From contig CAVWVQ010000003.1 in assembly GCA_963758525.1 (NCBI GenBank), forward strand, positions 2,816,001-2,880,000: 64,000 nt of DNA. Direction: 5' to 3'. This DNA comes from an uncultured Phycisphaerales bacterium (GTDB lineage: Bacteria > Planctomycetota > Phycisphaerae > Tepidisphaerales > Tepidisphaeraceae). Positions 1 through 64,000 of the stretch are shown one piece after another. The notes below the pieces were generated by a model. It was not told where the DNA came from, made no database searches, and worked only from the letters and a program-made list of their open reading frames with translations. Both the position numbers and the translations under genes were made by a program. The number at the start of each line of letters is the position of its first letter. Positions within the stretch are counted from its first letter, which is position 1.

Positions 1-1095
1 GCCATAACTCACAAACGGAAGGGTGATCCCGGTGACTGGCATCAAGCCGGTGGCGACCAGGAGGTTGAAGAAGGATTGTGCTGCCAATACCGCGACAACG
101 CCGACCGCAACCAATCTACCGAACGGCTCGCGGGTCGCGGCGGCGATCTCGATCCCGGCCGCAAAGAGCACCAGGTACGCCACCAGCAGCGCCAGCACTC
201 CCCAAAACCCGAATTGTTCGCCGATCAGCGCCAGAATCATGTCATTGTGCGCCTCCGGAACCGATTGGCCGATGGGTATCTCGCCAAATCCCTTCCCGCT
301 CAGGCCGCCTGAGGCAATCGCGATCATGGCACGGTGCGTCTGGTAGGCTTTTGCCTGCCGCTCGGACTGGCTGTCGCTTTCGAGGAACGCATAAACACGC
401 TGCTTTTGATATTTCTTGATGAGCTGAGGGAAATGCGACAACACGGGGACGTGCTCCTCACCACTGAACCAGGCGATCGGCGCCAGCGCCAGCCCCAGCG
501 CGGCGATCGTGAGCAGATGCCGCACCTTGGCGCCGGCCGCGAAGAGCATCGCGAACAGCACCGGAAGAAAGAGCATGACCATCCCCAGGTCCGGCTGCTT
601 CAGGATCAGCGCCATCGGCACCAGGGCCAATGCGAACGGAGCGAACAGTCCGCTGAGCGTTCGGTAGTTTGAGCGAAAACGAAGGTATCGTCCGAGAACC
701 AGGACGAACGCAAATTTGCACAACTCCGCCGGCTCGATGCTTACCGGGCCCAGGGTGATCCACGCATACGCCCCCTTCACGCTGTGCACGCCTGGCAGCG
801 GCTGGGCGCCAGGAGGCGGATTGGGACCGCCCTTGATTGCCGCCGCCACCGTGTACAACACCAGCAGCAAACTCAAAACGTAGAAGATCCACGCATATCG
901 CCCGATTTTCAGATAATTCACGGCCTGAAAGAGCGTCATGCAGCCGATGGCCACGCCGAGGAAAATGAGCTGTTTCATCCCCTCTTCCGGCTTGTCTGCC
1001 CAGATGCTGATGATTCCCAGAGACGAGAGGACCGCAACGGCAACGAGCACCGGCCAGTTGGTCGCGATCGCGAGCTGTTGCCACAGTCTGTTCAC
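1..1095 (-). CDS. rodA: Rod shape-determining protein RodA (FtsW/RodA/SpoVE family); 3' end runs off the window
   Basis: Not in the ORF track because there is no stop in the window. Hand translation from GTG 1095 gives a polytopic membrane protein with EPAELCK, KQPDLG, PEAHNDMI..IGEQFG and PVTGITLPFVSYG. Lies downstream of mreBCD-mrdA. Confidence 0.93.
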   Translation of the reverse strand, partial: MNRLWQQLAIATNWPVLVAVAVLSSLGIISIWADKPEEGMKQLIFLGVAIGCMTLFQAVNYLKIGRYAWIFYVLSLLLVLYTVAAAIKGGPNPPPGAQPLPGVHSVKGAYAWITLGPVSIEPAELCKFAFVLVLGRYLRFRSNYRTLSGLFAPFALALVPMALILKQPDLGMVMLFLPVLFAMLFAAGAKVRHLLTIAALGLALAPIAWFSGEEHVPVLSHFPQLIKKYQKQRVYAFLESDSQSERQAKAYQTHRAMIAIASGGLSGKGFGEIPIGQSVPEAHNDMILALIGEQFGFWGVLALLVAYLVLFAAGIEIAAATREPFGRLVAVGVVAVLAAQSFFNLLVATGLMPVTGITLPFVSYG

Positions 1096-1851
1096 GCGAA
1101 GAACTCCGCGGAGACGGCCAATGACGCGGGTCTGGCTCTCGCAAGCACATCGATCGCCTCGCCCGCATCGCGATGAGCTCGGCCGGTCGCGAGGTAGATG
1201 GTGAAGACCCGCGCGTCGCCCTCCTCGGACGGGGTGCAGCGCACCACCTGTCCGCGCGGCGCCAGCGCACTGATTGAACTGCTCACCACCAAAGAAGGAG
1301 TCACCCGTCCTGATTTCCAGAGATTCAGGATCCGCGCGCGCGCCCGATGGCCGCCAGGAGCGTCAGGAGAATCGCCGGGAGGGTCAACATCGCATCCATC
1401 ATTCGGTCGCGCAGCGGAATGGCCTGCGACACCGCCGTCCAATTCTCGGGGTTCACGGGGTCAACCTTCACGCGCACCGTATCTCCCACCGTCACAAAAC
1501 GTCCATATCCTTCGAGAGGCTTCTCATGCCGCGTCGTATACAGTCCTCCCCGCCATGGAAACTGCAGACTTGCCGGATTGCTCGGATCGAATGAGACGCC
1601 CGTGCGCGCCTGGTAATTGACCGCGTAAACGCGCGCATCGACCGATATGCCGTCGCGTACCAGCCTCAGCTCGTGTTGCCAGGCGCGAAAGCCGACGGCG
1701 GCGAATCCGATTGCGATCGAGCAAAGCACCAGGCAGCTCAACCACCAGAAGCGCGCTCGCGGATCGCCCCAGCGCGCCGGCGGGTGCGAGCCGTCAGGAC
1801 GCGCGGCGGAGGCGGAATCGGCGGGTTCTGCTCGATGGCGCTGGCGTTCAT
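1092..1851 (-). CDS. Hypothetical two-TM membrane protein (DUF3592-like), two apparent frameshifts
   Basis: ATG 1851 (MNASAIEQNPP) joins ORF 1325..2029 (TM helix, VGDTVRVKVDPVNPE beta segment, second TM) and then ORF 1092..1442. Its TGA overlaps the rodA GTG. Confidence 0.6.
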
Positions 1852-2098
1852 CGATTAGCCCGATCCTTGGTATTGCTCCCAGCAGAGATGCCAAAGAAAT
1901 GGCAAATGCCCAATGGCCAACACAATCCCAAGCCGCAATGACCGGTGAGAGAACTAACCTTCGGCCTTGCGGTTTGTTCGCCCGCGGTTTGCATCGTTCA
2001 ATCGTGTCCGACTGACATCCGCCAAGCAAGCTCCCGTTGCCGCTCGATTAATCGGTCACGCCGCACCGGGCGGGGTCGCGTGAGCCATTGAGCGAAGG

Positions 2099-4452
2099 TC
2101 ACGGACGTGTCGCGGGCGCAACTGCCGGCGCCGTGACGTTGAGGTAGTGCAGATTGATGCAATCATGCAGCGCTGCCCGCGCGACCGATGCGGCGGCGAT
2201 TCCGCCGCTGCCTCCGTACTCGACCAGCACCGCAAAGGCGATCCGCGGATGCTCGCGCGGGGCAAAGCCAATGTACCAGGCGTGCGAGATGTCCTTCCCT
2301 TCATTGCCGCTGCCGCGATACCAGGGAGCCAGTGCGTTGGGATTTTCCAGAGTCGAAGGAGCCAGAAGCTGCATCCGCGGTTTGCCCGCGTCGTCAAGCA
2401 TGACCTTCCCGGACGCATCGAGCATCGGCATCGCCAGCGGCGAGGTTTGGGCCGTTCCGGTCTTTCCGCAAAGCATTGCCCATGCCAACTCTTCGTCCCC
2501 GGCAATCAGCGCCTTCCCCGTTCCGGCTTTTGAGTTCACCACGCGGAACATCCCTTCCTGCGCTTCTTTGACCGCGTCGGGCGACAGATGCATATCGACC
2601 CGATCCGGTGAGTCGGGAATGGCGTCGGGCCGGGTGGCGGGCTGTTCGCCATTGCTGGGCGCCAGAAGCGTCGGGCGCATCCAGATGCCGCCGCGCGCGA
2701 TGGTGGCCGCGACGTTTGCCATCTGGATCGGCGTCGCCGCTATGAATCCTTCTCCGATCCCCGAGAACCAGCCGGCCGAGCGACGTCTCCAGGCCGGCAG
2801 CGGGTAGAAGATTGGAAGTTTTCCTTTCACTTCCGAGATCCCCACGCCGGTCACGCGCCCCAGCCCAAAGCGGCCATACCAGTCGGACAGACGATCGATT
2901 CCGAGCTTGTCGGCGGTCGTCTCGAAAAAGACGTTGCAGCTTCGTTCCAGTCCATCAGAGAAAGTCAGGAACCCGGTCGGATGCGGGTCGTCGAACGGTA
3001 TCGGATGGTGGGCGACACTTTTCAGGATGGTCGAGTATTTTGAAGCGACCCAGCAGCGCCCCATCCCGTATTTCACGCCATTGAGAACGAGGTAGCCGGT
3101 GCATTCGATGGTGTCGTCGACTTTTTGCACACCCGACGTGATCGCGGCAATTCCGACCATCGGCTTGACCGTCGACCCCGGTTCCACCTGTGCCATCGTC
3201 GCGCGATTCATCAACGGGTGATTCAGATTATCGCCGGCGAGCGTCGCGTACTGTTCGTCGAGAAGGTTGAGATCGTAAGTCGGATACGAAACCATTGCCC
3301 GCACTTGCCCCGTCGGCACGTCGATCACCACCGCCGCTCCATGCAGCACTGCATCGGATTCGATGACCTGGCCGTCGGCATCCCGGATCTGAGCGTGGGC
3401 GAAGGCGTTTTGAATCAGCTTCTGCAGCTCGATGTCGATCGACAGCCGCACGTCCTGACCCGGCATCGGAGAAAGCGTCGAGAAAATCCGCTCGTCGCCG
3501 ACGACCTTCTCGATCCTCCCGCGCGTCCCGCGCAATGCAGGCTCACAAAGCGATTCGATGCCGCTTTTGCCCATCAGATCGTTCGGCAGATACTCCCTTA
3601 GCAAATCGTCCTTGTCGGCTTTGTCGTCGTCCTCGAGATCCCGCCGATCCACGCGACCCAGATGGCCGAGCAAATGGGCCGCAACTTCACGATACGGGTA
3701 ATACCGGTGGGTGCCGGGACGAAGAATCAGACCGGGATACGAGTCGATGTTTTTTCCAAGTTCGTTCTGCGCCTCGTTGTCAACGGCTGGGAGCACGACG
3801 TGCGGCTCGAACTGCTCGGCGACTTTCACGGCAAACTTGTCCATGTCAGCGTCGGCGTTGCTCCCGCCGCCGTCGATGAGCCACTTCTTCCACGCGGAGC
3901 TTTCTTCGCGGGAGAGGGTCTGCTTTACCTGCGCCCTGTCGAAATTGCGCACCCACGTATATCGGCGCCGCCACTCCACTTTGCGGGTGATGGACGAGCG
4001 CACGTCGTCAATGTCGTCCAGCGACCGTCCGGAAATTTCCGCCAGCTTCACCCACATCTTCTCGATGTCGCTGCGTACTTTGAGCATCTCCGTCTGCCGC
4101 ATCTCAGCGCGTTCGGCGCGGGACGTGCCCGGGGAATCGTAGGGATCGCCAAGCTGCGCCTGCAGACGCTGGATTGCCTGCTCCTTGACCCAGCCGTCGT
4201 CCGGATCGCTCGGCACCGCGCGATAGTCGACGCAGGCGTCGATGCACGGCTGGTCTTCCGCGAGCACGCGCCCCTGCACGTCCAGGATTCTCCCCCGCGA
4301 GGTCTCCACGAGATGCGTTCGCTTCATCGCATCCACGGCCTCCTGCTTCCAATATTCCCTGTGCAGCAGTTGCACGTCGGCTGGCGCAGCGCCAGTGCCA
4401 CCACGACGACGCCCAGAAGCGAGAGGATGATCTTCAGCCTGCGTGCGAACAT
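2099..4452 (-). CDS. mrdA: Penicillin-binding protein 2 (class B transpeptidase); frameshift just after the N-terminal TM
   Basis: RGRILD dimerisation motif, STVK (SxxK), SCN (SxN), KTGT. The anchor MFARRLKIILSLLGVVVVALALR starts at ATG 4452 in a neighbouring frame. Confidence 0.92.
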
Positions 4453-4472
4453 GATGCTTCAGCATTCTCCGA

Positions 4473-5024
4473 TCAATTGGAATATCGCGCCCGCATGGAT
4501 CGCCGCGAAGGTTGAAAGCCGAATTTCCTCCGGAGGCTCTGCAGGATTCCCAGGACAATCGGCGCCAACGCCGCGGTATAGATCACGCGCATGAATTCCA
4601 GCCCCGGCGAAATGCGGATGGCTTTGAGTGATACGCCATTTTCCACCAGACGCGGCGCCGGCGGATGCAGCCAACCGTGCGCAAGCAGGACGGCCGCAGT
4701 CATAAATCCGCCGACCAGCGCCAGCGAGAGATGCGTCAGGAAATGCTCGCGGTAGACCACATCGTGCGTGCTGACGATGAACATTCCCACCAACCCGTAT
4801 GAAACCCCGTACAGTCCCGGCGGCTGCTGTGTCAGAAAATCCTGCATCAGCCCCAGACAGACCGCACCCAGCAGCGCCGCATCGCGGCGCGCGTTCAACG
4901 TGATGAAGATCACTGCCAGCAAGACCAGATTCGGCGCCACGCCCTGAAACCGAATGTAAGGCCCAGCGCCCAACTGCAATCCGAGTGTGACGTAGGCGAG
5001 GATGAAGTAGGTGAGCCAGCGCAT
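4473..5024 (-). CDS. mreD: Rod shape-determining protein MreD
   Basis: Hydrophobic protein with PNLVLL and GLMQDFL motifs, between mreC and mrdA. Confidence 0.88.
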   Translation of the reverse strand: MRWLTYFILAYVTLGLQLGAGPYIRFQGVAPNLVLLAVIFITLNARRDAALLGAVCLGLMQDFLTQQPPGLYGVSYGLVGMFIVSTHDVVYREHFLTHLSLALVGGFMTAAVLLAHGWLHPPAPRLVENGVSLKAIRISPGLEFMRVIYTAALAPIVLGILQSLRRKFGFQPSRRSMRARYSN

Positions 5025-5033
5025 CACGAATAC

Positions 5034-5246
5034 AGGCACGGACGCACGGAGGCACGGAGGCACAAAGGGAAAGGCGAAAGGGGAAGGCACGAAGCGAAAG
5101 GCGAGGCAATGCCGGCGCCGCCGTAATTACCAAGCCGTCTAAGCCGTCTTGCGAAACCCATTGTAAATGAGTCGAGCATCATCTTCCCACTACCTCTCAC
5201 ATTTCCTCACCCTTCGTGCCTCCGTCCCTCCGTGCCTTCGTGCCTT
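5034..5246. repeat. Inverted arrays of degenerate octamer (AGGCACGG-like) in the mreC-mreD spacer
   Basis: aggcacgg acgcacgg aggcacgg aggcacaa at ~5034-5065 and complementary ttcgtgcc tccgtccc tccgtgcc ttcgtgcc at ~5213-5246. Confidence 0.7.
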
Positions 5247-5252
5247 CCCCCA

Positions 5253-6103
5253 CTACCTCTCCTTCGTCACCACCATCACTTCCCTCAGCCGCGATAGATT
5301 TTCCTGCGGCTCGATCACGATCTGGGCGAACAGCGGCGCATCGGGGCGCGGGGAAATCTTCACGACTTTGCCAAGCGGCTGTCCCTGAAGATTGAGCGGC
5401 CAATCGGGTTCGGAGAGAATGACCCAGTCGTTGGGTTCGATCTGTGCCTTGCGGGCGTCCTCCATCGTGAGGCTGCGCACGATCATCGCACCCTGGCCGG
5501 CTCCCTCAACCAGTGCGGTTGGTGCGTTGAGTTTGCTGAATTCGATCTGGTTGTCCGGCCGGCGTTGAAACTTTCCGAAGCTTCCGCGGACCCGAAATCC
5601 CGGATCGGTGACGAGCCGCACCTGCGCGCCTGCGATGCCTGCCCGTTCGACCTCCCCGACCACGCCCCCTGGATAGAGGACAAACAACCCATCCGTGATG
5701 CCTTCCAGCGTGGAGGATCGAAGGGAGAGCGATTCACGCGCTCCCGAATCCGGACCCACGACTGCGACCGGCGTGCAGAGGTCCCTCACCAGTCCGAGTT
5801 TTTCGCGCTCGGCGTTGCGCTGCACAACTCGGAAAGTTGTTCGGTGAGTGTTACAACCTGGCTCTTCAAATCCTGGTTCTCCGTCCGAATCGTCTGCAGA
5901 TCGCGGGAATCCTCCGATCGGTCGCCCCCCAGCCGATGAAAGAAATAGCCCGCGATCGCGCCGGCGGGCCGAGCAACGGGGGCGAAAAGCATGGATACCT
6001 GCGGAAAAGAACGGCCGGTTAATTTCGCGGGGAGCGCGAATGCGGACAGCGCGCTGAGCGCCATGAGGGCAACGAAAACATGCTGGAAGCGCGATTGAGA
6101 CAT
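5253..6103 (-). CDS. mreC: Rod shape-determining protein MreC (frameshift near 5820)
   Basis: N-terminal TM and coiled coil (ORF 5786..6103) join a beta domain GVVGEV..VRLVTDP..PLGKVV..LREVMVV (ORF 5253..6152). Lies between mreB and mreD. Confidence 0.87.
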
Positions 6104-6135
6104 CCGTGTCGTGGAGCGTTGAAGGTGACCCTGTC

Positions 6136-7286
<1,151 letters not shown>

Positions 7287-7588
7287 CTAAAGTCGTGACC
7301 CGATCCGATGCATCGGGCCTCAATGGACGCGTAACGTACATGGGAGGCCGCCAGCCAGCAAATCGCCGGAGGCCGAATATTGGCGCGGTGATCGAACTCT
7401 CGCGAGCTTTGAGTTGCTGGTCTCAGCTCGCCTTTGAGTTCGCGAATTATTCTTGGTTCGTAGCTTCTCCCCACCTCACGGCTCCTTTCATCGGTGAAAC
7501 TTCCGCTACGTTGAGTTCCTGCGCTGTTATCCAGCGGCCGTACGGTGCGCAACGAGAAACCAGCAACGAGTTGTGGTAAAATCCCAAC

Positions 7589-7879
7589 ATGCGAGTAATC
7601 GAGACGACAGCGCACGTCGGTGCAGACGGAATGCTCCGGCTGGAAGTGCCGCTAGAGCAGCGCAATCAGGATGTGCGCGTGGCGCTGGTTGTGGAGTCGA
7701 CGCCCGCGCAAAAGAGAATACCGGACCAGATCGATGATCGATGGGCTTCTGTGCGTCATCGACTGGAGGGCACAGGCATACACGTCCCGGCCCCCGGCGC
7801 TATCAATTGCGGCCCCGTTGAGCCGGTGGTTTTGTCCGGACCATCTGCGTCCGAGATGCTCATAAACGACCGCCGATGA
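7589..7879 (+). CDS. Putative antitoxin of a VapBC-type pair
   Basis: 96 aa with an ATGA overlap onto a PIN-domain gene. Confidence 0.7.
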   Translation: MRVIETTAHVGADGMLRLEVPLEQRNQDVRVALVVESTPAQKRIPDQIDDRWASVRHRLEGTGIHVPAPGAINCGPVEPVVLSGPSASEMLINDRR

Positions 7880-8334
7880 AGATATTTTACCTCGATTCCA
7901 GCGCATGGGTGAAGCGCCATCAGAGCGAAGCCGGCTCTGATTGGATGCGGCGATTCTGGCAGCCCGGCGTGCGGTTCGGCTGTGCAACCTTGGGCCTTGT
8001 TGAAGTACTTTGCACGGTAACCCGCCGACATGCCAACCGGGTTGACGCTGCCACGACGCGCAATGTTCTCCTCGCGGTTCGGAATGATTTTGGTGCATTT
8101 CTACAGGTTGAATTTGACGACGCGGTTGTGCGCCTGGCAGAATCATTGGGGCCGCAATGGAAGTTGCGAGGTGCCGACAGCGTCCATCTTGCCTCGGCGG
8201 TGCGGTTGCGGGATTCCCTCAATGCGACCGTCATTCTCATCGCTTCGGACGTAGAACTGCTCACGGCAGCCACAGCCGAGGGATTCGCTGTGGTGGACCC
8301 AAGCCAGGATCCGGCGCTACCAGCCGTGGACTAA
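7876..8334 (+). CDS. vapC: PIN-domain VapC-family toxin
   Basis: YLDSSAWVK, LVEV, LRGADSVHLASA and ASD..L PIN acidic motifs. Confidence 0.9.
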   Translation: MKIFYLDSSAWVKRHQSEAGSDWMRRFWQPGVRFGCATLGLVEVLCTVTRRHANRVDAATTRNVLLAVRNDFGAFLQVEFDDAVVRLAESLGPQWKLRGADSVHLASAVRLRDSLNATVILIASDVELLTAATAEGFAVVDPSQDPALPAVD

Positions 8335-8608
8335 GGGGACGGAGCGCTGGGATTTCCGGGCACTTCTAAAGACGAGGCGACTCAGCGGTCGGGGCTTCTG
8401 AGCCGTTTGCTCTATAAAGGCGCTTTGGTCGCCCAACTCCGAATTTTGCGTCCTTTGCAACTTTTATTCTTTGACAAGGATATCCATTTGGGCGCGTAAT
8501 ATCTGACGGTCGCCAGATTGGCGGAGCTGGCAGCCCGGCGAAGGGATTTCAGACCATGCGATTGACGCGATTGACCCGGAGGCGCTTGTCTAACCCTAAG
8601 AGCGCTCG

Positions 8609-9205
8609 ATGTCTCAACTGCCTCTTTGGCTGACGGGGGCAATTATCATTTCGCCCAGCATCCTTTCGGCCGACACTGTTGCATATAAGTCACCGAGCGC
8701 GACAGAAGCGCTGATGTACGAAAATGTGAAGATCGAACGAATTGACGACGAGAATCTGGTTTTCCTTTCGGCAAGCGGGAATGAAACCCGCAAGGGGCTC
8801 GCGGAAATCTCGCGTATCTCGGCGGACGACGAGCCCGACTTCACCGTTGCGGAGCAGGCGTTCGACACAGGTAACGCCGCTGACTCGATCGAGGGCTACC
8901 GAAAGGCTGTCCGCGGCAGCTCACATGACTGGGTGCGGAAGCGCGCTGCCCTTCGGCTCATTGCCGCGGGAAACCAGGCATCGGACTTCGGCGCGGCGGT
9001 CGCAGGGTTTGCCTATCTGGCGGTGACGGATCCCGATGCCGCGCTGCAGGCGAAGCCGGACGAGTTTGTTGGCCATCTGACATCGGAAGTCAGGAAGAAA
9101 AAGATCGACTACATCATCGCTGTTGAAAAAAGTAAGGGCAAAATTTCGGACCGACCGGCTTCCTATTCGAAAGCGACGGTCGCGTTTACGTCGAAGATCC
9201 GCTAG
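8609..9205 (+). CDS. Hypothetical exported protein, helical/TPR-like, possibly truncated
   Basis: Signal-peptide-like N-terminus, Ala-rich helices, abrupt Lys-rich tail. Confidence 0.5.
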   Translation: MSQLPLWLTGAIIISPSILSADTVAYKSPSATEALMYENVKIERIDDENLVFLSASGNETRKGLAEISRISADDEPDFTVAEQAFDTGNAADSIEGYRKAVRGSSHDWVRKRAALRLIAAGNQASDFGAAVAGFAYLAVTDPDAALQAKPDEFVGHLTSEVRKKKIDYIIAVEKSKGKISDRPASYSKATVAFTSKIR

Positions 9206-9408
9206 GGCACGCGCGTCAATGTCGGAGCGTCCCCCTCATCGCTGTTCGCGGGACGGCGACCCACATTCATCTACGAAAACGGCGGCAGATGCAGGCTATT
9301 ACACTCCCAGCCTCAAGACCCCATGCGCATCACCACCGGCTGAGACGTGTGCGCTGCAGCGGTTCTGCGGTTTCTCCCCCTTCCCGCCTTTCCCAGTAGA
9401 ATCCCCTC

Positions 9409-9783
9409 ATGGCCAATCCCGAGCACATCCCACCACGTCAGATGGCCCCGAAATTCGGCATCGGAAAACTGACGCGCCATCTGTTCATCTGCCTCGGACC
9501 CGATTGCGTCGATCCGCAGGCGGGCGAACGCACATGGGACTATCTCAAGAAGAGGATGCAAGCTCTCAGCCTGGCCGGCCCCCAGGGAACCTGCTACCGC
9601 AGCAAAAGCGGCTGCCTGCGGATTTGCGACAGCGGGCCGATTTGTGTCGTCTACCCCGAAGGCGCCTGGTACTCCAACGTCACGCCCGAAAACGCCGAAA
9701 GAATCATCCAGGAACACCTGATCGGCGGAAAGATCGTCGAAGACCTTTGCTTTGCCACCAATCCCCTGCCGGCGAGTTCGTAG
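9409..9783 (+). CDS. Thioredoxin-like [2Fe-2S] ferredoxin
   Basis: RHLFIC..C, GCLRIC.SGP..VVYPEG.WY, IIQEHL.GG. Confidence 0.9.
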
Positions 9784-9905
9784 TAAACCCGCCGGCGCGG
9801 GAGAGTAGATAGATGGAGAGGATTCAGGCGTTGCTGTAGCCGCGCGTTAACGCCGGCAGATAAATCGCGACAAAGCGATGGTATATTTTGGAGAGTTTCC
9901 TTTCG

Positions 9906-12900
9906 ATGCGCCGTTCGCGTTTTCATCTTGTTGGATGCATTTTGCTATGGGCCGGGCTGATGGCCGGGTCGCAGGCAAAGGGGGCCTCTGCGGCGTCGAC
10001 TGCGCCTCTGTCGGAGATTCGCTTCAATCGGGATATCCGGCCGATTCTGTCGGATAACTGCCTGTTTTGTCACGGCCCGGACAAGGCGCAGCGGAAGGGG
10101 AAATTCCGGTTGGATGATCGGGACTCGACGATGCAGAAAGGGGCGATCGTTCCCGGCAAGCCGGAGAAGAGCCCGTTGGTCGAGCGGATTTTTTCAACAG
10201 ATCCCGACGAGCTGATGCCGCCGGCGAGTTCGCATAAAAAGCTGTCGCCGGAGCAGAAGGATCTGCTGAAACGCTGGATTGCCGAGGGGGCGGCGTATGA
10301 GCCGTTCTGGGCGTATGTCACGCCGCAGCGCCCCGCCGTGCCGGTGGTGAAGAACGAGGCGTGGACGCGCAATCCGATCGATGCCTTTGTGCTGCACGGC
10401 CTGGAGAGCAAGAAGCTGACACCGGTGGCGGAAGCCGATCGACGAACGCTGCTTCGGCGGCTGAGCCTGGATCTGATTGGTCTGCCGCCAAGTCCGGATG
10501 AAGAGGATGCTTTTGTCGCTGACAGGAGCGCGGGGGCGTACGAAAGGCAGGTCGATCGGCTGCTCGCTTCGCCGCACTATGGCGAAAGAATGGCCGTGCC
10601 ATGGCTTGACGCGGTGCGTTTCGCGGACACGGTCGGGTTTCACGGCGATCAGAATCAGAACGTCTTTCCCTACCGCGATTACGTGATCAACGCATTCAAC
10701 AGCGACAAGCCTTTCGATCGATTCACGATCGAGCAGTTCGCCGGCGATCTGCTGCCGCACCCGACGACCGAGCAGCTCATCGCGACCGGTTTCGATCGAC
10801 TGAACATGATCACGCGCGAGGGGGCGCGCAGCCAAAGGAGTATCTGGCGAAATACGCGGCGGATCGTGTCCGGACGCTCGGCTCGGCGTTCCTCGGCTCG
10901 ACGCTGGGCTGCTGCGAGTGCCACGATCACAAGTTCGATCCGTTTCTGACGAAGGATTTCTACTCGCTCGAATCGTTCTGGGCGGACGTGCGCGAGTGGG
11001 GCGTCTACACGGATTACGGGTATACGCCCAACCCGGATCTCAAGGGCTTCACCAACGACCATCCGTTTCCGCCGGAAATCGTGGTGGACAGCCCATATCT
11101 GCAGAAGCGAGAGCAGCGGCTGCTGGATCGAATTGATCAGTTGGCCGCCGACGCATTTCGGCCCGAGTCGCGGGCGGCGGAGGTTGCCGCCTGGACAAAA
11201 GCGACGCGGGCGTTTCTCGCGGAACATCCTGATGGCTGGGTTACGCTGCATGCGCATTCTGCGGCCGAGCCGGCAGAATCGGACGACGGCGTCGTGCGCG
11301 TTGCGGGAAAGGGCGGCAAGACTCAACGGCTTGAGTTCGCGCTTCCGTCCGGAACGATCGCCGCCATTCGCCTGCAAGCGATGCCTCGTGACACGCAGGG
11401 AGGAAGCATCCTGATCGCAGGGGGGCCGAAGCGCGCGCGTGTCGAGTTGGCGGCTGGGATCAAGCCCAAGGGCGGGAAGGAAGCCCGGCTTGGGTTCGGA
11501 TTTGCCGACGCGGAGAAGAAGGAGCCGCAGTATTCCAACGGGTACGAAGTCGAAGGGATTCTGCAGGGATGGAATATCTCCGCCGCGGCCGCGAAATCGC
11601 CGCAGGCCGCGGTATACATTCTCGATCGGCCCGTTCAGTCCAAGGCAGGTGATCTGCTGGCGGTCTCGCTGGAGCACAATGTACTGGCCGCGGTGCGAAT
11701 TTCCGTTTCTCCGCTGGCGCCGCTCCATCCGATCGATCCCTCGTTCGCAGCGTCGCTGAAGACAGCGCTGGCGACGCAAAATCCGCTCGTCGCGCGGACG
11801 ATGCTGCTGAGCACTTCGGACGCCGTTGACGATGCCGCGCGGACCGAAGCGCGCCGGTTGATTCAAGAGGTGATCGATTGCCGAAACGGAAAGTCACCAA
11901 CGGTGGTCGTTGTTTCGCAGACGCCTCGCGTGATGCGGGTTTTGCACCGCGGCAACTGGCAGGACGAGACGGGGGAGATCGTCACGCCGATGGTTCCACA
12001 CTTTCTGCCGCAACCCGCGGCGGCCTCGCAGCGCCGGCTGACGCGGTTGGATCTGGCGGAGTGGCTTGTATCCGATCAGAATCCGTTGACTGCCCGGACC
12101 ATTGTGAACCGTCTGTGGAAACAATTCATGGGCGTCGGAATCTGCAACAGCGTGGAGGATCTGGGATCGCAGGGCGATCCGCCGTCGAACCCCGAGCTGC
12201 TCGACTGGCTTGCCGTGGAATTCCGCGAGAGCGGCTGGGACGTGAAGCACATGGTGAAGCTGATGGTGATGTCGTCGGCGTATCGCGAGAGTTCGGATCC
12301 GACGATCGCGCTGCGCGACGCGGACCCGTTCGATCGGCTGTCCGGATCACAGCTTCCACGCCGGCTCGAGGCGGAGTTCGTGCGTGACAACGCGCTGCAG
12401 GCGGCGGGGCTGCTGAACCTCGCCGACATCGGCGGGCCCAGCGTCTTTCCTTATCAGCCGGCCGGCTATTACGCGAATATTCAGTTCCCCAGCAGATCGT
12501 ATGATCCCGACACCGACGACCGCCAATACCGTCGTGGCGTTTATATGCATTGGCAGCGCACGTTCCTGCATCCGATGCTCGCCAACTTCGACGCGCCGTC
12601 GCGGGAGGACACCACCTGCACGCGCAACGTTTCCAACACGCCGCAGCAGGCGCTGACATTGCTGAACGATCCGGAGTTTGTCGAAGCCGCCCGCGTGCTG
12701 GCCGAGCACGCAATCGCCGCCGGCGGCGATGATTCGCGCCGGCTCACTTTCGTGTGCCAGCGCGTGCTCTGCCGCGACCCCAGCGACGCTGAGCGCGACT
12801 CGTTGACCGGGTTCCTTGGCGATCAGCGCGCCCATTACCGCGCCAACGCCAGCGATGCCGCGGCGCTCTGTGCGGTCGGCATCGCGCCACTCCCGGCCGG

Positions 12901-12982
12901 GACGGACTACGCGGAACTGGCAGCGTGGACCACGGTTTGCCGGGTGGTGTTGAATCTGCATGAGAGCATTACGAGATATTGA
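9906..12982 (+). CDS. Planctomycete cytochrome c domain protein (DUF1549/DUF1553), frameshift near 10825
   Basis: Signal peptide, FNRDIRPILSDNCLFCHGPD, NPIDAFV, CECHDHKFDP (in the shifted frame), NPLTARTIVNRLW, NTPQQALTLLN. Confidence 0.92.
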
Positions 12983-13165
12983 GAAAAGATGGCGCCTCGC
13001 GCCAGCGGCGCAGCAGTGATTCTATTGCAGTCGATGGGCCCACAAGGAGATCAGTTCGGCTCGTTGTCGTGCTTCGAGCCGTACCCCCGGCAGATGGCCG
13101 AGGCGTTAGTCCCAATGGAAGAAGGCGGCGTGCCAAGTTATCTGCGGTGACGTAAAGATGCCACC

Positions 13166-13453
13166 ATGCTGACCCAGCTCATTCGAGAACGACGCGACGC
13201 GATCCTGGAGATCGCCCGCCGATATGGCGCTTCCGAAATACGCGTCTTCGGGTCGGTCGCGCGCGGCGATGCGACCGACTCTTCCGATCTCGATTTGATC
13301 GTACGCTTCGAGCCGGGTCGTTCCTTGTTGGATCATGGCGGCTTGGTCATGGACCTTCGAGAGCTTCTTGGCACGCGGGTCGATGTCATCGACGAAGAAG
13401 CTATGCGACCGCGATTTCGACAGCACGTTATGAAAGAAGCCATCCCATTGTGA
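13166..13453 (+). CDS. Minimal nucleotidyltransferase (MNT) antitoxin
   Basis: VFGSVARGDATDSSDLD motif, 95 aa. Confidence 0.9.
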   Translation: MLTQLIRERRDAILEIARRYGASEIRVFGSVARGDATDSSDLDLIVRFEPGRSLLDHGGLVMDLRELLGTRVDVIDEEAMRPRFRQHVMKEAIPL

Positions 13454-13805
13454 GACCCGACAGGCTGCTCTTGCAGGACATCCTCGAATCGATCGCCGAA
13501 GTGCTCGACACACCACGCCTCAGACGCAAGCCGAGTTCGATGCGAACAAGCTGATCGGCACCTATCTCTTGCGGCACATCCAGATTATCGGCGAAGCAAG
13601 TTGGCGTCTTTCCCGAGCGACGAAGGAGCAGCATCCCCAAGTGCCGTGGAAGCAAATTGCCGGCATGAGGCACGTGCTTGTGCACGATTACTTCGAGGTC
13701 AATTGGAAACGCGTCTACGATACCGCCCGTGACCATGTGCCTGTCCTTAAACCGCAGATCGAAGCCATTCCCGCCTCGCTCCCACCGGATTCACAAGCTA
13801 TTTAA
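13450..13805 (+). CDS. HEPN (DUF86) RNase toxin, frameshift near 13510
   Basis: GTG overlaps the MNT stop. MRPDRLLLQDILESI joins IIGEA..PW..IAGMRHVLVHDY (Rx4H). Confidence 0.85.
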
Positions 13806-13892
13806 ATTGCCGATTCACCTATCGCAGCATGGAACGTTTGCGATGGTTCTCGTCACAAGCCAAAGCGGGTAAAGTAATGATCGGAGTTTTTC

Positions 13893-15353
13893 ATGGACCG
13901 ATTGTTGGATCCAATTGAATTTCAGCAGCGTGTCAGCCGGCGTAGCTTTCTAGGCCGGGCGGGGCTCGGCTTGGGCGGTATCGCGCTGGCAAGTCTGCTC
14001 CGGCCCGCGCGGGCGATGGACCTGGCGCCTTCCGCGCCGGCCGCGGGCGGGCGCTGGATGGGCGCCGCGCGTCCGACCAATTTTCCGATCCGCGCCAAAC
14101 GCGTGATTCATCTCTGCATGGCCGGCGGTCCGAGCCAGTTTGAGAGCCTCGACAACAAGCCTCAGCTCGCGGCGATGCATGGCAAGCCGTTCCCGGAAAG
14201 CTTCACGCGCGGCCAGCAGCTTGCGCAATTGCAGGGGACGCCGCTGATCGCCCGCGGCTCATTCACCCGCTTCAACAGATATGGCTCCAGCGGCCAGGAG
14301 ATCTCCGACCTTTTTCCCCATATCTCGAAGATTGCCGACGACATTTGCATCATCCGCTCGATGACGACGGAGCAGATCAATCACGATCCCGCGCAGGCGT
14401 TCATGAACAGCGGCTCGATTCGCAAGGGTTATCCGAGCATGGGTTCGTGGCTGTTGTACGGGCTGGGCGCCGATACCGAGAGCCTGCCGGGGTTTGTGGT
14501 GTTCGTCTCGCAGGGAGGCGCCGGCGGCGCACAGCCGGTGTCGGCCCGGCAGTGGTCCAGCGGCTTTCTTCCGAGCCGGTTTCAGGGTGTGCAGTTTCAG
14601 TCCAAGGGGGACGCGGTGCATTACGTCGGCAGCCCGCCGGGCGTGTCGCCGGGAACGCAAAAGCAGGTGGTCGACGAGGTGAAGCGTCTGGATGGCATGC
14701 TGGATGCCGGGCGGTATGACCCGGAAATTCAGGCGCGGATCGCGCAGTATGAAATGGCGTTTCGCATGCAGACGAGCGTGCCGGAGCTGACCGATTTCGC
14801 GAGCGAGCCGGCAAATATGCTGGAGATGTACGGCGTGAAGCATCCCGGCGACGGGAGCTTCGCGTCCAATTGCCTGCTGGCGCGCCGGCTGGCCGAGCGC
14901 GGGGTGCGGTTCATTCAGCTCTATCATCGCGCCTGGGATCATCATGGCGACATCGAGAAGAACATGCCGATCGCAGCGCGGGAAACCGACCAGGCCAGTG
15001 CCGCGCTGGTGCAGGATCTCAAGCAGCGCGGCATGCTCGACGACACGCTGATCATCTGGGGCGGCGAGTTTGGACGAACTCCGATGGGCCAGGGGACCGG
15101 GCGCGATCATCACATTAATGCCTTCTCCCTCTGGATGGCCGGCGGCGGGGTGCGCGGCGGAATGACCTACGGCGGCACCGACGAGCTTGGCTACCGTGCC
15201 GTGGAAAATGTCGTCACCACACATGATTTTCACGCGACGCTTTTGCACCTTTGCGGGATTGATGCCGATCGGTTCAGCCGAAAGTTTCAGGGTTTGGATG
15301 CGCGGTTGATCGGCGTTGAACCGGCCAGCGTAGTGCGGGCGATTCTGGCGTGA
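13893..15353 (+). CDS. DUF1501 family Tat-exported protein
   Basis: SRRSFLG twin-arginine motif, AKRVIHLCMAGGPSQ, WDHHG, WGGEFGRTP. Confidence 0.92.
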   Translation: MDRLLDPIEFQQRVSRRSFLGRAGLGLGGIALASLLRPARAMDLAPSAPAAGGRWMGAARPTNFPIRAKRVIHLCMAGGPSQFESLDNKPQLAAMHGKPFPESFTRGQQLAQLQGTPLIARGSFTRFNRYGSSGQEISDLFPHISKIADDICIIRSMTTEQINHDPAQAFMNSGSIRKGYPSMGSWLLYGLGADTESLPGFVVFVSQGGAGGAQPVSARQWSSGFLPSRFQGVQFQSKGDAVHYVGSPPGVSPGTQKQVVDEVKRLDGMLDAGRYDPEIQARIAQYEMAFRMQTSVPELTDFASEPANMLEMYGVKHPGDGSFASNCLLARRLAERGVRFIQLYHRAWDHHGDIEKNMPIAARETDQASAALVQDLKQRGMLDDTLIIWGGEFGRTPMGQGTGRDHHINAFSLWMAGGGVRGGMTYGGTDELGYRAVENVVTTHDFHATLLHLCGIDADRFSRKFQGLDARLIGVEPASVVRAILA

Positions 15354-15355
15354 AA

Positions 15356-16321
15356 TCAAGGCAACGTGAACCCAGCCTGCTTCACGAAATCGGGATCGAG
15401 CTTGTAGGGAATCGTGTTGGTGAGCGGGAGCACTTCGACGGGGGCGCGAATGCAGAACAATTGTGCGGCGGCGGGAGGGCCGACGATTAAATCGACCCAG
15501 TCGCTGCTGTCGGGAAGCAGGGCGAGACATGAGACGCTTTGCGAAAGCTGGAGTCGCATGAAGCGAATCCAGAGATCGGCTGATTGAGCCTGCGATGCCG
15601 GGCCGCGGGGGACGCGAATGGCCTGGGGGCGCAGCGAGATGCTCCTGGTGGTCGACGATGGCTTGGCGTCGCGATAGGCGCCCATCTCGCGCTCCATGTG
15701 GTAGAGGATGCGGAGGATGCCCTCGTGGCCGGGGCCGAGCTCGGGCACGCGGTTGAATACCGCGCGTGCATCCGCCTCGGCGACGGTTTCGTTTCCGTCG
15801 GGCGCCGGGTCGGGCGCGAGGATGCGCTGCCGAAGCTGGGTGCGCGCCTTGTCCATGGCTGTCTGAACATCTTCGGGGGAATCAATCGCGGCAAGCTGGG
15901 TCTGCAATTCCCGCGCTTCGGCGAAGCAAGTTTCTGCAACGCGCAGGCCGCCCAACCCGCTGCACTCGGCGGCCACGATCATCGGGTAGGCGTCGCGACC
16001 CTTCCCATCGCTGGACTGCCATAATCTCCCGGCAATCAGCACCGTCGGCGTTCGCCAGAGGAATGCATGGCCGAATGGGATGGGCGGATGTTCTTCCTTC
16101 CTGAGCTTGTCCCAGGCTCCGTTTTCGATATTTCCGCGAATGCCGCCGTAGAGAAGCTGCTTGAATTCGATGAGAGCGTTAGTCTCGAGCCCGAGATGAT
16201 CGGGCATGTGATCGTCCCATGCCGGGTGCTTGCCAAACGCCGCGAGAAAAACCTGCGGCGGTTGAACGGGCGCGGGAGCCGCCAGTTTGGAGACGAAGCG
16301 GCGCAGGAACGATTCGGCCAT
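15356..16321 (-). CDS. T6SS-associated TagF-like protein
   Basis: FGKHPAWDDH and SSDGKGRDAYP resemble TagF/DUF2094 motifs. Directly downstream of tssM. Confidence 0.7.
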   Translation of the reverse strand: MAESFLRRFVSKLAAPAPVQPPQVFLAAFGKHPAWDDHMPDHLGLETNALIEFKQLLYGGIRGNIENGAWDKLRKEEHPPIPFGHAFLWRTPTVLIAGRLWQSSDGKGRDAYPMIVAAECSGLGGLRVAETCFAEARELQTQLAAIDSPEDVQTAMDKARTQLRQRILAPDPAPDGNETVAEADARAVFNRVPELGPGHEGILRILYHMEREMGAYRDAKPSSTTRSISLRPQAIRVPRGPASQAQSADLWIRFMRLQLSQSVSCLALLPDSSDWVDLIVGPPAAAQLFCIRAPVEVLPLTNTIPYKLDPDFVKQAGFTLP

Positions 16322-16333
16322 GACAACTCCGCG

Positions 16334-19300
16334 TCAGTTCGAACTCAGGTCACCCAGGGCGTGCCACGCGGCGATGGGGGGCAGCCCACGATCGAACTCC
16401 AACTGAAACCAGGTTGAAAAGACGTGCTGCTGCTTGGAAATCTGCAGCTCGATGCACCATCGCTTGCCGTCCTCGCTGACCCGCCGCCCATTTTTGGTGA
16501 CGAGCAGTTGCAGAAGCTGCCAGTTTTTCATCGGCGTTTCCTGCACGCCATCGGGAACCACGACGTCGGGATTGTTGGCCGAAGGGATCACGAAGAAACT
16601 GAACGTGACCTTGTTGCCCGGGAACAGCACCTGGCCCATCTCGCGGGCGGTCAGCTCGGCGGGGTCGTTGCGGCTTTTGTCCTGCTGAATGGTGATTCGG
16701 CTGGAAATTCCGCCTTCCTGGTCCAACTGCACGTCGCTCCATTGCGATGAGGCGTCGAGCACGCCGGCGCTGGGGAAATGCGTGCGCAGCCATTGCTGGC
16801 AGAACCCGCCCCACTGGCGGGAATCGATGGGGGAGAACGGGATGGAAATCTTGCACGAGTATGGCTGGTTTTCGCTGGGAGGCAGCGCATCGACGAACTG
16901 CTTGAGATCGCTCAGGCGGGCCAGTTGCGGGGCGGTGAGGGCGCCGCTGGAGATGCGATCGAGATCGGCATTGATCGCGTCCAGGTTGTTCAACCGGCCC
17001 CCGCTGCCGATATCGACATCTTCCCCGGCCCCTTTGCCGGCAACGGGAGTGGGGATCGAGGCGAGCACGGCGCGCAGTTGATTCAGCTCATTGAAGGTGA
17101 GCAGCCCGACGTTGGGATCGTACGTGGCGAGCGGGAATTTCTTGTATTTCGCAAGCCCGCGGCGCATCTCGCGCCCCGCCGACTCGGCGGAATCCGCCAG
17201 CAGATGCAGCATGCCGGTCGAGAGATCGTTCCAGTATGCCGTCACGAAATCGACGTCGGAGGCGGCGGCGTTCTGCGGAGGGAGAACCAGGTAAAATACA
17301 AATTTGGTCGGCTTGAGCGCCAGCAGCTTGGTGCGGGCCAGTGCCGGGTCCGCGCCCAACGAGCGCCAGCTTGCCAAAGCGACGTCAAACTCGTTCTCCG
17401 GCGGGGCGTTGTGCTGCAGCGCGGTGCGTGCCCCCGCAATCTGCGTCCGGATCTGCTTGATATCCGGATTCTCATCGGGGTGCGCGATGAACGGCACGAT
17501 TTTGTTGGACGCCTGCTCGATCTTGTCGGCGAATTCGCCCAGCGGCTTATTAATCTGCGAGGCCCGCGCGGGCAGGCCCCCTTTGCCCTGCGCGTCGGCC
17601 CACGTATTGATGCCGGCATGCGCCAGATCGAGCTTGGGCATCTCCACCTTGGACCAGTAGCCCAGATAAAGATGCGCGTAGGCATCCAGCGCCGACTGAA
17701 GCCTGGCGCGGCGATCGGAGAGGTCGTCGGTGTCGAGCACTAATTCGGTCTTCGATCCGACGTCGACGTGCTGAATCTGCCGTTGCGCCGCCTGCAGGAT
17801 ATCGGAAGCGGCGACGGGATTGAATCCTGGCTCGGTGGGCATGGGATTGCTGTTTGAAGTGAGGGGAAGGGGAGGCAGGGTGTACGGCTCGGCGGCGCGC
17901 TGGGCAACCAGATCGCGAACTTCCTCGCCCGAGCCGGGCGTTCCCTGCAGAAGCAGCATCGCCGATTGATAGCGCTCGACAGGGTCGGCCATTCGATTCA
18001 TGAGGATGGCGCTGTTTGTCCGCAAATCATTGCAAATAGGCTGGGGGGGCATGAGCCGTTCGGCATCCTCCACTTCAGCATGCGCTGATTGAAGACGCTG
18101 CGCCTCATCGACGGGAACGGCGTCGATCCATGCCGCGGCTGAAGGCTGCGTTTGCGCATTGGCCGCCGTCGCGTCCAAAAGCCGAGCGTTCAGTTTCGCG
18201 TAGACATCCGCCACGCCTTTGTAGATCGGCACGGGCGTGCCGTCGGCGGAGGTGTAGGAACTGAGAATGCCGCTGTCCATGTCCTTCAACTCATTCTGCA
18301 GCGGGACGTTGACGGCCACGCCGGATGCAACGGATGCAGCGCCGTCTTCGAGCATTTTGCGCTGACGGTAGATGGTCTCGCATTTGGGATCCTGCTCCGC
18401 CTCGGGCTTGAGCTTGGGGAGTTCTGCCAGCAGCGCGGCAAAAGCGCTCGACCCATCCGACTGGACGCGGGCAAGTTCCGCGGCGTAGGTATCCGCCAGG
18501 GGCGTCGTCCCGTCCCATCCCATCGCGGCGAGCTGCGCTTCCATGGCGCGCTCGGCGTTGGCGTGCCGCGCCCATGCGGATTGCCACATGGCGCGATCAT
18601 CGTTGTAGTCTTTCGTCGCCGTCGGCGGCTTGTGCTCGATCGCCTGGCAGACCTGCTTGAGCTCATCGAACGATCGCTTGAGATTGGCAACGGAGTTGCG
18701 GGTTTTGATCAGCGAAGTCAGACGGGGATTGCTGCCGTTGATCTGCGCGGTCCAGTAGTCGACAAACCTGGAAATGCCAGCGTCAGGAGTAACCGTGGTG
18801 ATGTCCGACTGCGGCGGCCACATGCTCTTTTGTTTTTGCAGCCAGGTCAGACTTTGCTGCAACGGAAGCAGCGCCTTTTCCTTCCGCAGCTTCTCGTAAT
18901 CCGAGGGGAGCACGTATTGCACAATCGGCAAAAGATCCAGTTCCTGGGGCGCCGACGACTTGCTCAAGAGCGATGCTCCGGCGGCCAGCGCGCTGCTCGC
19001 GGAGGGCTGGGAAGCCGAGAGCGCACCGTCGATGGCGCCGGTGAGCGACAGCCCATCGGACAGGAACGGTGCGACCGCGTTTTTGTTGGCGGCGGCTTCA
19101 AACCGCAGCGACTGCGTGAGCGCGTGGGCCGCGGCGGGGGGCCATTCCCCCGACTTTTCGGCGCCCAGCTTGGTGTTGGCGGCATCCAGAATCGGCCGCA
19201 ACACCTGCGAGATGTAGAGAATTCCCCAATCCTCCTCCCGTCGATCGGCCAGCGTATGACTGCGATCCACGAGCCACGAGGCGGGCCGCAGCGCCCAGGG

Positions 19301-20912
19301 AACGCTGATCGGTTCCTGCACGTGTTGCCAGGCCACGTTGTAAAACTGGCCGATCGTTGAAGGATCGTCCCCGACGATCAACGGGTCATCGAATCTGCTG
19401 CGAAACCGCGCCTTGGGATCCGGGATTGGAGCGATAAGGCTGAGATTCACATCCGGGCGCGACACGACCTCGCTGACGGCTTGCCAATAGTCGTTTTGCC
19501 CGCGGATGCCGCGATTCAGATCCTGCGCACGAACCAGGTGACGGCGCACAGCGCGATCGCCGCGGCAAACCCGGCGCCCAGCAGCGCCATCGTGCGCCGG
19601 CGCTGCGCCTTTTTGGTATCCGACGAGCGGGTTACCAGTCCGCGCTCCGGGAATACCTTCTTGAGAAAGATGTCCCTCAGAAAAAACGAACGATCCTGCT
19701 CCCAGCTTCGCCCCTCGGGAAGAGAATCCACCGGCACGTGCAGCAGCGAAGCCAACTGCGCATCGAGCGCGCCGTCCTTGGTCATCGAGCTGGTGAAATA
19801 GATGCCGCGAAGAAACAGCGGCTGCGCCCATCCGCTCTGCACAAAGACGGTTTCGAGATACCGGCGCAAGCGGGGCCCGATCTGCAGCAGGCTGTCGGGA
19901 AGGGCGAAGAGGTCGTCCACTTCATCAATCCGCCGGCCGTCGGCACTCTCCACCGGCACCGGATCAAGCAGCAGCCCGAAGCGCCGTTCGAGCAGACGTT
20001 TGCGAACGTCGCGCAGATGCTGGTCAACCAGCTCAGGATTGAACGGCGTGTCGAGCGGGGTGGGGTTGGACCAGCCGAGAACCTGGTGCTGCGCCTGCGG
20101 ATCGCGCAATCCATCGAAGAACGGGCGAAAGCCGTTAATCTTGTCGCACTTGGTGATGACGATGTAAACCGGAAAGCGGACGTTGAGCGTGACCTGGATG
20201 CGATTGAGTTGCTGGGCGATGACGCTGGCCTTTTTCTCGATCTCGTCGGAGGTGTCCTTGATCAGGCTGTCCGCGGGAATCACCAGCAGCAGCCCGTTGA
20301 TCGGACAGTCGTAGCGCTGCTTGACGAGCAGTTCGAGAAATTCCACCCATTCACTGGATGCGCCAGCCTGCACCTCGTCAAACAAATAGCGGCCGGCGGT
20401 GTCGAGGATCACGGCCTCGTTGGAGAACCACCAGTTCATGTTGACCGTGCCGCCGGTTCCCTGAAACATGTCCTGCAAGCCGGGAGGAAACGGCAGGCTG
20501 GATCGGCGGATTGCCTCGGTTTTTCCCGAACCGGCTTCGCCGATCAGCAGATACCAGGGAAGGGTGTAGAGATCTTTCCCGGCGGCGCGAAGCTTGGTGA
20601 TTCCGGATTCAAAATTCTTGCGGAGGTCATCGAGTTGGGCGCGGCGAGCCGCCTCGGTGATCGATTGGGGAGTGGTGCCTGCCGCTCCGGCAATGGTCTG
20701 GGTGAAGGGGCTGGCCTTGGCGCCGCAAGCCACTTGAGGATCAGGCTGAAAATGAGCAGCAGAACAAAGAGAACGACGATGCCGGCCAGGATGATGAGAA
20801 TGACTTCTTTCTTGAAGCCGAAGATCGACGCCGCGCCGACGACTCCGCCGCCGCCCACGACGGCAGCGCCCATCTTCACCGTCCCTGAGCCATCCGATCC
20901 CGCCGTTGCCAT
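16334..20912 (-). CDS. tssM: T6SS membrane complex protein TssM/IcmF, about 1525 aa after joining two frameshifts (~20725, ~19525)
   Basis: N-terminal [17 protein letters not shown] (Walker A), [46 protein letters not shown], a further TM, then a long exported domain. Confidence 0.9.
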
Positions 20913-20938
20913 AACCCTTCCTTTGCAATCGAAACGTT

Positions 20939-21691
20939 CTACTGCGCCGCCGCCGGCGGTGCGTCCGCCGGGGCCGGCACATCACTGGCAGTCAGACGAG
21001 AATGGATATCATTCAGCGGCTTGGCCAACTGCGTTGAGGAATCGACATAGAGATAGACGTTTGCCACCAGCAGGGCAATGACCAGCACCGCCAGCGCAAT
21101 GCCAATGCCCACCAGGCTCGAGCCGATCCGCTTGAAGAGAATCCGCGTGTCGGCAATGTACGCTTCGGGGCAGATGCGCGACGTTTCGTCCGCCTTGATC
21201 ATGCCCCGAAGCCGGGCGGCGCACTCGAGCATCTTCTTCCGGAGAATCTCCGGCTGCCCGGTATACAGCCCGGTGAAACCAAGCCCGATGCACGTGTAAA
21301 AAACTGCGATCCGCTCGGTGGCGGCTTCGCTTCGATCCTTGAGCGTTACGTCCAGCACCTCAAAAAACTTTTCGTCGCCCGCCCGCTCGCGCTCTTCCTC
21401 TTCGGCCAGATCCATCCACGCATGAGCAAATGAAAGGCTGCTGCTGCGCACCATAAAATCGACGAAACAGAGGAGGATCAGATAGATCTGCCCTCGATCG
21501 GAAGAGAGATGCGCCGTCAGTTGCGGATCGTTCTGGCTCTTGGCCTTGATCTCGCCGAGCAGCGATTTGATCTCGGAACGAACGTGCGATTCGTCGAGAT
21601 CGCCCCCTTTGCGAGCCGAGCGATTCAACTGGCACACGTACTGGAAGAGCGGCTCACAAACGTCCAGCAGATCCGATTGCTGCAACTTCAT
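20939..21691 (-). CDS. tssL: T6SS TssL/DotU
   Basis: [27 protein letters not shown] and a C-terminal TM. ATGA-coupled to tssK. Confidence 0.9.
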
Positions 21692-23057
21692 CGCGTCGCC
21701 TCCTCAATGGTGGGAAGCGTCATGTAGAGCGCGATCTGATAGTCCGATGTGTCCATCCCGCTCCAATGAATGTGCAGCTCCTTGTCCGCCTTGGCGAAAT
21801 CCCACATCACTTTACTCTCCGGCCGCAGCACGCGGAAATAGAGAACGCCGCGCTCCAGCACCTGCGGCGGCTGGCGCTCTTCCCGGAGCAGAATCCCGCG
21901 GACGCGCATATGGCTGCGCAACTTGGGCATGAACTTGAACTTGTCTGGATTCTCCACGAGCGGCACCACGGCGCGGCCGTCTTCGCTGGTTTTGATGCCA
22001 ATGAAATAGTCGCTGGGCCGCGTGATGTGATCGGCTGAGAGCGCCGCGGTCAGCACCGCGCCGCGCGCGTAAACGGAACCTTCGCAAACGTCTCATGCTC
22101 GACGTCACGCAGGTACGGGCGGATGCGGTCGTTGAGCTCATTGAACGCGATGGCTGGATTGTCGTGGTCGTAGTTGGCGACTTCAAACTCATCGCGTTCG
22201 GGCTGCAGTGCCGCCAGCTCGCCCAGCAGCTCGCGAAGTTCGAGATACACCTCGAACGGGGTGATCGCGGGCGCCTCGGCCAGGTGCGGAAGCCGGGCCG
22301 CGAAGCGATTGAGCGTGCGCAGCCGCAGCACCTGCCCGAATTGCGGCGCGCGCAGCGCGTCGAGCTTGAATCCGCCGCGCACGATTTCGGCGGCGAGCTT
22401 CTTACGGCTCGCCGACACCTGATTGGCGAGGTTGCGAACGATGTCGATCATCGCCACCGACCCCTGCAGAACCAGGCAGGGAGGAATGAACAAGCTGTCG
22501 GGCGAGGGAAGCCCCGCGTCCTGTCCGGTGGCATGGACGATGCGAATCAATGGGAGCACTTCCATGTCGCCGCGATCGTCCTCATCGAGGAGCAGGCGGG
22601 CGTTGAGCCGTCGCACCGAAATCGGCTGGGGGTTCTCGCCGGTGTTTTCATCCGCCTGGTTGATTTCCTTGACCTGATACAGGCGCTTGGCTCGAGAGCC
22701 GTCGGTGCTGCTGTTTTGAATCGTGTTGCCGCGCGTGGGGTACCAGATGGGGACCGCCAGCGAGATGGTGAACGGCTGCCCCGCGACAAACGCCTGTTTG
22801 ATGTCGAGGGGCGGGAGGTCCGCATTTTCGGGGAAGTTCAGGGCCAGCCCGCTGGGCAGGATGGCTCGGAGACGATCGAACTTGATCGTGTGATTCTGCA
22901 GCGCGTCCTGGGAGAGCTTGGCCTCGATCAATCCATAGGGGAATGACCAGCCGAGCCGCCGGGATTCGACAACGCCGTCCAGCAGGCTGCGCTGCATCAC
23001 CTGCAGATGATGCGGCTGCAAAAACAGCCCTTCCGACCAATGAACCTGCTCACCCAT
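21688..23057 (-). CDS. tssK: T6SS baseplate protein TssK (frameshift near 22060)
   Basis: VHWSEGLFLQPHHLQ, FIPPCL, YDHDN, LYFR in the C-terminal frame. GAGG RBS before ATG 23057. Confidence 0.92.
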
Positions 23058-23112
23058 TGCGACCTCTGATGCTCTGTGACTAAAGAGCGATTCGTACAAC
23101 TCCGGCAGTCCG

Positions 23113-24015
23113 CTACCGGCGGATCAATTCCTCTACAAATGTCGCGATCGCGCGCTGGATTTCGTCGTTGACCGTCGCCGTGTCCCGGGCACTGGCCAAT
23201 TCCACGTACTTTCGCCAGCACTTCACTTCTGTCCCGAAGACTCCGCCGCCGACGAGCAGCTTGATCTCATCCGGCGAACACGAATTGAAAAACTGCGTCG
23301 CGAAGCGTCCCGCCTGCGGGATGGCCGTCACCAGGGCGGCGATCAACGCGCGATCCTTGGCAATGTCCTGCGACACCTGCCCCAGCGACATCTCCTCGTC
23401 GCCGGCCAGGAATCGGCGAATGTCCTTCTGCGTGTTCATCGGCCGCTTGATTGGCGTATTCGGCGCGGCGACGCTCCTCCAGGCCGTCCAGACGGCGCTT
23501 TCGATGCTGAGCAAAAACTCCGTCAGCATCGCGATCAAATGCAGCGCCCGGCGCGGGTCGATCGACTCCTGCGGAGTCATCTGCAGCTTCTTGCACAGCT
23601 CGGCCAGCGGTTCGGCCGGCCATTGCATCGCGTTCTGGTCCACCGCGATTCCCGACTCCTGCTGAAATTTCGCGACCACCGCCCGCTTGGAACTCTCCGG
23701 CAGCGTCTTGCACACCTGAATCAGCCGGGTGAGCAGATAGGCCGGATCGTTCATCTCCCGCTTGGAAAATTGCTCCTTCGGCTCCCCCTGCGCCGGAGGC
23801 GCGGCGGCATCCCACGTCGGGAACCGGCCTTGCAGGTCTTCCAGGAACTGCGATCGCTCGCTGGGAACGATGTCCGCCAGCGCGCGGCGAACCTCCTCGG
23901 AAAGATAATCGCGCCGGACGTCTTCTTTTTCGTCGGCAAAGTCGATCTGAGCCAGCCGCAGCCGGTTGGCGACCGCCGCCACCCGATCTGCCCTCGCCGC
24001 GTCGTTGCCTGCCAT
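23113..24015 (-). CDS. Hypothetical T6SS-associated protein; C-terminus resembles the TagH/Fha C-terminal domain, no FHA domain
   Basis: AAGGAG RBS before ATG 24015. First gene of the tss operon, ending SPDEIK..GGGVFG..KCWRKYVEL..FVEE. Confidence 0.55.
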   Translation of the reverse strand: MAGNDAARADRVAAVANRLRLAQIDFADEKEDVRRDYLSEEVRRALADIVPSERSQFLEDLQGRFPTWDAAAPPAQGEPKEQFSKREMNDPAYLLTRLIQVCKTLPESSKRAVVAKFQQESGIAVDQNAMQWPAEPLAELCKKLQMTPQESIDPRRALHLIAMLTEFLLSIESAVWTAWRSVAAPNTPIKRPMNTQKDIRRFLAGDEEMSLGQVSQDIAKDRALIAALVTAIPQAGRFATQFFNSCSPDEIKLLVGGGVFGTEVKCWRKYVELASARDTATVNDEIQRAIATFVEELIRR

Positions 24016-24743
24016 CTCAAACTCCTTGAACCGCACGCGGTTACGCACTGTTTCACAGCGCCGGCAGATGGTACCAAGCTTCTTGGATCATTCGCAAGAA
24101 ATTCCTGAGCCAGGACTTGCCGTCATTGCCGTCACCCTGGCCCAAGAGACCCGCGCGCCACGCTGCGGAAGCGAGAAAAGGGGTTGCGCGCCGCCATCCG
24201 CGGGAGGTCCATCAATTCGGCCCAACATTCAATCCGCCGCTTCGGGCGCGATTTCCCGGAGCGTCAGTTTATCAATCTTTACATAATTTGACGTTCCCCG
24301 GGGAGGGGTGACAAGATGCTGCAAGACACTTATCCCTTCCGCTCCGCCCGACGACCGCCACGCGTGCGAATCTCCCAAAGCCGGCGGACCCTCCGTCGGA
24401 ATTGATCTGCACATGGCGCCGCCCGATGCTTCTGGCTCCTGACTTCTTGCTTCTGACTCCTTTCCCAGTCCACAGCTTGATATGTTTTAAGCGAGCAAGG
24501 AACAGTTCCCTTCGTGCGGCAGTTTACCCGCCGCGGCGGGTGCCTCTCCCCACCCGTCCCTCGCTCATGCGACATCGCGCGACAGATTTTGCAGCGCCGC
24601 ATGTCGCATCGGGCACGCAACTCATTGCCATGCCTTGGGATGCTCTCCAGCCTGGCGCGACACCGCGCGCAACAGTTGCGCGCCGTTTGCTAAAAACGCG
24701 GCATCCGGCACGCTCGCCGTGTACGACGCGCCTCCTTCGCCGC

Positions 24744-25471
24744 TCTCCAGCCGCGCCAGCCCGAAAGAGTGATTGCCACGAAACAACACAAACGACACAA
24801 AAAAAATAGCCTGGGGACCAGAGCAGCTTCCGGTTCACTTTCTGCTATTGCGCGTCGCCGCTCTATTTCCTTTTTGTGTTTTTGTGTTTTTGTGGCCATT
24901 CGCTCTTTGATTCCAACGCGCTCGGCCATGGTCTGCGTGCGTCGTCAATGGAGTGCGCCTTGGTGCTGAACCTGCGGCTGTCCCCGCCGATCTGTTGCGA
25001 TTGCGTCACGGTATCCTTTTCGCTCGCCCCCGTACGACATTGGTTGGCTCCTGTTTCTCCTGCGCCGACGATTCCGTCTGTTCGAGGCGTAGGGTCCGCT
25101 CGGCGGCTCCTAAGGTACGCCTCGAATGGCCGAAAGCGTAGAGCCGCCGTGCGGACCATTCCTCGACTTCCGCGAGAATCCTCGACGGCGCTCTCCGCTT
25201 TCCATGATGAGCTATCCATCCAAACCGTCTCTAACAGATTTCGCAGACGGCAATCCACCTTGATTGCGTGTGTCCTACGAAATCGCCCCTTCGCAATGCG
25301 ACGATTCCTGCCGCCCGAATTGCGATCAGTAAGTCTCGACCTCAGCTCTATCCCGTATGATGGCACGAAATGGCACGATTTGGCACATTATTTTTCTCAA
25401 CCGACAAGAGCCGTAGCTCCAAACCTGATGGTTATACCGGCGCCATAATGGTTAATTCTCTGCGCCGTTTG
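24744..25471 (+). repeat. ~730-bp imperfect direct repeat, copy 1
   Basis: Runs tctccagccgcgccagccc to gttaattctctgcgccgtttg and matches 26411..27141. Confidence 0.95.
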
Positions 25472-25563
25472 GTATTTGTCCTATCGGCTCTGATGGGCGT
25501 CAGCCTTCTTGGGCTGTGGATACAAAGCCATCGGGTGTGCATTGTTGCAACTGTTCCCATTCG
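25448..25563 (+). pseudogene. 5' stub of a membrane-protein gene cut by the RAYT element
   Basis: MVNSLRRLVFVLSALMGVSLLGLWIQSH is an N-terminal TM that runs into the repeat at 25564. Its first 8 codons recur at 27118. Confidence 0.5.
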
Positions 25564-25679
25564 GGAGGCTGTTAAGGTGACATCCATCTTTCTTGACGAT
25601 GCACATCCGCTGGGAGGCTGTTAAGGTGAGGAGGCTGTTAAGGTGACATCCATCTTTCTTGACGATGCACATCCGCTGG
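25564..25679 (+). repeat. Tandemly reiterated left end of the RAYT element
   Basis: GGAGGCTGTTAAGGTGA at 25564, 25613 and 25630; CATCCATCTTTCTTGACGATGCACATCCGCTGG twice. Inverted partner at 26381..26405. Confidence 0.9.
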
Positions 25680-25694
25680 ATATATCACGCCACC

Positions 25695-26376
25695 ATGCCC
25701 CGCACTTCCCGAGCAGCCGTCGGCGGTCTGGTTTATCACGTTCTCAACCGCGGCAACGGCCGGCCGGAGATCTTCCGCAAGCCGGGAGACTTCCTGGCGT
25801 TTCTCGATCTAAGGGGCGACGCGAAGGGAGAGGCGGAGATCGAAGTCTTCGGCTTCTGCCTGATGTCCAACCACTGGTCCCGGCCCGCCGGGAGTAGTGC
25901 GGCCGCGGCGGGATCAGGACCTGGCCAGGTACTTCTCCTGGCTGACCAACACCCACGTCAAGCGGTACCGCGCTCACTACCGCCGCACCAGCGGCCATCT
26001 CTATCAGGGCCGGTACAAGAGCTTCGTGGTTCAGGAGGACGCGCATCTTCTGACGCTGCTGCGTTATGTTGAAGCCAATTCATTACGGGCGAAGATGGTG
26101 GAGCGAGCACAGGATTGGCAATGGTCGAGCCTCGGTTGCAACAAGGAGCTGTCAAAGAAGCTGCTCGACGATTGGCCGACCGATCGGCCGCGCAACTGGA
26201 CGGCGCTGGTGAACGAGCCGATCGATCCAACCGCTCAGAAACGCGTGGCGATGAGCTTCGAGCGCGGTCGACCGTTGGGCAGCGATCCCTGGACACTGAA
26301 AATGGCTGGCCAGATGGGCCTGCAGTACACTCTGAATCCGCGAGGCAGGCCGAAATTGCCGAACGGCGATAAATAA
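25695..26376 (+). pseudogene. REP-associated tyrosine transposase (RAYT, Y1/HUH), disrupted at the HUH motif
   Basis: YHVLNRGN, FCLMSNHW, then a 16-bp hairpin and frameshift, then GHLYQGRYKS, RYVEAN, WQWSS, PRGRP. Confidence 0.85.
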
Positions 26377-26410
26377 CAACGATGGATGCCACCTTAACAG
26401 CTTCCGCCCG

Positions 26411-27141
26411 TCTCCAGCCGCGCCAGCCCAAAAGAGGGATTGCCACGAAACAACACAAACGACACAAAAAAAAGAGAGCCTGGGGACCAGAGCAGCTTCC
26501 GGTTCACTTTCTGCTATTGCGCGTCGCCGCTCTATTTCCTTTTTGTGTTTTTGTGTTTTTGTGGCCATTCGCTCTTTGATTCCAACGCGCTCGGCCATGG
26601 TCTGCGTGCGTCGTCAATCAGAGTGCGACTTGGTGCTAAGCCTGCGGCTGTCCCAGTGGATCTGTTGCCATTGCGTCACGGTATCATTTTCGCTCGACCC
26701 CGTGCGACATTGATTGGCCTCCGGCTTCTCCTCTGGCAACGATTCGGTCTGTTCGAGGCGTAGGGCCCGCTCGGCGGCTCCTGATTACGCCTCGAATGGC
26801 CGAAAGTGTAGAGCCGCCGTGCGGACCATTCCTCGACTTCCGCGAGAATCCTCGACGGCGCTCTCCGCTTTCCATGATGAGCTATCAATTCAAACCGTCT
26901 CTAACAGATTTCGCAGACGGCAATCCACCTTGATTGCGTGTGTCCTACGAAATCGCCCCTTCGCAATGCGACGATTCCTGCCGCCCGAATTGCGATCAGT
27001 AAGTCTCGACCTCAGCTCTATCCCGTATGATGGCACGAAATGGCACGATTTGGCACATTATTTTTCTCAACCGACAAGAGCCGTAGCTCCAAACCTGATG
27101 GTTATACCGGGGCCATAATGGTTAATTCTCTCCGCCGTTTG
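26411..27141 (+). repeat. ~730-bp imperfect direct repeat, copy 2
   Basis: Matches 24744..25471. Confidence 0.95.
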
Positions 27142-27604
27142 CATGCAGTGGCTCACCATGACGCATGCCGCCCGCTGGCATGCCCATCGCCACAGCGTGG
27201 GGCGCGGACATCTGTACCAGGGGCGCTTCCGGAGCTTTCCGATTCAGCAGGACGGGCATTTCCTGAGTGTCTGCCGGTATGTGGAGCGTAATGCGCTGCG
27301 GGCCAATCTGGTGGCCAAGGCGGAGGACTGGCGATGGGGTTCGCTCTGGGCGAGGGATGACCGCAGCAGCGCGATCGCCCGGTTTCTGGCTCCCTGGCCG
27401 GTGGAGATGCCAGGGAGATGGGGGACTCTGGTCAATCGGGCGGAAAGCGAGGAAGAGCTAGCCGCGTTACGCCGCGCGGTTGCTCGCGGCCGTCCCTACG
27501 GCGATGATCGCTGGTCGCAGCGGACGGCCAAGGCGCTGGGTGCTGAGAGCTCGTTGCGCCCGATCGGCCGGCCGAAGAAATCGAAGCCGCCGAGGAAAGA
27601 TTGA
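27142..27604 (+). pseudogene. 3' two-thirds of a RAYT, nearly identical to 60052..60744
   Basis: MQWLTMTHAARWHAH..GHLYQGRF..RYVERN; lacks the N-terminus and HUH motif. Confidence 0.9.
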
Positions 27605-27612
27605 CGGATAAT

Positions 27613-27745
27613 GTAACTGTTTACCGTCAGCAGCGCACAGATAGCAACTTTGCTGGGATTTTGAGATGCCCAATGTGCGCCATTACGTCTCGCGGCCCGT
27701 TTCTATGCTGTGATTCTCGGTCATTTTGCCACGGTAAACAGTTAC
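27613..27745. mobile_element. 133-bp MITE with IS66-like ends, copy 1
   Basis: 15-bp perfect TIR GTAACTGTTTACCGT; 8-bp target duplication CGGATAAT at 27605..27612 and 27746..27753. Confidence 0.92.
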
Positions 27746-27775
27746 CGGATAATAGGCAAAGATAGGCTGATGACC

Positions 27776-27968
27776 GGCTCTGTAGAAAACCCATAGTAAC
27801 GCGAGAGCGATGTTGTGCGTCAATACTCTCAAGAACAGGTCACGGCAGCGGCCCCAATGGCTGCGGGCACGTAACGCTGAGCCCAGATTCCGCTTCAACA
27901 TTGAAAAGACGGTCTCGACCTGCGCCCGGTTCCGATACGCATTGCGGTTGAACCGTGTTTTCAGAGCC
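27776..27968 (-). mobile_element. 193-bp internally deleted copy of the adjacent IS
   Basis: Repeats the first ~185 bp of 27978 onward, ends in CAGAGCC, and is bounded by CTGATGACC on both sides. Confidence 0.88.
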
Positions 27969-28907
27969 CTGATGACCGGCTCTGTAGAAAACCCATAGTA
28001 ACGCGAGAGCGATGTTGTGCGTCAATACTCTCAAGAACAGGTCACGGCAGCGGCCCCAATGGCTCCGGGCACGTAACGCTGAGCCCAGATTCCGCTTCAG
28101 CATTGAAAAGACCGTCTCGACCTGCGCCCGGTTCCGATACGCCTTGCGGTTGAACCGTGTTTTCATTTGTCTGCGATATTTGTCGTGCGGCAGGCCGCCG
28201 GGAGTTTGGATCGGGCGTCCAGTGTTGGGTGGGATTGTTGAGCGGATGCCGTGGTCCTCGCGCAGCAGGCGGTGATTGTGGGCCGAGTCGAAACCCGCAT
28301 CGCCGACCATGTGCCTGACCTTCTGAGACAGAGGCAATTCAAGCAGCACCCGATCCAGCTCCGCGACGTCCGGCGTGGGCCCGACACTGGCGACAGCCGC
28401 CAGAATCGCATGCGTGGCGCAGTCGATGATGACCATCAGCTTGCCGTAATGCTTGTAAGTATGCCGCTTTTGCGGCCGTTTTCCCTTGTCCTTTTGATTG
28501 TCGCGACGCCAGATGAAATAGCGGCTGGCGTGGTGTGCGTCGAACCCGCTGGAGTCGACGGCGGCATAGGGCACCCGCCTTTTTCTCTGGCGAATCTTTT
28601 TCACCGTGTGATCGATCAGCCGTCGCACAAGCCTCTGGCTCAGCAGTCGGCGGCTGGCCTTCTGCAACGTAGTGAAGTGTGGCACCACCTTCAGGCCAAC
28701 GGTCTGACAAAGCTCGGGGCAGTCCCGCAGCAACTGGCAGATCCCACGATAGTCCTTCTTCTCGAACTCCTTGAGGACCAGACAGGCAAAGAGCTGCGGC
28801 TGCGTGAACTTATGGGGGCTATAGAGGTGTGAGTAGTCGCTAAAAGCGTCCTTGCCGGCAGCCAGCGCGACCATCGCCACCATCCTTGGCGACTTGCTGG
28901 TTAACAT
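27840..28907 (-). CDS. DDE transposase (IS4/IS5 superfamily); frame reads through the TIR
   Basis: PHFTTL, AVDSSG, GDAGFDS, YRNRAQVETVFSMLK (YREK-like). Confidence 0.88.
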   Translation of the reverse strand: MLTSKSPRMVAMVALAAGKDAFSDYSHLYSPHKFTQPQLFACLVLKEFEKKDYRGICQLLRDCPELCQTVGLKVVPHFTTLQKASRRLLSQRLVRRLIDHTVKKIRQRKRRVPYAAVDSSGFDAHHASRYFIWRRDNQKDKGKRPQKRHTYKHYGKLMVIIDCATHAILAAVASVGPTPDVAELDRVLLELPLSQKVRHMVGDAGFDSAHNHRLLREDHGIRSTIPPNTGRPIQTPGGLPHDKYRRQMKTRFNRKAYRNRAQVETVFSMLKRNLGSALRARSHWGRCRDLFLRVLTHNIALALLWVFYRAGHQGSENTVQPQCVSEPGAGRDRLFNVEAESGLSVTCPQPLGPLP

Positions 28908-28953
28908 ATTTATCGCATTATAGGATGGGGAAATGGTGGTTTTCTACAGAGCC
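27978..28953 (-). mobile_element. 976-bp insertion sequence with an IS5-like DDE transposase
   Basis: 16-bp perfect TIR GGCTCTGTAGAAAACC; 9-bp direct repeat CTGATGACC at 27969..27977 and 28954..28962. Confidence 0.93.
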
Positions 28954-28973
28954 CTGATGACCCCCTTTCTTCA

Positions 28974-29134
28974 CCCGGCGGTCGGGTCTTTCATGTGCTC
29001 AATCGCGGCAATTGCCGCAGGAACATTTTTTCCAAGCCCGGCGACTATGCCGCGTCCATCAAGATTCTGGAGGAGGGCCGGCGTCAAACCGATATGCGCG
29101 TGCTGGCATATTGCCTGATGAGCAATCACTGGCA
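28974..29134 (+). pseudogene. N-terminal fragment of a third RAYT, ending at the HUH motif
   Basis: Hand translation PGGRVFHVLNRGNCRRNIFSKPGDYAASIKILEEGRRQTDMRVLAYCLMSNHW. Confidence 0.85.
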
Positions 29135-29195
29135 AGCGGAGAACTAATCGGGGCTACCGGGAGTTTGGATCGGGCGGCACTTGCTGCTTCGATAT

Positions 29196-30398
29196 TCAGG
29201 TTCTCGCGGCGGCAAGTTTGAATCGATGCGCCCATCGGATCGCGGGAAGCTCCACCAGCCGGTACATGACGTATGCGCCCCCAACACTGGCAACGACAGA
29301 CATCGCTATCCACGCCAGGATCAGCGGCGGCGACCCGCGGCAGGCGCGCACTCCCAGGCTGTTGAGCGTGGAGCCGACGCTCCCATGCACCAGGTAAAGG
29401 CTGTAGGAGATGGCGCCCAGAAATTGAATCCACGCGCCCGACAGCCAGCGGCCCATCGTTCCCAGCGAGGCTGCCGTGTAGAGCGCAATGGCCGTCATCA
29501 CCACTACCAGGTTCCACAGAGTCGCGTCGGGTTGGCTGAACAGATGCGGCATGGTGAACAGCGTTGCGCACAGGAGAGCGATATAGGCCCAAAGCCATCG
29601 CACGGAAATCGATCGCTCGATCACGCCCCATACCACGACGCCTGGAAAAAACGAGTACCATCGCGCCAGGAAAAGTCCCTCAGGACACCGCAGCCATCCC
29701 ACGGAGACAGCGAGTGAAACCAGCGCGAGCGGCACAAAGATGAAGCAGCGCGACCCCTGCGCGAAGCCCGCAACCGCCCGATCGCGAAACGGCAATCGTT
29801 GGGCGACGCCGGTGAGGATCGTCAGCACCAGATAGAACTGCACCTCCAGGCACAGCGTCCAGAAGACGCCGTTGATCTCGCGAAGGTGGAGCAAATCCTG
29901 CAGGTAAAACAGATGCGCCAGCACAACTTTCCATCCCGGAAAGGGGACTTCCCGGCCGGGCCGCATGCGGTTGAGCAGCAGATTCATCATGAGAACCAGA
30001 ACAATGGTCGCCCAGTATGGCGGATCGAGCCGTAGCGATCGTCTCAGGGCAAAGCGGCCGAGATAGCGCGGCGTGACGTGGATTCCCCGCTGGCTGTAGG
30101 CAATGACGAAACCGCTGAGGACAAAGAAGACCGGCACGCCAAGAAAGCCGCATTTCCACACACTCATCAGCGGCGTGGGAACAAACTGCGCCAGCGGCTT
30201 GCTGAAGTGACCCACCGGTCCCAGATGAAAGAGAACGACTCCCATCGCCGCGATTCCGCGCAAGCCGTCGACGAAGGTGAAGCGACCGGAGGGTCGGGGA
30301 ATGCTCGAGTCAACAGCGCGCGGCGGGCTTGACTGAAGTGTCGCGGTCTCGGCCCCGGGCGGAGAGCCGGCCAGATTGATGGTGGACGGCATATTCAT
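29196..30398 (-). CDS. Acyltransferase family 3 (OafA/YrhL-like)
   Basis: DGLRGIAA, GVPVFFVLSGF, FWTLCLEVQFY, LGAISYSLYLVH, VELP. Confidence 0.92.
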   Translation of the reverse strand: MNMPSTINLAGSPPGAETATLQSSPPRAVDSSIPRPSGRFTFVDGLRGIAAMGVVLFHLGPVGHFSKPLAQFVPTPLMSVWKCGFLGVPVFFVLSGFVIAYSQRGIHVTPRYLGRFALRRSLRLDPPYWATIVLVLMMNLLLNRMRPGREVPFPGWKVVLAHLFYLQDLLHLREINGVFWTLCLEVQFYLVLTILTGVAQRLPFRDRAVAGFAQGSRCFIFVPLALVSLAVSVGWLRCPEGLFLARWYSFFPGVVVWGVIERSISVRWLWAYIALLCATLFTMPHLFSQPDATLWNLVVVMTAIALYTAASLGTMGRWLSGAWIQFLGAISYSLYLVHGSVGSTLNSLGVRACRGSPPLILAWIAMSVVASVGGAYVMYRLVELPAIRWAHRFKLAAART

Positions 30399-30486
30399 GC
30401 GGCAAAGCCATCGTGAACGAGAGCCGCTTTCCTGCCTGTACCCATGGGCGGCGCGGAGAAACCGAAGCGTGCTCGCGCAAGTTCAT

Positions 30487-32117
30487 CTAGCCCTTCGGCA
30501 AAACATTCGCTCTGTCCTGTTCGCGGGCGATTTTAGCGAACTCCTCGAGAAAGTGATAATTCTGCGACCAGGTGGTGTATAGATACCCCACAACATTGGG
30601 GACAGAGCCGTGCTCTGGAGCCACTGCTTCCAATCCGACATCGGTCCGTCGTAATAGCCGGCGAGAATCTGCCTTTGCCCGCGGTCGGCAAAAAACTTCA
30701 GAGACTGATCGCGGTGCTCGAAGTTCCAGTTGACGATCACGACTGACTTGTCGAGCCCCTCCCACGAGCCGGTCAACGGCCCGTTGACAAGGTAGTAGGG
30801 GCCGGCCACTCCGTTGTGATACGGATCAAACATGTCGCTCCAGAGATAAGGCGTCTTCGGCCGCAGCAAGGCCGTGCATTGCCGGACGTTGTCCGCCAGT
30901 AACTCCCCCGGGGTGCGATGGCGGGATGTGCACGACTCGTCCCAGTTCATGACACGAAACTCGTCGTGCGACATCATGTAGCCGTCCGCTTCCCAGAGCG
31001 CCTTCATGCGCTTGGCCTGATCGGCAAGCAGCGTCATCATTTTCGGATCGGAAATGCAGCCGCAAACCTGCTCGTCATAAATGACCGCAGGGTGATACCA
31101 GGAAACCCGCAGACGCGTGCCGTCGGGCAGATGCGTGTGAATCAATGGTGGCTCATGCCAGACCTGATACTCGCCGGGCCACGGATCGTTTCCCATGCGC
31201 GGGTCAACGATCCGATCGTAGTCCCGGTTCTCAACGCATTGGCGTCCGTGATCGATACTCACCGTGCATGGCGTGCCGTCACGGCGCAGGACATTGAGCA
31301 GGCCGACCTCCTCGATCTTCCAGTTTCGCCAATAGAGCGTGCCGTCAGCGCGATCCCAGACGCCGAAGTAGAGCATCACGTCATGGTTGTCGAGCGTGTT
31401 AAAGATGATGTCCTGGCGCGTCCAGTCCTGTGTCGAATTCACCTTCAAGTTGGTAAACGTCAGCCCGCGCGACCCGGCCAGAGCCTGGATCTGCGGATGC
31501 GCGGTGTAGCGGTCAGTTTTCACATCCACCGAAACGTGATAGCAGCGAAAGCGCGGGAGTTCGAGTTTGAAGGCAAAGCGGTGATGAATCGCGTTGCCGT
31601 GCACGGTCGCAACATTGCCGGCGATCTTCACCGTGTCATCGACAAACGCCGGCGTGGTGAGCGCCACCGGCGGATCAGCGACACAAGAGGCAATCCCGTC
31701 GTGAACGACAAATAACGTGTCCGTCACTGGCAGCCCCTCGGCCAAATTCGGATCGTTGAACAGGATGTCGTTCGAATACCCGATCGGGAAAACTGCCGGC
31801 ACGATCTGGAGCTTCAATTCTTCAGCGATCCGCCTCACCTTCCGGCAATTGTCAAAATAATGCTCCGGCAGCGTTGCGAGCCTGGCGAACTTGCTGTCGC
31901 TGAGCAAGACGGTCGAATAGCCTGCCGCGGCGGCCCGCTTCCAAATGCTCTCCAGTTTCGGAATATTCTCGTCCGGAAGAAGATTCGTCGGGTAATAGAA
32001 CCAGAGCTTTGCCGGCTCGGCGGCCATGGATGATTGAACGAATGAGCCGAAGGCAATGAGAGGGAGAGAAAGCGTGAACGTGAACAGCAAAAAGTGAAAA
32101 CGGGGATATTTGCGCAT
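30487..32117 (-). CDS. Secreted glycoside-hydrolase-like protein with an inserted CBM-like domain (frameshift near 30605)
   Basis: Signal peptide, MMSHDE and WSDMFDP reminiscent of GH20-like barrels. True C-terminus (GYLYTTW) lies in ORF 30487..30765. Confidence 0.6.
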
Positions 32118-32126
32118 GGGTTTCCC

Positions 32127-33170
32127 TTAGCCTTGCATTCCCGATCTCAACTCGTCGGCGTTCTGACATATCCATTGCCCACGGGCCAGCGCCATTTTCA
32201 GCCACGGAATGCGGCTGACGATCTGCTCCGCGGTGGCGCCGGCCAGCAGCATGGTGCACTCTGCCAGAACGGATTCGATCATCAGCAGCGGCAGGATCTC
32301 GACTTCGGCGTTCGATAGCCGCAGCACCGAGTCGTACGCATTAACGAACGCGTGAAACCGCGGCAGGTCGACCTCGGCGGGCCAGTCTTGCGGGGGGACC
32401 GACGAATCGATGAATGTCGAGAACGTCGTGGCGGAATTCGCCAGATCGACTACGCACTGTTGAATCCGCGCCCCGTCAAAATCGATCACGCCGACCACGT
32501 GTTGATTGCGGAAAAGCGCGTTGCCTGGATGGAAGTCGGCATGCACGATCTGCTTCGGCCAGGCGCGAAGACCGGCGGCGTTGGCCGAGCGCCGCGCTTC
32601 GTTGCGCAGCAGGAACACTTCATGAAAGAGATCGCGGCAGGCTGGATCCTGATCGGCGCCCGCGCCCGCAACAGCCTCGGCGTGGCGCAGGAGCCTGGGA
32701 ATCTGCGGATGATCGTGGTAACTGCCTGTCGGCGGTGAAAAGCCCGGACGGCATTTGGCCAGCAGTTTATGGCTCAACGCCAGCGTCCGGCCGGCGCTGG
32801 CGGTCGCTTCAATCGAACTGTCATAGGGAGAGGACTGCAGATATTCGAAGAGCTCGTAGACCGCATCATCGGTCTGCAACAGCGTGTTGTTGTCATCGCG
32901 GGTGGCGATGAGGTGCGGCACGGGAAAATGGTGCTTTGCAAGAAAGAGCTGAATTTCATGCGCGAAGGCAACCTTGAACGGGTCGCATTTTCCGGGGGCT
33001 CGCCGCTTGAGCAGAAAGACGTTGCGATCCGTAGTGACAAGAAGCTTCGGCGAGTGTGCCGAGCCCGCTCGAAGGGGAACCGCCGTGGCGAGGTCACCCA
33101 GATCGTAGCGGCTGAGGATTTGACGAGCCTCCTTGCCGGAAAACTCAAACGGTTTGAGTTCGAGAGCCAA
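32127..33170 (-). CDS. APH/type II homoserine kinase-like phosphotransferase
   Basis: HADFHPGN and VIDFD motifs. Confidence 0.85.
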   Translation of the reverse strand: MALELKPFEFSGKEARQILSRYDLGDLATAVPLRAGSAHSPKLLVTTDRNVFLLKRRAPGKCDPFKVAFAHEIQLFLAKHHFPVPHLIATRDDNNTLLQTDDAVYELFEYLQSSPYDSSIEATASAGRTLALSHKLLAKCRPGFSPPTGSYHDHPQIPRLLRHAEAVAGAGADQDPACRDLFHEVFLLRNEARRSANAAGLRAWPKQIVHADFHPGNALFRNQHVVGVIDFDGARIQQCVVDLANSATTFSTFIDSSVPPQDWPAEVDLPRFHAFVNAYDSVLRLSNAEVEILPLLMIESVLAECTMLLAGATAEQIVSRIPWLKMALARGQWICQNADELRSGMQG

Positions 33171-33476
33171 ACGAATGTCTCCGATTAAGCGAACGTGACA
33201 ATATTATACAAACGATGTCCGATGCCAATGGATGGCCAGCACTGCGCGACGTGGGATTTCTGCCGCGCTCTGAGGTTCTTATCGGCCCTTCACTATTCTC
33301 ACCGGTTCACTTCGGAAGCGATATTGCCGGGAATGGGTACACCCTAGGATAAAACGTCATTTTGATAACCTGCACCGCTTATACCGCGCTACGCACGTAC
33401 CGATAGGACCGACAGCGGCCTACCTGTTGTCCCGTGAAAACCGGCCGCGAGAGATTTTCAAAAACGGCCGTTCTGT

Positions 33477-36400
33477 ATGCATTGGATGAACTTCATCAAC
33501 TGGTTTGCCGGGGGGGAAAACCCCTACCACACGCTCTACCACTGCATGCGTGGCGATACGCCGTGGGTGGTCACCACGGTCGCGCTCGATCTGGCTGTTG
33601 CGATGGGGTATCTGCTGATCGCCAAGCACTGGTGGGAAAACGAGCGACAACTCAACAACACGAATGCAGCCAAAATCGCGCTGGGGCGGTTGAAAAACAT
33701 CTTCATCTTCTGCGGAATCTGCGGCTATGTGTTCATCCCCATCAAGATGTTCTGGCCGGCATGGCGGCTTTACGACATGTTTATGGGGGTGCTGGTTCTG
33801 TTCACATGGCGGTATGCGCTGGGGGCGCACGACTTGAAGGTGATTTATAGCGCCGTGAAGGGGAACGACAGGCTGGAGCGCGATCTGCAGGATTCTCTGG
33901 CCAATCGCGACCTTCTCGAGAGACTCGTCGCCGAACATACCAGTGAACTGGCCGCCGCCAATGACGCGCTGCGGCGCAGATCGCGGAAAAAGAAGCGGCG
34001 TCGCAGGCGCTGACGATGGAGCGCAATCTGCTGCGCACGCTGATCGACGCGGTGCCGGATCTGATCTACGCCAAAGGGCTCGATGGAAAATACGTTTTAA
34101 GCAACGTGGCCCATTCGCGGTTTGTCGGCCAGCCGGTGCCGGACAACGTCATCGGACATTGCGCCGCTGATTTCTTTCCGACAAATGTTGCCGCCAAACT
34201 CGATCTCGACGACCAGAAGATCTTTCGCCTTGGCGTTCTCATGCTCAACGGCGAGGATCCGATCGCCGATTCCGACGGCCATACGATGTGGATGGCGCGC
34301 ACGAAGGTTCCGCTGCGCGATCCCGCGGGAAAAATCGTGGGCCTGGTTGGAATCAGCCGGAACATCACGCTTCGCAAGGAAGCTGAGGCCCGGCTCAATG
34401 CTCTGAACGAAACGCTCGAGGAGCGTGTCGCGGAGCGGAGCGCCGCCGCCGAGCAGCGTGCCGGGCTGCTGTCGCGATCGGAGGACGCGCTTCGGACGCA
34501 GACGCGCATTTTGCGCCTGGTGCTGACGAGCATGGGCGACGGAGTCGTCGTCGCAGAGAAGGGCGGGCGCGTGATTCTCAACAATCCGGCGGCAGCGCAG
34601 TGGTTCGGACCGGTTCTGGCGGAAACGCGCGCCGACGAACAGCTTCTGGGACTTTATCTGCCCGATGGGCAGACCCCGTATCCTGCCGGCGATCGGCCGC
34701 TCGCCCGCGCCTGCGCGGCGAAGCGGTCAACGAAGCCGAGTCGGTCTTCCGTCGCACGCCCGAGGCTGAAGGGATCTGGCTCAGCGCCACGGCCCGTCCG
34801 CTGCGCGACGACGATGGGACCGTGCAGGGCGCGGTGGTCGTCTACCGGGATATCACTGGGCGAAAACGTGATGAAGCAAACCTGGCCGAGTCAGAGGAGC
34901 GATTCCGTCAGTTGGCCGAGTGCATCGATGAAGTGTTCTGGCTGCACGATCCGGTCGCCGGGCGCATGATCTACGTAAGCCCGACCTATCAGAACGTCTG
35001 GGGGCGCCCCGCGGCCAGTTTGTACGAGGATGCCGGATCACTGCTGGCCGCGATTCATCCCGATGACCGCGATCGCGTGGCGGCCGCGATCGAACGCCAG
35101 AGCCGCGGCGCCAACACGAGCGAGGAATACCGGATTCTGCGCCCGACGGCACGATGCGCTGGATTTGGGATCGCGGTTTTCCGATCAAGGACCGCAACAA
35201 GCACACATACCGCGTTGCCGGCGTCGCGGAGGACATCACCGACCGCAAGCAAGTGGGGGCTGAACTGCAGAAAGCCAAGGAAGACGCCGAGGCCGCGAAC
35301 CGCGCCAAGAGCGAGTTCCTGGCGAACATGAGCCACGAGATCCGCACCCCGATGACCGCGATCATTGGTTTCGCGGACATGATGCTTCAGCCGCATCAGA
35401 CCGCGTGCGATCGCAACGAGTGCGTTCAGGTCGTTCGCCGCAACGCCCGGCATCTGCTGGGGTTGATCAACGACATTCTCGATCTCTCCAAGATCGAAGC
35501 GGGGAAGATGACCGTCGAGCGGATTCCGTGCGACGTGCCGCAGCTCATGGCCGACGTGCTGTCGCTGATGCGTCCCCGCGCGAGGAAAAGGGGCTGCGGC
35601 TCGACGTGGACTTCGACGGGGCGATTCCCCGCAAGATCATGACAGATCCTCTGCGGCTGCGGCAGATCATCGTCAACCTTCTGGGCAATGCCATCAAGTT
35701 CACGAATGAGGGATTGATCGCGGTGCGAGTGCGATGCGAGGGGACCGGAGCATCCAACGTATTGCGGATCGACGTCACCGACAGCGGCATCGGGATGACC
35801 CGGGAGCAGATCGGGCGTCTGTTTCAACCATTCACGCAGGCTGACGAATCCACCACGCGCCGTTTCGGGGGCACCGGCCTGGGGCTGACCATCAGCCGGA
35901 AGCTGGCAAATCTGCTGGGCGGCGATATCGGCATCGAATCCGAACCGGGCATCGGGAGCACCTTTACCGTGTGGATCGGTTGCGGTTCGTGCGTTGGCGT
36001 CGAGCTGATCCAGGGGCTGACGGAAGAAAAGCTTCCCAGCGGCGGAGAAGAGGGGCAGTCGGATCACTTGCTGATTCGCGGCCGAATTCTGCTTGCCGAG
36101 GACGGCCGCGACAATCAGCGTCTGATCTCGACGCACCTTCGGACCGCCGGCGCCGAAGTGGAGATCGCCGACAACGGCCGGGCGGCGGTGGAGATGGCCC
36201 GCTCGCAGCCGTTCGACCTGATCCTGATGGACATGCAGATGCCGGAATTGGACGGATACGACGCCACCGCAGAATTGCGATCCCAGGGCTTCGCGCTCCC
36301 GATTATCGCGCTGACGGCCAATGCCATGTCCGAGGATCGCGCCAAATGCATCGCCAGCGGATGCACCGACTATCTCACGAAACCCATCGAAAGAGGGATA

Positions 36401-36850
36401 CTCTTGAAAACCGTATTGCACCATTTAGGACAATCCGATGTGACGCGTCCCGCCAGCGCCGCCCCTGTCGAATCGCCCAGGCTGCAGTCACGGCCGGATG
36501 TCAGCGAGGGGCCGATCACCAGCACGCTGAACGACTATCCCGGAATGAAAAACATCATTCTTGAGTTTGTCGCGGGTCTTCCGGAGGAAGTGAAGAAAAT
36601 GCAGGAGCTGATGGACGGTCACGACCTCTCGCTGCTCAAGCGTGCGGTGCATCAGCTTCGCGGCGCCGGCGGCGGATATGGGTTTGACGCGATCTCCGAA
36701 AAGGCGACGGCCGCCGAAGAGTCGATCAAGGCGTCCGATAATCTCGAGACGATCCAGGCGAAGATTAATTCCCTGATTGACGTGATTCATCGCATCGAGG
36801 GATTCGACAAGAACAAGGAGAACGCCGCGCTCAAAGGAGATCGCTCATGA
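33477..36850 (+). CDS. Hybrid sensor histidine kinase: ethylene-receptor-like TM domain, three PAS, HisKA, HATPase, REC, Hpt (four apparent frameshifts)
   Basis: Joined ORFs 33477, 34016, 34600, 35154, 35405. [47 protein letters not shown]. Confidence 0.88.
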
Positions 36851-37743
36851 AGGATACCGTATTGATCGTTGACGATTCGCCGCACGTGCACAAGCTCGTC
36901 GGCGCCTATCTGAAGAACGACGACATCTCCCTGCAGTCCGCCTTTGACGGGGAAGCAGCGATCTCCAGCGCTTCCCAGCGGCGGCCGAGCCTCATCCTTC
37001 TGGACGTGGACATGCCGCAGGTCGACGGGTTTGAAGTGTGCCGGCGTCTTCGCTCCAATCCCGCGACCAACGACACGCCGGTGATGTTCGTCACCGCCGA
37101 CGGCTCGCTCTCCGACAAGGTGAAGGGGCTGAACCTGGGGGCGGTCGACTACATCACCAAGCCATTCAAACCTGAAGAATTGCAGGCCCGTGTGCAGGCG
37201 GCGCTGCGGGCGCGGCGGCAGTTGGCGGCGACTTCATTGGTGGACGGCATCTCCGGACTGTGGAACGAGTCCTACCTGCAGCAGCATCTCCCCGCGCAGA
37301 TCTCGCTGGCGCGGCGCAGCGGGCAATCGCTCTCGTGCGTTGCCGCAAACATCGATGCGCTGCACCGGATCAATCACGACAAAGGTCAGGCCGCCGGCGA
37401 CGACATCGTGCGCGCGGTCGGGCACATTCTGCTGAGCCATTGCCGCGCGGAAGACATCGCGTGCCATTGCCATGAGAAGTTCGTGCTCCTTTTGCCAGGC
37501 ACGTCACGCGTTGGCGCAGCGAAGCTTGCCGATCGGGCGCGTACGGAAATCGAACGGCAGCTCCGTCATCGAGCCGGCGAAGGAATCGAGGTGACCTGCA
37601 GCTTCGGCGTTGCCGACACCCACGGGGAGACTGACCTGTCGGTGGTCGATGGCGCCGACGCCGCTCTCTACCGCGCCAAGCAGAGCGGCGGAAACAAGGT
37701 TTCCATCAGCCGCCCGCCGCAGGCGGACTGCACGGGCGCGTAA
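36847..37743 (+). CDS. REC-GGDEF protein, degenerate active site
   Basis: LLDVDMP receiver; RAED I-site then IACHCHEKF in place of GGDEF; ADAALYRAK. ATGA-coupled to the kinase. Confidence 0.85.
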   Translation: MKDTVLIVDDSPHVHKLVGAYLKNDDISLQSAFDGEAAISSASQRRPSLILLDVDMPQVDGFEVCRRLRSNPATNDTPVMFVTADGSLSDKVKGLNLGAVDYITKPFKPEELQARVQAALRARRQLAATSLVDGISGLWNESYLQQHLPAQISLARRSGQSLSCVAANIDALHRINHDKGQAAGDDIVRAVGHILLSHCRAEDIACHCHEKFVLLLPGTSRVGAAKLADRARTEIERQLRHRAGEGIEVTCSFGVADTHGETDLSVVDGADAALYRAKQSGGNKVSISRPPQADCTGA

Positions 37744-37746
37744 CAT

Positions 37747-37898
37747 GGTTCAGGATGCAAGGGAACGTGGTCCCGCTCCGCTGACTTTAGATTTTCATTT
37801 TTCATTTTTCATTTTTCATTCTTCCTTTGCGGAGAATGAAAAATGCTCAATGAAAAGTGAAAAATGAAAAAGTGGAAATTGAGTCCGCTTCCTGAACC
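37747..37898. repeat. Palindromic heptamer-array element
   Basis: (TTTTTCA)n facing (TGAAAAA)n, bounded by GGTTCAGGA and TCCTGAACC. Confidence 0.75.
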
Positions 37899-38065
37899 GT
37901 AAAACCCCTCTTCGCGCGGGTATCTTCCGCGCGAGCGCGGTTCCCGTGCGCCGCTCATCCCAGAAAAACGGTCTTTTCAGATTGTTGCTAATGCCGGGGC
38001 ACGATCCGCTCGACGAAGAAGATGGCGCGACAAGCGCCCGGCGGACAGATAGAAGGAGATGGAAA

Positions 38066-38973
38066 ATGCCTCAAACGGTGTTGCTTGTGGACGACTCGAT
38101 TCCCCTTCACAAGCTGGTGCGCGCGCAGCTCGAGGCCGAGCCGGTGGAAGTCCACTCCGCCTACGACGGCGAAGCCGCTCTCAATGCCGCGGTTTCCCTC
38201 CGGCCGACACTGATCCTTCTTGACGTCGACATGCCTGAATTGGACGGCTTCGAGGTCTGCCGACGCCTTAAGGGCAATCCGCTCACTGCCTCGATTCCCG
38301 TCATTTTTCTCACCGCCAACTCGCTGGTTGGCGACAAGGTGCGCGGCTTTGATACCGGCGGTGCGGATTACGTCACCAAGCCGTTCAAGCCGGAGGAGTT
38401 GCGGGCCCGCGTGCGCGGCCCTTCGCGCCAAGCATCAGCTGGAGAAGACGTCGATGGTCGATGCCGCGACCGGCATGTGGAATCGCTCGTATCTGGATTT
38501 GCATCTCAAAGCGCAGCTCTCGCTCGCCCGCCGCAGCAACCGGCCGCTCTCTTGCCTGATGATTGAGATCGATCGCTTTACCACGATGGCCGCGACGCAC
38601 GGCGTCAACGCCGCGCAGGAAGCGATCCGCGGCATCGCCCGCATCTCGCTCAGCCAGGTTCGCGCCGAGGACCTGATCTGCCGGTACACCGATTCGAAAA
38701 TCATCGTTCTCGTCAACGGCGCAGAATCGCGCCGCCGCGTCGCGGGTGGCAGAACGCCTGCGGCATGAAATCGAGCGTCAACTGGCGGTCGTCGATGGCA
38801 TGCCGGTCGGGCTCACCTGCAGCATCGGGGTTTCCGATACGCTCGTTGCCTCCGATGAGGCGTTGGTCGATCGCGCCGACGCCGCTGTCTCACGTGCCCG
38901 CCAATGCGGGCGAAACGCCGTTTTTGTCGCGCGTCCTGCTGCCGATGAGGCACACGCGGTCGCCGTCGCCTGA
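38066..38973 (+). CDS. REC-GGDEF protein, degenerate active site (two apparent frameshifts)
   Basis: AAGGAG RBS; LLDVDMP; RAED then LICRYTDSK; ADAAVSRARQCGRN. Confidence 0.8.
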
Positions 38974-38995
38974 CACTGAACACGAGGTCCGCATC

Positions 38996-39934
38996 ATGCA
39001 ACAGCAACTGCTTCTCATCGACGACTCCAAGCACATTCATCCGCTGATCAAGGCGCTCCTCGCCGACGAGCAGTTGGAGATTCACTCGGCGTACGACGCC
39101 GAGTTCGGCCTCAGCATGATCAAGTCGCTCCGCCCGGATCTGATCCTCATGGACGTCGATATGCCGGGCATCAACGGCTTCGAAGCGTGCAAGCGGCTCA
39201 AGAGCGACCCGACCAACGCATCGATCCCGCTCATCTTCCTCACCAGTTGCGGCTCGATCGAGGAGAAGGTGCGCGGACTGGAACTGGGCGCGGTCGACTA
39301 TGTCACCAAGCCCTGCAACCGCGCCGAGCTGCAGGCCCGCGTGCGCGCGTCGCTCCGCATGAGCCAGTTGATCCGCCTTCTGGAAGAAAAAGCGCTGATT
39401 GACGCCCTTACCGGCCTTGGCAATCGCGCGATGTTTGAACAGCGCCTCGCCGCGGAGGTCGCCCTGCGCATTCGTTCCGGCGCGCCTCTCGCCTGCATAC
39501 TGATGGACCTCGACCAGTTTAAGTCGATCAACGATTCCTTCGGACATCCCTTTGGCGACATGGTGCTGCGGAAGGTCGCGTCGATCATAGCCGAGCATTG
39601 CCGGACGGAAGATGTCGCCTGCCGGCTTGGCGGAGAGGAATTCGTCGTCCTCTCGCCCAATACCAGCGCCGAACAGGCAACGATGCTCGCCGAGCGGATG
39701 CGTGCGGCGATTGCCAAAACTTCATTCGTGCAGGGCGGCAAGACCGTCGCCGTCACGTCCAGTTTCGGCGTGGTCGACGCCGGCGACCCGTACGACCGTT
39801 CCCTCCTGGAGCGAGCGGATGCCGCTCTCTATGAGTCCAAGCAGCAAGGCCGAAACCGCGTGACCGCCGCGATGGCGCCAACTCAATCGATCTCGTCGGC
39901 CATGCACGCGATGCCCAGGACGGCAGTCGCTTAG
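38996..39934 (+). CDS. REC-GGDEF diguanylate cyclase, intact
   Basis: DALTGLGNR, DLDQFKSINDSFGH, RTEDVACRLGGEEF. Confidence 0.92.
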   Translation: MQQQLLLIDDSKHIHPLIKALLADEQLEIHSAYDAEFGLSMIKSLRPDLILMDVDMPGINGFEACKRLKSDPTNASIPLIFLTSCGSIEEKVRGLELGAVDYVTKPCNRAELQARVRASLRMSQLIRLLEEKALIDALTGLGNRAMFEQRLAAEVALRIRSGAPLACILMDLDQFKSINDSFGHPFGDMVLRKVASIIAEHCRTEDVACRLGGEEFVVLSPNTSAEQATMLAERMRAAIAKTSFVQGGKTVAVTSSFGVVDAGDPYDRSLLERADAALYESKQQGRNRVTAAMAPTQSISSAMHAMPRTAVA

Positions 39935-40060
39935 AGACGAGTTCATCATCTAAAAGTGACGGGCGCGTGAATCCCCGACGTCGGGCGGCGCCTGCTCTTA
40001 AGGGCCCGCGCACGAATAACCTGGTCAAATAATTAGAAGTCAGCGGACGGCGATTCCCCT

Positions 40061-40113
40061 GTAGCACAGCCGTCTCGGCTGATTTCGGGCCACAGCCGAG
40101 ACGGCCGTGCTAC
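40061..40113. repeat. GTAG-type REP doublet
   Basis: GTAGCACAGCCGTCTCGGCTG ... CACAGCCGAGACGGCCGTGCTAC inverted pair. Confidence 0.75.
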
Positions 40114-40183
40114 GCAGCGCGTCACTTATAGCTCCGAAATTGCTCAAGTTATTCGTGCGCGAGCACTAAGATGATGGTGTCGC

Positions 40184-42854
40184 ATGGAACGCCGCCTCAT
40201 CTTCATTCGCGGGATTGTGCAGGGCGTGGGCTTTCGTCCGTTTGTTTTTAACCTGGCGTCTCAACTGAGTCTCACCGGATTTGTCAGGAATGATGACGGG
40301 ACGGTGGCGATCGAGGTGGAGGGGGAGTCGGGCGCGCTGGATCGCTTCGCGACGGAACTTTCGGAGCATCCGCCGGCGCTGGCACGCATCGAATCAATCT
40401 CCAGTGCGTCGGTGCAACTCAAGGGGGAGCGGGAATTTCGGATTGAGACGAGCCGTGCGGGTGAATCGGGCGCGCAGCGATCGGTCTTCATCTCCCCGGA
40501 CGTCGCGACGTGCGACGATTGCCTGCGCGAACTGTTCGATCCGAAGGATCGCCGGTACCGCTATCCCTTCATCAACTGCACGAACTGCGGCCCGCGGCTC
40601 ACGATCGTCACGGGCGCACCCTACGACCGGCCGCGAACAACGATGGCGTTGTTCGCGATGTGCCGGCAATGTCAGGCGGAATACGACGACCCGCGCGACC
40701 GGCGGTTTCACGCGCAGCCGACGTGTTGCCCTCGATGCGGGCCGCAGTTGGAACTGCTCGATGCACAGGGGAAAACGGTCGCATCAGATGATCCGGTGAG
40801 AACGACAGCTGATGCACTTCGCGCGGGCGGGATTGTGGCGATCAAGGGGCTGGGCGGGTTTCATCTGGCGTGCAGCGCGCTCGACGACCAAGTGGTGCGC
40901 GCACTGCGGGAGCGGAAGCATCGTGACGAGAAGCCGTTCGCGATCATGGTTTCCAACGTTGCCGCGGCTCGCGTTTTGTGTGAGGTCGGGCCGGCGGAGG
41001 CGGGGCTGTTGCGATCCCCGTCGGCGCCGATTGTGCTTCTTGCGAGGAAGTCGCTTCAGCACCTCCTGTCGGCAGATGTCGACGGCGACGGTGATCTCAA
41101 AGATGGGCCGACTCTCGCAAACTTCCAAATCACCCTCACCCCAACCCTCTCCCGGGGTACCGGGAGAGGGGGAAATGAAACGGAGTCAAAGGGCGGGCAA
41201 TTCGTGGCGGATGCAGTTGCGCCGGGGAATCCGTCGCTGGGCGTGATGGTTCCGTATACGCCGTTGCATCATCTTTTGTTTGATGGAACCGGTGGACTCC
41301 CGCTGGTAATGACCAGCGGAAATCGGTCCGATGAGCCCATCGCATATGAGAACGACGACGCGGTCGCACGGCTCAGCGGGATCGCGGATCTGTTTCTCGT
41401 TCACAATCGGCCGATTCAGGTGCGGTGCGATGATTCGGTGACGCGGGTTGTTGTGGGGTTGGAGGCGAGCACGTCCCCCTCCCCTGGTACTCCGGGGGAG
41501 GGCCGGGGTGGGGGCCTGACGCGCGCGGATGCGCAGCCACCAAATTCCGCTCCCACGATCCTCTCGCGAATTACCACAATAGAGAGATCGAGCGATTCAG
41601 GCCATGGCTTTGAAGCTCTCGGCGGTGCAGCGGAACGCTCCGCGGCATCAGCACTCCGGTCGGAATTGCCAATCCGGCGATCGCGCGGCTATGCGCCGCA
41701 GCCGATCGCGATGCCCCTCGTATGTCGGCTTCCGATGCTGGCAGTGGGGGGGCAATTGAAGGGAACGGTTGCGCTGGGTCGCGATCGGCACGCGTTTGTG
41801 AGCCACCATTTGGGGGATCTCGACCACTACGAAGCGTTCAAGGCGTTCGAGCGCGACATCGCGTTGTACGAGCAACTTTTCGATGTGAAGCCTCGGCAGA
41901 TCGTTCACGATCTGCATCCCGATTATGCATCCACCGGCTATGCGATGCGGCGGGGCGCTGCGGAGAACGTGCGACTGATCGGCGTGCAGCATCATCATGC
42001 GCACATGGCTTCATGCATGGCGGAAAATCGTTTGGGCGGCCCGGTCATCGGCGTGAGTTTCGACGGCACGGGCTACGGCCTTGATGGAGCCGTGTGGGGC
42101 GGGGAATTTCTCATCGGGGATTATCGTACGTTTGAGCGGGCAGCGCATCTGCGCTACGTGCGGATGCCGGGAGCCGACACGGCAATTCGCGAGCCGTGGC
42201 GGATGGCGCTGGCCCACTTGCTGGATGCAGAGTGCGGCGACGCGGTGCTGCGCGACCGCATTTCGGAAAATATGTTGAAGACCGCACGGCAGATGATTTT
42301 GCGGGGTTTCAATTCGCCGCTGACCAGCAGCATGGGCCGGCTGTTCGACGCGGTCGCGGCGCTGGCGGGGGTACGCGATCGCGTGAGCTACGAGGGCCAA
42401 GCGGCCATCGAATTGGAGTGGCTGTGCGCGCGATTCGACGGTGGTTGGCACCTACCCTTTTGAAATCTATCCCGCGCTTTCGCAGGGTAAGGAAAAAAAA
42501 CAACCGTTGACTGTCGACCCGCGCCGCATGATAGAATGTGTGTGTGAGGAGATTCGCGAGGGAGCGAGTTCCTCTGCCGTGGCGCGACGCTTTCACTCGA
42601 CGGTGGTCGAAATAATTGTTCGGGTGTGCGAGCGTTTGCGGAACGATGGTGGACCTGGCGTGGTTGTTCTCAGCGGCGGAGTTTTCATGAACGTCCTGCT
42701 GACCAGTGAAACGATCGCGCGTTTGCACGGAGCCGGCTTCCGCGTCTACCGTCACCGTCTCGTCCCGCCCAACGACGCTGGACTCAGCCTTGGACAACTT
42801 GCCATTGCCGCCGCGCGGGACCGTGACCCTGCTTCTTCATCCAGACCGGAGTAA
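40184..42854 (+). CDS. hypF: Carbamoyltransferase HypF (frameshift near 42440; two in-frame insertions)
   Basis: GIVQGVGFRP, zinc fingers CDDC/CTNCGPR/CRQC/CPRCGP, QHHHAH, PPNDAGLSLGQ. Confidence 0.95.
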
Positions 42855-42856
42855 CA

Positions 42857-43117
42857 ATGTGTCTGGCCATTCCGGGCAAGGTCATAGAGACGTACCACGA
42901 GCACGAGGTGCTCATGGGAAAAGTCGATTTCAGCGGCATCCTCAAGCGTGTCTGCCTGGAGCACGTCCCCAAAGCCAACGTCGGCGACTACGTGCTGGTG
43001 CATGTCGGCTTCGCGCTGCAATGCATCGATGAAGCTGAGGCTCGCCGTGTGTTCGAATTCCTGGATGACATGAATCAGTTGGACGAGTTACAAGCACCGT
43101 CCGACTCGTCACCATGA
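42857..43117 (+). CDS. hypC: Hydrogenase maturation chaperone HypC
   Basis: [18 protein letters not shown]. Confidence 0.96.
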
Positions 43118-44298
43118 AATATCTGGACGAATACCGCGATGCGTCCACGGCAAAAAGACTTGCCGACGCCATCGCCAAAACCGTCACGCGTCCATGGACG
43201 ATCATGGAAGTGTGCGGCGGGCAGACTCACACAATCGTCAAATACGGCATCGACGAAATCCTTCCGCCGCAAGTTGAACTGGTTCACGGCCCCGGTTGTC
43301 CGGTTTGCGTGACCAGCCTGGAAATGATCGACCGTGCCCACACGATCGCGTCCCGGCCGGAAGTGATCTTCTGCTCGTTTGGTGACATGCTGCGAGTTCC
43401 CGGCTCGCGGGAAGACCTGCTTTCGCTCAAGTCGAAAGGCGCCGATGTCCGCACGGTCTATTCTCCGCTGGATGCGGTGAATCTTGCCGCCGCCAATCCA
43501 ACGCGCAAGGTTGTGTTCTTTGCAATCGGTTTTGAAACGACAGCGCCGCCGAATGCGATGGCAGTGTGGCTGGCGCACAAGCGAAAGTTGATGAACTTCA
43601 GCGTTCTTGTCTCGCACGTGCTGGTGCCGCCATCAATGACGGCGATCCTTCAGGCGCCCGGCAACCGCGTGCAGGGGTTCTTGGGGCCCGGCCATGTCTG
43701 CACCGTGATGGGCTATGAAGAGTATTACCCGATTGCCGCGCACTATCGCGTGCCGATCGTCATCACCGGCTTTGAACCGATCGATATGCTCGAAGGGGTG
43801 CTGCTCACGATTCGACAGTTGGAAGAAGGGCGCGCCGAGGTTGAAAATCCCTACTCGCGAGCGGTGAAACCCAAGGGGAATGAGCAATCGCGCAAGCTGA
43901 TCGATGAGGTCTTTGAGGTGTGCGATCGCAAATGGCGCGGCGTCGGTCTGATCCCCAAAAGCGGCTACAAGCTGCGTTATGAATATCGGGATCACGACGC
44001 GGAGCGGATCTTCGCCGTCGAGGGGATTTCCGCGCAGGAATCGACCATCTGCATCAGCGGCCAGGTGCTGCGCGGCCTGAAAAAGCCCCACGACTGCGCG
44101 GCGTTTGGCACGACCTGCACCCCGCAGCGACCGCTGGGGGCGACGATGGTTTCCGCCGAAGGCGCCTGCGCGGCCTACTACGCTTACGGGCGGCATCTCG
44201 AAATAAGCCGAAAGAAGGATCAGTCCGGAAAGGGAAACGGAAATGGTAATGGACATGCGCTCCCGGTGTTGGAACCCCGTTTAGCCGCGACGCGCTAG
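43114..44298 (+). CDS. hypD: Hydrogenase maturation protein HypD
   Basis: [25 protein letters not shown]. Confidence 0.96.
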
Positions 44299-44416
44299 CG
44301 GAGCGATTGGAATGGCTTCCAAGCGCTCCACTGACGCGTCGTGGTAAACCGGGCGGAAGCGCTCGAATGTTGTTGGGTCGCTTCGGCTTGCGAAGCGACG
44401 CTTGCGGAAGGGTTTC

Positions 44417-45049
44417 ATGACGGCAATTTCTGAGCGGAACGCACCCCCGACCTTCGCCCCCGGCGAACTAGCCGCGAAAGTGATGCGCCAATGCCGGGAA
44501 GTTATCGCGACAAAAGAGGAGTTTTTTGCGCAGAACGCCGAGAAGATCTCGCAATGTGCGACTGCGATGTCTGATGCATTTGCGAAGGGGGGCCGGCTTC
44601 TGGTCTTCGGAAATGGAGGCAGTTCCTGCGATGCCTTGCACATGGTTGTCGAGTGCATGCATCCGATCATTCAAAAACGCCCCGCGCTCCCGGCGATCGC
44701 GTTGAACAGTGACATGGCGACCCTTACAGCGATTGGGAACGATCAGGATTTTTCCCTGGCCTACGTGCAGCAGCTTCAAGTGCTCGCCCGGCCAGGCGAC
44801 ATGGCGATGGGATTTTCCACCAGCGGGAAGTCCGCCAACGTCAACCGCGCTCTGCGGGCGGCGCGCGAAATGGGACTGCTTACCGTCGGATGCAGCGGCC
44901 GGGACGGCGGACGAATGCCCGAGTTCTCCGATTATTCTTTTGTGGTGCGCAGTTTCAGTATTCCCAGAATCCAGGAAACGCAGGAAACTTTGCTCCATAT
45001 CCTGTGGGACCTTGTCCATGTGGTCCGTGGTGAGGAAGATGTGTTGTAA
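44417..45049 (+). CDS. SIS-domain phosphoheptose isomerase-like (GmhA-like) protein
   Basis: GNGGS, TAIGND, STSGKSAN, RIQE. Confidence 0.88.
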   Translation: MTAISERNAPPTFAPGELAAKVMRQCREVIATKEEFFAQNAEKISQCATAMSDAFAKGGRLLVFGNGGSSCDALHMVVECMHPIIQKRPALPAIALNSDMATLTAIGNDQDFSLAYVQQLQVLARPGDMAMGFSTSGKSANVNRALRAAREMGLLTVGCSGRDGGRMPEFSDYSFVVRSFSIPRIQETQETLLHILWDLVHVVRGEEDVL

Positions 45050-45066
45050 CCGGTAGGAAGTTTTGC

Positions 45067-46155
45067 ATGTCCACTGTTGCCGAAACGCTCGATCTCGCAA
45101 TGTTCGGCTCCTGCCCGCTCCCCAAATATGAATACGACCGCATCCTCCTGGGCCACGGCAGCGGCGGAGGACTGACGGCGGACCTCATTCAACGCCTCTT
45201 CCTTCCCGGTTTTTCCAACGCCACACTCAACGCGCTCGAAGACCAGGCGACGCTCACTCTTGAGAGAGATGCGACCGGCACTTCGCCGCGGATCGCGTTC
45301 ACCACCGACTCTTTCGTGGTCCGTCCCCTTTTCTTTCCCGGCGGGGATATCGGGAAGCTGGCCGTGCACGGCACGGTGAACGATCTTGCGGTCGGCGGCG
45401 CCAAGCCGCTGTTTCTCTCGGCCGCGTTCATTCTTGAAGAAGGGTTGCCGCTGGAGGATTTGCAGCGCATTGTCGCGTCGATGCGCCAGGCCTGCGACGA
45501 AGCAGGTGTCGCATTGGTCACCGGCGACACGAAAGTCGTCGATCGCGGCAAGGGAGATCAGGTCTTCATCACCACCTCCGGCATCGGGATCGTGCCGCAG
45601 GGGCGATCGCTCTCCATCCGCACCGCGCGGCCCGGGGATGTCATCATCGTCTCGGGAACGCTGGGCGATCACGGCATCGCGATCATGTCGCTGCGCGAAG
45701 GAATCGAATTTGAAACCGTGTTGGAGAGCGACACCGCCCCGCTCACCGATCTGGTGCGGGTGATGCTCGACGCTTGCCCCTCCATTCGCTGCATGCGCGA
45801 TCCGACCCGCGGCGGACTCTCCAGCGCGCTCAATGAACTGGCTGCCGCGTCGAATGTCGGCGTCGAATTGAACGAATCTGCGATTCCGCTCAAGGCGGAA
45901 GTGCGCGGCGCCTGCGAGATGCTCGGGCTGGACCCGTTGTACGTGGCCAATGAAGGGAAGTTGATCGCGGTGGTGCCCCCGGACCATGCGCCGCGCGTGC
46001 TTGACGCGATGCGCGCTCATCCGCTGGGCTGCAATGCGGCTGTCGTGGGGCATGTGGTGGAAGACCACAAAGGAATGGTCATTCTGAAATCGCTGGTGGG
46101 CGGCGCGCGCGTCGTCACCATGCTGGCTGGAGAACAGTTGCCCAGAATCTGTTGA
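45067..46155 (+). CDS. hypE: Carbamoyl dehydratase HypE
   Basis: HGSGG, TTDSFVV, GDTKVV, RDPTRGG, terminal LPRIC. Confidence 0.96.
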   Translation: MSTVAETLDLAMFGSCPLPKYEYDRILLGHGSGGGLTADLIQRLFLPGFSNATLNALEDQATLTLERDATGTSPRIAFTTDSFVVRPLFFPGGDIGKLAVHGTVNDLAVGGAKPLFLSAAFILEEGLPLEDLQRIVASMRQACDEAGVALVTGDTKVVDRGKGDQVFITTSGIGIVPQGRSLSIRTARPGDVIIVSGTLGDHGIAIMSLREGIEFETVLESDTAPLTDLVRVMLDACPSIRCMRDPTRGGLSSALNELAAASNVGVELNESAIPLKAEVRGACEMLGLDPLYVANEGKLIAVVPPDHAPRVLDAMRAHPLGCNAAVVGHVVEDHKGMVILKSLVGGARVVTMLAGEQLPRIC

Positions 46156-46214
46156 CCCAACACCCGGCCCCGCCCGCTCGACGCGCAAAGGCGGAGCAGA
46201 TCGGAGAAGTTCCC

Positions 46215-47294
46215 ATGGCAGAGCAAACCATCCCGTACGGCCGCAAGACGCAGAAGCCGTCGCCGGTCAAGGAAGTGCATGTGCTCTGGATTACTGCGGG
46301 CCTTGGTTGCGACGGCGATTCCGTCTCCATCACCGCGGCGACGCAGCCAAGCATTGAGGATGTGATCCTGGGAGCGATCCCCGGCCTTCCCAAGGTCCAC
46401 GTTCACAACCCCGTCCTTGCCTACGAGAACGGCGACGAATTCATGAGCTACTGGTACCAGGCGGATGAAGACCGCCTTGGAGCGCCGTTCGTGCTCGTCG
46501 TCGAAGGCTCGATTCCCAACGAAAAGATCAAGAGCGAGGGGTATTGGGCCGCGCTGGGAACCGACAAAAAGACCGGCCAGCCGATTACCACCTGCGAGTG
46601 GATCGACCGTCTGGCGCCCAAGGCGCTGGCGGTTGTCGCGATCGGAACCTGCGCAACCTACGGCGGAATTCACGCGATGCAGGGCAACCCCACCGGCGCA
46701 ATGGGCCTGGCCGATTATCTGGGCTGGGACTGGAAATCCAAGGCAGGGCTTCCCATCGTTAACGTTCCCGGTTGCCCGGTTCAGCCGGATAACTTCATGG
46801 AGACGCTGCTGTATCTGCTCTTCCAGGTATCCGGACTGGCGCCGATGATTCCGCTCGATTCGGAACTGCGGCCGACCTGGCTGTTTGGTAAGACGGTGCA
46901 CGAAGGGTGCGATCGCGCCGGCTACTACGAGCAGGGCGATTTTGCCAACGAATATGGGTCGCCCAAGTGCATCGTCAAGCTCGGTTGCTGGGGGCCGGTG
47001 GTCAACTGCAATGTGCCCAAGCGCGGATGGATGGCCGGCATCGGCGGCTGCCCCAACGTCGGCGGGATCTGCATCGGCTGCACCATGCCGGGCTTCCCTG
47101 ACAAATTCATGCCCTTCATGGACGAACCGCCCGGCGGAAAGCTCTCGAGTTCAACCATCAGCGTTTACGGCGCGATGATTCGCAAACTCCGCGGCATCAC
47201 TAACCACACCGTCAACAAAGAACCGAAGTGGCGGCACACCCGTCCCGAACTGACCACCGGTTATCACCCCACCTCCTACGGAAACAATCATTGA
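46215..47294 (+). CDS. hhyS: Group 1h [NiFe]-hydrogenase small subunit
   Basis: No Tat signal; GLGCDGD (Asp replaces the second Cys), GTCATYGG, PGCP, HEGCDR, CIGCT. Confidence 0.92.
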   Translation: MAEQTIPYGRKTQKPSPVKEVHVLWITAGLGCDGDSVSITAATQPSIEDVILGAIPGLPKVHVHNPVLAYENGDEFMSYWYQADEDRLGAPFVLVVEGSIPNEKIKSEGYWAALGTDKKTGQPITTCEWIDRLAPKALAVVAIGTCATYGGIHAMQGNPTGAMGLADYLGWDWKSKAGLPIVNVPGCPVQPDNFMETLLYLLFQVSGLAPMIPLDSELRPTWLFGKTVHEGCDRAGYYEQGDFANEYGSPKCIVKLGCWGPVVNCNVPKRGWMAGIGGCPNVGGICIGCTMPGFPDKFMPFMDEPPGGKLSSSTISVYGAMIRKLRGITNHTVNKEPKWRHTRPELTTGYHPTSYGNNH

Positions 47295-47307
47295 AAGGAC
47301 CCACGCC

Positions 47308-49110
47308 ATGACAACGATGACTGAACCTGTCAAAGCTTCGCCCCCCGCAACGGGGAAACTGGTCGAGATGTCGTGGGATCCGATCACCCGGATCGTCGGA
47401 AGCCTCGGCATCTATACGAAGATCGACTTTGACAAGAAAACCGTCGCCGAGTGCTACAGCACCTCGTCGATCTTCCGCGGCTACAGCATTTTCATGAAAG
47501 GGAAAGATCCCCGCGATGCCCACTTCATCACCAGCAGAATTTGCGGCATTTGCGGCGACAACCACGCCGTCTGCGCCAACTACGCGCAGAATATGGCGTT
47601 CGGCGTGAAGCCCCCCGCGATTGCCGAGTGGATCGTCAATCTCGGGGAAGCCGCCGAGTACATGTTCGACCACAACATCTTCCAGGACAATCTTGTCGGA
47701 GTCGACTTCTGCGAGCAGATGGTCAAGGAGACCAACCCTTCCGTCTTCGCCCGGGCGGAGCAGACCCTTGCCGCCGGGTCCAACCTCCATGGTTTCCGCA
47801 CCATCGCGGACATCATGCGGGCGCTGAACCCCTTCACCGGCGTGTTCTATCGCGAGGCGCTGGCGATGAGCCGGATGACGCGCGAGATGTTCTGCCTGAT
47901 GGAAGGACGTCACGTCCATCCCTCGACGCTCTATCCCGGCGGCGTGGGAACCGTGCCGACGATCCAGCTCTTCACCGACTACCTCGTACGGCTCATGAAG
48001 TACGTGGAGTTCATGAAGAAAGTCGTTCCGCTGCACGACGACCTGTTCGACTTCTTCTACGAGGCGCTGCCCGGCTACGAAGAAGTCGGCCGGCGCCGCA
48101 TTCTGCTCGGTTGCTGGGGATCGTTCCAGGATCCCAATTACTGCGACTACAAGTATGAGAACATGACCGCGTGGGGCCGTAAGATGTTTGTCACGCCCGG
48201 CGTGGTCGTGGACGGCAAGCTGGTGACCACTGATCTGGTCGACATCAATCTGAACATCCGCATTCTCCTGGGAAGCAGCTACTACGAAAGCTGGGAAGAG
48301 CAGGAGATGTTCGTGACCAAGGACCCGCTGGGCAATCCGGTGGATCGCAATCATCCCTGGAATCAGACCACCATCCCCAAGCCCCAAAAGCGCAATTTCA
48401 AGGGCAACTACACCTGGGTCATGTCTCCGCGCTGGCTGGACAAGCGCACCGGCGATCACCTCGCGCTCGACACCGGCGGCGGGCCGATCGCCCGCCTCTG
48501 GTCCACGGCGCTGGCCGGTCTGGTCGATTTCGGCTACGTCAAGTCCACCGGGCAGAGCGTCAAGATGTATCTGCCAAAGACGACGATGCTGCCGGAAGTT
48601 GAATTCGAGTGGAAGATACCCAAGTGGAGCAACGCGATCGAGCGCGATCGCGCTCGCACGTACTTCCAGGTCTATGCCGCCTGCTCGGCGCTCTATTTTG
48701 TCGAGCAGGCGCTCAAGGAGCTGCACGCCGGCCGAACCAAGACGTGGACTGAGTTCAAGGTGCCCGATGAAGCGATCGGCTGCGGTTTCCACGAGGCGGT
48801 CCGCGGCGTCCTCTCGCATCACGTGGTGATCCGTGAGGGCAAGATCGCCAATTATCATCCGTATCCCCCGACCCCGTGGAACGCCAACCCGCGCGACATT
48901 TACGGCACGCCCGGGCCTTACGAAGACGCTGTGCAGAACACGCCGATCTTCGAGGAAAACGGTCCGGACAAGTTCAAAGGGATCGACATCATGCGGGCCG
49001 TTCGCAGCTTCGATCCGTGTCTTCCCTGCGGCGTCCATATGTACGTCGGCAAGGGAAAGACGCTGGAAGTGCGGCACGCGCCCATGTTCGGCATGCAGCA
49101 GCATGGGTGA
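47308..49110 (+). CDS. hhyL: Group 1h [NiFe]-hydrogenase large subunit
   Basis: L1 TSRICGICGDNH, L2 SFDPCLPCGVH, followed by a C-terminal extension. Confidence 0.94.
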   Translation: MTTMTEPVKASPPATGKLVEMSWDPITRIVGSLGIYTKIDFDKKTVAECYSTSSIFRGYSIFMKGKDPRDAHFITSRICGICGDNHAVCANYAQNMAFGVKPPAIAEWIVNLGEAAEYMFDHNIFQDNLVGVDFCEQMVKETNPSVFARAEQTLAAGSNLHGFRTIADIMRALNPFTGVFYREALAMSRMTREMFCLMEGRHVHPSTLYPGGVGTVPTIQLFTDYLVRLMKYVEFMKKVVPLHDDLFDFFYEALPGYEEVGRRRILLGCWGSFQDPNYCDYKYENMTAWGRKMFVTPGVVVDGKLVTTDLVDINLNIRILLGSSYYESWEEQEMFVTKDPLGNPVDRNHPWNQTTIPKPQKRNFKGNYTWVMSPRWLDKRTGDHLALDTGGGPIARLWSTALAGLVDFGYVKSTGQSVKMYLPKTTMLPEVEFEWKIPKWSNAIERDRARTYFQVYAACSALYFVEQALKELHAGRTKTWTEFKVPDEAIGCGFHEAVRGVLSHHVVIREGKIANYHPYPPTPWNANPRDIYGTPGPYEDAVQNTPIFEENGPDKFKGIDIMRAVRSFDPCLPCGVHMYVGKGKTLEVRHAPMFGMQQHG

Positions 49111-49142
49111 CGTGCCATGCATTGGGATCAGGCGTATCTGCA

Positions 49143-49260
49143 TTCCCCTCTCCCGGTACGCCGGGAGAGGGTCGGGGTGAGGGTGATTTCGAAGTCGAGT
49201 GCACGTGGTGCTCGAAGTCACCCTCATCCTAACCTTCGCCCGGGGTACCGGGAGAAGGGA
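49143..49260. repeat. ~120-bp composite palindrome (CCCCTCTCCC..GGGAGAGGG..GGGGTGAGGG family)
   Basis: Intergenic copy, homologous to in-gene copies at ~41130, ~41475, ~50565 and 51579..51698. Confidence 0.85.
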
Positions 49261-49335
49261 CCAGAAGCGGTCGCCGCCGGATGCGATTCCTTGCGACCCG
49301 CTGTGCGACGAGTCGTCATTACGCCAAGGTGAATT

Positions 49336-49914
49336 GTGCCCGATGAATCAGAAGGCGAGCTGCGCGGAAGAATGCAGAGGTTGGAGTCCCTTCTCACGGA
49401 AGTCGATGATGGCGCTGACCCCGCCACCAAAGCGAAGGTCCGCGAGATCGTTCAATCGCTGATGGACTATCACGGGGCGGCGATCGAGAAAATGGTGAGC
49501 GCGATGGCCAATGACGGGAATGGCGGCCGCGCCATGCTCGACAAGCTCGCCAACGACGAGTTGGTGGGCAGCGCGCTGTTGCTCTACGGGCTCCACCCGC
49601 TCGATATCGAGACGCGGGTGCAGACCGCCCTGGAAAAATCGCGGCCCTATCTGCGTTCGCACGGCGGCAACGTCGAGCTGCTGTCGATTGAGGACGGGAT
49701 CGTCAGGCTGCGGATGGAGGGAAGCTGCAAGGGCTGCCCTTCGTCGGCCATGACCATGAAATCAACGATCGAGAAGGCCATTTACGACGCGGCGCCGGAT
49801 GTATCCGCCATTGAGGTCGAAGGTGCGGTCGCAGCCGCGACTTCCAGCGACGAGAAAGCATTTGCACAACCCCCCGACCGGTCGCGTTTTGCTTTACCGG
49901 TTTTCAAAGGATGA
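49336..49914 (+). CDS. NifU/Nfu-domain hydrogenase accessory protein
   Basis: RPYLRSHGGNVEL, GSCKGCPSS. Confidence 0.88.
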   Translation: MPDESEGELRGRMQRLESLLTEVDDGADPATKAKVREIVQSLMDYHGAAIEKMVSAMANDGNGGRAMLDKLANDELVGSALLLYGLHPLDIETRVQTALEKSRPYLRSHGGNVELLSIEDGIVRLRMEGSCKGCPSSAMTMKSTIEKAIYDAAPDVSAIEVEGAVAAATSSDEKAFAQPPDRSRFALPVFKG

Positions 49915-50642
49915 GCGAATCCCCAAATATGGTGGCACTGCCCCAACAGCCCGGCCAAAAGCCGTTCGACGTGTTGCGACGATTTGCGCGGCGGCGCAAC
50001 GCCGAAGAACGATGCGAATTGTGCGGGGCGGACATCGCCCGCGAGCACGAGCATCTGGTCGAAGTGGCCAATCGCAAGCTGCTCTGTGCGTGCGGCGCGT
50101 GCGCCATTCTCTTCAGCGGCCAGCAGAGCCCGCGATATCGCCGAGTCCCGCGAACGGTGCGATGGCTCCAACGTTTTGAGATGACCGACGCGCAATGGGA
50201 AAGCCTCAGCGTGCCGATCAACCTGGCCTTTTTCTTTCAGAGCACCCCGGCGGCGCGCGTCTGCGCGTTCTATCCGAGCCCGGCAGGGCCGACCGAATCT
50301 CTGCTGCCGCTCGAATCGTGGCACGAACTGGTCGCGATCAATCCCGTGCTGAAAACGATGGAGCCGGATGTCGAGGCGCTATTGGTCAACCGCGTGGGGG
50401 ACGATCACAACTACTACCTGGTTCCAATCGACAAATGTTATGAGCTTGTCGGGCTGATTCGATTAAAGTGGGCGGGGCTGTCAGGAGGCACTGAAGTCTG
50501 GCGCGAGATCACGCGGTTTTTCGCGGAGCTGCGCGAGATCCAATCCGAACCCAAGCCCGCCCGCGGCCCAACCCTCCCCCGGAGCACCGGGCGAGGAAGA
50601 ACGAAACCTTCCTGCAGTGTCGCGCCCCAATGGCTGATCTGA
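49911..50642 (+). CDS. Hydrogenase-cluster conserved protein (DUF5947-like)
   Basis: ERCELC, CACGAC, FYPSPAGPTES, PIDKCYELVG. Confidence 0.78.
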   Translation: MSESPNMVALPQQPGQKPFDVLRRFARRRNAEERCELCGADIAREHEHLVEVANRKLLCACGACAILFSGQQSPRYRRVPRTVRWLQRFEMTDAQWESLSVPINLAFFFQSTPAARVCAFYPSPAGPTESLLPLESWHELVAINPVLKTMEPDVEALLVNRVGDDHNYYLVPIDKCYELVGLIRLKWAGLSGGTEVWREITRFFAELREIQSEPKPARGPTLPRSTGRGRTKPSCSVAPQWLI

Positions 50643-51280
50643 ATTTCCACGTCGAGTTTGCCGAAGCGATGCCCTTCGCTGCCGCCCCGCAGTTGATCTT
50701 CAAACTCCGGGTGACCGACGCGGAGAATACGGCTCCGATTCACGCCATCGCATTGCGCTGTCAGATTCGCATCGAGCCCGCCAAACGCCGCTACTCTCCT
50801 GGCGAGCAGGGCATGCTTCCTGACTTGTTCGGCCCGCCGAGCCGCTGGGGTCAGACGCTGCGGCCGATGCTCTGGACCCACGCCGCCGTGGTCGTCCCGC
50901 CCTTTTCCGGCAGCACGCTGGTGGATCTTCCCGTGCCCTGCAGTTACGACCTGACCCTTGGCGCTACCAAGTATTTCTACGCGCTGGAGGAGGGGGAAGT
51001 GCCGTTGGTTCTGCTCTTCAGCGGAACGATTTTCTACGGAACGCAGGACGGCGGCATGCAGGTGGGACAGATTTCCTGGGAGAAAGAGGCCGCGTACCGC
51101 CTGCCGATCGATGTCTGGACAAAGATGATGGACCTCTATTATCCCAACGTCGCCTGGCTCTGCCTGCGGAAAGACGTGTTTAACCGGCTGTCACAATACA
51201 AGTCGCAACGCGCGATCCCGACATGGGAGCAGGCCGTGGAAGAATTGCTCTGCCAGGCAGACGAAGGGGTGGTGCCATGA
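50630..51280 (+). CDS. Hydrogenase-cluster conserved protein (DUF6084-like)
   Basis: LRCQIRIEP, PCSYD, KYFYAL, LLFSGTIFY. Confidence 0.78.
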   Translation: MADLNFHVEFAEAMPFAAAPQLIFKLRVTDAENTAPIHAIALRCQIRIEPAKRRYSPGEQGMLPDLFGPPSRWGQTLRPMLWTHAAVVVPPFSGSTLVDLPVPCSYDLTLGATKYFYALEEGEVPLVLLFSGTIFYGTQDGGMQVGQISWEKEAAYRLPIDVWTKMMDLYYPNVAWLCLRKDVFNRLSQYKSQRAIPTWEQAVEELLCQADEGVVP

Positions 51281-52485
51281 ATCGAGAGTTGCTTGAGAAG
51301 ATCGTCAATGCCGTCTTGTATGAAGGGTACATTCTCTACCCGTATCGTCCGTCGGTGAAAAATCACCAGCGATGGACTTTCGGTGGCCTCTATCCGGAAA
51401 GCTGCGATCTGGTCCGGCAGGGAGCCGAGTCGTGCGTGATGCAGACGCAATGTCTGGTCGAGGGTCCCGCGGCAACCTTGCTGCGGGCGAGCGTGCGTTT
51501 TTTGCACCTGACGACGCGAGTGGTCGGCGAACTGCCAGAGCCGGTGGACGAATTGCCCGCCAGCGGAGTTTCCGCCCTTTCCCCCTCTCCTGGTACTCCG
51601 GGAGAGGGCTGGGGTGAGGGTGATTTCGAACGTCGAAAGGCTTTCGACGCGGAGAATCACCCTCAAGATGCCCCTCTCCCGCAGTACCAGGAGAGGGAAC
51701 GGCAAAGCATGCACCTGGGCTACCGCCCGGTCGATTCTCTTCGCGTGGGCGGCAAGATCTATCAGACATGGCAGGAGGCAAGCGAGCGCGAAGTTGCAGT
51801 CGAATCCTTCACGCTCGGCCGGCTGACGCAGAGCACCATGACTCATCCCTTTGCGTTTTCCCCCAGCGAGGAAATCGAACCGTTGCGCAGGGAGGACGGG
51901 AGAATTGTTGCCGTGCTGGTGCGCCGCCAGGAAGCGCTCGGCGGAGTTGCTGAGTTGTCGGCCGCGAAGAAGGCGGATGATCTCTTCCAGATTAGTGTGC
52001 GCGTGATCAATCTATCGCCGATGCCGGGTCCGCAGAGCATGCCGCGCGACGCCGCCCAGTTGTATTCGCTGGCCTCCACGCACACGATCCTGAGCGTCGA
52101 AGGCGGCGCGTTTGCCTCGTCAATCGATCCGCCTCCCGGTTGTCTGCCTTTTGCCGGCGAGCTGCGCAACATCGGCTCCTGGCCGGTGCTCGTCGGCGTC
52201 GAGCCGGATCGCGATACCGTGCTTGCGTCCCCGATTATCCTCTATGACTATCCGCAGATTGCGCCGGAGAGTCCGGGCAATCTGTACGATTCCACCGAGA
52301 TCGACGAAATCCTGAGCTTGCGGATCATGACGCTTACCGACGATGAAAAACTCGCCGTTGCCGGGTCGGATGAGGGCGCGGCACGGATTCTCCAGCGCAC
52401 CGATGCGCTGGGACAGGACCAGATGGCGTCGCTCCACGGAACCTTGCGTGGGCTTCGGACAGTTGCCGGCGGAGACAAATCATGA
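51277..52485 (+). CDS. Hydrogenase-cluster conserved hypothetical protein with an in-frame palindromic insertion
   Basis: AVLYEGYILYPYR, SPIILYDYPQIAPES, DSTEIDEILSLR. Confidence 0.8.
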   Translation: MNRELLEKIVNAVLYEGYILYPYRPSVKNHQRWTFGGLYPESCDLVRQGAESCVMQTQCLVEGPAATLLRASVRFLHLTTRVVGELPEPVDELPASGVSALSPSPGTPGEGWGEGDFERRKAFDAENHPQDAPLPQYQERERQSMHLGYRPVDSLRVGGKIYQTWQEASEREVAVESFTLGRLTQSTMTHPFAFSPSEEIEPLRREDGRIVAVLVRRQEALGGVAELSAAKKADDLFQISVRVINLSPMPGPQSMPRDAAQLYSLASTHTILSVEGGAFASSIDPPPGCLPFAGELRNIGSWPVLVGVEPDRDTVLASPIILYDYPQIAPESPGNLYDSTEIDEILSLRIMTLTDDEKLAVAGSDEGAARILQRTDALGQDQMASLHGTLRGLRTVAGGDKS

Positions 52486-52807
52486 ACGACTGGGATCCGA
52501 TGGCCGAAAAACGTGAGCTTGAGAGCGCGCTCTCGGCCGGCATCGAATTGAAGCGCGGCGACCGCGTTGTCCTGCGCCGCGCGGCAACGCGGATATCTTC
52601 GATCTGGCCCTGGCCGGGAAGATCGCCACAATCGCTTCCATCGAACAGGATTTCGAGAACAAGATTCATCTTGCGGTTACAATCGACGATGATCCGGGCC
52701 GGGATTTTGGACACACCGGGCAGCCGGGGCATCGTTTCTTTTTTGGGGTGGATGAAGTCGAGCTGGCGCCGGATCGGCGCGACGCATCTTCTGAACAGGT
52801 GTCCTAA
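52482..52807 (+). CDS. Hydrogenase-cluster hypothetical protein (frameshift near 52580)
   Basis: GDRVVLR joins ADIFDLALAGKIATI..DDDPGRD..HRFFF..EVE in the adjacent frame; TAA ends at 52807. Confidence 0.7.
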
Positions 52808-52841
52808 TGGCCGCAATTTAGGCCGCTGAAGGAGTCTTATC

Positions 52842-53075
52842 ATGAATGAAAACCTTGATCCGCAGGCTGCAGAGGCGAGAGATGTGCTGTGCGTCGCGGG
52901 GGGAATGGCATTGCTGCTGATGGGCGTTGGGCTGGTGATGACACACCCGCAGGTCCGAAAAACGGTGCTCGATGGCGTGTCGCGATTTGTCCCCGATCTG
53001 GCCGGATCGCTCAAGAACGGCCTCGCGGGAATCCTGCCCGACGTGGAGCGTTATCTTAAAGTGCGCTCGATGTAA
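52842..53075 (+). CDS. Small membrane protein ending PDVERYLKVRSM
   Basis: AAGGAG RBS, one TM helix, tail shared with 54200..54358. Confidence 0.8.
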   Translation: MNENLDPQAAEARDVLCVAGGMALLLMGVGLVMTHPQVRKTVLDGVSRFVPDLAGSLKNGLAGILPDVERYLKVRSM

Positions 53076-53104
53076 TCCCCGGTTCCGCGAAAGGAAGCGA
53101 CCAG

Positions 53105-53667
53105 GTGACTCGATACGCTTTTGACTCCTCTCGCAGCCGTTTTACTGTTCAGGCATTTGCCAGCGGGATGCTCTGGGCGTTCGCCCACAATCCGACGATT
53201 GCAATCAAGGACTTCACCGGCAATCTCAATTTTTCCCCTGCGCCGGGGACAAGCCAGCGCTCGACCTGGTGGTCAATGCCCATTCGCTCGAGTCGGTCGA
53301 TCCGATTCGATTGAAGGACAAGCAGGAGATTCAGGACACCATGATGGAGATGCTCGATGTGGCCACCTATCCGATGGTGCGCTACAAGGCCACCGATGCC
53401 ACCGTCACCCAGCTCTCCGACAGTTGGTTCCGCGTGCAGTTCAAGGGGCATTTGTCGCTGCGCGGCGTCACCAAGGCCGAGGAGGTGGACGCACAGCTCA
53501 CCCTGCTTGAAGGTGAGGTCCGTCTCAGCGGTTCGTTTCAGATACTCCAATCGCATTATAAAATTCATCGTCCGTCCGCGGCCGCCGGGCTGCTGATCAC
53601 CAAGGACGAGCTGAAGTTTACATTCGACGTCCATGGAACCATCGCTCCCGAGGGAGGCGCCGCGTGA
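53105..53667 (+). CDS. YceI-family lipid/polyisoprenoid-binding protein (frameshift near 53255)
   Basis: DSSRSRFTV, LDVATYP..RY, GHLSLRGVTK, DELKFTFDV. No signal peptide. Confidence 0.8.
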
Positions 53668-54215
53668 GCGCGCCGCGGATCCTCATCGCCTGCATCGGGA
53701 ATATCTTTTTGGGAGACGATGCATTCGGCGTCGAGGTGGCCCGTCTGCTGGCGCAGGTTCCCTGGCCCGACAGCATCCACGTCGAGGACTTTGGCATTCG
53801 CGGCGTCGATTTGGCCTACGCGTTGCTTAATAATTACGATGTTGCAATTTTCGTGGACGCAAGCCAGCAGGGCCACGCGCCGGGAACGCTTTTTGTTCTT
53901 GAGCCGGATCTGGCTCCAGTTCTTGCAGACGCCGCCGCGATGGAGACGTCCATTGATGCACATAGCATGGACCCGGCCAAGGTGCTTCGGACCGCGGCGT
54001 CCATGGGCGGAAAGATCCCGCGGGTTTTTGTGGTGGGCTGCGAACCTTCCCCGCTGCCGGGCGACGACGAGGTCGCGTTGGAACTGAGCCCCCCAGTGAG
54101 AGCGGCAGTGCCGCTCGCGGTCCCGATGATCCGCGATCTGGTCCATCGGATCCTCTCCAAAAGCCTGCTTTCGAACGAGGCACAACAGGAGATATCGTCA
54201 TGCTCACCGATATGA
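53664..54215 (+). CDS. Hydrogenase maturation endopeptidase (HupD/HybD family)
   Basis: GNIFLGDDAFGVEV, VDA, DAHSMDP, VGCEP. Confidence 0.92.
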   Translation: MSAPRILIACIGNIFLGDDAFGVEVARLLAQVPWPDSIHVEDFGIRGVDLAYALLNNYDVAIFVDASQQGHAPGTLFVLEPDLAPVLADAAAMETSIDAHSMDPAKVLRTAASMGGKIPRVFVVGCEPSPLPGDDEVALELSPPVRAAVPLAVPMIRDLVHRILSKSLLSNEAQQEISSCSPI

Positions 54216-54358
54216 AAGTGCTCGCAAACGCGAGCGATGTCATGTCCCGCCTCAATGGCTGGGAAATCAGTGGAATCATTGCGGCCGTGCTCGTTGCGGG
54301 CGTGGCCATCTGGATGCTGCCGGAGCTCATTCGCTACATGAAGATCCGCCATATGTGA
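54200..54358 (+). CDS. 52-aa membrane peptide ending PELIRYMKIRHM (below the ORF-track cutoff)
   Basis: AGGAG RBS at ~54187; hand translation shows one TM and a tail matching 52842..53075. Confidence 0.75.
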   Translation: MLTDMKVLANASDVMSRLNGWEISGIIAAVLVAGVAIWMLPELIRYMKIRHM

Positions 54359-54370
54359 CCGCGGGGACGC

Positions 54371-54718
54371 ATGCATGAATTATCGATCGCGATGTCGATC
54401 GTCGAGACTGCGATCGAACAGGCCGAGAGTCTCGGCGGCGCCAAGGTGCTGGCAGTCCATCTCAAACTTGGGCCCCTTTGCGGCGTCGTCAAGGAAGCGT
54501 TGCTCGGGTCATACGAACTGGCTGCTGAAAACACCGAGCTGGCCGGTTCGAGATTGGTCATTGTGGAGACGGAGTTGCGGGCATATTGTCCAAATTGCGC
54601 GGTGGAACGCGCCGTCGTGTCCACGACGGACATATCCTGCGTTGAATGCGGCACGCCCACCCCTGAAATTACCAGCGGCAGAGAACTCGAAGTCACTGCA
54701 ATGGAGATTCGCGAATGA
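54371..54718 (+). CDS. hypA: Nickel metallochaperone HypA
   Basis: MHELSIA, CPNC, CVECG, GREL. Confidence 0.95.
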   Translation: MHELSIAMSIVETAIEQAESLGGAKVLAVHLKLGPLCGVVKEALLGSYELAAENTELAGSRLVIVETELRAYCPNCAVERAVVSTTDISCVECGTPTPEITSGRELEVTAMEIRE

Positions 54719-55407
54719 GTCAGCAAACCCGCCTCGTTGAGGTGCGCCAGCAGGTCCTCAAGCAGAACGATGTCGTCGCCCGCGCACTCCGCGATCGCTT
54801 TCGCAGCGCCGGCGTGTTCGTCGTCAGTCTTGTCTCGAGTCCCGGCTCGGGAAAAACGGCGTTTCTCGAAAAAACACTGACCATGCTTCGCGAGGAATTT
54901 CGCGTCGCGGCCCTTGTGGGTGATCTTGCCACCGACAACGACGCGCGCCGATTGGCCCGCAGCGAAACGCCGGTAAAGCAGATCACCACCGGCACACTGT
55001 GTCATCTCGAAGCCGAGATGGTGCGCGCCGCCCTGAATGGCTGGAACGAAAGCGAGCTGGATTTTCTGTTTATCGAAAACGTCGGCAATCTCGTCTGTCC
55101 CGCGACCTTCGATCTGGGGGAGGACATGCGGCTGGTGCTCTTCTCGACCACCGAGGGCGAGGATAAGCCGCTGAAATACCCGACGATCTTCAACAGCGCC
55201 GACGTGGCGATCATCACCAAGATCGACCTTGCCGACGCTGTCGAATTCGATCGCGGCGCGGCCCATCGAAACATCCAGTCGGTCCGGCCAGGGATGGAGA
55301 TCATGGAAGTGTCGTCCAAGTCCGGCCAGGGCATGGAGGAATTCCTCCGCTTCCTGCGCACGCGCCGCCGCGAGGCACGCGGTGAGGCGGTTGCCGCCGC
55401 GCGATGA
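54715..55407 (+). CDS. hypB: Nickel-insertion GTPase HypB
   Basis: SSPGSGKT, CHL, ENVGNLVCP, DKPLKYP, TKID. Confidence 0.95.
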   Translation: MSQQTRLVEVRQQVLKQNDVVARALRDRFRSAGVFVVSLVSSPGSGKTAFLEKTLTMLREEFRVAALVGDLATDNDARRLARSETPVKQITTGTLCHLEAEMVRAALNGWNESELDFLFIENVGNLVCPATFDLGEDMRLVLFSTTEGEDKPLKYPTIFNSADVAIITKIDLADAVEFDRGAAHRNIQSVRPGMEIMEVSSKSGQGMEEFLRFLRTRRREARGEAVAAAR

Positions 55408-55520
55408 TTTCAGGGAGATCAACCGATGGATCTCGGCTGATTGTCGCGCGCGGCCTTGGTATATTCCCGCCATGTGATCCGCCATTGTGCCGGGAACTGC
55501 GGATCGCGTGAGGTAACGCT

Positions 55521-56273
55521 ATGCCGATCCACGACTGGACAAAAGTAAACTCCGGGACGTTTCACCATTTTCATCAAAGCTGGATTCAGGAGATCGCACG
55601 GCTATTGAACTCGGGTCAGCTTCCTCAAGGTTTCTACGCGATGGCCGAGCAGGTTGCCGGCGGTTGGGGACCGGATGTGGTGACCTTGGAGACACCTGAT
55701 CATGAGGAAGAACGCGATGCCATGGACGACGGCCCTTCGTCGAGCATCGGGGCAACAGCAGTTGCAGAACGACCGCCGGTGGTCGCGTTCCATGCCAGCG
55801 CCGAGGTTGACATCTACGCCCGAAGGGCAAGCAAGCTTGCGATTCGCCATTCATCGAACGACCGTGTGGTCGCGGTGATTGAAATTGTTTTACCGGGAAA
55901 CAAGTCCTCGGGCCATGCGCTAAGTAAATTCACGGAGAAGGCAGCAGATCTGCTCGATGCCGGCGTCCATCTGCTGATTGTCGACCTGTTTCCGCCGGGG
56001 AGATTTGATCCGGGCGGATTGCATGCGGCGATCTGGCAGGATTCATCGGTGGAACGTCTCCAGTTTGATCCAGACAAACCCCTGACGCTGGCCAGCTATG
56101 TTGGGGGTGAAATGCTGGAGGCATACGTCGAGCCGACCGCGATTGGGCGGACGCTGATCGACATGCCGTTATTTCTGGATCCCAGGAGGTATGTTCCGGT
56201 CCCGCTGGAAATGACGTACCAGTCGGCCTGGGAACTGGTGCCCGCCGTTTGGAGAAAGCGGATCGAGGCGTGA
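55521..56273 (+). CDS. DUF4058-like protein (PD-(D/E)xK-like fold)
   Basis: MPIHDW..FHHFHQSWI, PDV, EIVLPGNK, HLLIVDLFPP. Confidence 0.78.
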   Translation: MPIHDWTKVNSGTFHHFHQSWIQEIARLLNSGQLPQGFYAMAEQVAGGWGPDVVTLETPDHEEERDAMDDGPSSSIGATAVAERPPVVAFHASAEVDIYARRASKLAIRHSSNDRVVAVIEIVLPGNKSSGHALSKFTEKAADLLDAGVHLLIVDLFPPGRFDPGGLHAAIWQDSSVERLQFDPDKPLTLASYVGGEMLEAYVEPTAIGRTLIDMPLFLDPRRYVPVPLEMTYQSAWELVPAVWRKRIEA

Positions 56274-56392
56274 GCAGCAAAGTTGAATTGGTAGCTTCTG
56301 CAACGACGCGTGCAAATCAATGATTGACTGATCTACAAAAACAACCACAGAGAGGGAGGAGGCCACAGAGCCCACAGAGAATGCAAAAGCAA

Positions 56393-56524
56393 GAAAATGC
56401 GAAGGGGGTCGGGCCGGGTGACCCCCTTCGCGTTCCGCGTTCCCAGCCAGGAAGCTGGGGTGACGGCCTGACCCCCTTCGCATTTTCAACCGACGGGAAA
56501 GGCTGATGACTGATGACCCCCTTT
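56393..56524. repeat. REP-like palindromic cluster of the AAGGGGGTC/GACCCCCTT family
   Basis: GAAAATGCGAAGGGGGTC pairs with GACCCCCTTCGCATTTTC. TCAACCGACGGGAAAGGCTGATGAC is the reverse complement of ~60008..60031. Confidence 0.85.
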
Positions 56525-56539
56525 CCTTTCCAGGAAATA

Positions 56540-56672
56540 GTAACTGTTTACCGTGGCAAAATGACCGAGAATCACAGCATGGAAACGGGCCGCGAGACGT
56601 AATGGCGCGCATTGGGCATCTCAAAATCCCAGCAAAGTTGCTATCTGTGCGCTGCTGACGGTAAACAGTTAC
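56540..56672. mobile_element. 133-bp MITE, copy 2 (inverted relative to copy 1)
   Basis: Same 15-bp TIR; 8-bp target duplication AGGAAATA at 56532..56539 and 56673..56680. Confidence 0.92.
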
Positions 56673-56695
56673 AGGAAATACGGGCTCTCTTCACT

Positions 56696-56751
56696 CCTGA
56701 ACCCTGAACCCTGAACCCTGAACCCTGAACCCTGAACCCTGAACCCTGAAC
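56696..56751 (+). repeat. Tandem heptamer (CCTGAAC)x8
   Basis: Eight perfect units counted, then degenerate units. Confidence 0.95.
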
Positions 56752-56841
56752 CCTGACACCCTCAACCCTCGCTTTGCCGAACTTAAGTCAAATGATTCTG
56801 CCCTGCTTGCCGCCGACAGCGTCATCCGTGGTTCAATCTCT

Positions 56842-59716
56842 TTAAAACGATTGTCCGCCCGCAACTTGCTTTACCTGATCATCGGACAGCGCCGCGGACC
56901 AGAACCGCACTTCATCCAGCGACCCATGAAACCAGGGACGGCTGGAATCCGCCGGGCGGGCGAGATAGCAGTGCGACTTGGCGGCCGGCGGCCGGAAATC
57001 GGCCAGCGTCATGGGGAACGGACCATCAGCCTCAACAACTCCGTCGATCACCAGCCGGGCGTTCACTCCGTCGAGAATCACCGCTACATACGTCCACGCC
57101 CCGATCGTCGTGAAATGTCGGCTGGCCAACGTGTGAATGCTGCCTCCCTTGCGGGCGATCAGCGCGAAACGGCCGTGTCCGTCATCGGGCGTCAAATGAA
57201 TTGCGTCCGAAGTCTCGGAGCCGATGAACCAAACCGGCTGATCCGGCGGGCCGCTCTCCCGGCGAACCCACGCCGTGATGCTTGCGATGCGCATATCCGC
57301 CACGCTTCGTTCCAGAAGTACCGCCTGCGTCTTTCCATCGAACGTGAGAAAGCCCCTATGCCGTCCCCCGCCGGCTTCCCAATGGGGATGGCCGATCAGG
57401 ATGCCATCGTTGAGGCCCGGGCCATCGAGCGCCAGGCTTTCGTTGGGCGCATCAAAGTCATAACTCACCCATCGATGCGGCGGGGCGTGACGCTGGTCAA
57501 TCCATTCCTGCGGGCAAGCCTGATACGGGACAAAGCCGGTCTGGAAGCCGTTGCCGGCGTGATGCGGCCCGCCGTAGTCGGCAGTGAGCACGGCGTCGCC
57601 GTCGATGCCCGGCGATGCCGCGCCATCCTGCCCGTTTCCCCACACCTGAACGCACCCTTCGACCGTGGCATTTTCCCTGATGAGCGCGTGGTCCTTGACC
57701 TCCGCGGTTTGCAGCGCGCGGGCATCGTCGGCGAGATGCGCATTCTCGGTGATAAACGCGTAGTCCCGGACGCGGGCATGGCCGTCGATCACCGCGTCGT
57801 CCTTGACGAGGGCGTGATCGCTGAGAATCGCGTTGTCCTTCACCTGCGCATTGCCGCGCACTTCGGCGAAGTCCTCGATGTGCGCCGAACCTTCGACGCG
57901 CGCGTTGTCCAGCACCATCGCGTTGGGCCCGACGAAGGCGCTGTCGGCCACATGAGCGGTGTTCGCGACGAAACCGCCGCCGTTGGAGTGCGGCCGGCCG
58001 GGAACATCTGGCGCCGAGGGATTTGCTCCAGCGCCGGAACGGCTCCGCTGATTTTCACGTCATAAGCAAGCCGGCGCCGGGAAGGGTGGGTGCGCCAGGG
58101 GAATTGCATGTCGTCCTGCTCCCACCAGACAAACTGGTCGGGCGTGGCGATCACGACCAGAAAAACGCGATCGGTATCGGCCGGCAGCGAGAGCGCCTGC
58201 GTTCCCTTGTCAAAGAGAGGCGAGGCGGCGGCTTCAGTGCCGTCGCGCCGCCGGGCGACAATGCACGCCCGCCAGTCGGCGGCAACTGACTTGTCCGGCA
58301 AGCCGTGAAATTCCACCGCCACCCGGCTGCCCCAATGACCCTCGGCGGGAACCAGTTCGTGAACCGTGTACCCGCCCGGATTGGGCGCTTTCTCGGGGGA
58401 AACCCGAAAGCGCCCGGAAGCATAGGGCACGGGGAGCAGATCGGGCCAGATCAACCTGCGGTTCTCGGGATTTGCGCGGAAGTCTTCGCACGCCCGCCGC
58501 ATCGCCGACCCGTTGCTGAATGCCCACGTCACCGACCGGCGGGCATAGTTTCCCAAAGCGGCTTTGATGTCCAGCCGCGGGTCGAGCCGGCGGATGCAGT
58601 CAAAGATATTTTCCTTCTCGTGAATGCTCTGCCATAGCCGGCCCGAAAAGCCATCGGAAAGTCCCGGCAGCAAATCGGGATTTTCATCCAGATACGTCCA
58701 GATGGGCCAGCAGAGGTAATAGTCGCGCCCGTGCGCGGGATACCATTGGCTCATGGTGGAGAAATACGGATCGATGCCGCTGACGGGTACGGTGTTGGCG
58801 ACATTGGGGTTGTCCGACTGCTGGGCGTAGAAGTACATGAGGTAGCGCTCCCGGCCGTAGTTTGCGTGGCTCTCCCACCACATTCCCCTCATGCCGCCGT
58901 GTTGCGCCTCCTGGAAGGCGTGCATCAATTCATGCGGGATGACCCAGCTTGGCGGATCGACGCGCAGGCCTGTGGGATCGATGTTGACCACGCCGCCGCC
59001 GGTCATGTATCCGCCCTGGTGCGTCGTAATGTTCACTTTGTAGAGGCGGTTGGGAGATTGGCCGGGAAGAGAGTAGGGGGGCTTGAGCTTGAGGGCCTTG
59101 ATGTAATATTGCCAGCATTCCTCGAAGTTGCGCAGCGTGCCGTGGGCCTGCCCGGCGGTGAAGTTCTCGCTGAGCCCTTTGCCCCAGTAGATCCGAAAAT
59201 GCTTCGACTGCGCGGATTTCTGCCCCCGCCAGTCGGGCAACTCGAAGGTCAGCCCGAATTGCTGCGGCTCGTCATCCCCGACCTTGGCCGACACCAATTT
59301 TGCCGGCGGCTCGACGGCGATCGATTGCACGCGTCCCCGCCACCAGACCTGCAGGCTCATGTCGATCCGGTAGGTGTGGCGTCCGCCGTCTCCGATGACT
59401 TTGGCCGCCGGGATCGTAATGATCTGTGGCGCGGTCGTGCCCGGCGCGTGGGTGCAGACATACGCGACGTTGATGTCGCGATGCGCCGCCGAGCCCGCGG
59501 CGATCACCAAATCCAGATAATTGTTGTATCCCAAGTCCAGATCGGGACCGCCGTTGCCGCCGTCGGCGATCGGATCGCTCGCCCCCTGCAAGGGCGTGGT
59601 ATCGTCAACGGTAATCGGTAGTTGTGACTGCGCCGCGCGGCAGCGCCCGATTGCCGGGGCGACTTAATCAGGATCATCAGCGCACACAGCAGAAAGATTC
59701 GCGGTGTTATGGGCAT
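56842..59716 (-). CDS. Secreted multidomain protein: HExxH domain (DUF6055-like), hexapeptide beta-helix, LamG-like domain (two apparent frameshifts)
   Basis: Signal peptide from ATG 59716; PHELMHAFQ..WWESHAN; [IV]xDxAx repeats; ITAWVR..WTYVAV..FHGSLDEVRFWSAALS. Confidence 0.75.
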
Positions 59717-59774
59717 TGTTCCAGAAGATAAGGGACTGTAACAAAATAACTTAAACAATTGGTCTGCAATTTGC

Positions 59775-59996
59775 ATGGCTATGGACGGTACGTACACGGA
59801 GGTGCGTAACGTGAGCATCACGGTTCAATTCAAGTATGATACACTGGCCGGTGCGATGAACGAACAGTTTCGACGGCGTTGGGCTGGCTGCGAGGCACTT
59901 GCAATGGGCCGGGGCGGCGTCAGTATCGTCGCGGCGGAGACAGGGATGTCGCGTAATACCGTTCTGCGGGGGATCGCGGAGATTCAGGAACAGGTG
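59775..59996 (+). pseudogene. N-terminal fragment of an ISAzo13-like transposase
   Basis: NEQFRRRWAGCEALAMGRGGVSIVAAETGMSRNTVLRGIAEI (HTH region), cut at the REP preceding the RAYT. Confidence 0.75.
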
Positions 59997-60051
59997 ATGA
60001 AAAGGGGTCATCAGCCTTTCCCGTCGGTTGAGTGGATGGTACATTCCCTGA

Positions 60052-60744
60052 ATGGCCCGTAAACCCCGATTCTCCCCCGGCGGCTTGGCGTATCACGTGA
60101 TGAACCGCACTCCGGGGAAGGTCAAGCTGTTCGAGGATGATGGAGACTATCAGGCGTTTGAGAAGGTGCTGATCGAGGCGATCGATCTGCATCGGGGAAT
60201 ACGGCTCTGCGCCTATTGCCTGATGCCCAACCACTTTCATCTGGTGCTCTATCCCAAGACCGACGGCCAATTGTCCCGCTTCATGCAGTGGCTCACCATG
60301 ACCCACGCGGCCCGCTGGCATGCCCATCGCCACAGTGTCGGGCGCGGGCATCTGTATCAGGGCCGCTTCCGGAGCTTCCCGATTCAGCGGGACGGGCATT
60401 TCCTGAGTGTCTGCCGGTATGTGGAGCGGAATGCGCTGCGGGCCAGTCTCGTGGCCAAGGCGCAGGACTGGCGATGGGGTTCGCTCTGGGCGAGGGATGA
60501 CCGCAGCAGCGCGATCGCCCGGTTTCTGGCGCCCTGGCCGGTGGAGATGCCAGGGAGATGGGTGACTCTGGTCAATCGGGCGGAAAGCGAGGTAGAGCTG
60601 GCCGCGTTGCGCCGCGCGGTTGCTCGCGGCCGTCCCTACGGCGATGATCGCTGGTCGCAGCGGACGGCCAAGGCGCTGGGCAGTGACAGCTCGTTGCGCC
60701 CGATCGGCCGGCCGAAGAAATCGAAGCCGCCGAGGAAGGGCTGA
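60052..60744 (+). CDS. Intact REP-associated tyrosine transposase (RAYT, Y1/HUH)
   Basis: YHVMNR, YCLMPNHFHLVL (HUH), GHLYQGRF, RYVERN. Flanked by inverted AAAAGGGGTCATCAGCCTTTCC (~60000) and GGCTTATGGCCCCCTTT (~60763). Confidence 0.9.
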   Translation: MARKPRFSPGGLAYHVMNRTPGKVKLFEDDGDYQAFEKVLIEAIDLHRGIRLCAYCLMPNHFHLVLYPKTDGQLSRFMQWLTMTHAARWHAHRHSVGRGHLYQGRFRSFPIQRDGHFLSVCRYVERNALRASLVAKAQDWRWGSLWARDDRSSAIARFLAPWPVEMPGRWVTLVNRAESEVELAALRRAVARGRPYGDDRWSQRTAKALGSDSSLRPIGRPKKSKPPRKG

Positions 60745-62402
60745 TGGCTGATGCGGAAAGATTGGCTTATGGCCCCCTTTTATCACCTGAATTGGAACAG
60801 CTGCTTCCTCCGCTAACCGTGTCCGACGCGAGCCACTCGTCGAATACCGTAACTGCCGTGAGCGGCACGCCGGTGGACCTCTACGTGCCTGAGGTGCTGA
60901 ACTCCGATGGCAGTTCAGCAGGCTATGCGACGATCAATCTGCACGAAGATGCCAGCGCTGCAAGCGGAGCGTCGTTGCCGTGGACGATCGGCGGGGCAAG
61001 CGCAAGTAAGAACGGCGGGACCGTTACGCAAGCCGCCGATGACTCGGTAACGCTGACGCCGACGGGCGGGAATTACGACTTCGATTTGCAGGTGGTGGCC
61101 GGAGAGTACTCAGAAAGCCAGGCGGTGTATGATGTCGTTGTGCATGTTTATACCGTGGCCGTCGAGTTCAACGACACGCCGGCAACGAATGACGATATTG
61201 TTATGCTCGGCACACCGGCGGAGGGTCCCGATATCCCGCCGAACCAGCCCGAGCTTGGCGCGGCGGTGCAGATGGTTGGCGACGGGCCATCGGGCCTTAC
61301 GGTGACGCTGGACAACCCAGACGGTCGTTTGGGTTTTGGCGAGGGAGCCCCTTCGTCGGAACCACTGTCACAGCCCTCATCGCCCGTCCCGACACAACCC
61401 AGTACCCCAAGCTTTACCCTCCCCACGGACGGCTCGTGGCAGTACGTTTCAGTTTTTGGCCTCGGCGTCAGCGCGGCTGTTGGCGACGCCTCGGTTCGGG
61501 TTTCGGGCAGCGTGCTCCGGCAAGTTGGCGGGTTCGTTCTCGGCAAAAAAGGGGCAACGGTATTTTGGTTCAGCGGGTCTAGCATTACCGTGCAGCCGGC
61601 TGGGAATTACGCGTCGGTTAATAACGGTCCAAAGGAGAGTTACACCGTAGACACCGCCGTGAATAACGCGGCGTCAGCGGTCACCATTCAAGGCAGCGCG
61701 ACACTCACCCCAGCCGGCATCGATCCTAATGCGCCCCAGCTCACTGCCTTACGAATCGGCTTTGTGCAAAACGCTGTCAACTCGATGAGCGTGGTGACAT
61801 ACGCAAACCCGGTTCAGGGCGCAGCCGTTAATGGGGGAGGAATTGCGAATGTCGCTCCCACGGAGGTCTACACGATTCAGGTCCCGACGCTTCTCAACGA
61901 CTCGGCTGTCGGCAGCACGCCGCTTTACGCTCAGCCCGGCAACGATTTCAACGACCCATTGACAAGCAATTCCGTGCAATACGCCAACGGGGTCGCACAA
62001 CCCAGCACAATTGACACGCCGTCACTAATTGGCTGGAAGCAATCGTTGACCCTCAATGCAGATGATGCAAATGGCAATGTCGTCGGCACGGTAACCTATT
62101 CCCTTGCAAGCTTAGCAATCGACGACGTTTTTCGAGATTTTCTGGTCGTGGGCGTGGCAGATTCCAATCAGCACGTTACCACGGTAATTGCCCCGTTGAA
62201 GGAGACGGGTTGGCATTTGAACGTGAATTCGGCGGCCGCCAATCCCAACACGCAAGTCGCAATAGTAAACGGCGATGCAAACGGCGGCTCGCCCCCTACG
62301 GATGCTCCGATATTGAGCGGCGCGCTGCTCAACGATGAAATTGCCAATCCGGCGAATTTGAACCTCGCGGGTGTCGGCAACCCCATACAGGACAATTTCT
62401 AG
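60744..62402 (+). CDS. Beta-rich surface-type protein, probably the 5'-truncated tail of a larger gene
   Basis: 552-aa open frame rich in G/S/T/V/N. The start lies inside the REP and there is no signal peptide. Confidence 0.55.
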   Translation: MADAERLAYGPLLSPELEQLLPPLTVSDASHSSNTVTAVSGTPVDLYVPEVLNSDGSSAGYATINLHEDASAASGASLPWTIGGASASKNGGTVTQAADDSVTLTPTGGNYDFDLQVVAGEYSESQAVYDVVVHVYTVAVEFNDTPATNDDIVMLGTPAEGPDIPPNQPELGAAVQMVGDGPSGLTVTLDNPDGRLGFGEGAPSSEPLSQPSSPVPTQPSTPSFTLPTDGSWQYVSVFGLGVSAAVGDASVRVSGSVLRQVGGFVLGKKGATVFWFSGSSITVQPAGNYASVNNGPKESYTVDTAVNNAASAVTIQGSATLTPAGIDPNAPQLTALRIGFVQNAVNSMSVVTYANPVQGAAVNGGGIANVAPTEVYTIQVPTLLNDSAVGSTPLYAQPGNDFNDPLTSNSVQYANGVAQPSTIDTPSLIGWKQSLTLNADDANGNVVGTVTYSLASLAIDDVFRDFLVVGVADSNQHVTTVIAPLKETGWHLNVNSAAANPNTQVAIVNGDANGGSPPTDAPILSGALLNDEIANPANLNLAGVGNPIQDNF

Positions 62403-62410
62403 GAGAGAGT

Positions 62411-63471
62411 ATGTGCGGATTCTCTGTGCGTGCATTTCTCATCTTCACCACGCTTGTTTCGGGAGAGTCGCATTTAGCGGCGTCTGCTCAGTCTGAAACA
62501 GCGTCTTTAGGACAGGATTCACCTGGGTGCGCAGTGCGCATGGCGTGTGACATCGCACGTTTCAACCCTTTGGAAATCGACGGCCGCAATGGTGACGGAT
62601 GGGCGGTTTTACAGATCACGCCGGACCGTTGCGGGTACACAGAGCGCGTTGATCTCGCGATGTCCGAGGACGGGCAGGCATTTCCCGTTCCGCCGCCTGC
62701 CTCGCTCGAACGATCAATTGTCGGCGGAACGGTGCATCTGATCTCGGTTCTCTCGGGAAACCCAGGTTGCGTGGAGAGGTTCGAGGAGGTGACTATCGGC
62801 GGTGCTAACGCGCCCGACCCCGGCGTGTCCGAAAAATTTTACTCGCCATTCGAGCACGGAGGTACATTGGTTTGCCGTGTCAATAACGGCTTCCCGGGTC
62901 GATACCGGTTCTGTCCGGCTATTCTGATTCCATCGGAGTGGGCAAGCCAAGTTGAGCCCGCCATTCACTTTGTGCGGCAAAACTCGCAGTTATTCGACCC
63001 GGCCAACCTGCAGCGAGCGCGCCCTCGGCTCGAATCGCTTCTAAAAGATCCCAACCCTCTCCTCTCGGCTGCAGCAGCACGCCTGTTGGCGGCCGTGGGC
63101 GGATCGGACGACGCTATCGAGCGCCAATTGGCGATGACGAGAGACCCGGTGCTTCAAAGTGTCTTCGTCCGGGTTTTGGTTTTCGGCGGTCCAACTACCG
63201 CCTCTACCGATCGGGTAAGGGCGATCTGCAAGTTGGTCGGCTTGCGCACGAGCCAAAGGTCGTTCGGCCGCTTGCTGTCGGGACATTGGCGGCCGCAGCG
63301 CGACGTTTCCCTTGGGACGGACCATGGGATTCGGTAGATCCACTGATACATAGTCTGGCAGAGAAACTCTCTGACGCTTCGAACTCCTCAATCTACGACC
63401 GGCAGCTAATGAAGATGATCCAGGCGACGGCGCACTTTACCGATGCCCGGACCCCCACAACGCGCCAGTGA
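62411..63471 (+). CDS. Hypothetical exported protein with a HEAT-like helical C-terminus (frameshift near 63240-63290)
   Basis: AGGAG RBS 5' of ATG 62411, signal-peptide-like start, LESLLKDPNPLLSAAAARLLA. Confidence 0.55.
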
Positions 63472-63545
63472 AAGTTGTCGCGACGCAGTGAAAATGGCAC
63501 CTGTTTTAAACGGAAAACGGGACGTCGCGACGTCACTGATTTCCG

Positions 63546-63915
63546 GTGATCGGGCTCACGCCCTTTGGCGTAACCCTTGGCGGCGGCACGTTCGACATGG
63601 CGGACAAAAGCGAAAGCTTCAACCTCCTAGCCGGCAGCGGAACGGTCACCGATTCATCGGCGACTGCTTCGTCCCTGACGATCGGAACCGCCAACGGCTC
63701 GGGCACGTTCTCCGGCGCGATCCGCAACGGCAACGCAACCGTCAGTCTGACGCAAATCGGAACCGGAACGCTCACATTGAGCGGCACATCCGACAACGCT
63801 TCGCTCGCGCTGGACGCCGAGGCGGGGACGACCATTCTGAACAAGACCAGTTCCGCCAGCGTCCACGCCGTCTCGGGGATCACCAACATCGCCACCGGAG
63901 CCCTCGTCCAGCTCT
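63546..63915 (+). pseudogene. Internal fragment of an autotransporter-associated beta-strand repeat protein
   Basis: LAGSGTV, GTFSGAI, LTQIGTGTLTLSG. Both ends are cut by repeat-like DNA. Confidence 0.7.
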
Positions 63916-63961
63916 CCCGCCGCTTGTCGGGGAAATGCGAAGGGGGTCACCCGGTCATCAG

Positions 63962-64000
63962 GGCTCTGTAGAAAACCCCCAGTAACGCGAGAGCGGGGAA
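63962..64000 (-). mobile_element. End of another copy or derivative of the 27978..28953 IS
   Basis: GGCTCTGTAGAAAACC preceded by GGTCATCAG, the reverse complement of the 9-bp target. Confidence 0.85.

Follow-up and report, generated by a model that had tools for sequence, protein, structure and literature searches.

Copies of an IS5 clade lie mostly at one register in the TIRs of TIRtrons, probably through readout of a pseudo-palindrome by the transposase

In a 64,000-bp stretch of the genome of an uncultured Phycisphaerales bacterium (the window), the order of segments at 27767–28962 is CTGATGACC, a 193-bp mini-element, CTGATGACC, a 976-bp insertion sequence (IS), CTGATGACC and CCCTTT, exactly as a preliminary description had it. 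What kind of repeat is occupied here, and how does an IS come to lie in it?

The full element (27978..28953, minus strand, right end at 27978 and left end at 28953) terminates in 16-bp perfect inverted ends, GGCTCTGTAGAAAACC, and has less than 100 bp of non-coding DNA. Its transposase, P0001 (309 residues, 27981..28907, minus strand), has no stop codon inside the IS; the frame crosses the right end and reaches a stop at 27840 in the 193-bp mini, giving a 355-residue ORF. The proposed likeness to IS5 is borne out by a match of 143.6 bits to NF033579 (transpos_IS5_2; cut-off 140), alongside PF01609 (E 1.6e-16). The IS5-family signature, Y-2-R-3-E-6-K, is present as Y257-R260-E264-K271, together with D118 and D203; among 67 sequences D118, D203, E264, R260 and K271 are invariant and Y257 is kept in at least 90%. 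The fold of P0001 matches DDE transposases and integrases and is one compact DDE fold, with an extra domain absent; a sequence search of solved structures gave no matches. The 976-bp IS thus belongs to the IS5 family of DDE elements, and its size, its 16-bp perfect ends and its 9-bp duplication are all those of the family.

Within the family, the IS903 group has a 9-bp duplication and GG ends, with an IS903 transposase of about 310 residues, and the ISH1 group has -GC ends and an 8-bp duplication. The window IS ends in GGC and many of its relatives in TGC. A duplication was found in 72 of 138 distinct full elements of the clade (one counted twice, leaving 71 distinct): it is 9 bp long in 59 of these 72 insertions, the IS903-group trait, 10 bp in nine, 12 bp in one, and 8 bp, the ISH1-group trait, in only three. 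The closest named proteins among the best 30 of 129 plasmid records, none of which carries the name IS903, are ISH28 and ISHla2 (27–28% identity over 94%), which we take to be members of the ISH1 group; they differ from the window clade in being archaeal, and the duplication in the window clade is 9–10 bp. The 66 elements without a duplication, and the eight with inverted flanks, do not point to a new mechanism, as duplication-poor cases concentrate in metagenome contigs (20 of 58 elements with a duplication, versus 23 of 26 in two near-complete genomes), so that most odd flanks are likely assembly chimeras or the result of inter-copy recombination.

The stack occupies the right TIR of a 5′-truncated TIRYT (Y1 transposase) gene (27143..27604, plus strand), which corresponds to residues 78–229 of an intact copy at 95% identity. 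Copy 1 of the target duplication, CTGATGACC (27767..27775, plus strand), forms the inner portion of this truncated TIRtron's right TIR, copy 2 (27969..27977, plus strand) sits between the mini and the full IS, and copy 3 (28954–28962) runs on into the outer TIR part, CCCTTTCTTCACC; that last stretch (28954..28975, plus strand) and the left flank of copy 1 together rebuild a family-A right TIR. The surroundings are nested TIRtron debris, with the 5′ fragment of another TIRYT gene immediately outside the TIR (28965..29129, plus strand) and an unrelated 133-bp MITE, with ends GTAACTGTTTACCGT and an 8-bp duplication, separating the truncated TIRYT from its TIR (27613..27745).

The 193-bp segment (27776..27968, minus strand) had been put forward as a mini-IS. 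We reject its reading as a mobile unit or MITE: it exists in a single genome copy and is made up of 188 bp from the start of the IS right end, with four mismatches, and a left end cut to its last 5–7 bp. It is a single in-place deletion relic. True 122-bp minis are present in another genome, G332. The stack in the window might also have arisen without a second transposition, through part of a single IS being duplicated locally, or recombined, together with the 9-mer, given that mini and 9-mer form a 202-bp near-tandem copy of the start of the IS and that partial duplications are seen in relatives (G004, G392). We consider this quite unlikely, because the mini terminates in CAGAGCC, which is the tip of the opposite end of the IS and would not come from a simple 188-bp tandem copy, and differs at 4 of 188 sites. 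Two-element stacks also recur at two other loci, L187 and L102/L354, and in the latter two different clade members lie in one TIR, each with its own duplication. Tandem stacks do form, as had been claimed, but they are of two elements only.

The repeat itself had been taken for a RAYT-associated REP. TIRtrons have TIRs with a GGGGWSAS core near both ends of the gene, and also dispersed single and dimeric TIRs, according to the accessible parts of Di Nocera 2013 (PMC3733652), and their TIRYT protein is placed in subclass 2.1 of Y1 proteins in those of Quentin 2018 (PMC6006769). The intact Y1 transposase in the window (60052..60744, plus strand; 230 residues, with NHFH, FPIQ and YVERN) is of this TIRYT type in length and motifs (NH[YF]H, FQ and about 238 residues in subclass 2.1), and the supposed RAYT resembles the TIRtron protein in its size and its NHFH/FxxQ. 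Against the RAYT profile NF047646 it scores 58 bits, under the cut-off of 80, and its Y motif deviates from Y-x3-NP; Pfam finds Y1_Tnp alone, so that on this evidence the protein shows no obvious long C-terminal HTH extension of the subclass-2.1 kind. An inverted pair of GGGGTCAT, 7/8 of a GGGGWSAS-type core, brackets 60052–60744 and its homologues, and an inverted-repeat pair accompanies 21 of 28 full-length TIRYT matches, with the core in 16 (rows partly redundant). The REP tags GT[AG]G/C[TC]AC are absent from the targets scanned, and lone TIRs fold no better than shuffles (z −0.9 to +0.2), which removes targeting of a hairpin from consideration; a head-to-head dimer of a second TIR family (GCGAAGGGGGTC.., 56396..56434) does fold as a hairpin (z −3.1), only because it is dimeric. 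What the stack occupies is a TIRtron TIR (TIRYT, Y1 subclass 2.1) and not a REP hairpin: the preliminary description was right about site selectivity and about repeats that flank a RAYT-like gene, but not about their kind.

Both empty targets proposed in the window are present, with small corrections. The left TIR of the intact TIRtron (59991..60016, plus strand) is unoccupied, with its 9-mer at 60006–60014, one base from the position first given; the right TIR (60764..60789, minus strand) has a degenerate core, GGCCATAAG. The unoccupied family-A TIR at 56501..56527 (plus strand; 9-mer at 56510–56518) contains a 7-bp internal tandem duplication, reading CTGATGA CTGATGACC, and has a small MITE 22 bp away; a second, inverted copy of the 133-bp MITE, with the 8-bp duplication AGGAAATA, lies at 56540..56672. 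Such short tandem duplications, considered as possible excision footprints, are found in 5 of 346 TIR sites here, in none in G252 and G392, and in one in G001. A third IS end does adjoin GGTCATCAG (63953–63961) near an arm of the second TIR family, GAAGGGGGTCAC (63939–63950; both within 63939..63961, plus strand), but it is a 34-bp right-end remnant (63962..63995, plus strand) and not an element; its target orientation is opposite to that of the element at 27978.

Across the genome (6.47 Mb), the inventory comprises one full IS, the mini and three right-end remnants. Extraction of the ends shows that their flanks are not unrelated: a (T/A)GACC-type flank adjoins all six strong ends, and five of the six are next to CTGATGACC or a variant differing at one base. 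Five other genome matches, with two mismatches, are not IS ends and have no blastn match. TIRs as truncators of IS copies (4 of 16, versus a 13% background) were not significant.

These flanks, and the use of the same 9-mer by L187, an 88% identical relative, are what would be expected if the element read a fixed, non-palindromic REP 9-mer alike in both orientations, as was first supposed. We regard that as very improbable, and for the clade it is already contradicted. The genome holds 126 copies of CTGATGACC, with two loci occupied, so the 9-mer alone cannot be the entire target; the 72 duplication-verified insertions carry 52 distinct duplicated 9-mers; both orientations do occur, but in a ratio of 35:18:1 among clade insertions, a bias of about 2:1; and the repeat has neither a REP hairpin nor a GT[AG]G/C[TC]AC tag. 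The 9-mer belongs to the target and not to the end of the element, since duplications vary among relatives and the ends stay constant. What is conserved are the first four to five bases of the duplication and symmetric AA/TT flanks, with the consensus AAAGG|KGWCRNNNN|NNNTT over the 72 insertions. GG|KGWC is exact in 46 of them and has at most one mismatch in 54; AAA at −5..−3 and TT at +13/+14 carry 0.75–1.45 bits, though they were left out of orienting.

For the clade as a whole, the motif test was fixed on 71 of 102 ends and then applied to held-out ends. The TIR core was matched at 104 of 140 held-out metagenome ends (2.1% in background), with 36 misses, and at 13 of 17 further ends; the ends of one element, and of its kin, are non-independent counts. 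The clade reaches Planctomycetota, Bdellovibrionota and others, and the single-base register is held over 35–100% protein identity. In G252, 11 of 14 copies lie in one TIR family, in the same 19-mer of a 5.5-Mb genome whose TIRYT is present, and must be recent, as they are near-identical; one G392 element lies in four different TIR 9-mers in four of its six copies. Insertions into TIRs that belong to a TIRYT gene are seen at L027/L219, L151, L162, L032 and L034, with elements in both TIRs at L162. Of 173 ends, 9 have a TIRYT at 200 bp or less, versus 0.22% in background (eight queries, all from this genome); as the other 164 have no detectable TIRYT within that distance, most targets are named TIRs from sequence, not from an adjacent gene. 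Seven TIR 9-mers were catalogued from TIRYT genes, and five of these reappear exactly as duplications. Off-target copies include L003 (a 77% identical relative) and the Paludisphaera copy L355; a Pfam survey of Y1 proteins in 121 genomes returned mainly other Y1 classes. The preference for TIRs is, as far as sequence can tell, a property of the whole IS5 clade.

Could the pattern instead reflect a weak preference for A-tract, G-rich intergenic DNA, with purifying selection sparing the copies in harmless TIRs? Genomes reveal survivors only, and survival bias, with genic insertions purged, inflates the apparent specificity; roughly one end in four is off-motif, and the matrix scores of true targets spread widely (10th percentile 2.9 bits). 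Yet selection alone fixes no register, and this one is held to a single base over a wide range of protein identity; nor does it readily place 11 of 14 recent G252 copies in one 19-mer. An outgroup element (G053) persists in other intergenic sites, with none of its four copies in TIRs despite seven strict TIR sites and TIRYT genes in that genome. We therefore consider this explanation unlikely. A basal Pirellulales clade, with none of six on target, is useless as a specificity control, since its genomes have almost no TIR sites (two and zero strict sites); no TIRYT was found there with this query.

The distribution among TIR types bears on a further possibility, that TIRYT or a host protein bound at TIRs draws in the IS transposase, as proposed for the ISAjo2 group and XerC at dif (PMC10132070, accessible part). 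GGTCAT-type TIRs account for all four occupied loci in this genome and about 29 type-B TIR sites are empty, an occupancy that the clade-wide matrix does not predict; other types score equally. Nor is the matrix by itself wholly selective: the rebuilt site of the window has 14.2 bits, 150 genome sites reach at least 14, and of 58 sites with at least 16 only 29 fall within four named TIR families. Three G521 copies are all in another single TIR type, and many divergent TIR families are hit at one register. Nevertheless, the A/T flanks are retained where the core is weak (AA in 10 and TT in 7 of 11 such sites), the cuts fall inside the conserved core, where a bound protein would presumably cover the DNA, a protein of 309 residues has no room for an extra domain, and in G252 about 55 repeat copies stand against a single strong TIRYT match. 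Guidance by a bound protein thus seems to us rather unlikely. Guide-RNA targeting was rejected, the enzyme being DDE and not of the IS110/IS1111-type DEDD, with no target-like internal sequence (longest match 6.88, versus 6.84 shuffled).

We believe, rather, that copies of this IS5 clade lie mostly at one register in TIRtron TIRs probably because the transposase reads the ~19-bp pseudo-palindrome directly, by analogy with IS903. IS903 reportedly has an orientation preference, according to a title by Hu and Derbyshire. Its target is given as WTTYA-N9-TRAAW, with a 9-bp duplication, in Table 1 of PMC2577343 (accessible part). The likeness lies in the size of about 1 kb, the transposase of about 310 residues, the 9-bp duplication, the orientation preference and, for the window clade, a proposed symmetric flank readout, and the difference in the other flank sequence of the window clade and its asymmetric core, bound to another element's ends. 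A transposase dimer would touch the symmetric AA/TT flanks 4–5 bp beyond the cuts, and may also read GG|KGWC, the asymmetric core; the orientation bias would then be explained. Insertion duplicates the core and leaves the A-tract flank with the outer copy, so that a second element would still find a target there. In the window, the older copy likely came first, the second landed at the outer copy once this had been regenerated, and the older then would have shrunk to 193 bp as internal sequence was deleted. The probable advantage is a landing pad that is safe, intergenic and present in many copies, and that TIRYT activity would replenish.

ISNm1106 is another member of the IS5 family, and IS231A targets the ends of Tn4430. 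The latter is absent from the accessible part of PMC6199540. The REP-targeting ISs in the accessible part of Tobes and Pareja 2006 (PMC1525189) are IS1397, ISKpn1, ISPsy8, IS621, ISPa11, ISPpu9/10, ISRm22, ISRm19 and ISNm1106, the last with merely a "near REP" (type 2) link. As described there, they resemble the present elements in lying at a constant position within a dispersed repeat of a Y1 transposase system, some of them being DDE elements, and ISRm22 in its hybrid flanks; they differ in that their repeat is a GTAG/CGTC REP of one species, whereas here a non-hairpin TIRtron TIR is used clade-wide and in many TIR families. The ISAjo2 group of the IS1202 family, at home on dif and pdif sites, is alike in that a single DDE transposase homes on the sites of another recombination system, but has 441–457 residues, a 5-bp duplication, and insertion beside the site in one orientation, with XerC contact proposed (PMC10132070, accessible part). 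The accessible parts of PMC3733652 and PMC6006769 name no IS that targets TIRtron TIRs, and the literature searched, in which insertion of ISs into REPs is known, yielded no report of IS5 elements with a clade-wide preference for TIRtron ends.

The IS5 clade joins the few known site-selective DDE elements and brings a new class of target, one mobile element here inhabiting the ends of another over 35–100% identity. A more ambitious reading, which we hold to be unlikely, is a coupled IS5–TIRtron system in which the DDE enzyme would find TIRs through bound TIRYT, insertions in both TIRs (L162) would form a composite transposon that carries the Y1 gene, and sister lineages would have been retargeted to other repeat families; if true, this would be a site-selective integrase that is naturally retargetable, consists of a single protein and uses no RNA. 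The duplications pinpoint TIRtron ends to the base, and so aid in defining these little-studied elements. Finally, a 309-residue protein with a preference of about 19 bp, together with close sisters that have another preference or none, offers a testable series for target change in DDE enzymes, and the transposase itself is a possible insertion tool.

The 6.47-Mb genome holds one full copy of the element (976 bp, 27978..28953, minus strand), one 193-bp piece (27776..27968) and three right-end remnants (207, 196 and 34 bp), and the layout given in the preliminary description, 9-mer, 193-bp piece, 9-mer, 976-bp element, 9-mer and CCCTTT, is correct to the single base. The “third IS end” at 63962 has a real end sequence, though it belongs to the 34-bp remnant rather than to a full element. 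TGACC-type flanks adjoin all six strong ends; the 9-mer by itself occurs 126 times in this genome. The 193-bp piece, formerly called a mini-IS, is a relic and not a MITE family: 188 bp counted from the tip of the right end (four mismatches) are joined to the last 5–7 bp of the left end. Each of the four partial copies (the three remnants and 27776–27968) keeps the right end, and none has the left end only. True non-autonomous minis of 122 bp, with both ends and 9-bp duplications, are sited in TIRs (terminal inverted repeats) at two loci of genome G332 (L373 and L380), and 130-bp minis are present in G519 and G520.

The transposase gene, on the minus strand, encodes 309 aa within the element, its frame having no stop inside the element and terminating in the flank. 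Membership of the IS5 family is borne out by the curated model NF033579 (143.6 bits, cut-off 140). D118, D203 and E264 are invariant among 67 relatives, and the predicted fold is one DDE unit (pLDDT 86), best matched by ISCth4, TnsB, piggyBac and Tn5. The nearest named relatives come from Tepidisphaeraceae and other Phycisphaerae; of the named proteins, ISH28 and ISHla2 are nearest, at only 27–28% identity, and no IS903-named record appears among the best 30 of 129 plasmid records. The 9-bp duplication agrees with that of IS903, likewise 9 bp (PMC2577343).

The targeted repeat is the end of a TIRtron, a Y1 transposase (TIRYT) gene between TIRs, and not a REP. Inverted repeats border the window's “RAYT” on both sides (59991–60016 and 60764–60789), as they do in homologues, and piecing the site at 27767/28962 together restores the right repeat of a shortened TIRYT copy (27143–27604). 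Single window repeats fold no better than shuffles, whereas a dimer does fold better, and a search for a GT(A/G)G tag at the targets found none. Such units were named TIRtrons, with a TIR core GGGGWSAS and TIRs also scattered as singles and dimers, in Di Nocera 2013 (PMC3733652), and were assigned to subclass 2.1, without REPs, in Quentin 2018 (PMC6006769). Window positions 25560–29130 form a nest of TIRtron debris: a truncated type-A TIRYT, a frameshifted type-B TIRYT (25695–26355) with a duplicated TIR, a MITE, the IS stack and an additional TIRYT 5′ fragment. At 56696–56769 a (CCTGAAC) × 10 heptamer array terminates in a TIR-like CCTGACACC.

That MITE (133 bp, ends GTAACTGTTTACCGT, 8-bp duplication) lies at 27613–27745, at 56540–56672 and at positions 3–134 of contig C3, and each of these three full copies has a family-A TIR no more than ~30 bp away, a hint that a second element may home near TIRtron ends. 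Several TIRs (56503–56518; C3:5031738 and C3:2561853) have 7–9-bp tandem duplications beginning at the insertion register, for which excision footprints or TIRYT slippage are candidate causes.

As had been proposed, the 9-mer belongs to the target and not to the element end, since at 69 genome loci the duplications differ while the ends stay constant. A duplication was found in 72 of 138 distinct full elements (59 of 9 bp, nine of 10 bp); short contigs account for most of the other 66, recovery being 20/58 in metagenomes versus 23/26 in G252 and G392. The insertion consensus is AAAGG|KGWCRNNNN|NNNTT, bars marking the edges of the duplicated 9 bp; sites were oriented on the core, which inflates the core columns and leaves AAA and TT unaffected. 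GG|KGWC is exact in 46 of the 72 and within one mismatch in 54 (31/49 and 35/49 without two multi-copy genomes), with orientation counts of 35:18:1. The flank rule, defined on the genome loci, where it fits 71/102 ends, matches 104 of 140 distinct held-out ends (80 metagenome loci) versus a 2.1% background, and 13/17 additional ends of relatives; all are tallies, not P values, because neither the two ends of a single element nor related elements count as independent. In G252, G001 and G521, 10-bp duplications are frequent in some elements and tend to accompany one orientation, the additional base being at the TIR's inner edge.

On sequence grounds, the preferred targets correspond to TIRs beyond the window's genome too. 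At L027, L151, L032 and L034 the element lies inside the TIR of a TIRYT gene, and at L162 both TIRs of a TIRYT gene (992–1805) contain an IS end, an arrangement resembling a composite transposon. With eight TIRYT queries, 9/173 ends have a TIRYT within 200 bp versus a 0.22% background, the remaining 164 having none. Five of seven 9-mers taken from TIRs of TIRYT genes, a catalogue drawn partly from the same genomes, reappear exactly as duplications, covering 19/72 events. One TIR family in G252 holds 11/14 copies of an element at 38% identity, one element in G392 uses four distinct TIR 9-mers in 4/6 copies, and three G521 copies sit in another TIR family. Tandem stacking recurs at L187 (element-CTGATGACC-element, on a short-read contig, the second element seen over 76 bp) and at L102, where two different clade members occupy one TIR with duplications of 9 and 10 bp; no stack of more than two elements was seen among the loci examined. 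At L278 two adjacent TIR copies, 37 bp apart, each carry an element.

Direct sequence readout by the transposase is the preferred and probable mechanism, because weak-core sites retain the flanks (AA in 10/11, TT in 7/11), because unrelated TIR families share one insertion register, and because there is no hairpin, no guide-like match to the target inside the element and no extra domain in the transposase. Against it count the results of the clade matrix, which finds 58 sites of at least 16 bits in the window's genome, half of them outside four named TIR families, scores the window's own site at 14.2, and gives no explanation for all four occupied loci being GGTCAT-type. This gap could be closed by a fine preference that differs between elements, by hopping over short distances or by guidance from a protein.

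When 108 proteins are placed on a FastTree phylogeny with L128/L129 as the root (two frameshifted members misplaced), TIR targeting spans all main branches but a basal Pirellulales group, which has 0/6 in TIR targets, yet whose genomes lack sites. G053 is the better specificity control, since its outgroup element is in TIRs in 0/4 copies although TIRs and TIRYT genes are present, three of the copies sitting at one other repeat instead. DDE elements that target repeats are already known, Tobes and Pareja 2006 (PMC1525189) reporting REP targeting in the IS3, IS110, IS4, IS256 and IS5 families; an IS5 clade in TIRtron ends was not found in the openly searchable literature. Inverted flanks resembling a third repeat type occur at L357 and L358 (Roseomonas plasmids, ~40% identity). 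Outgroup IS5 elements 31–34% identical (L308, L312 and L316 in G053; L311 in G090) have another specific site, TTTG|AAACCA(G/C)(T/C)T|CTAG, which in G053 adjoins a CCCCTCACCC..GGGAGAGG repeat. Sister IS5 lineages may thus target different repeats.
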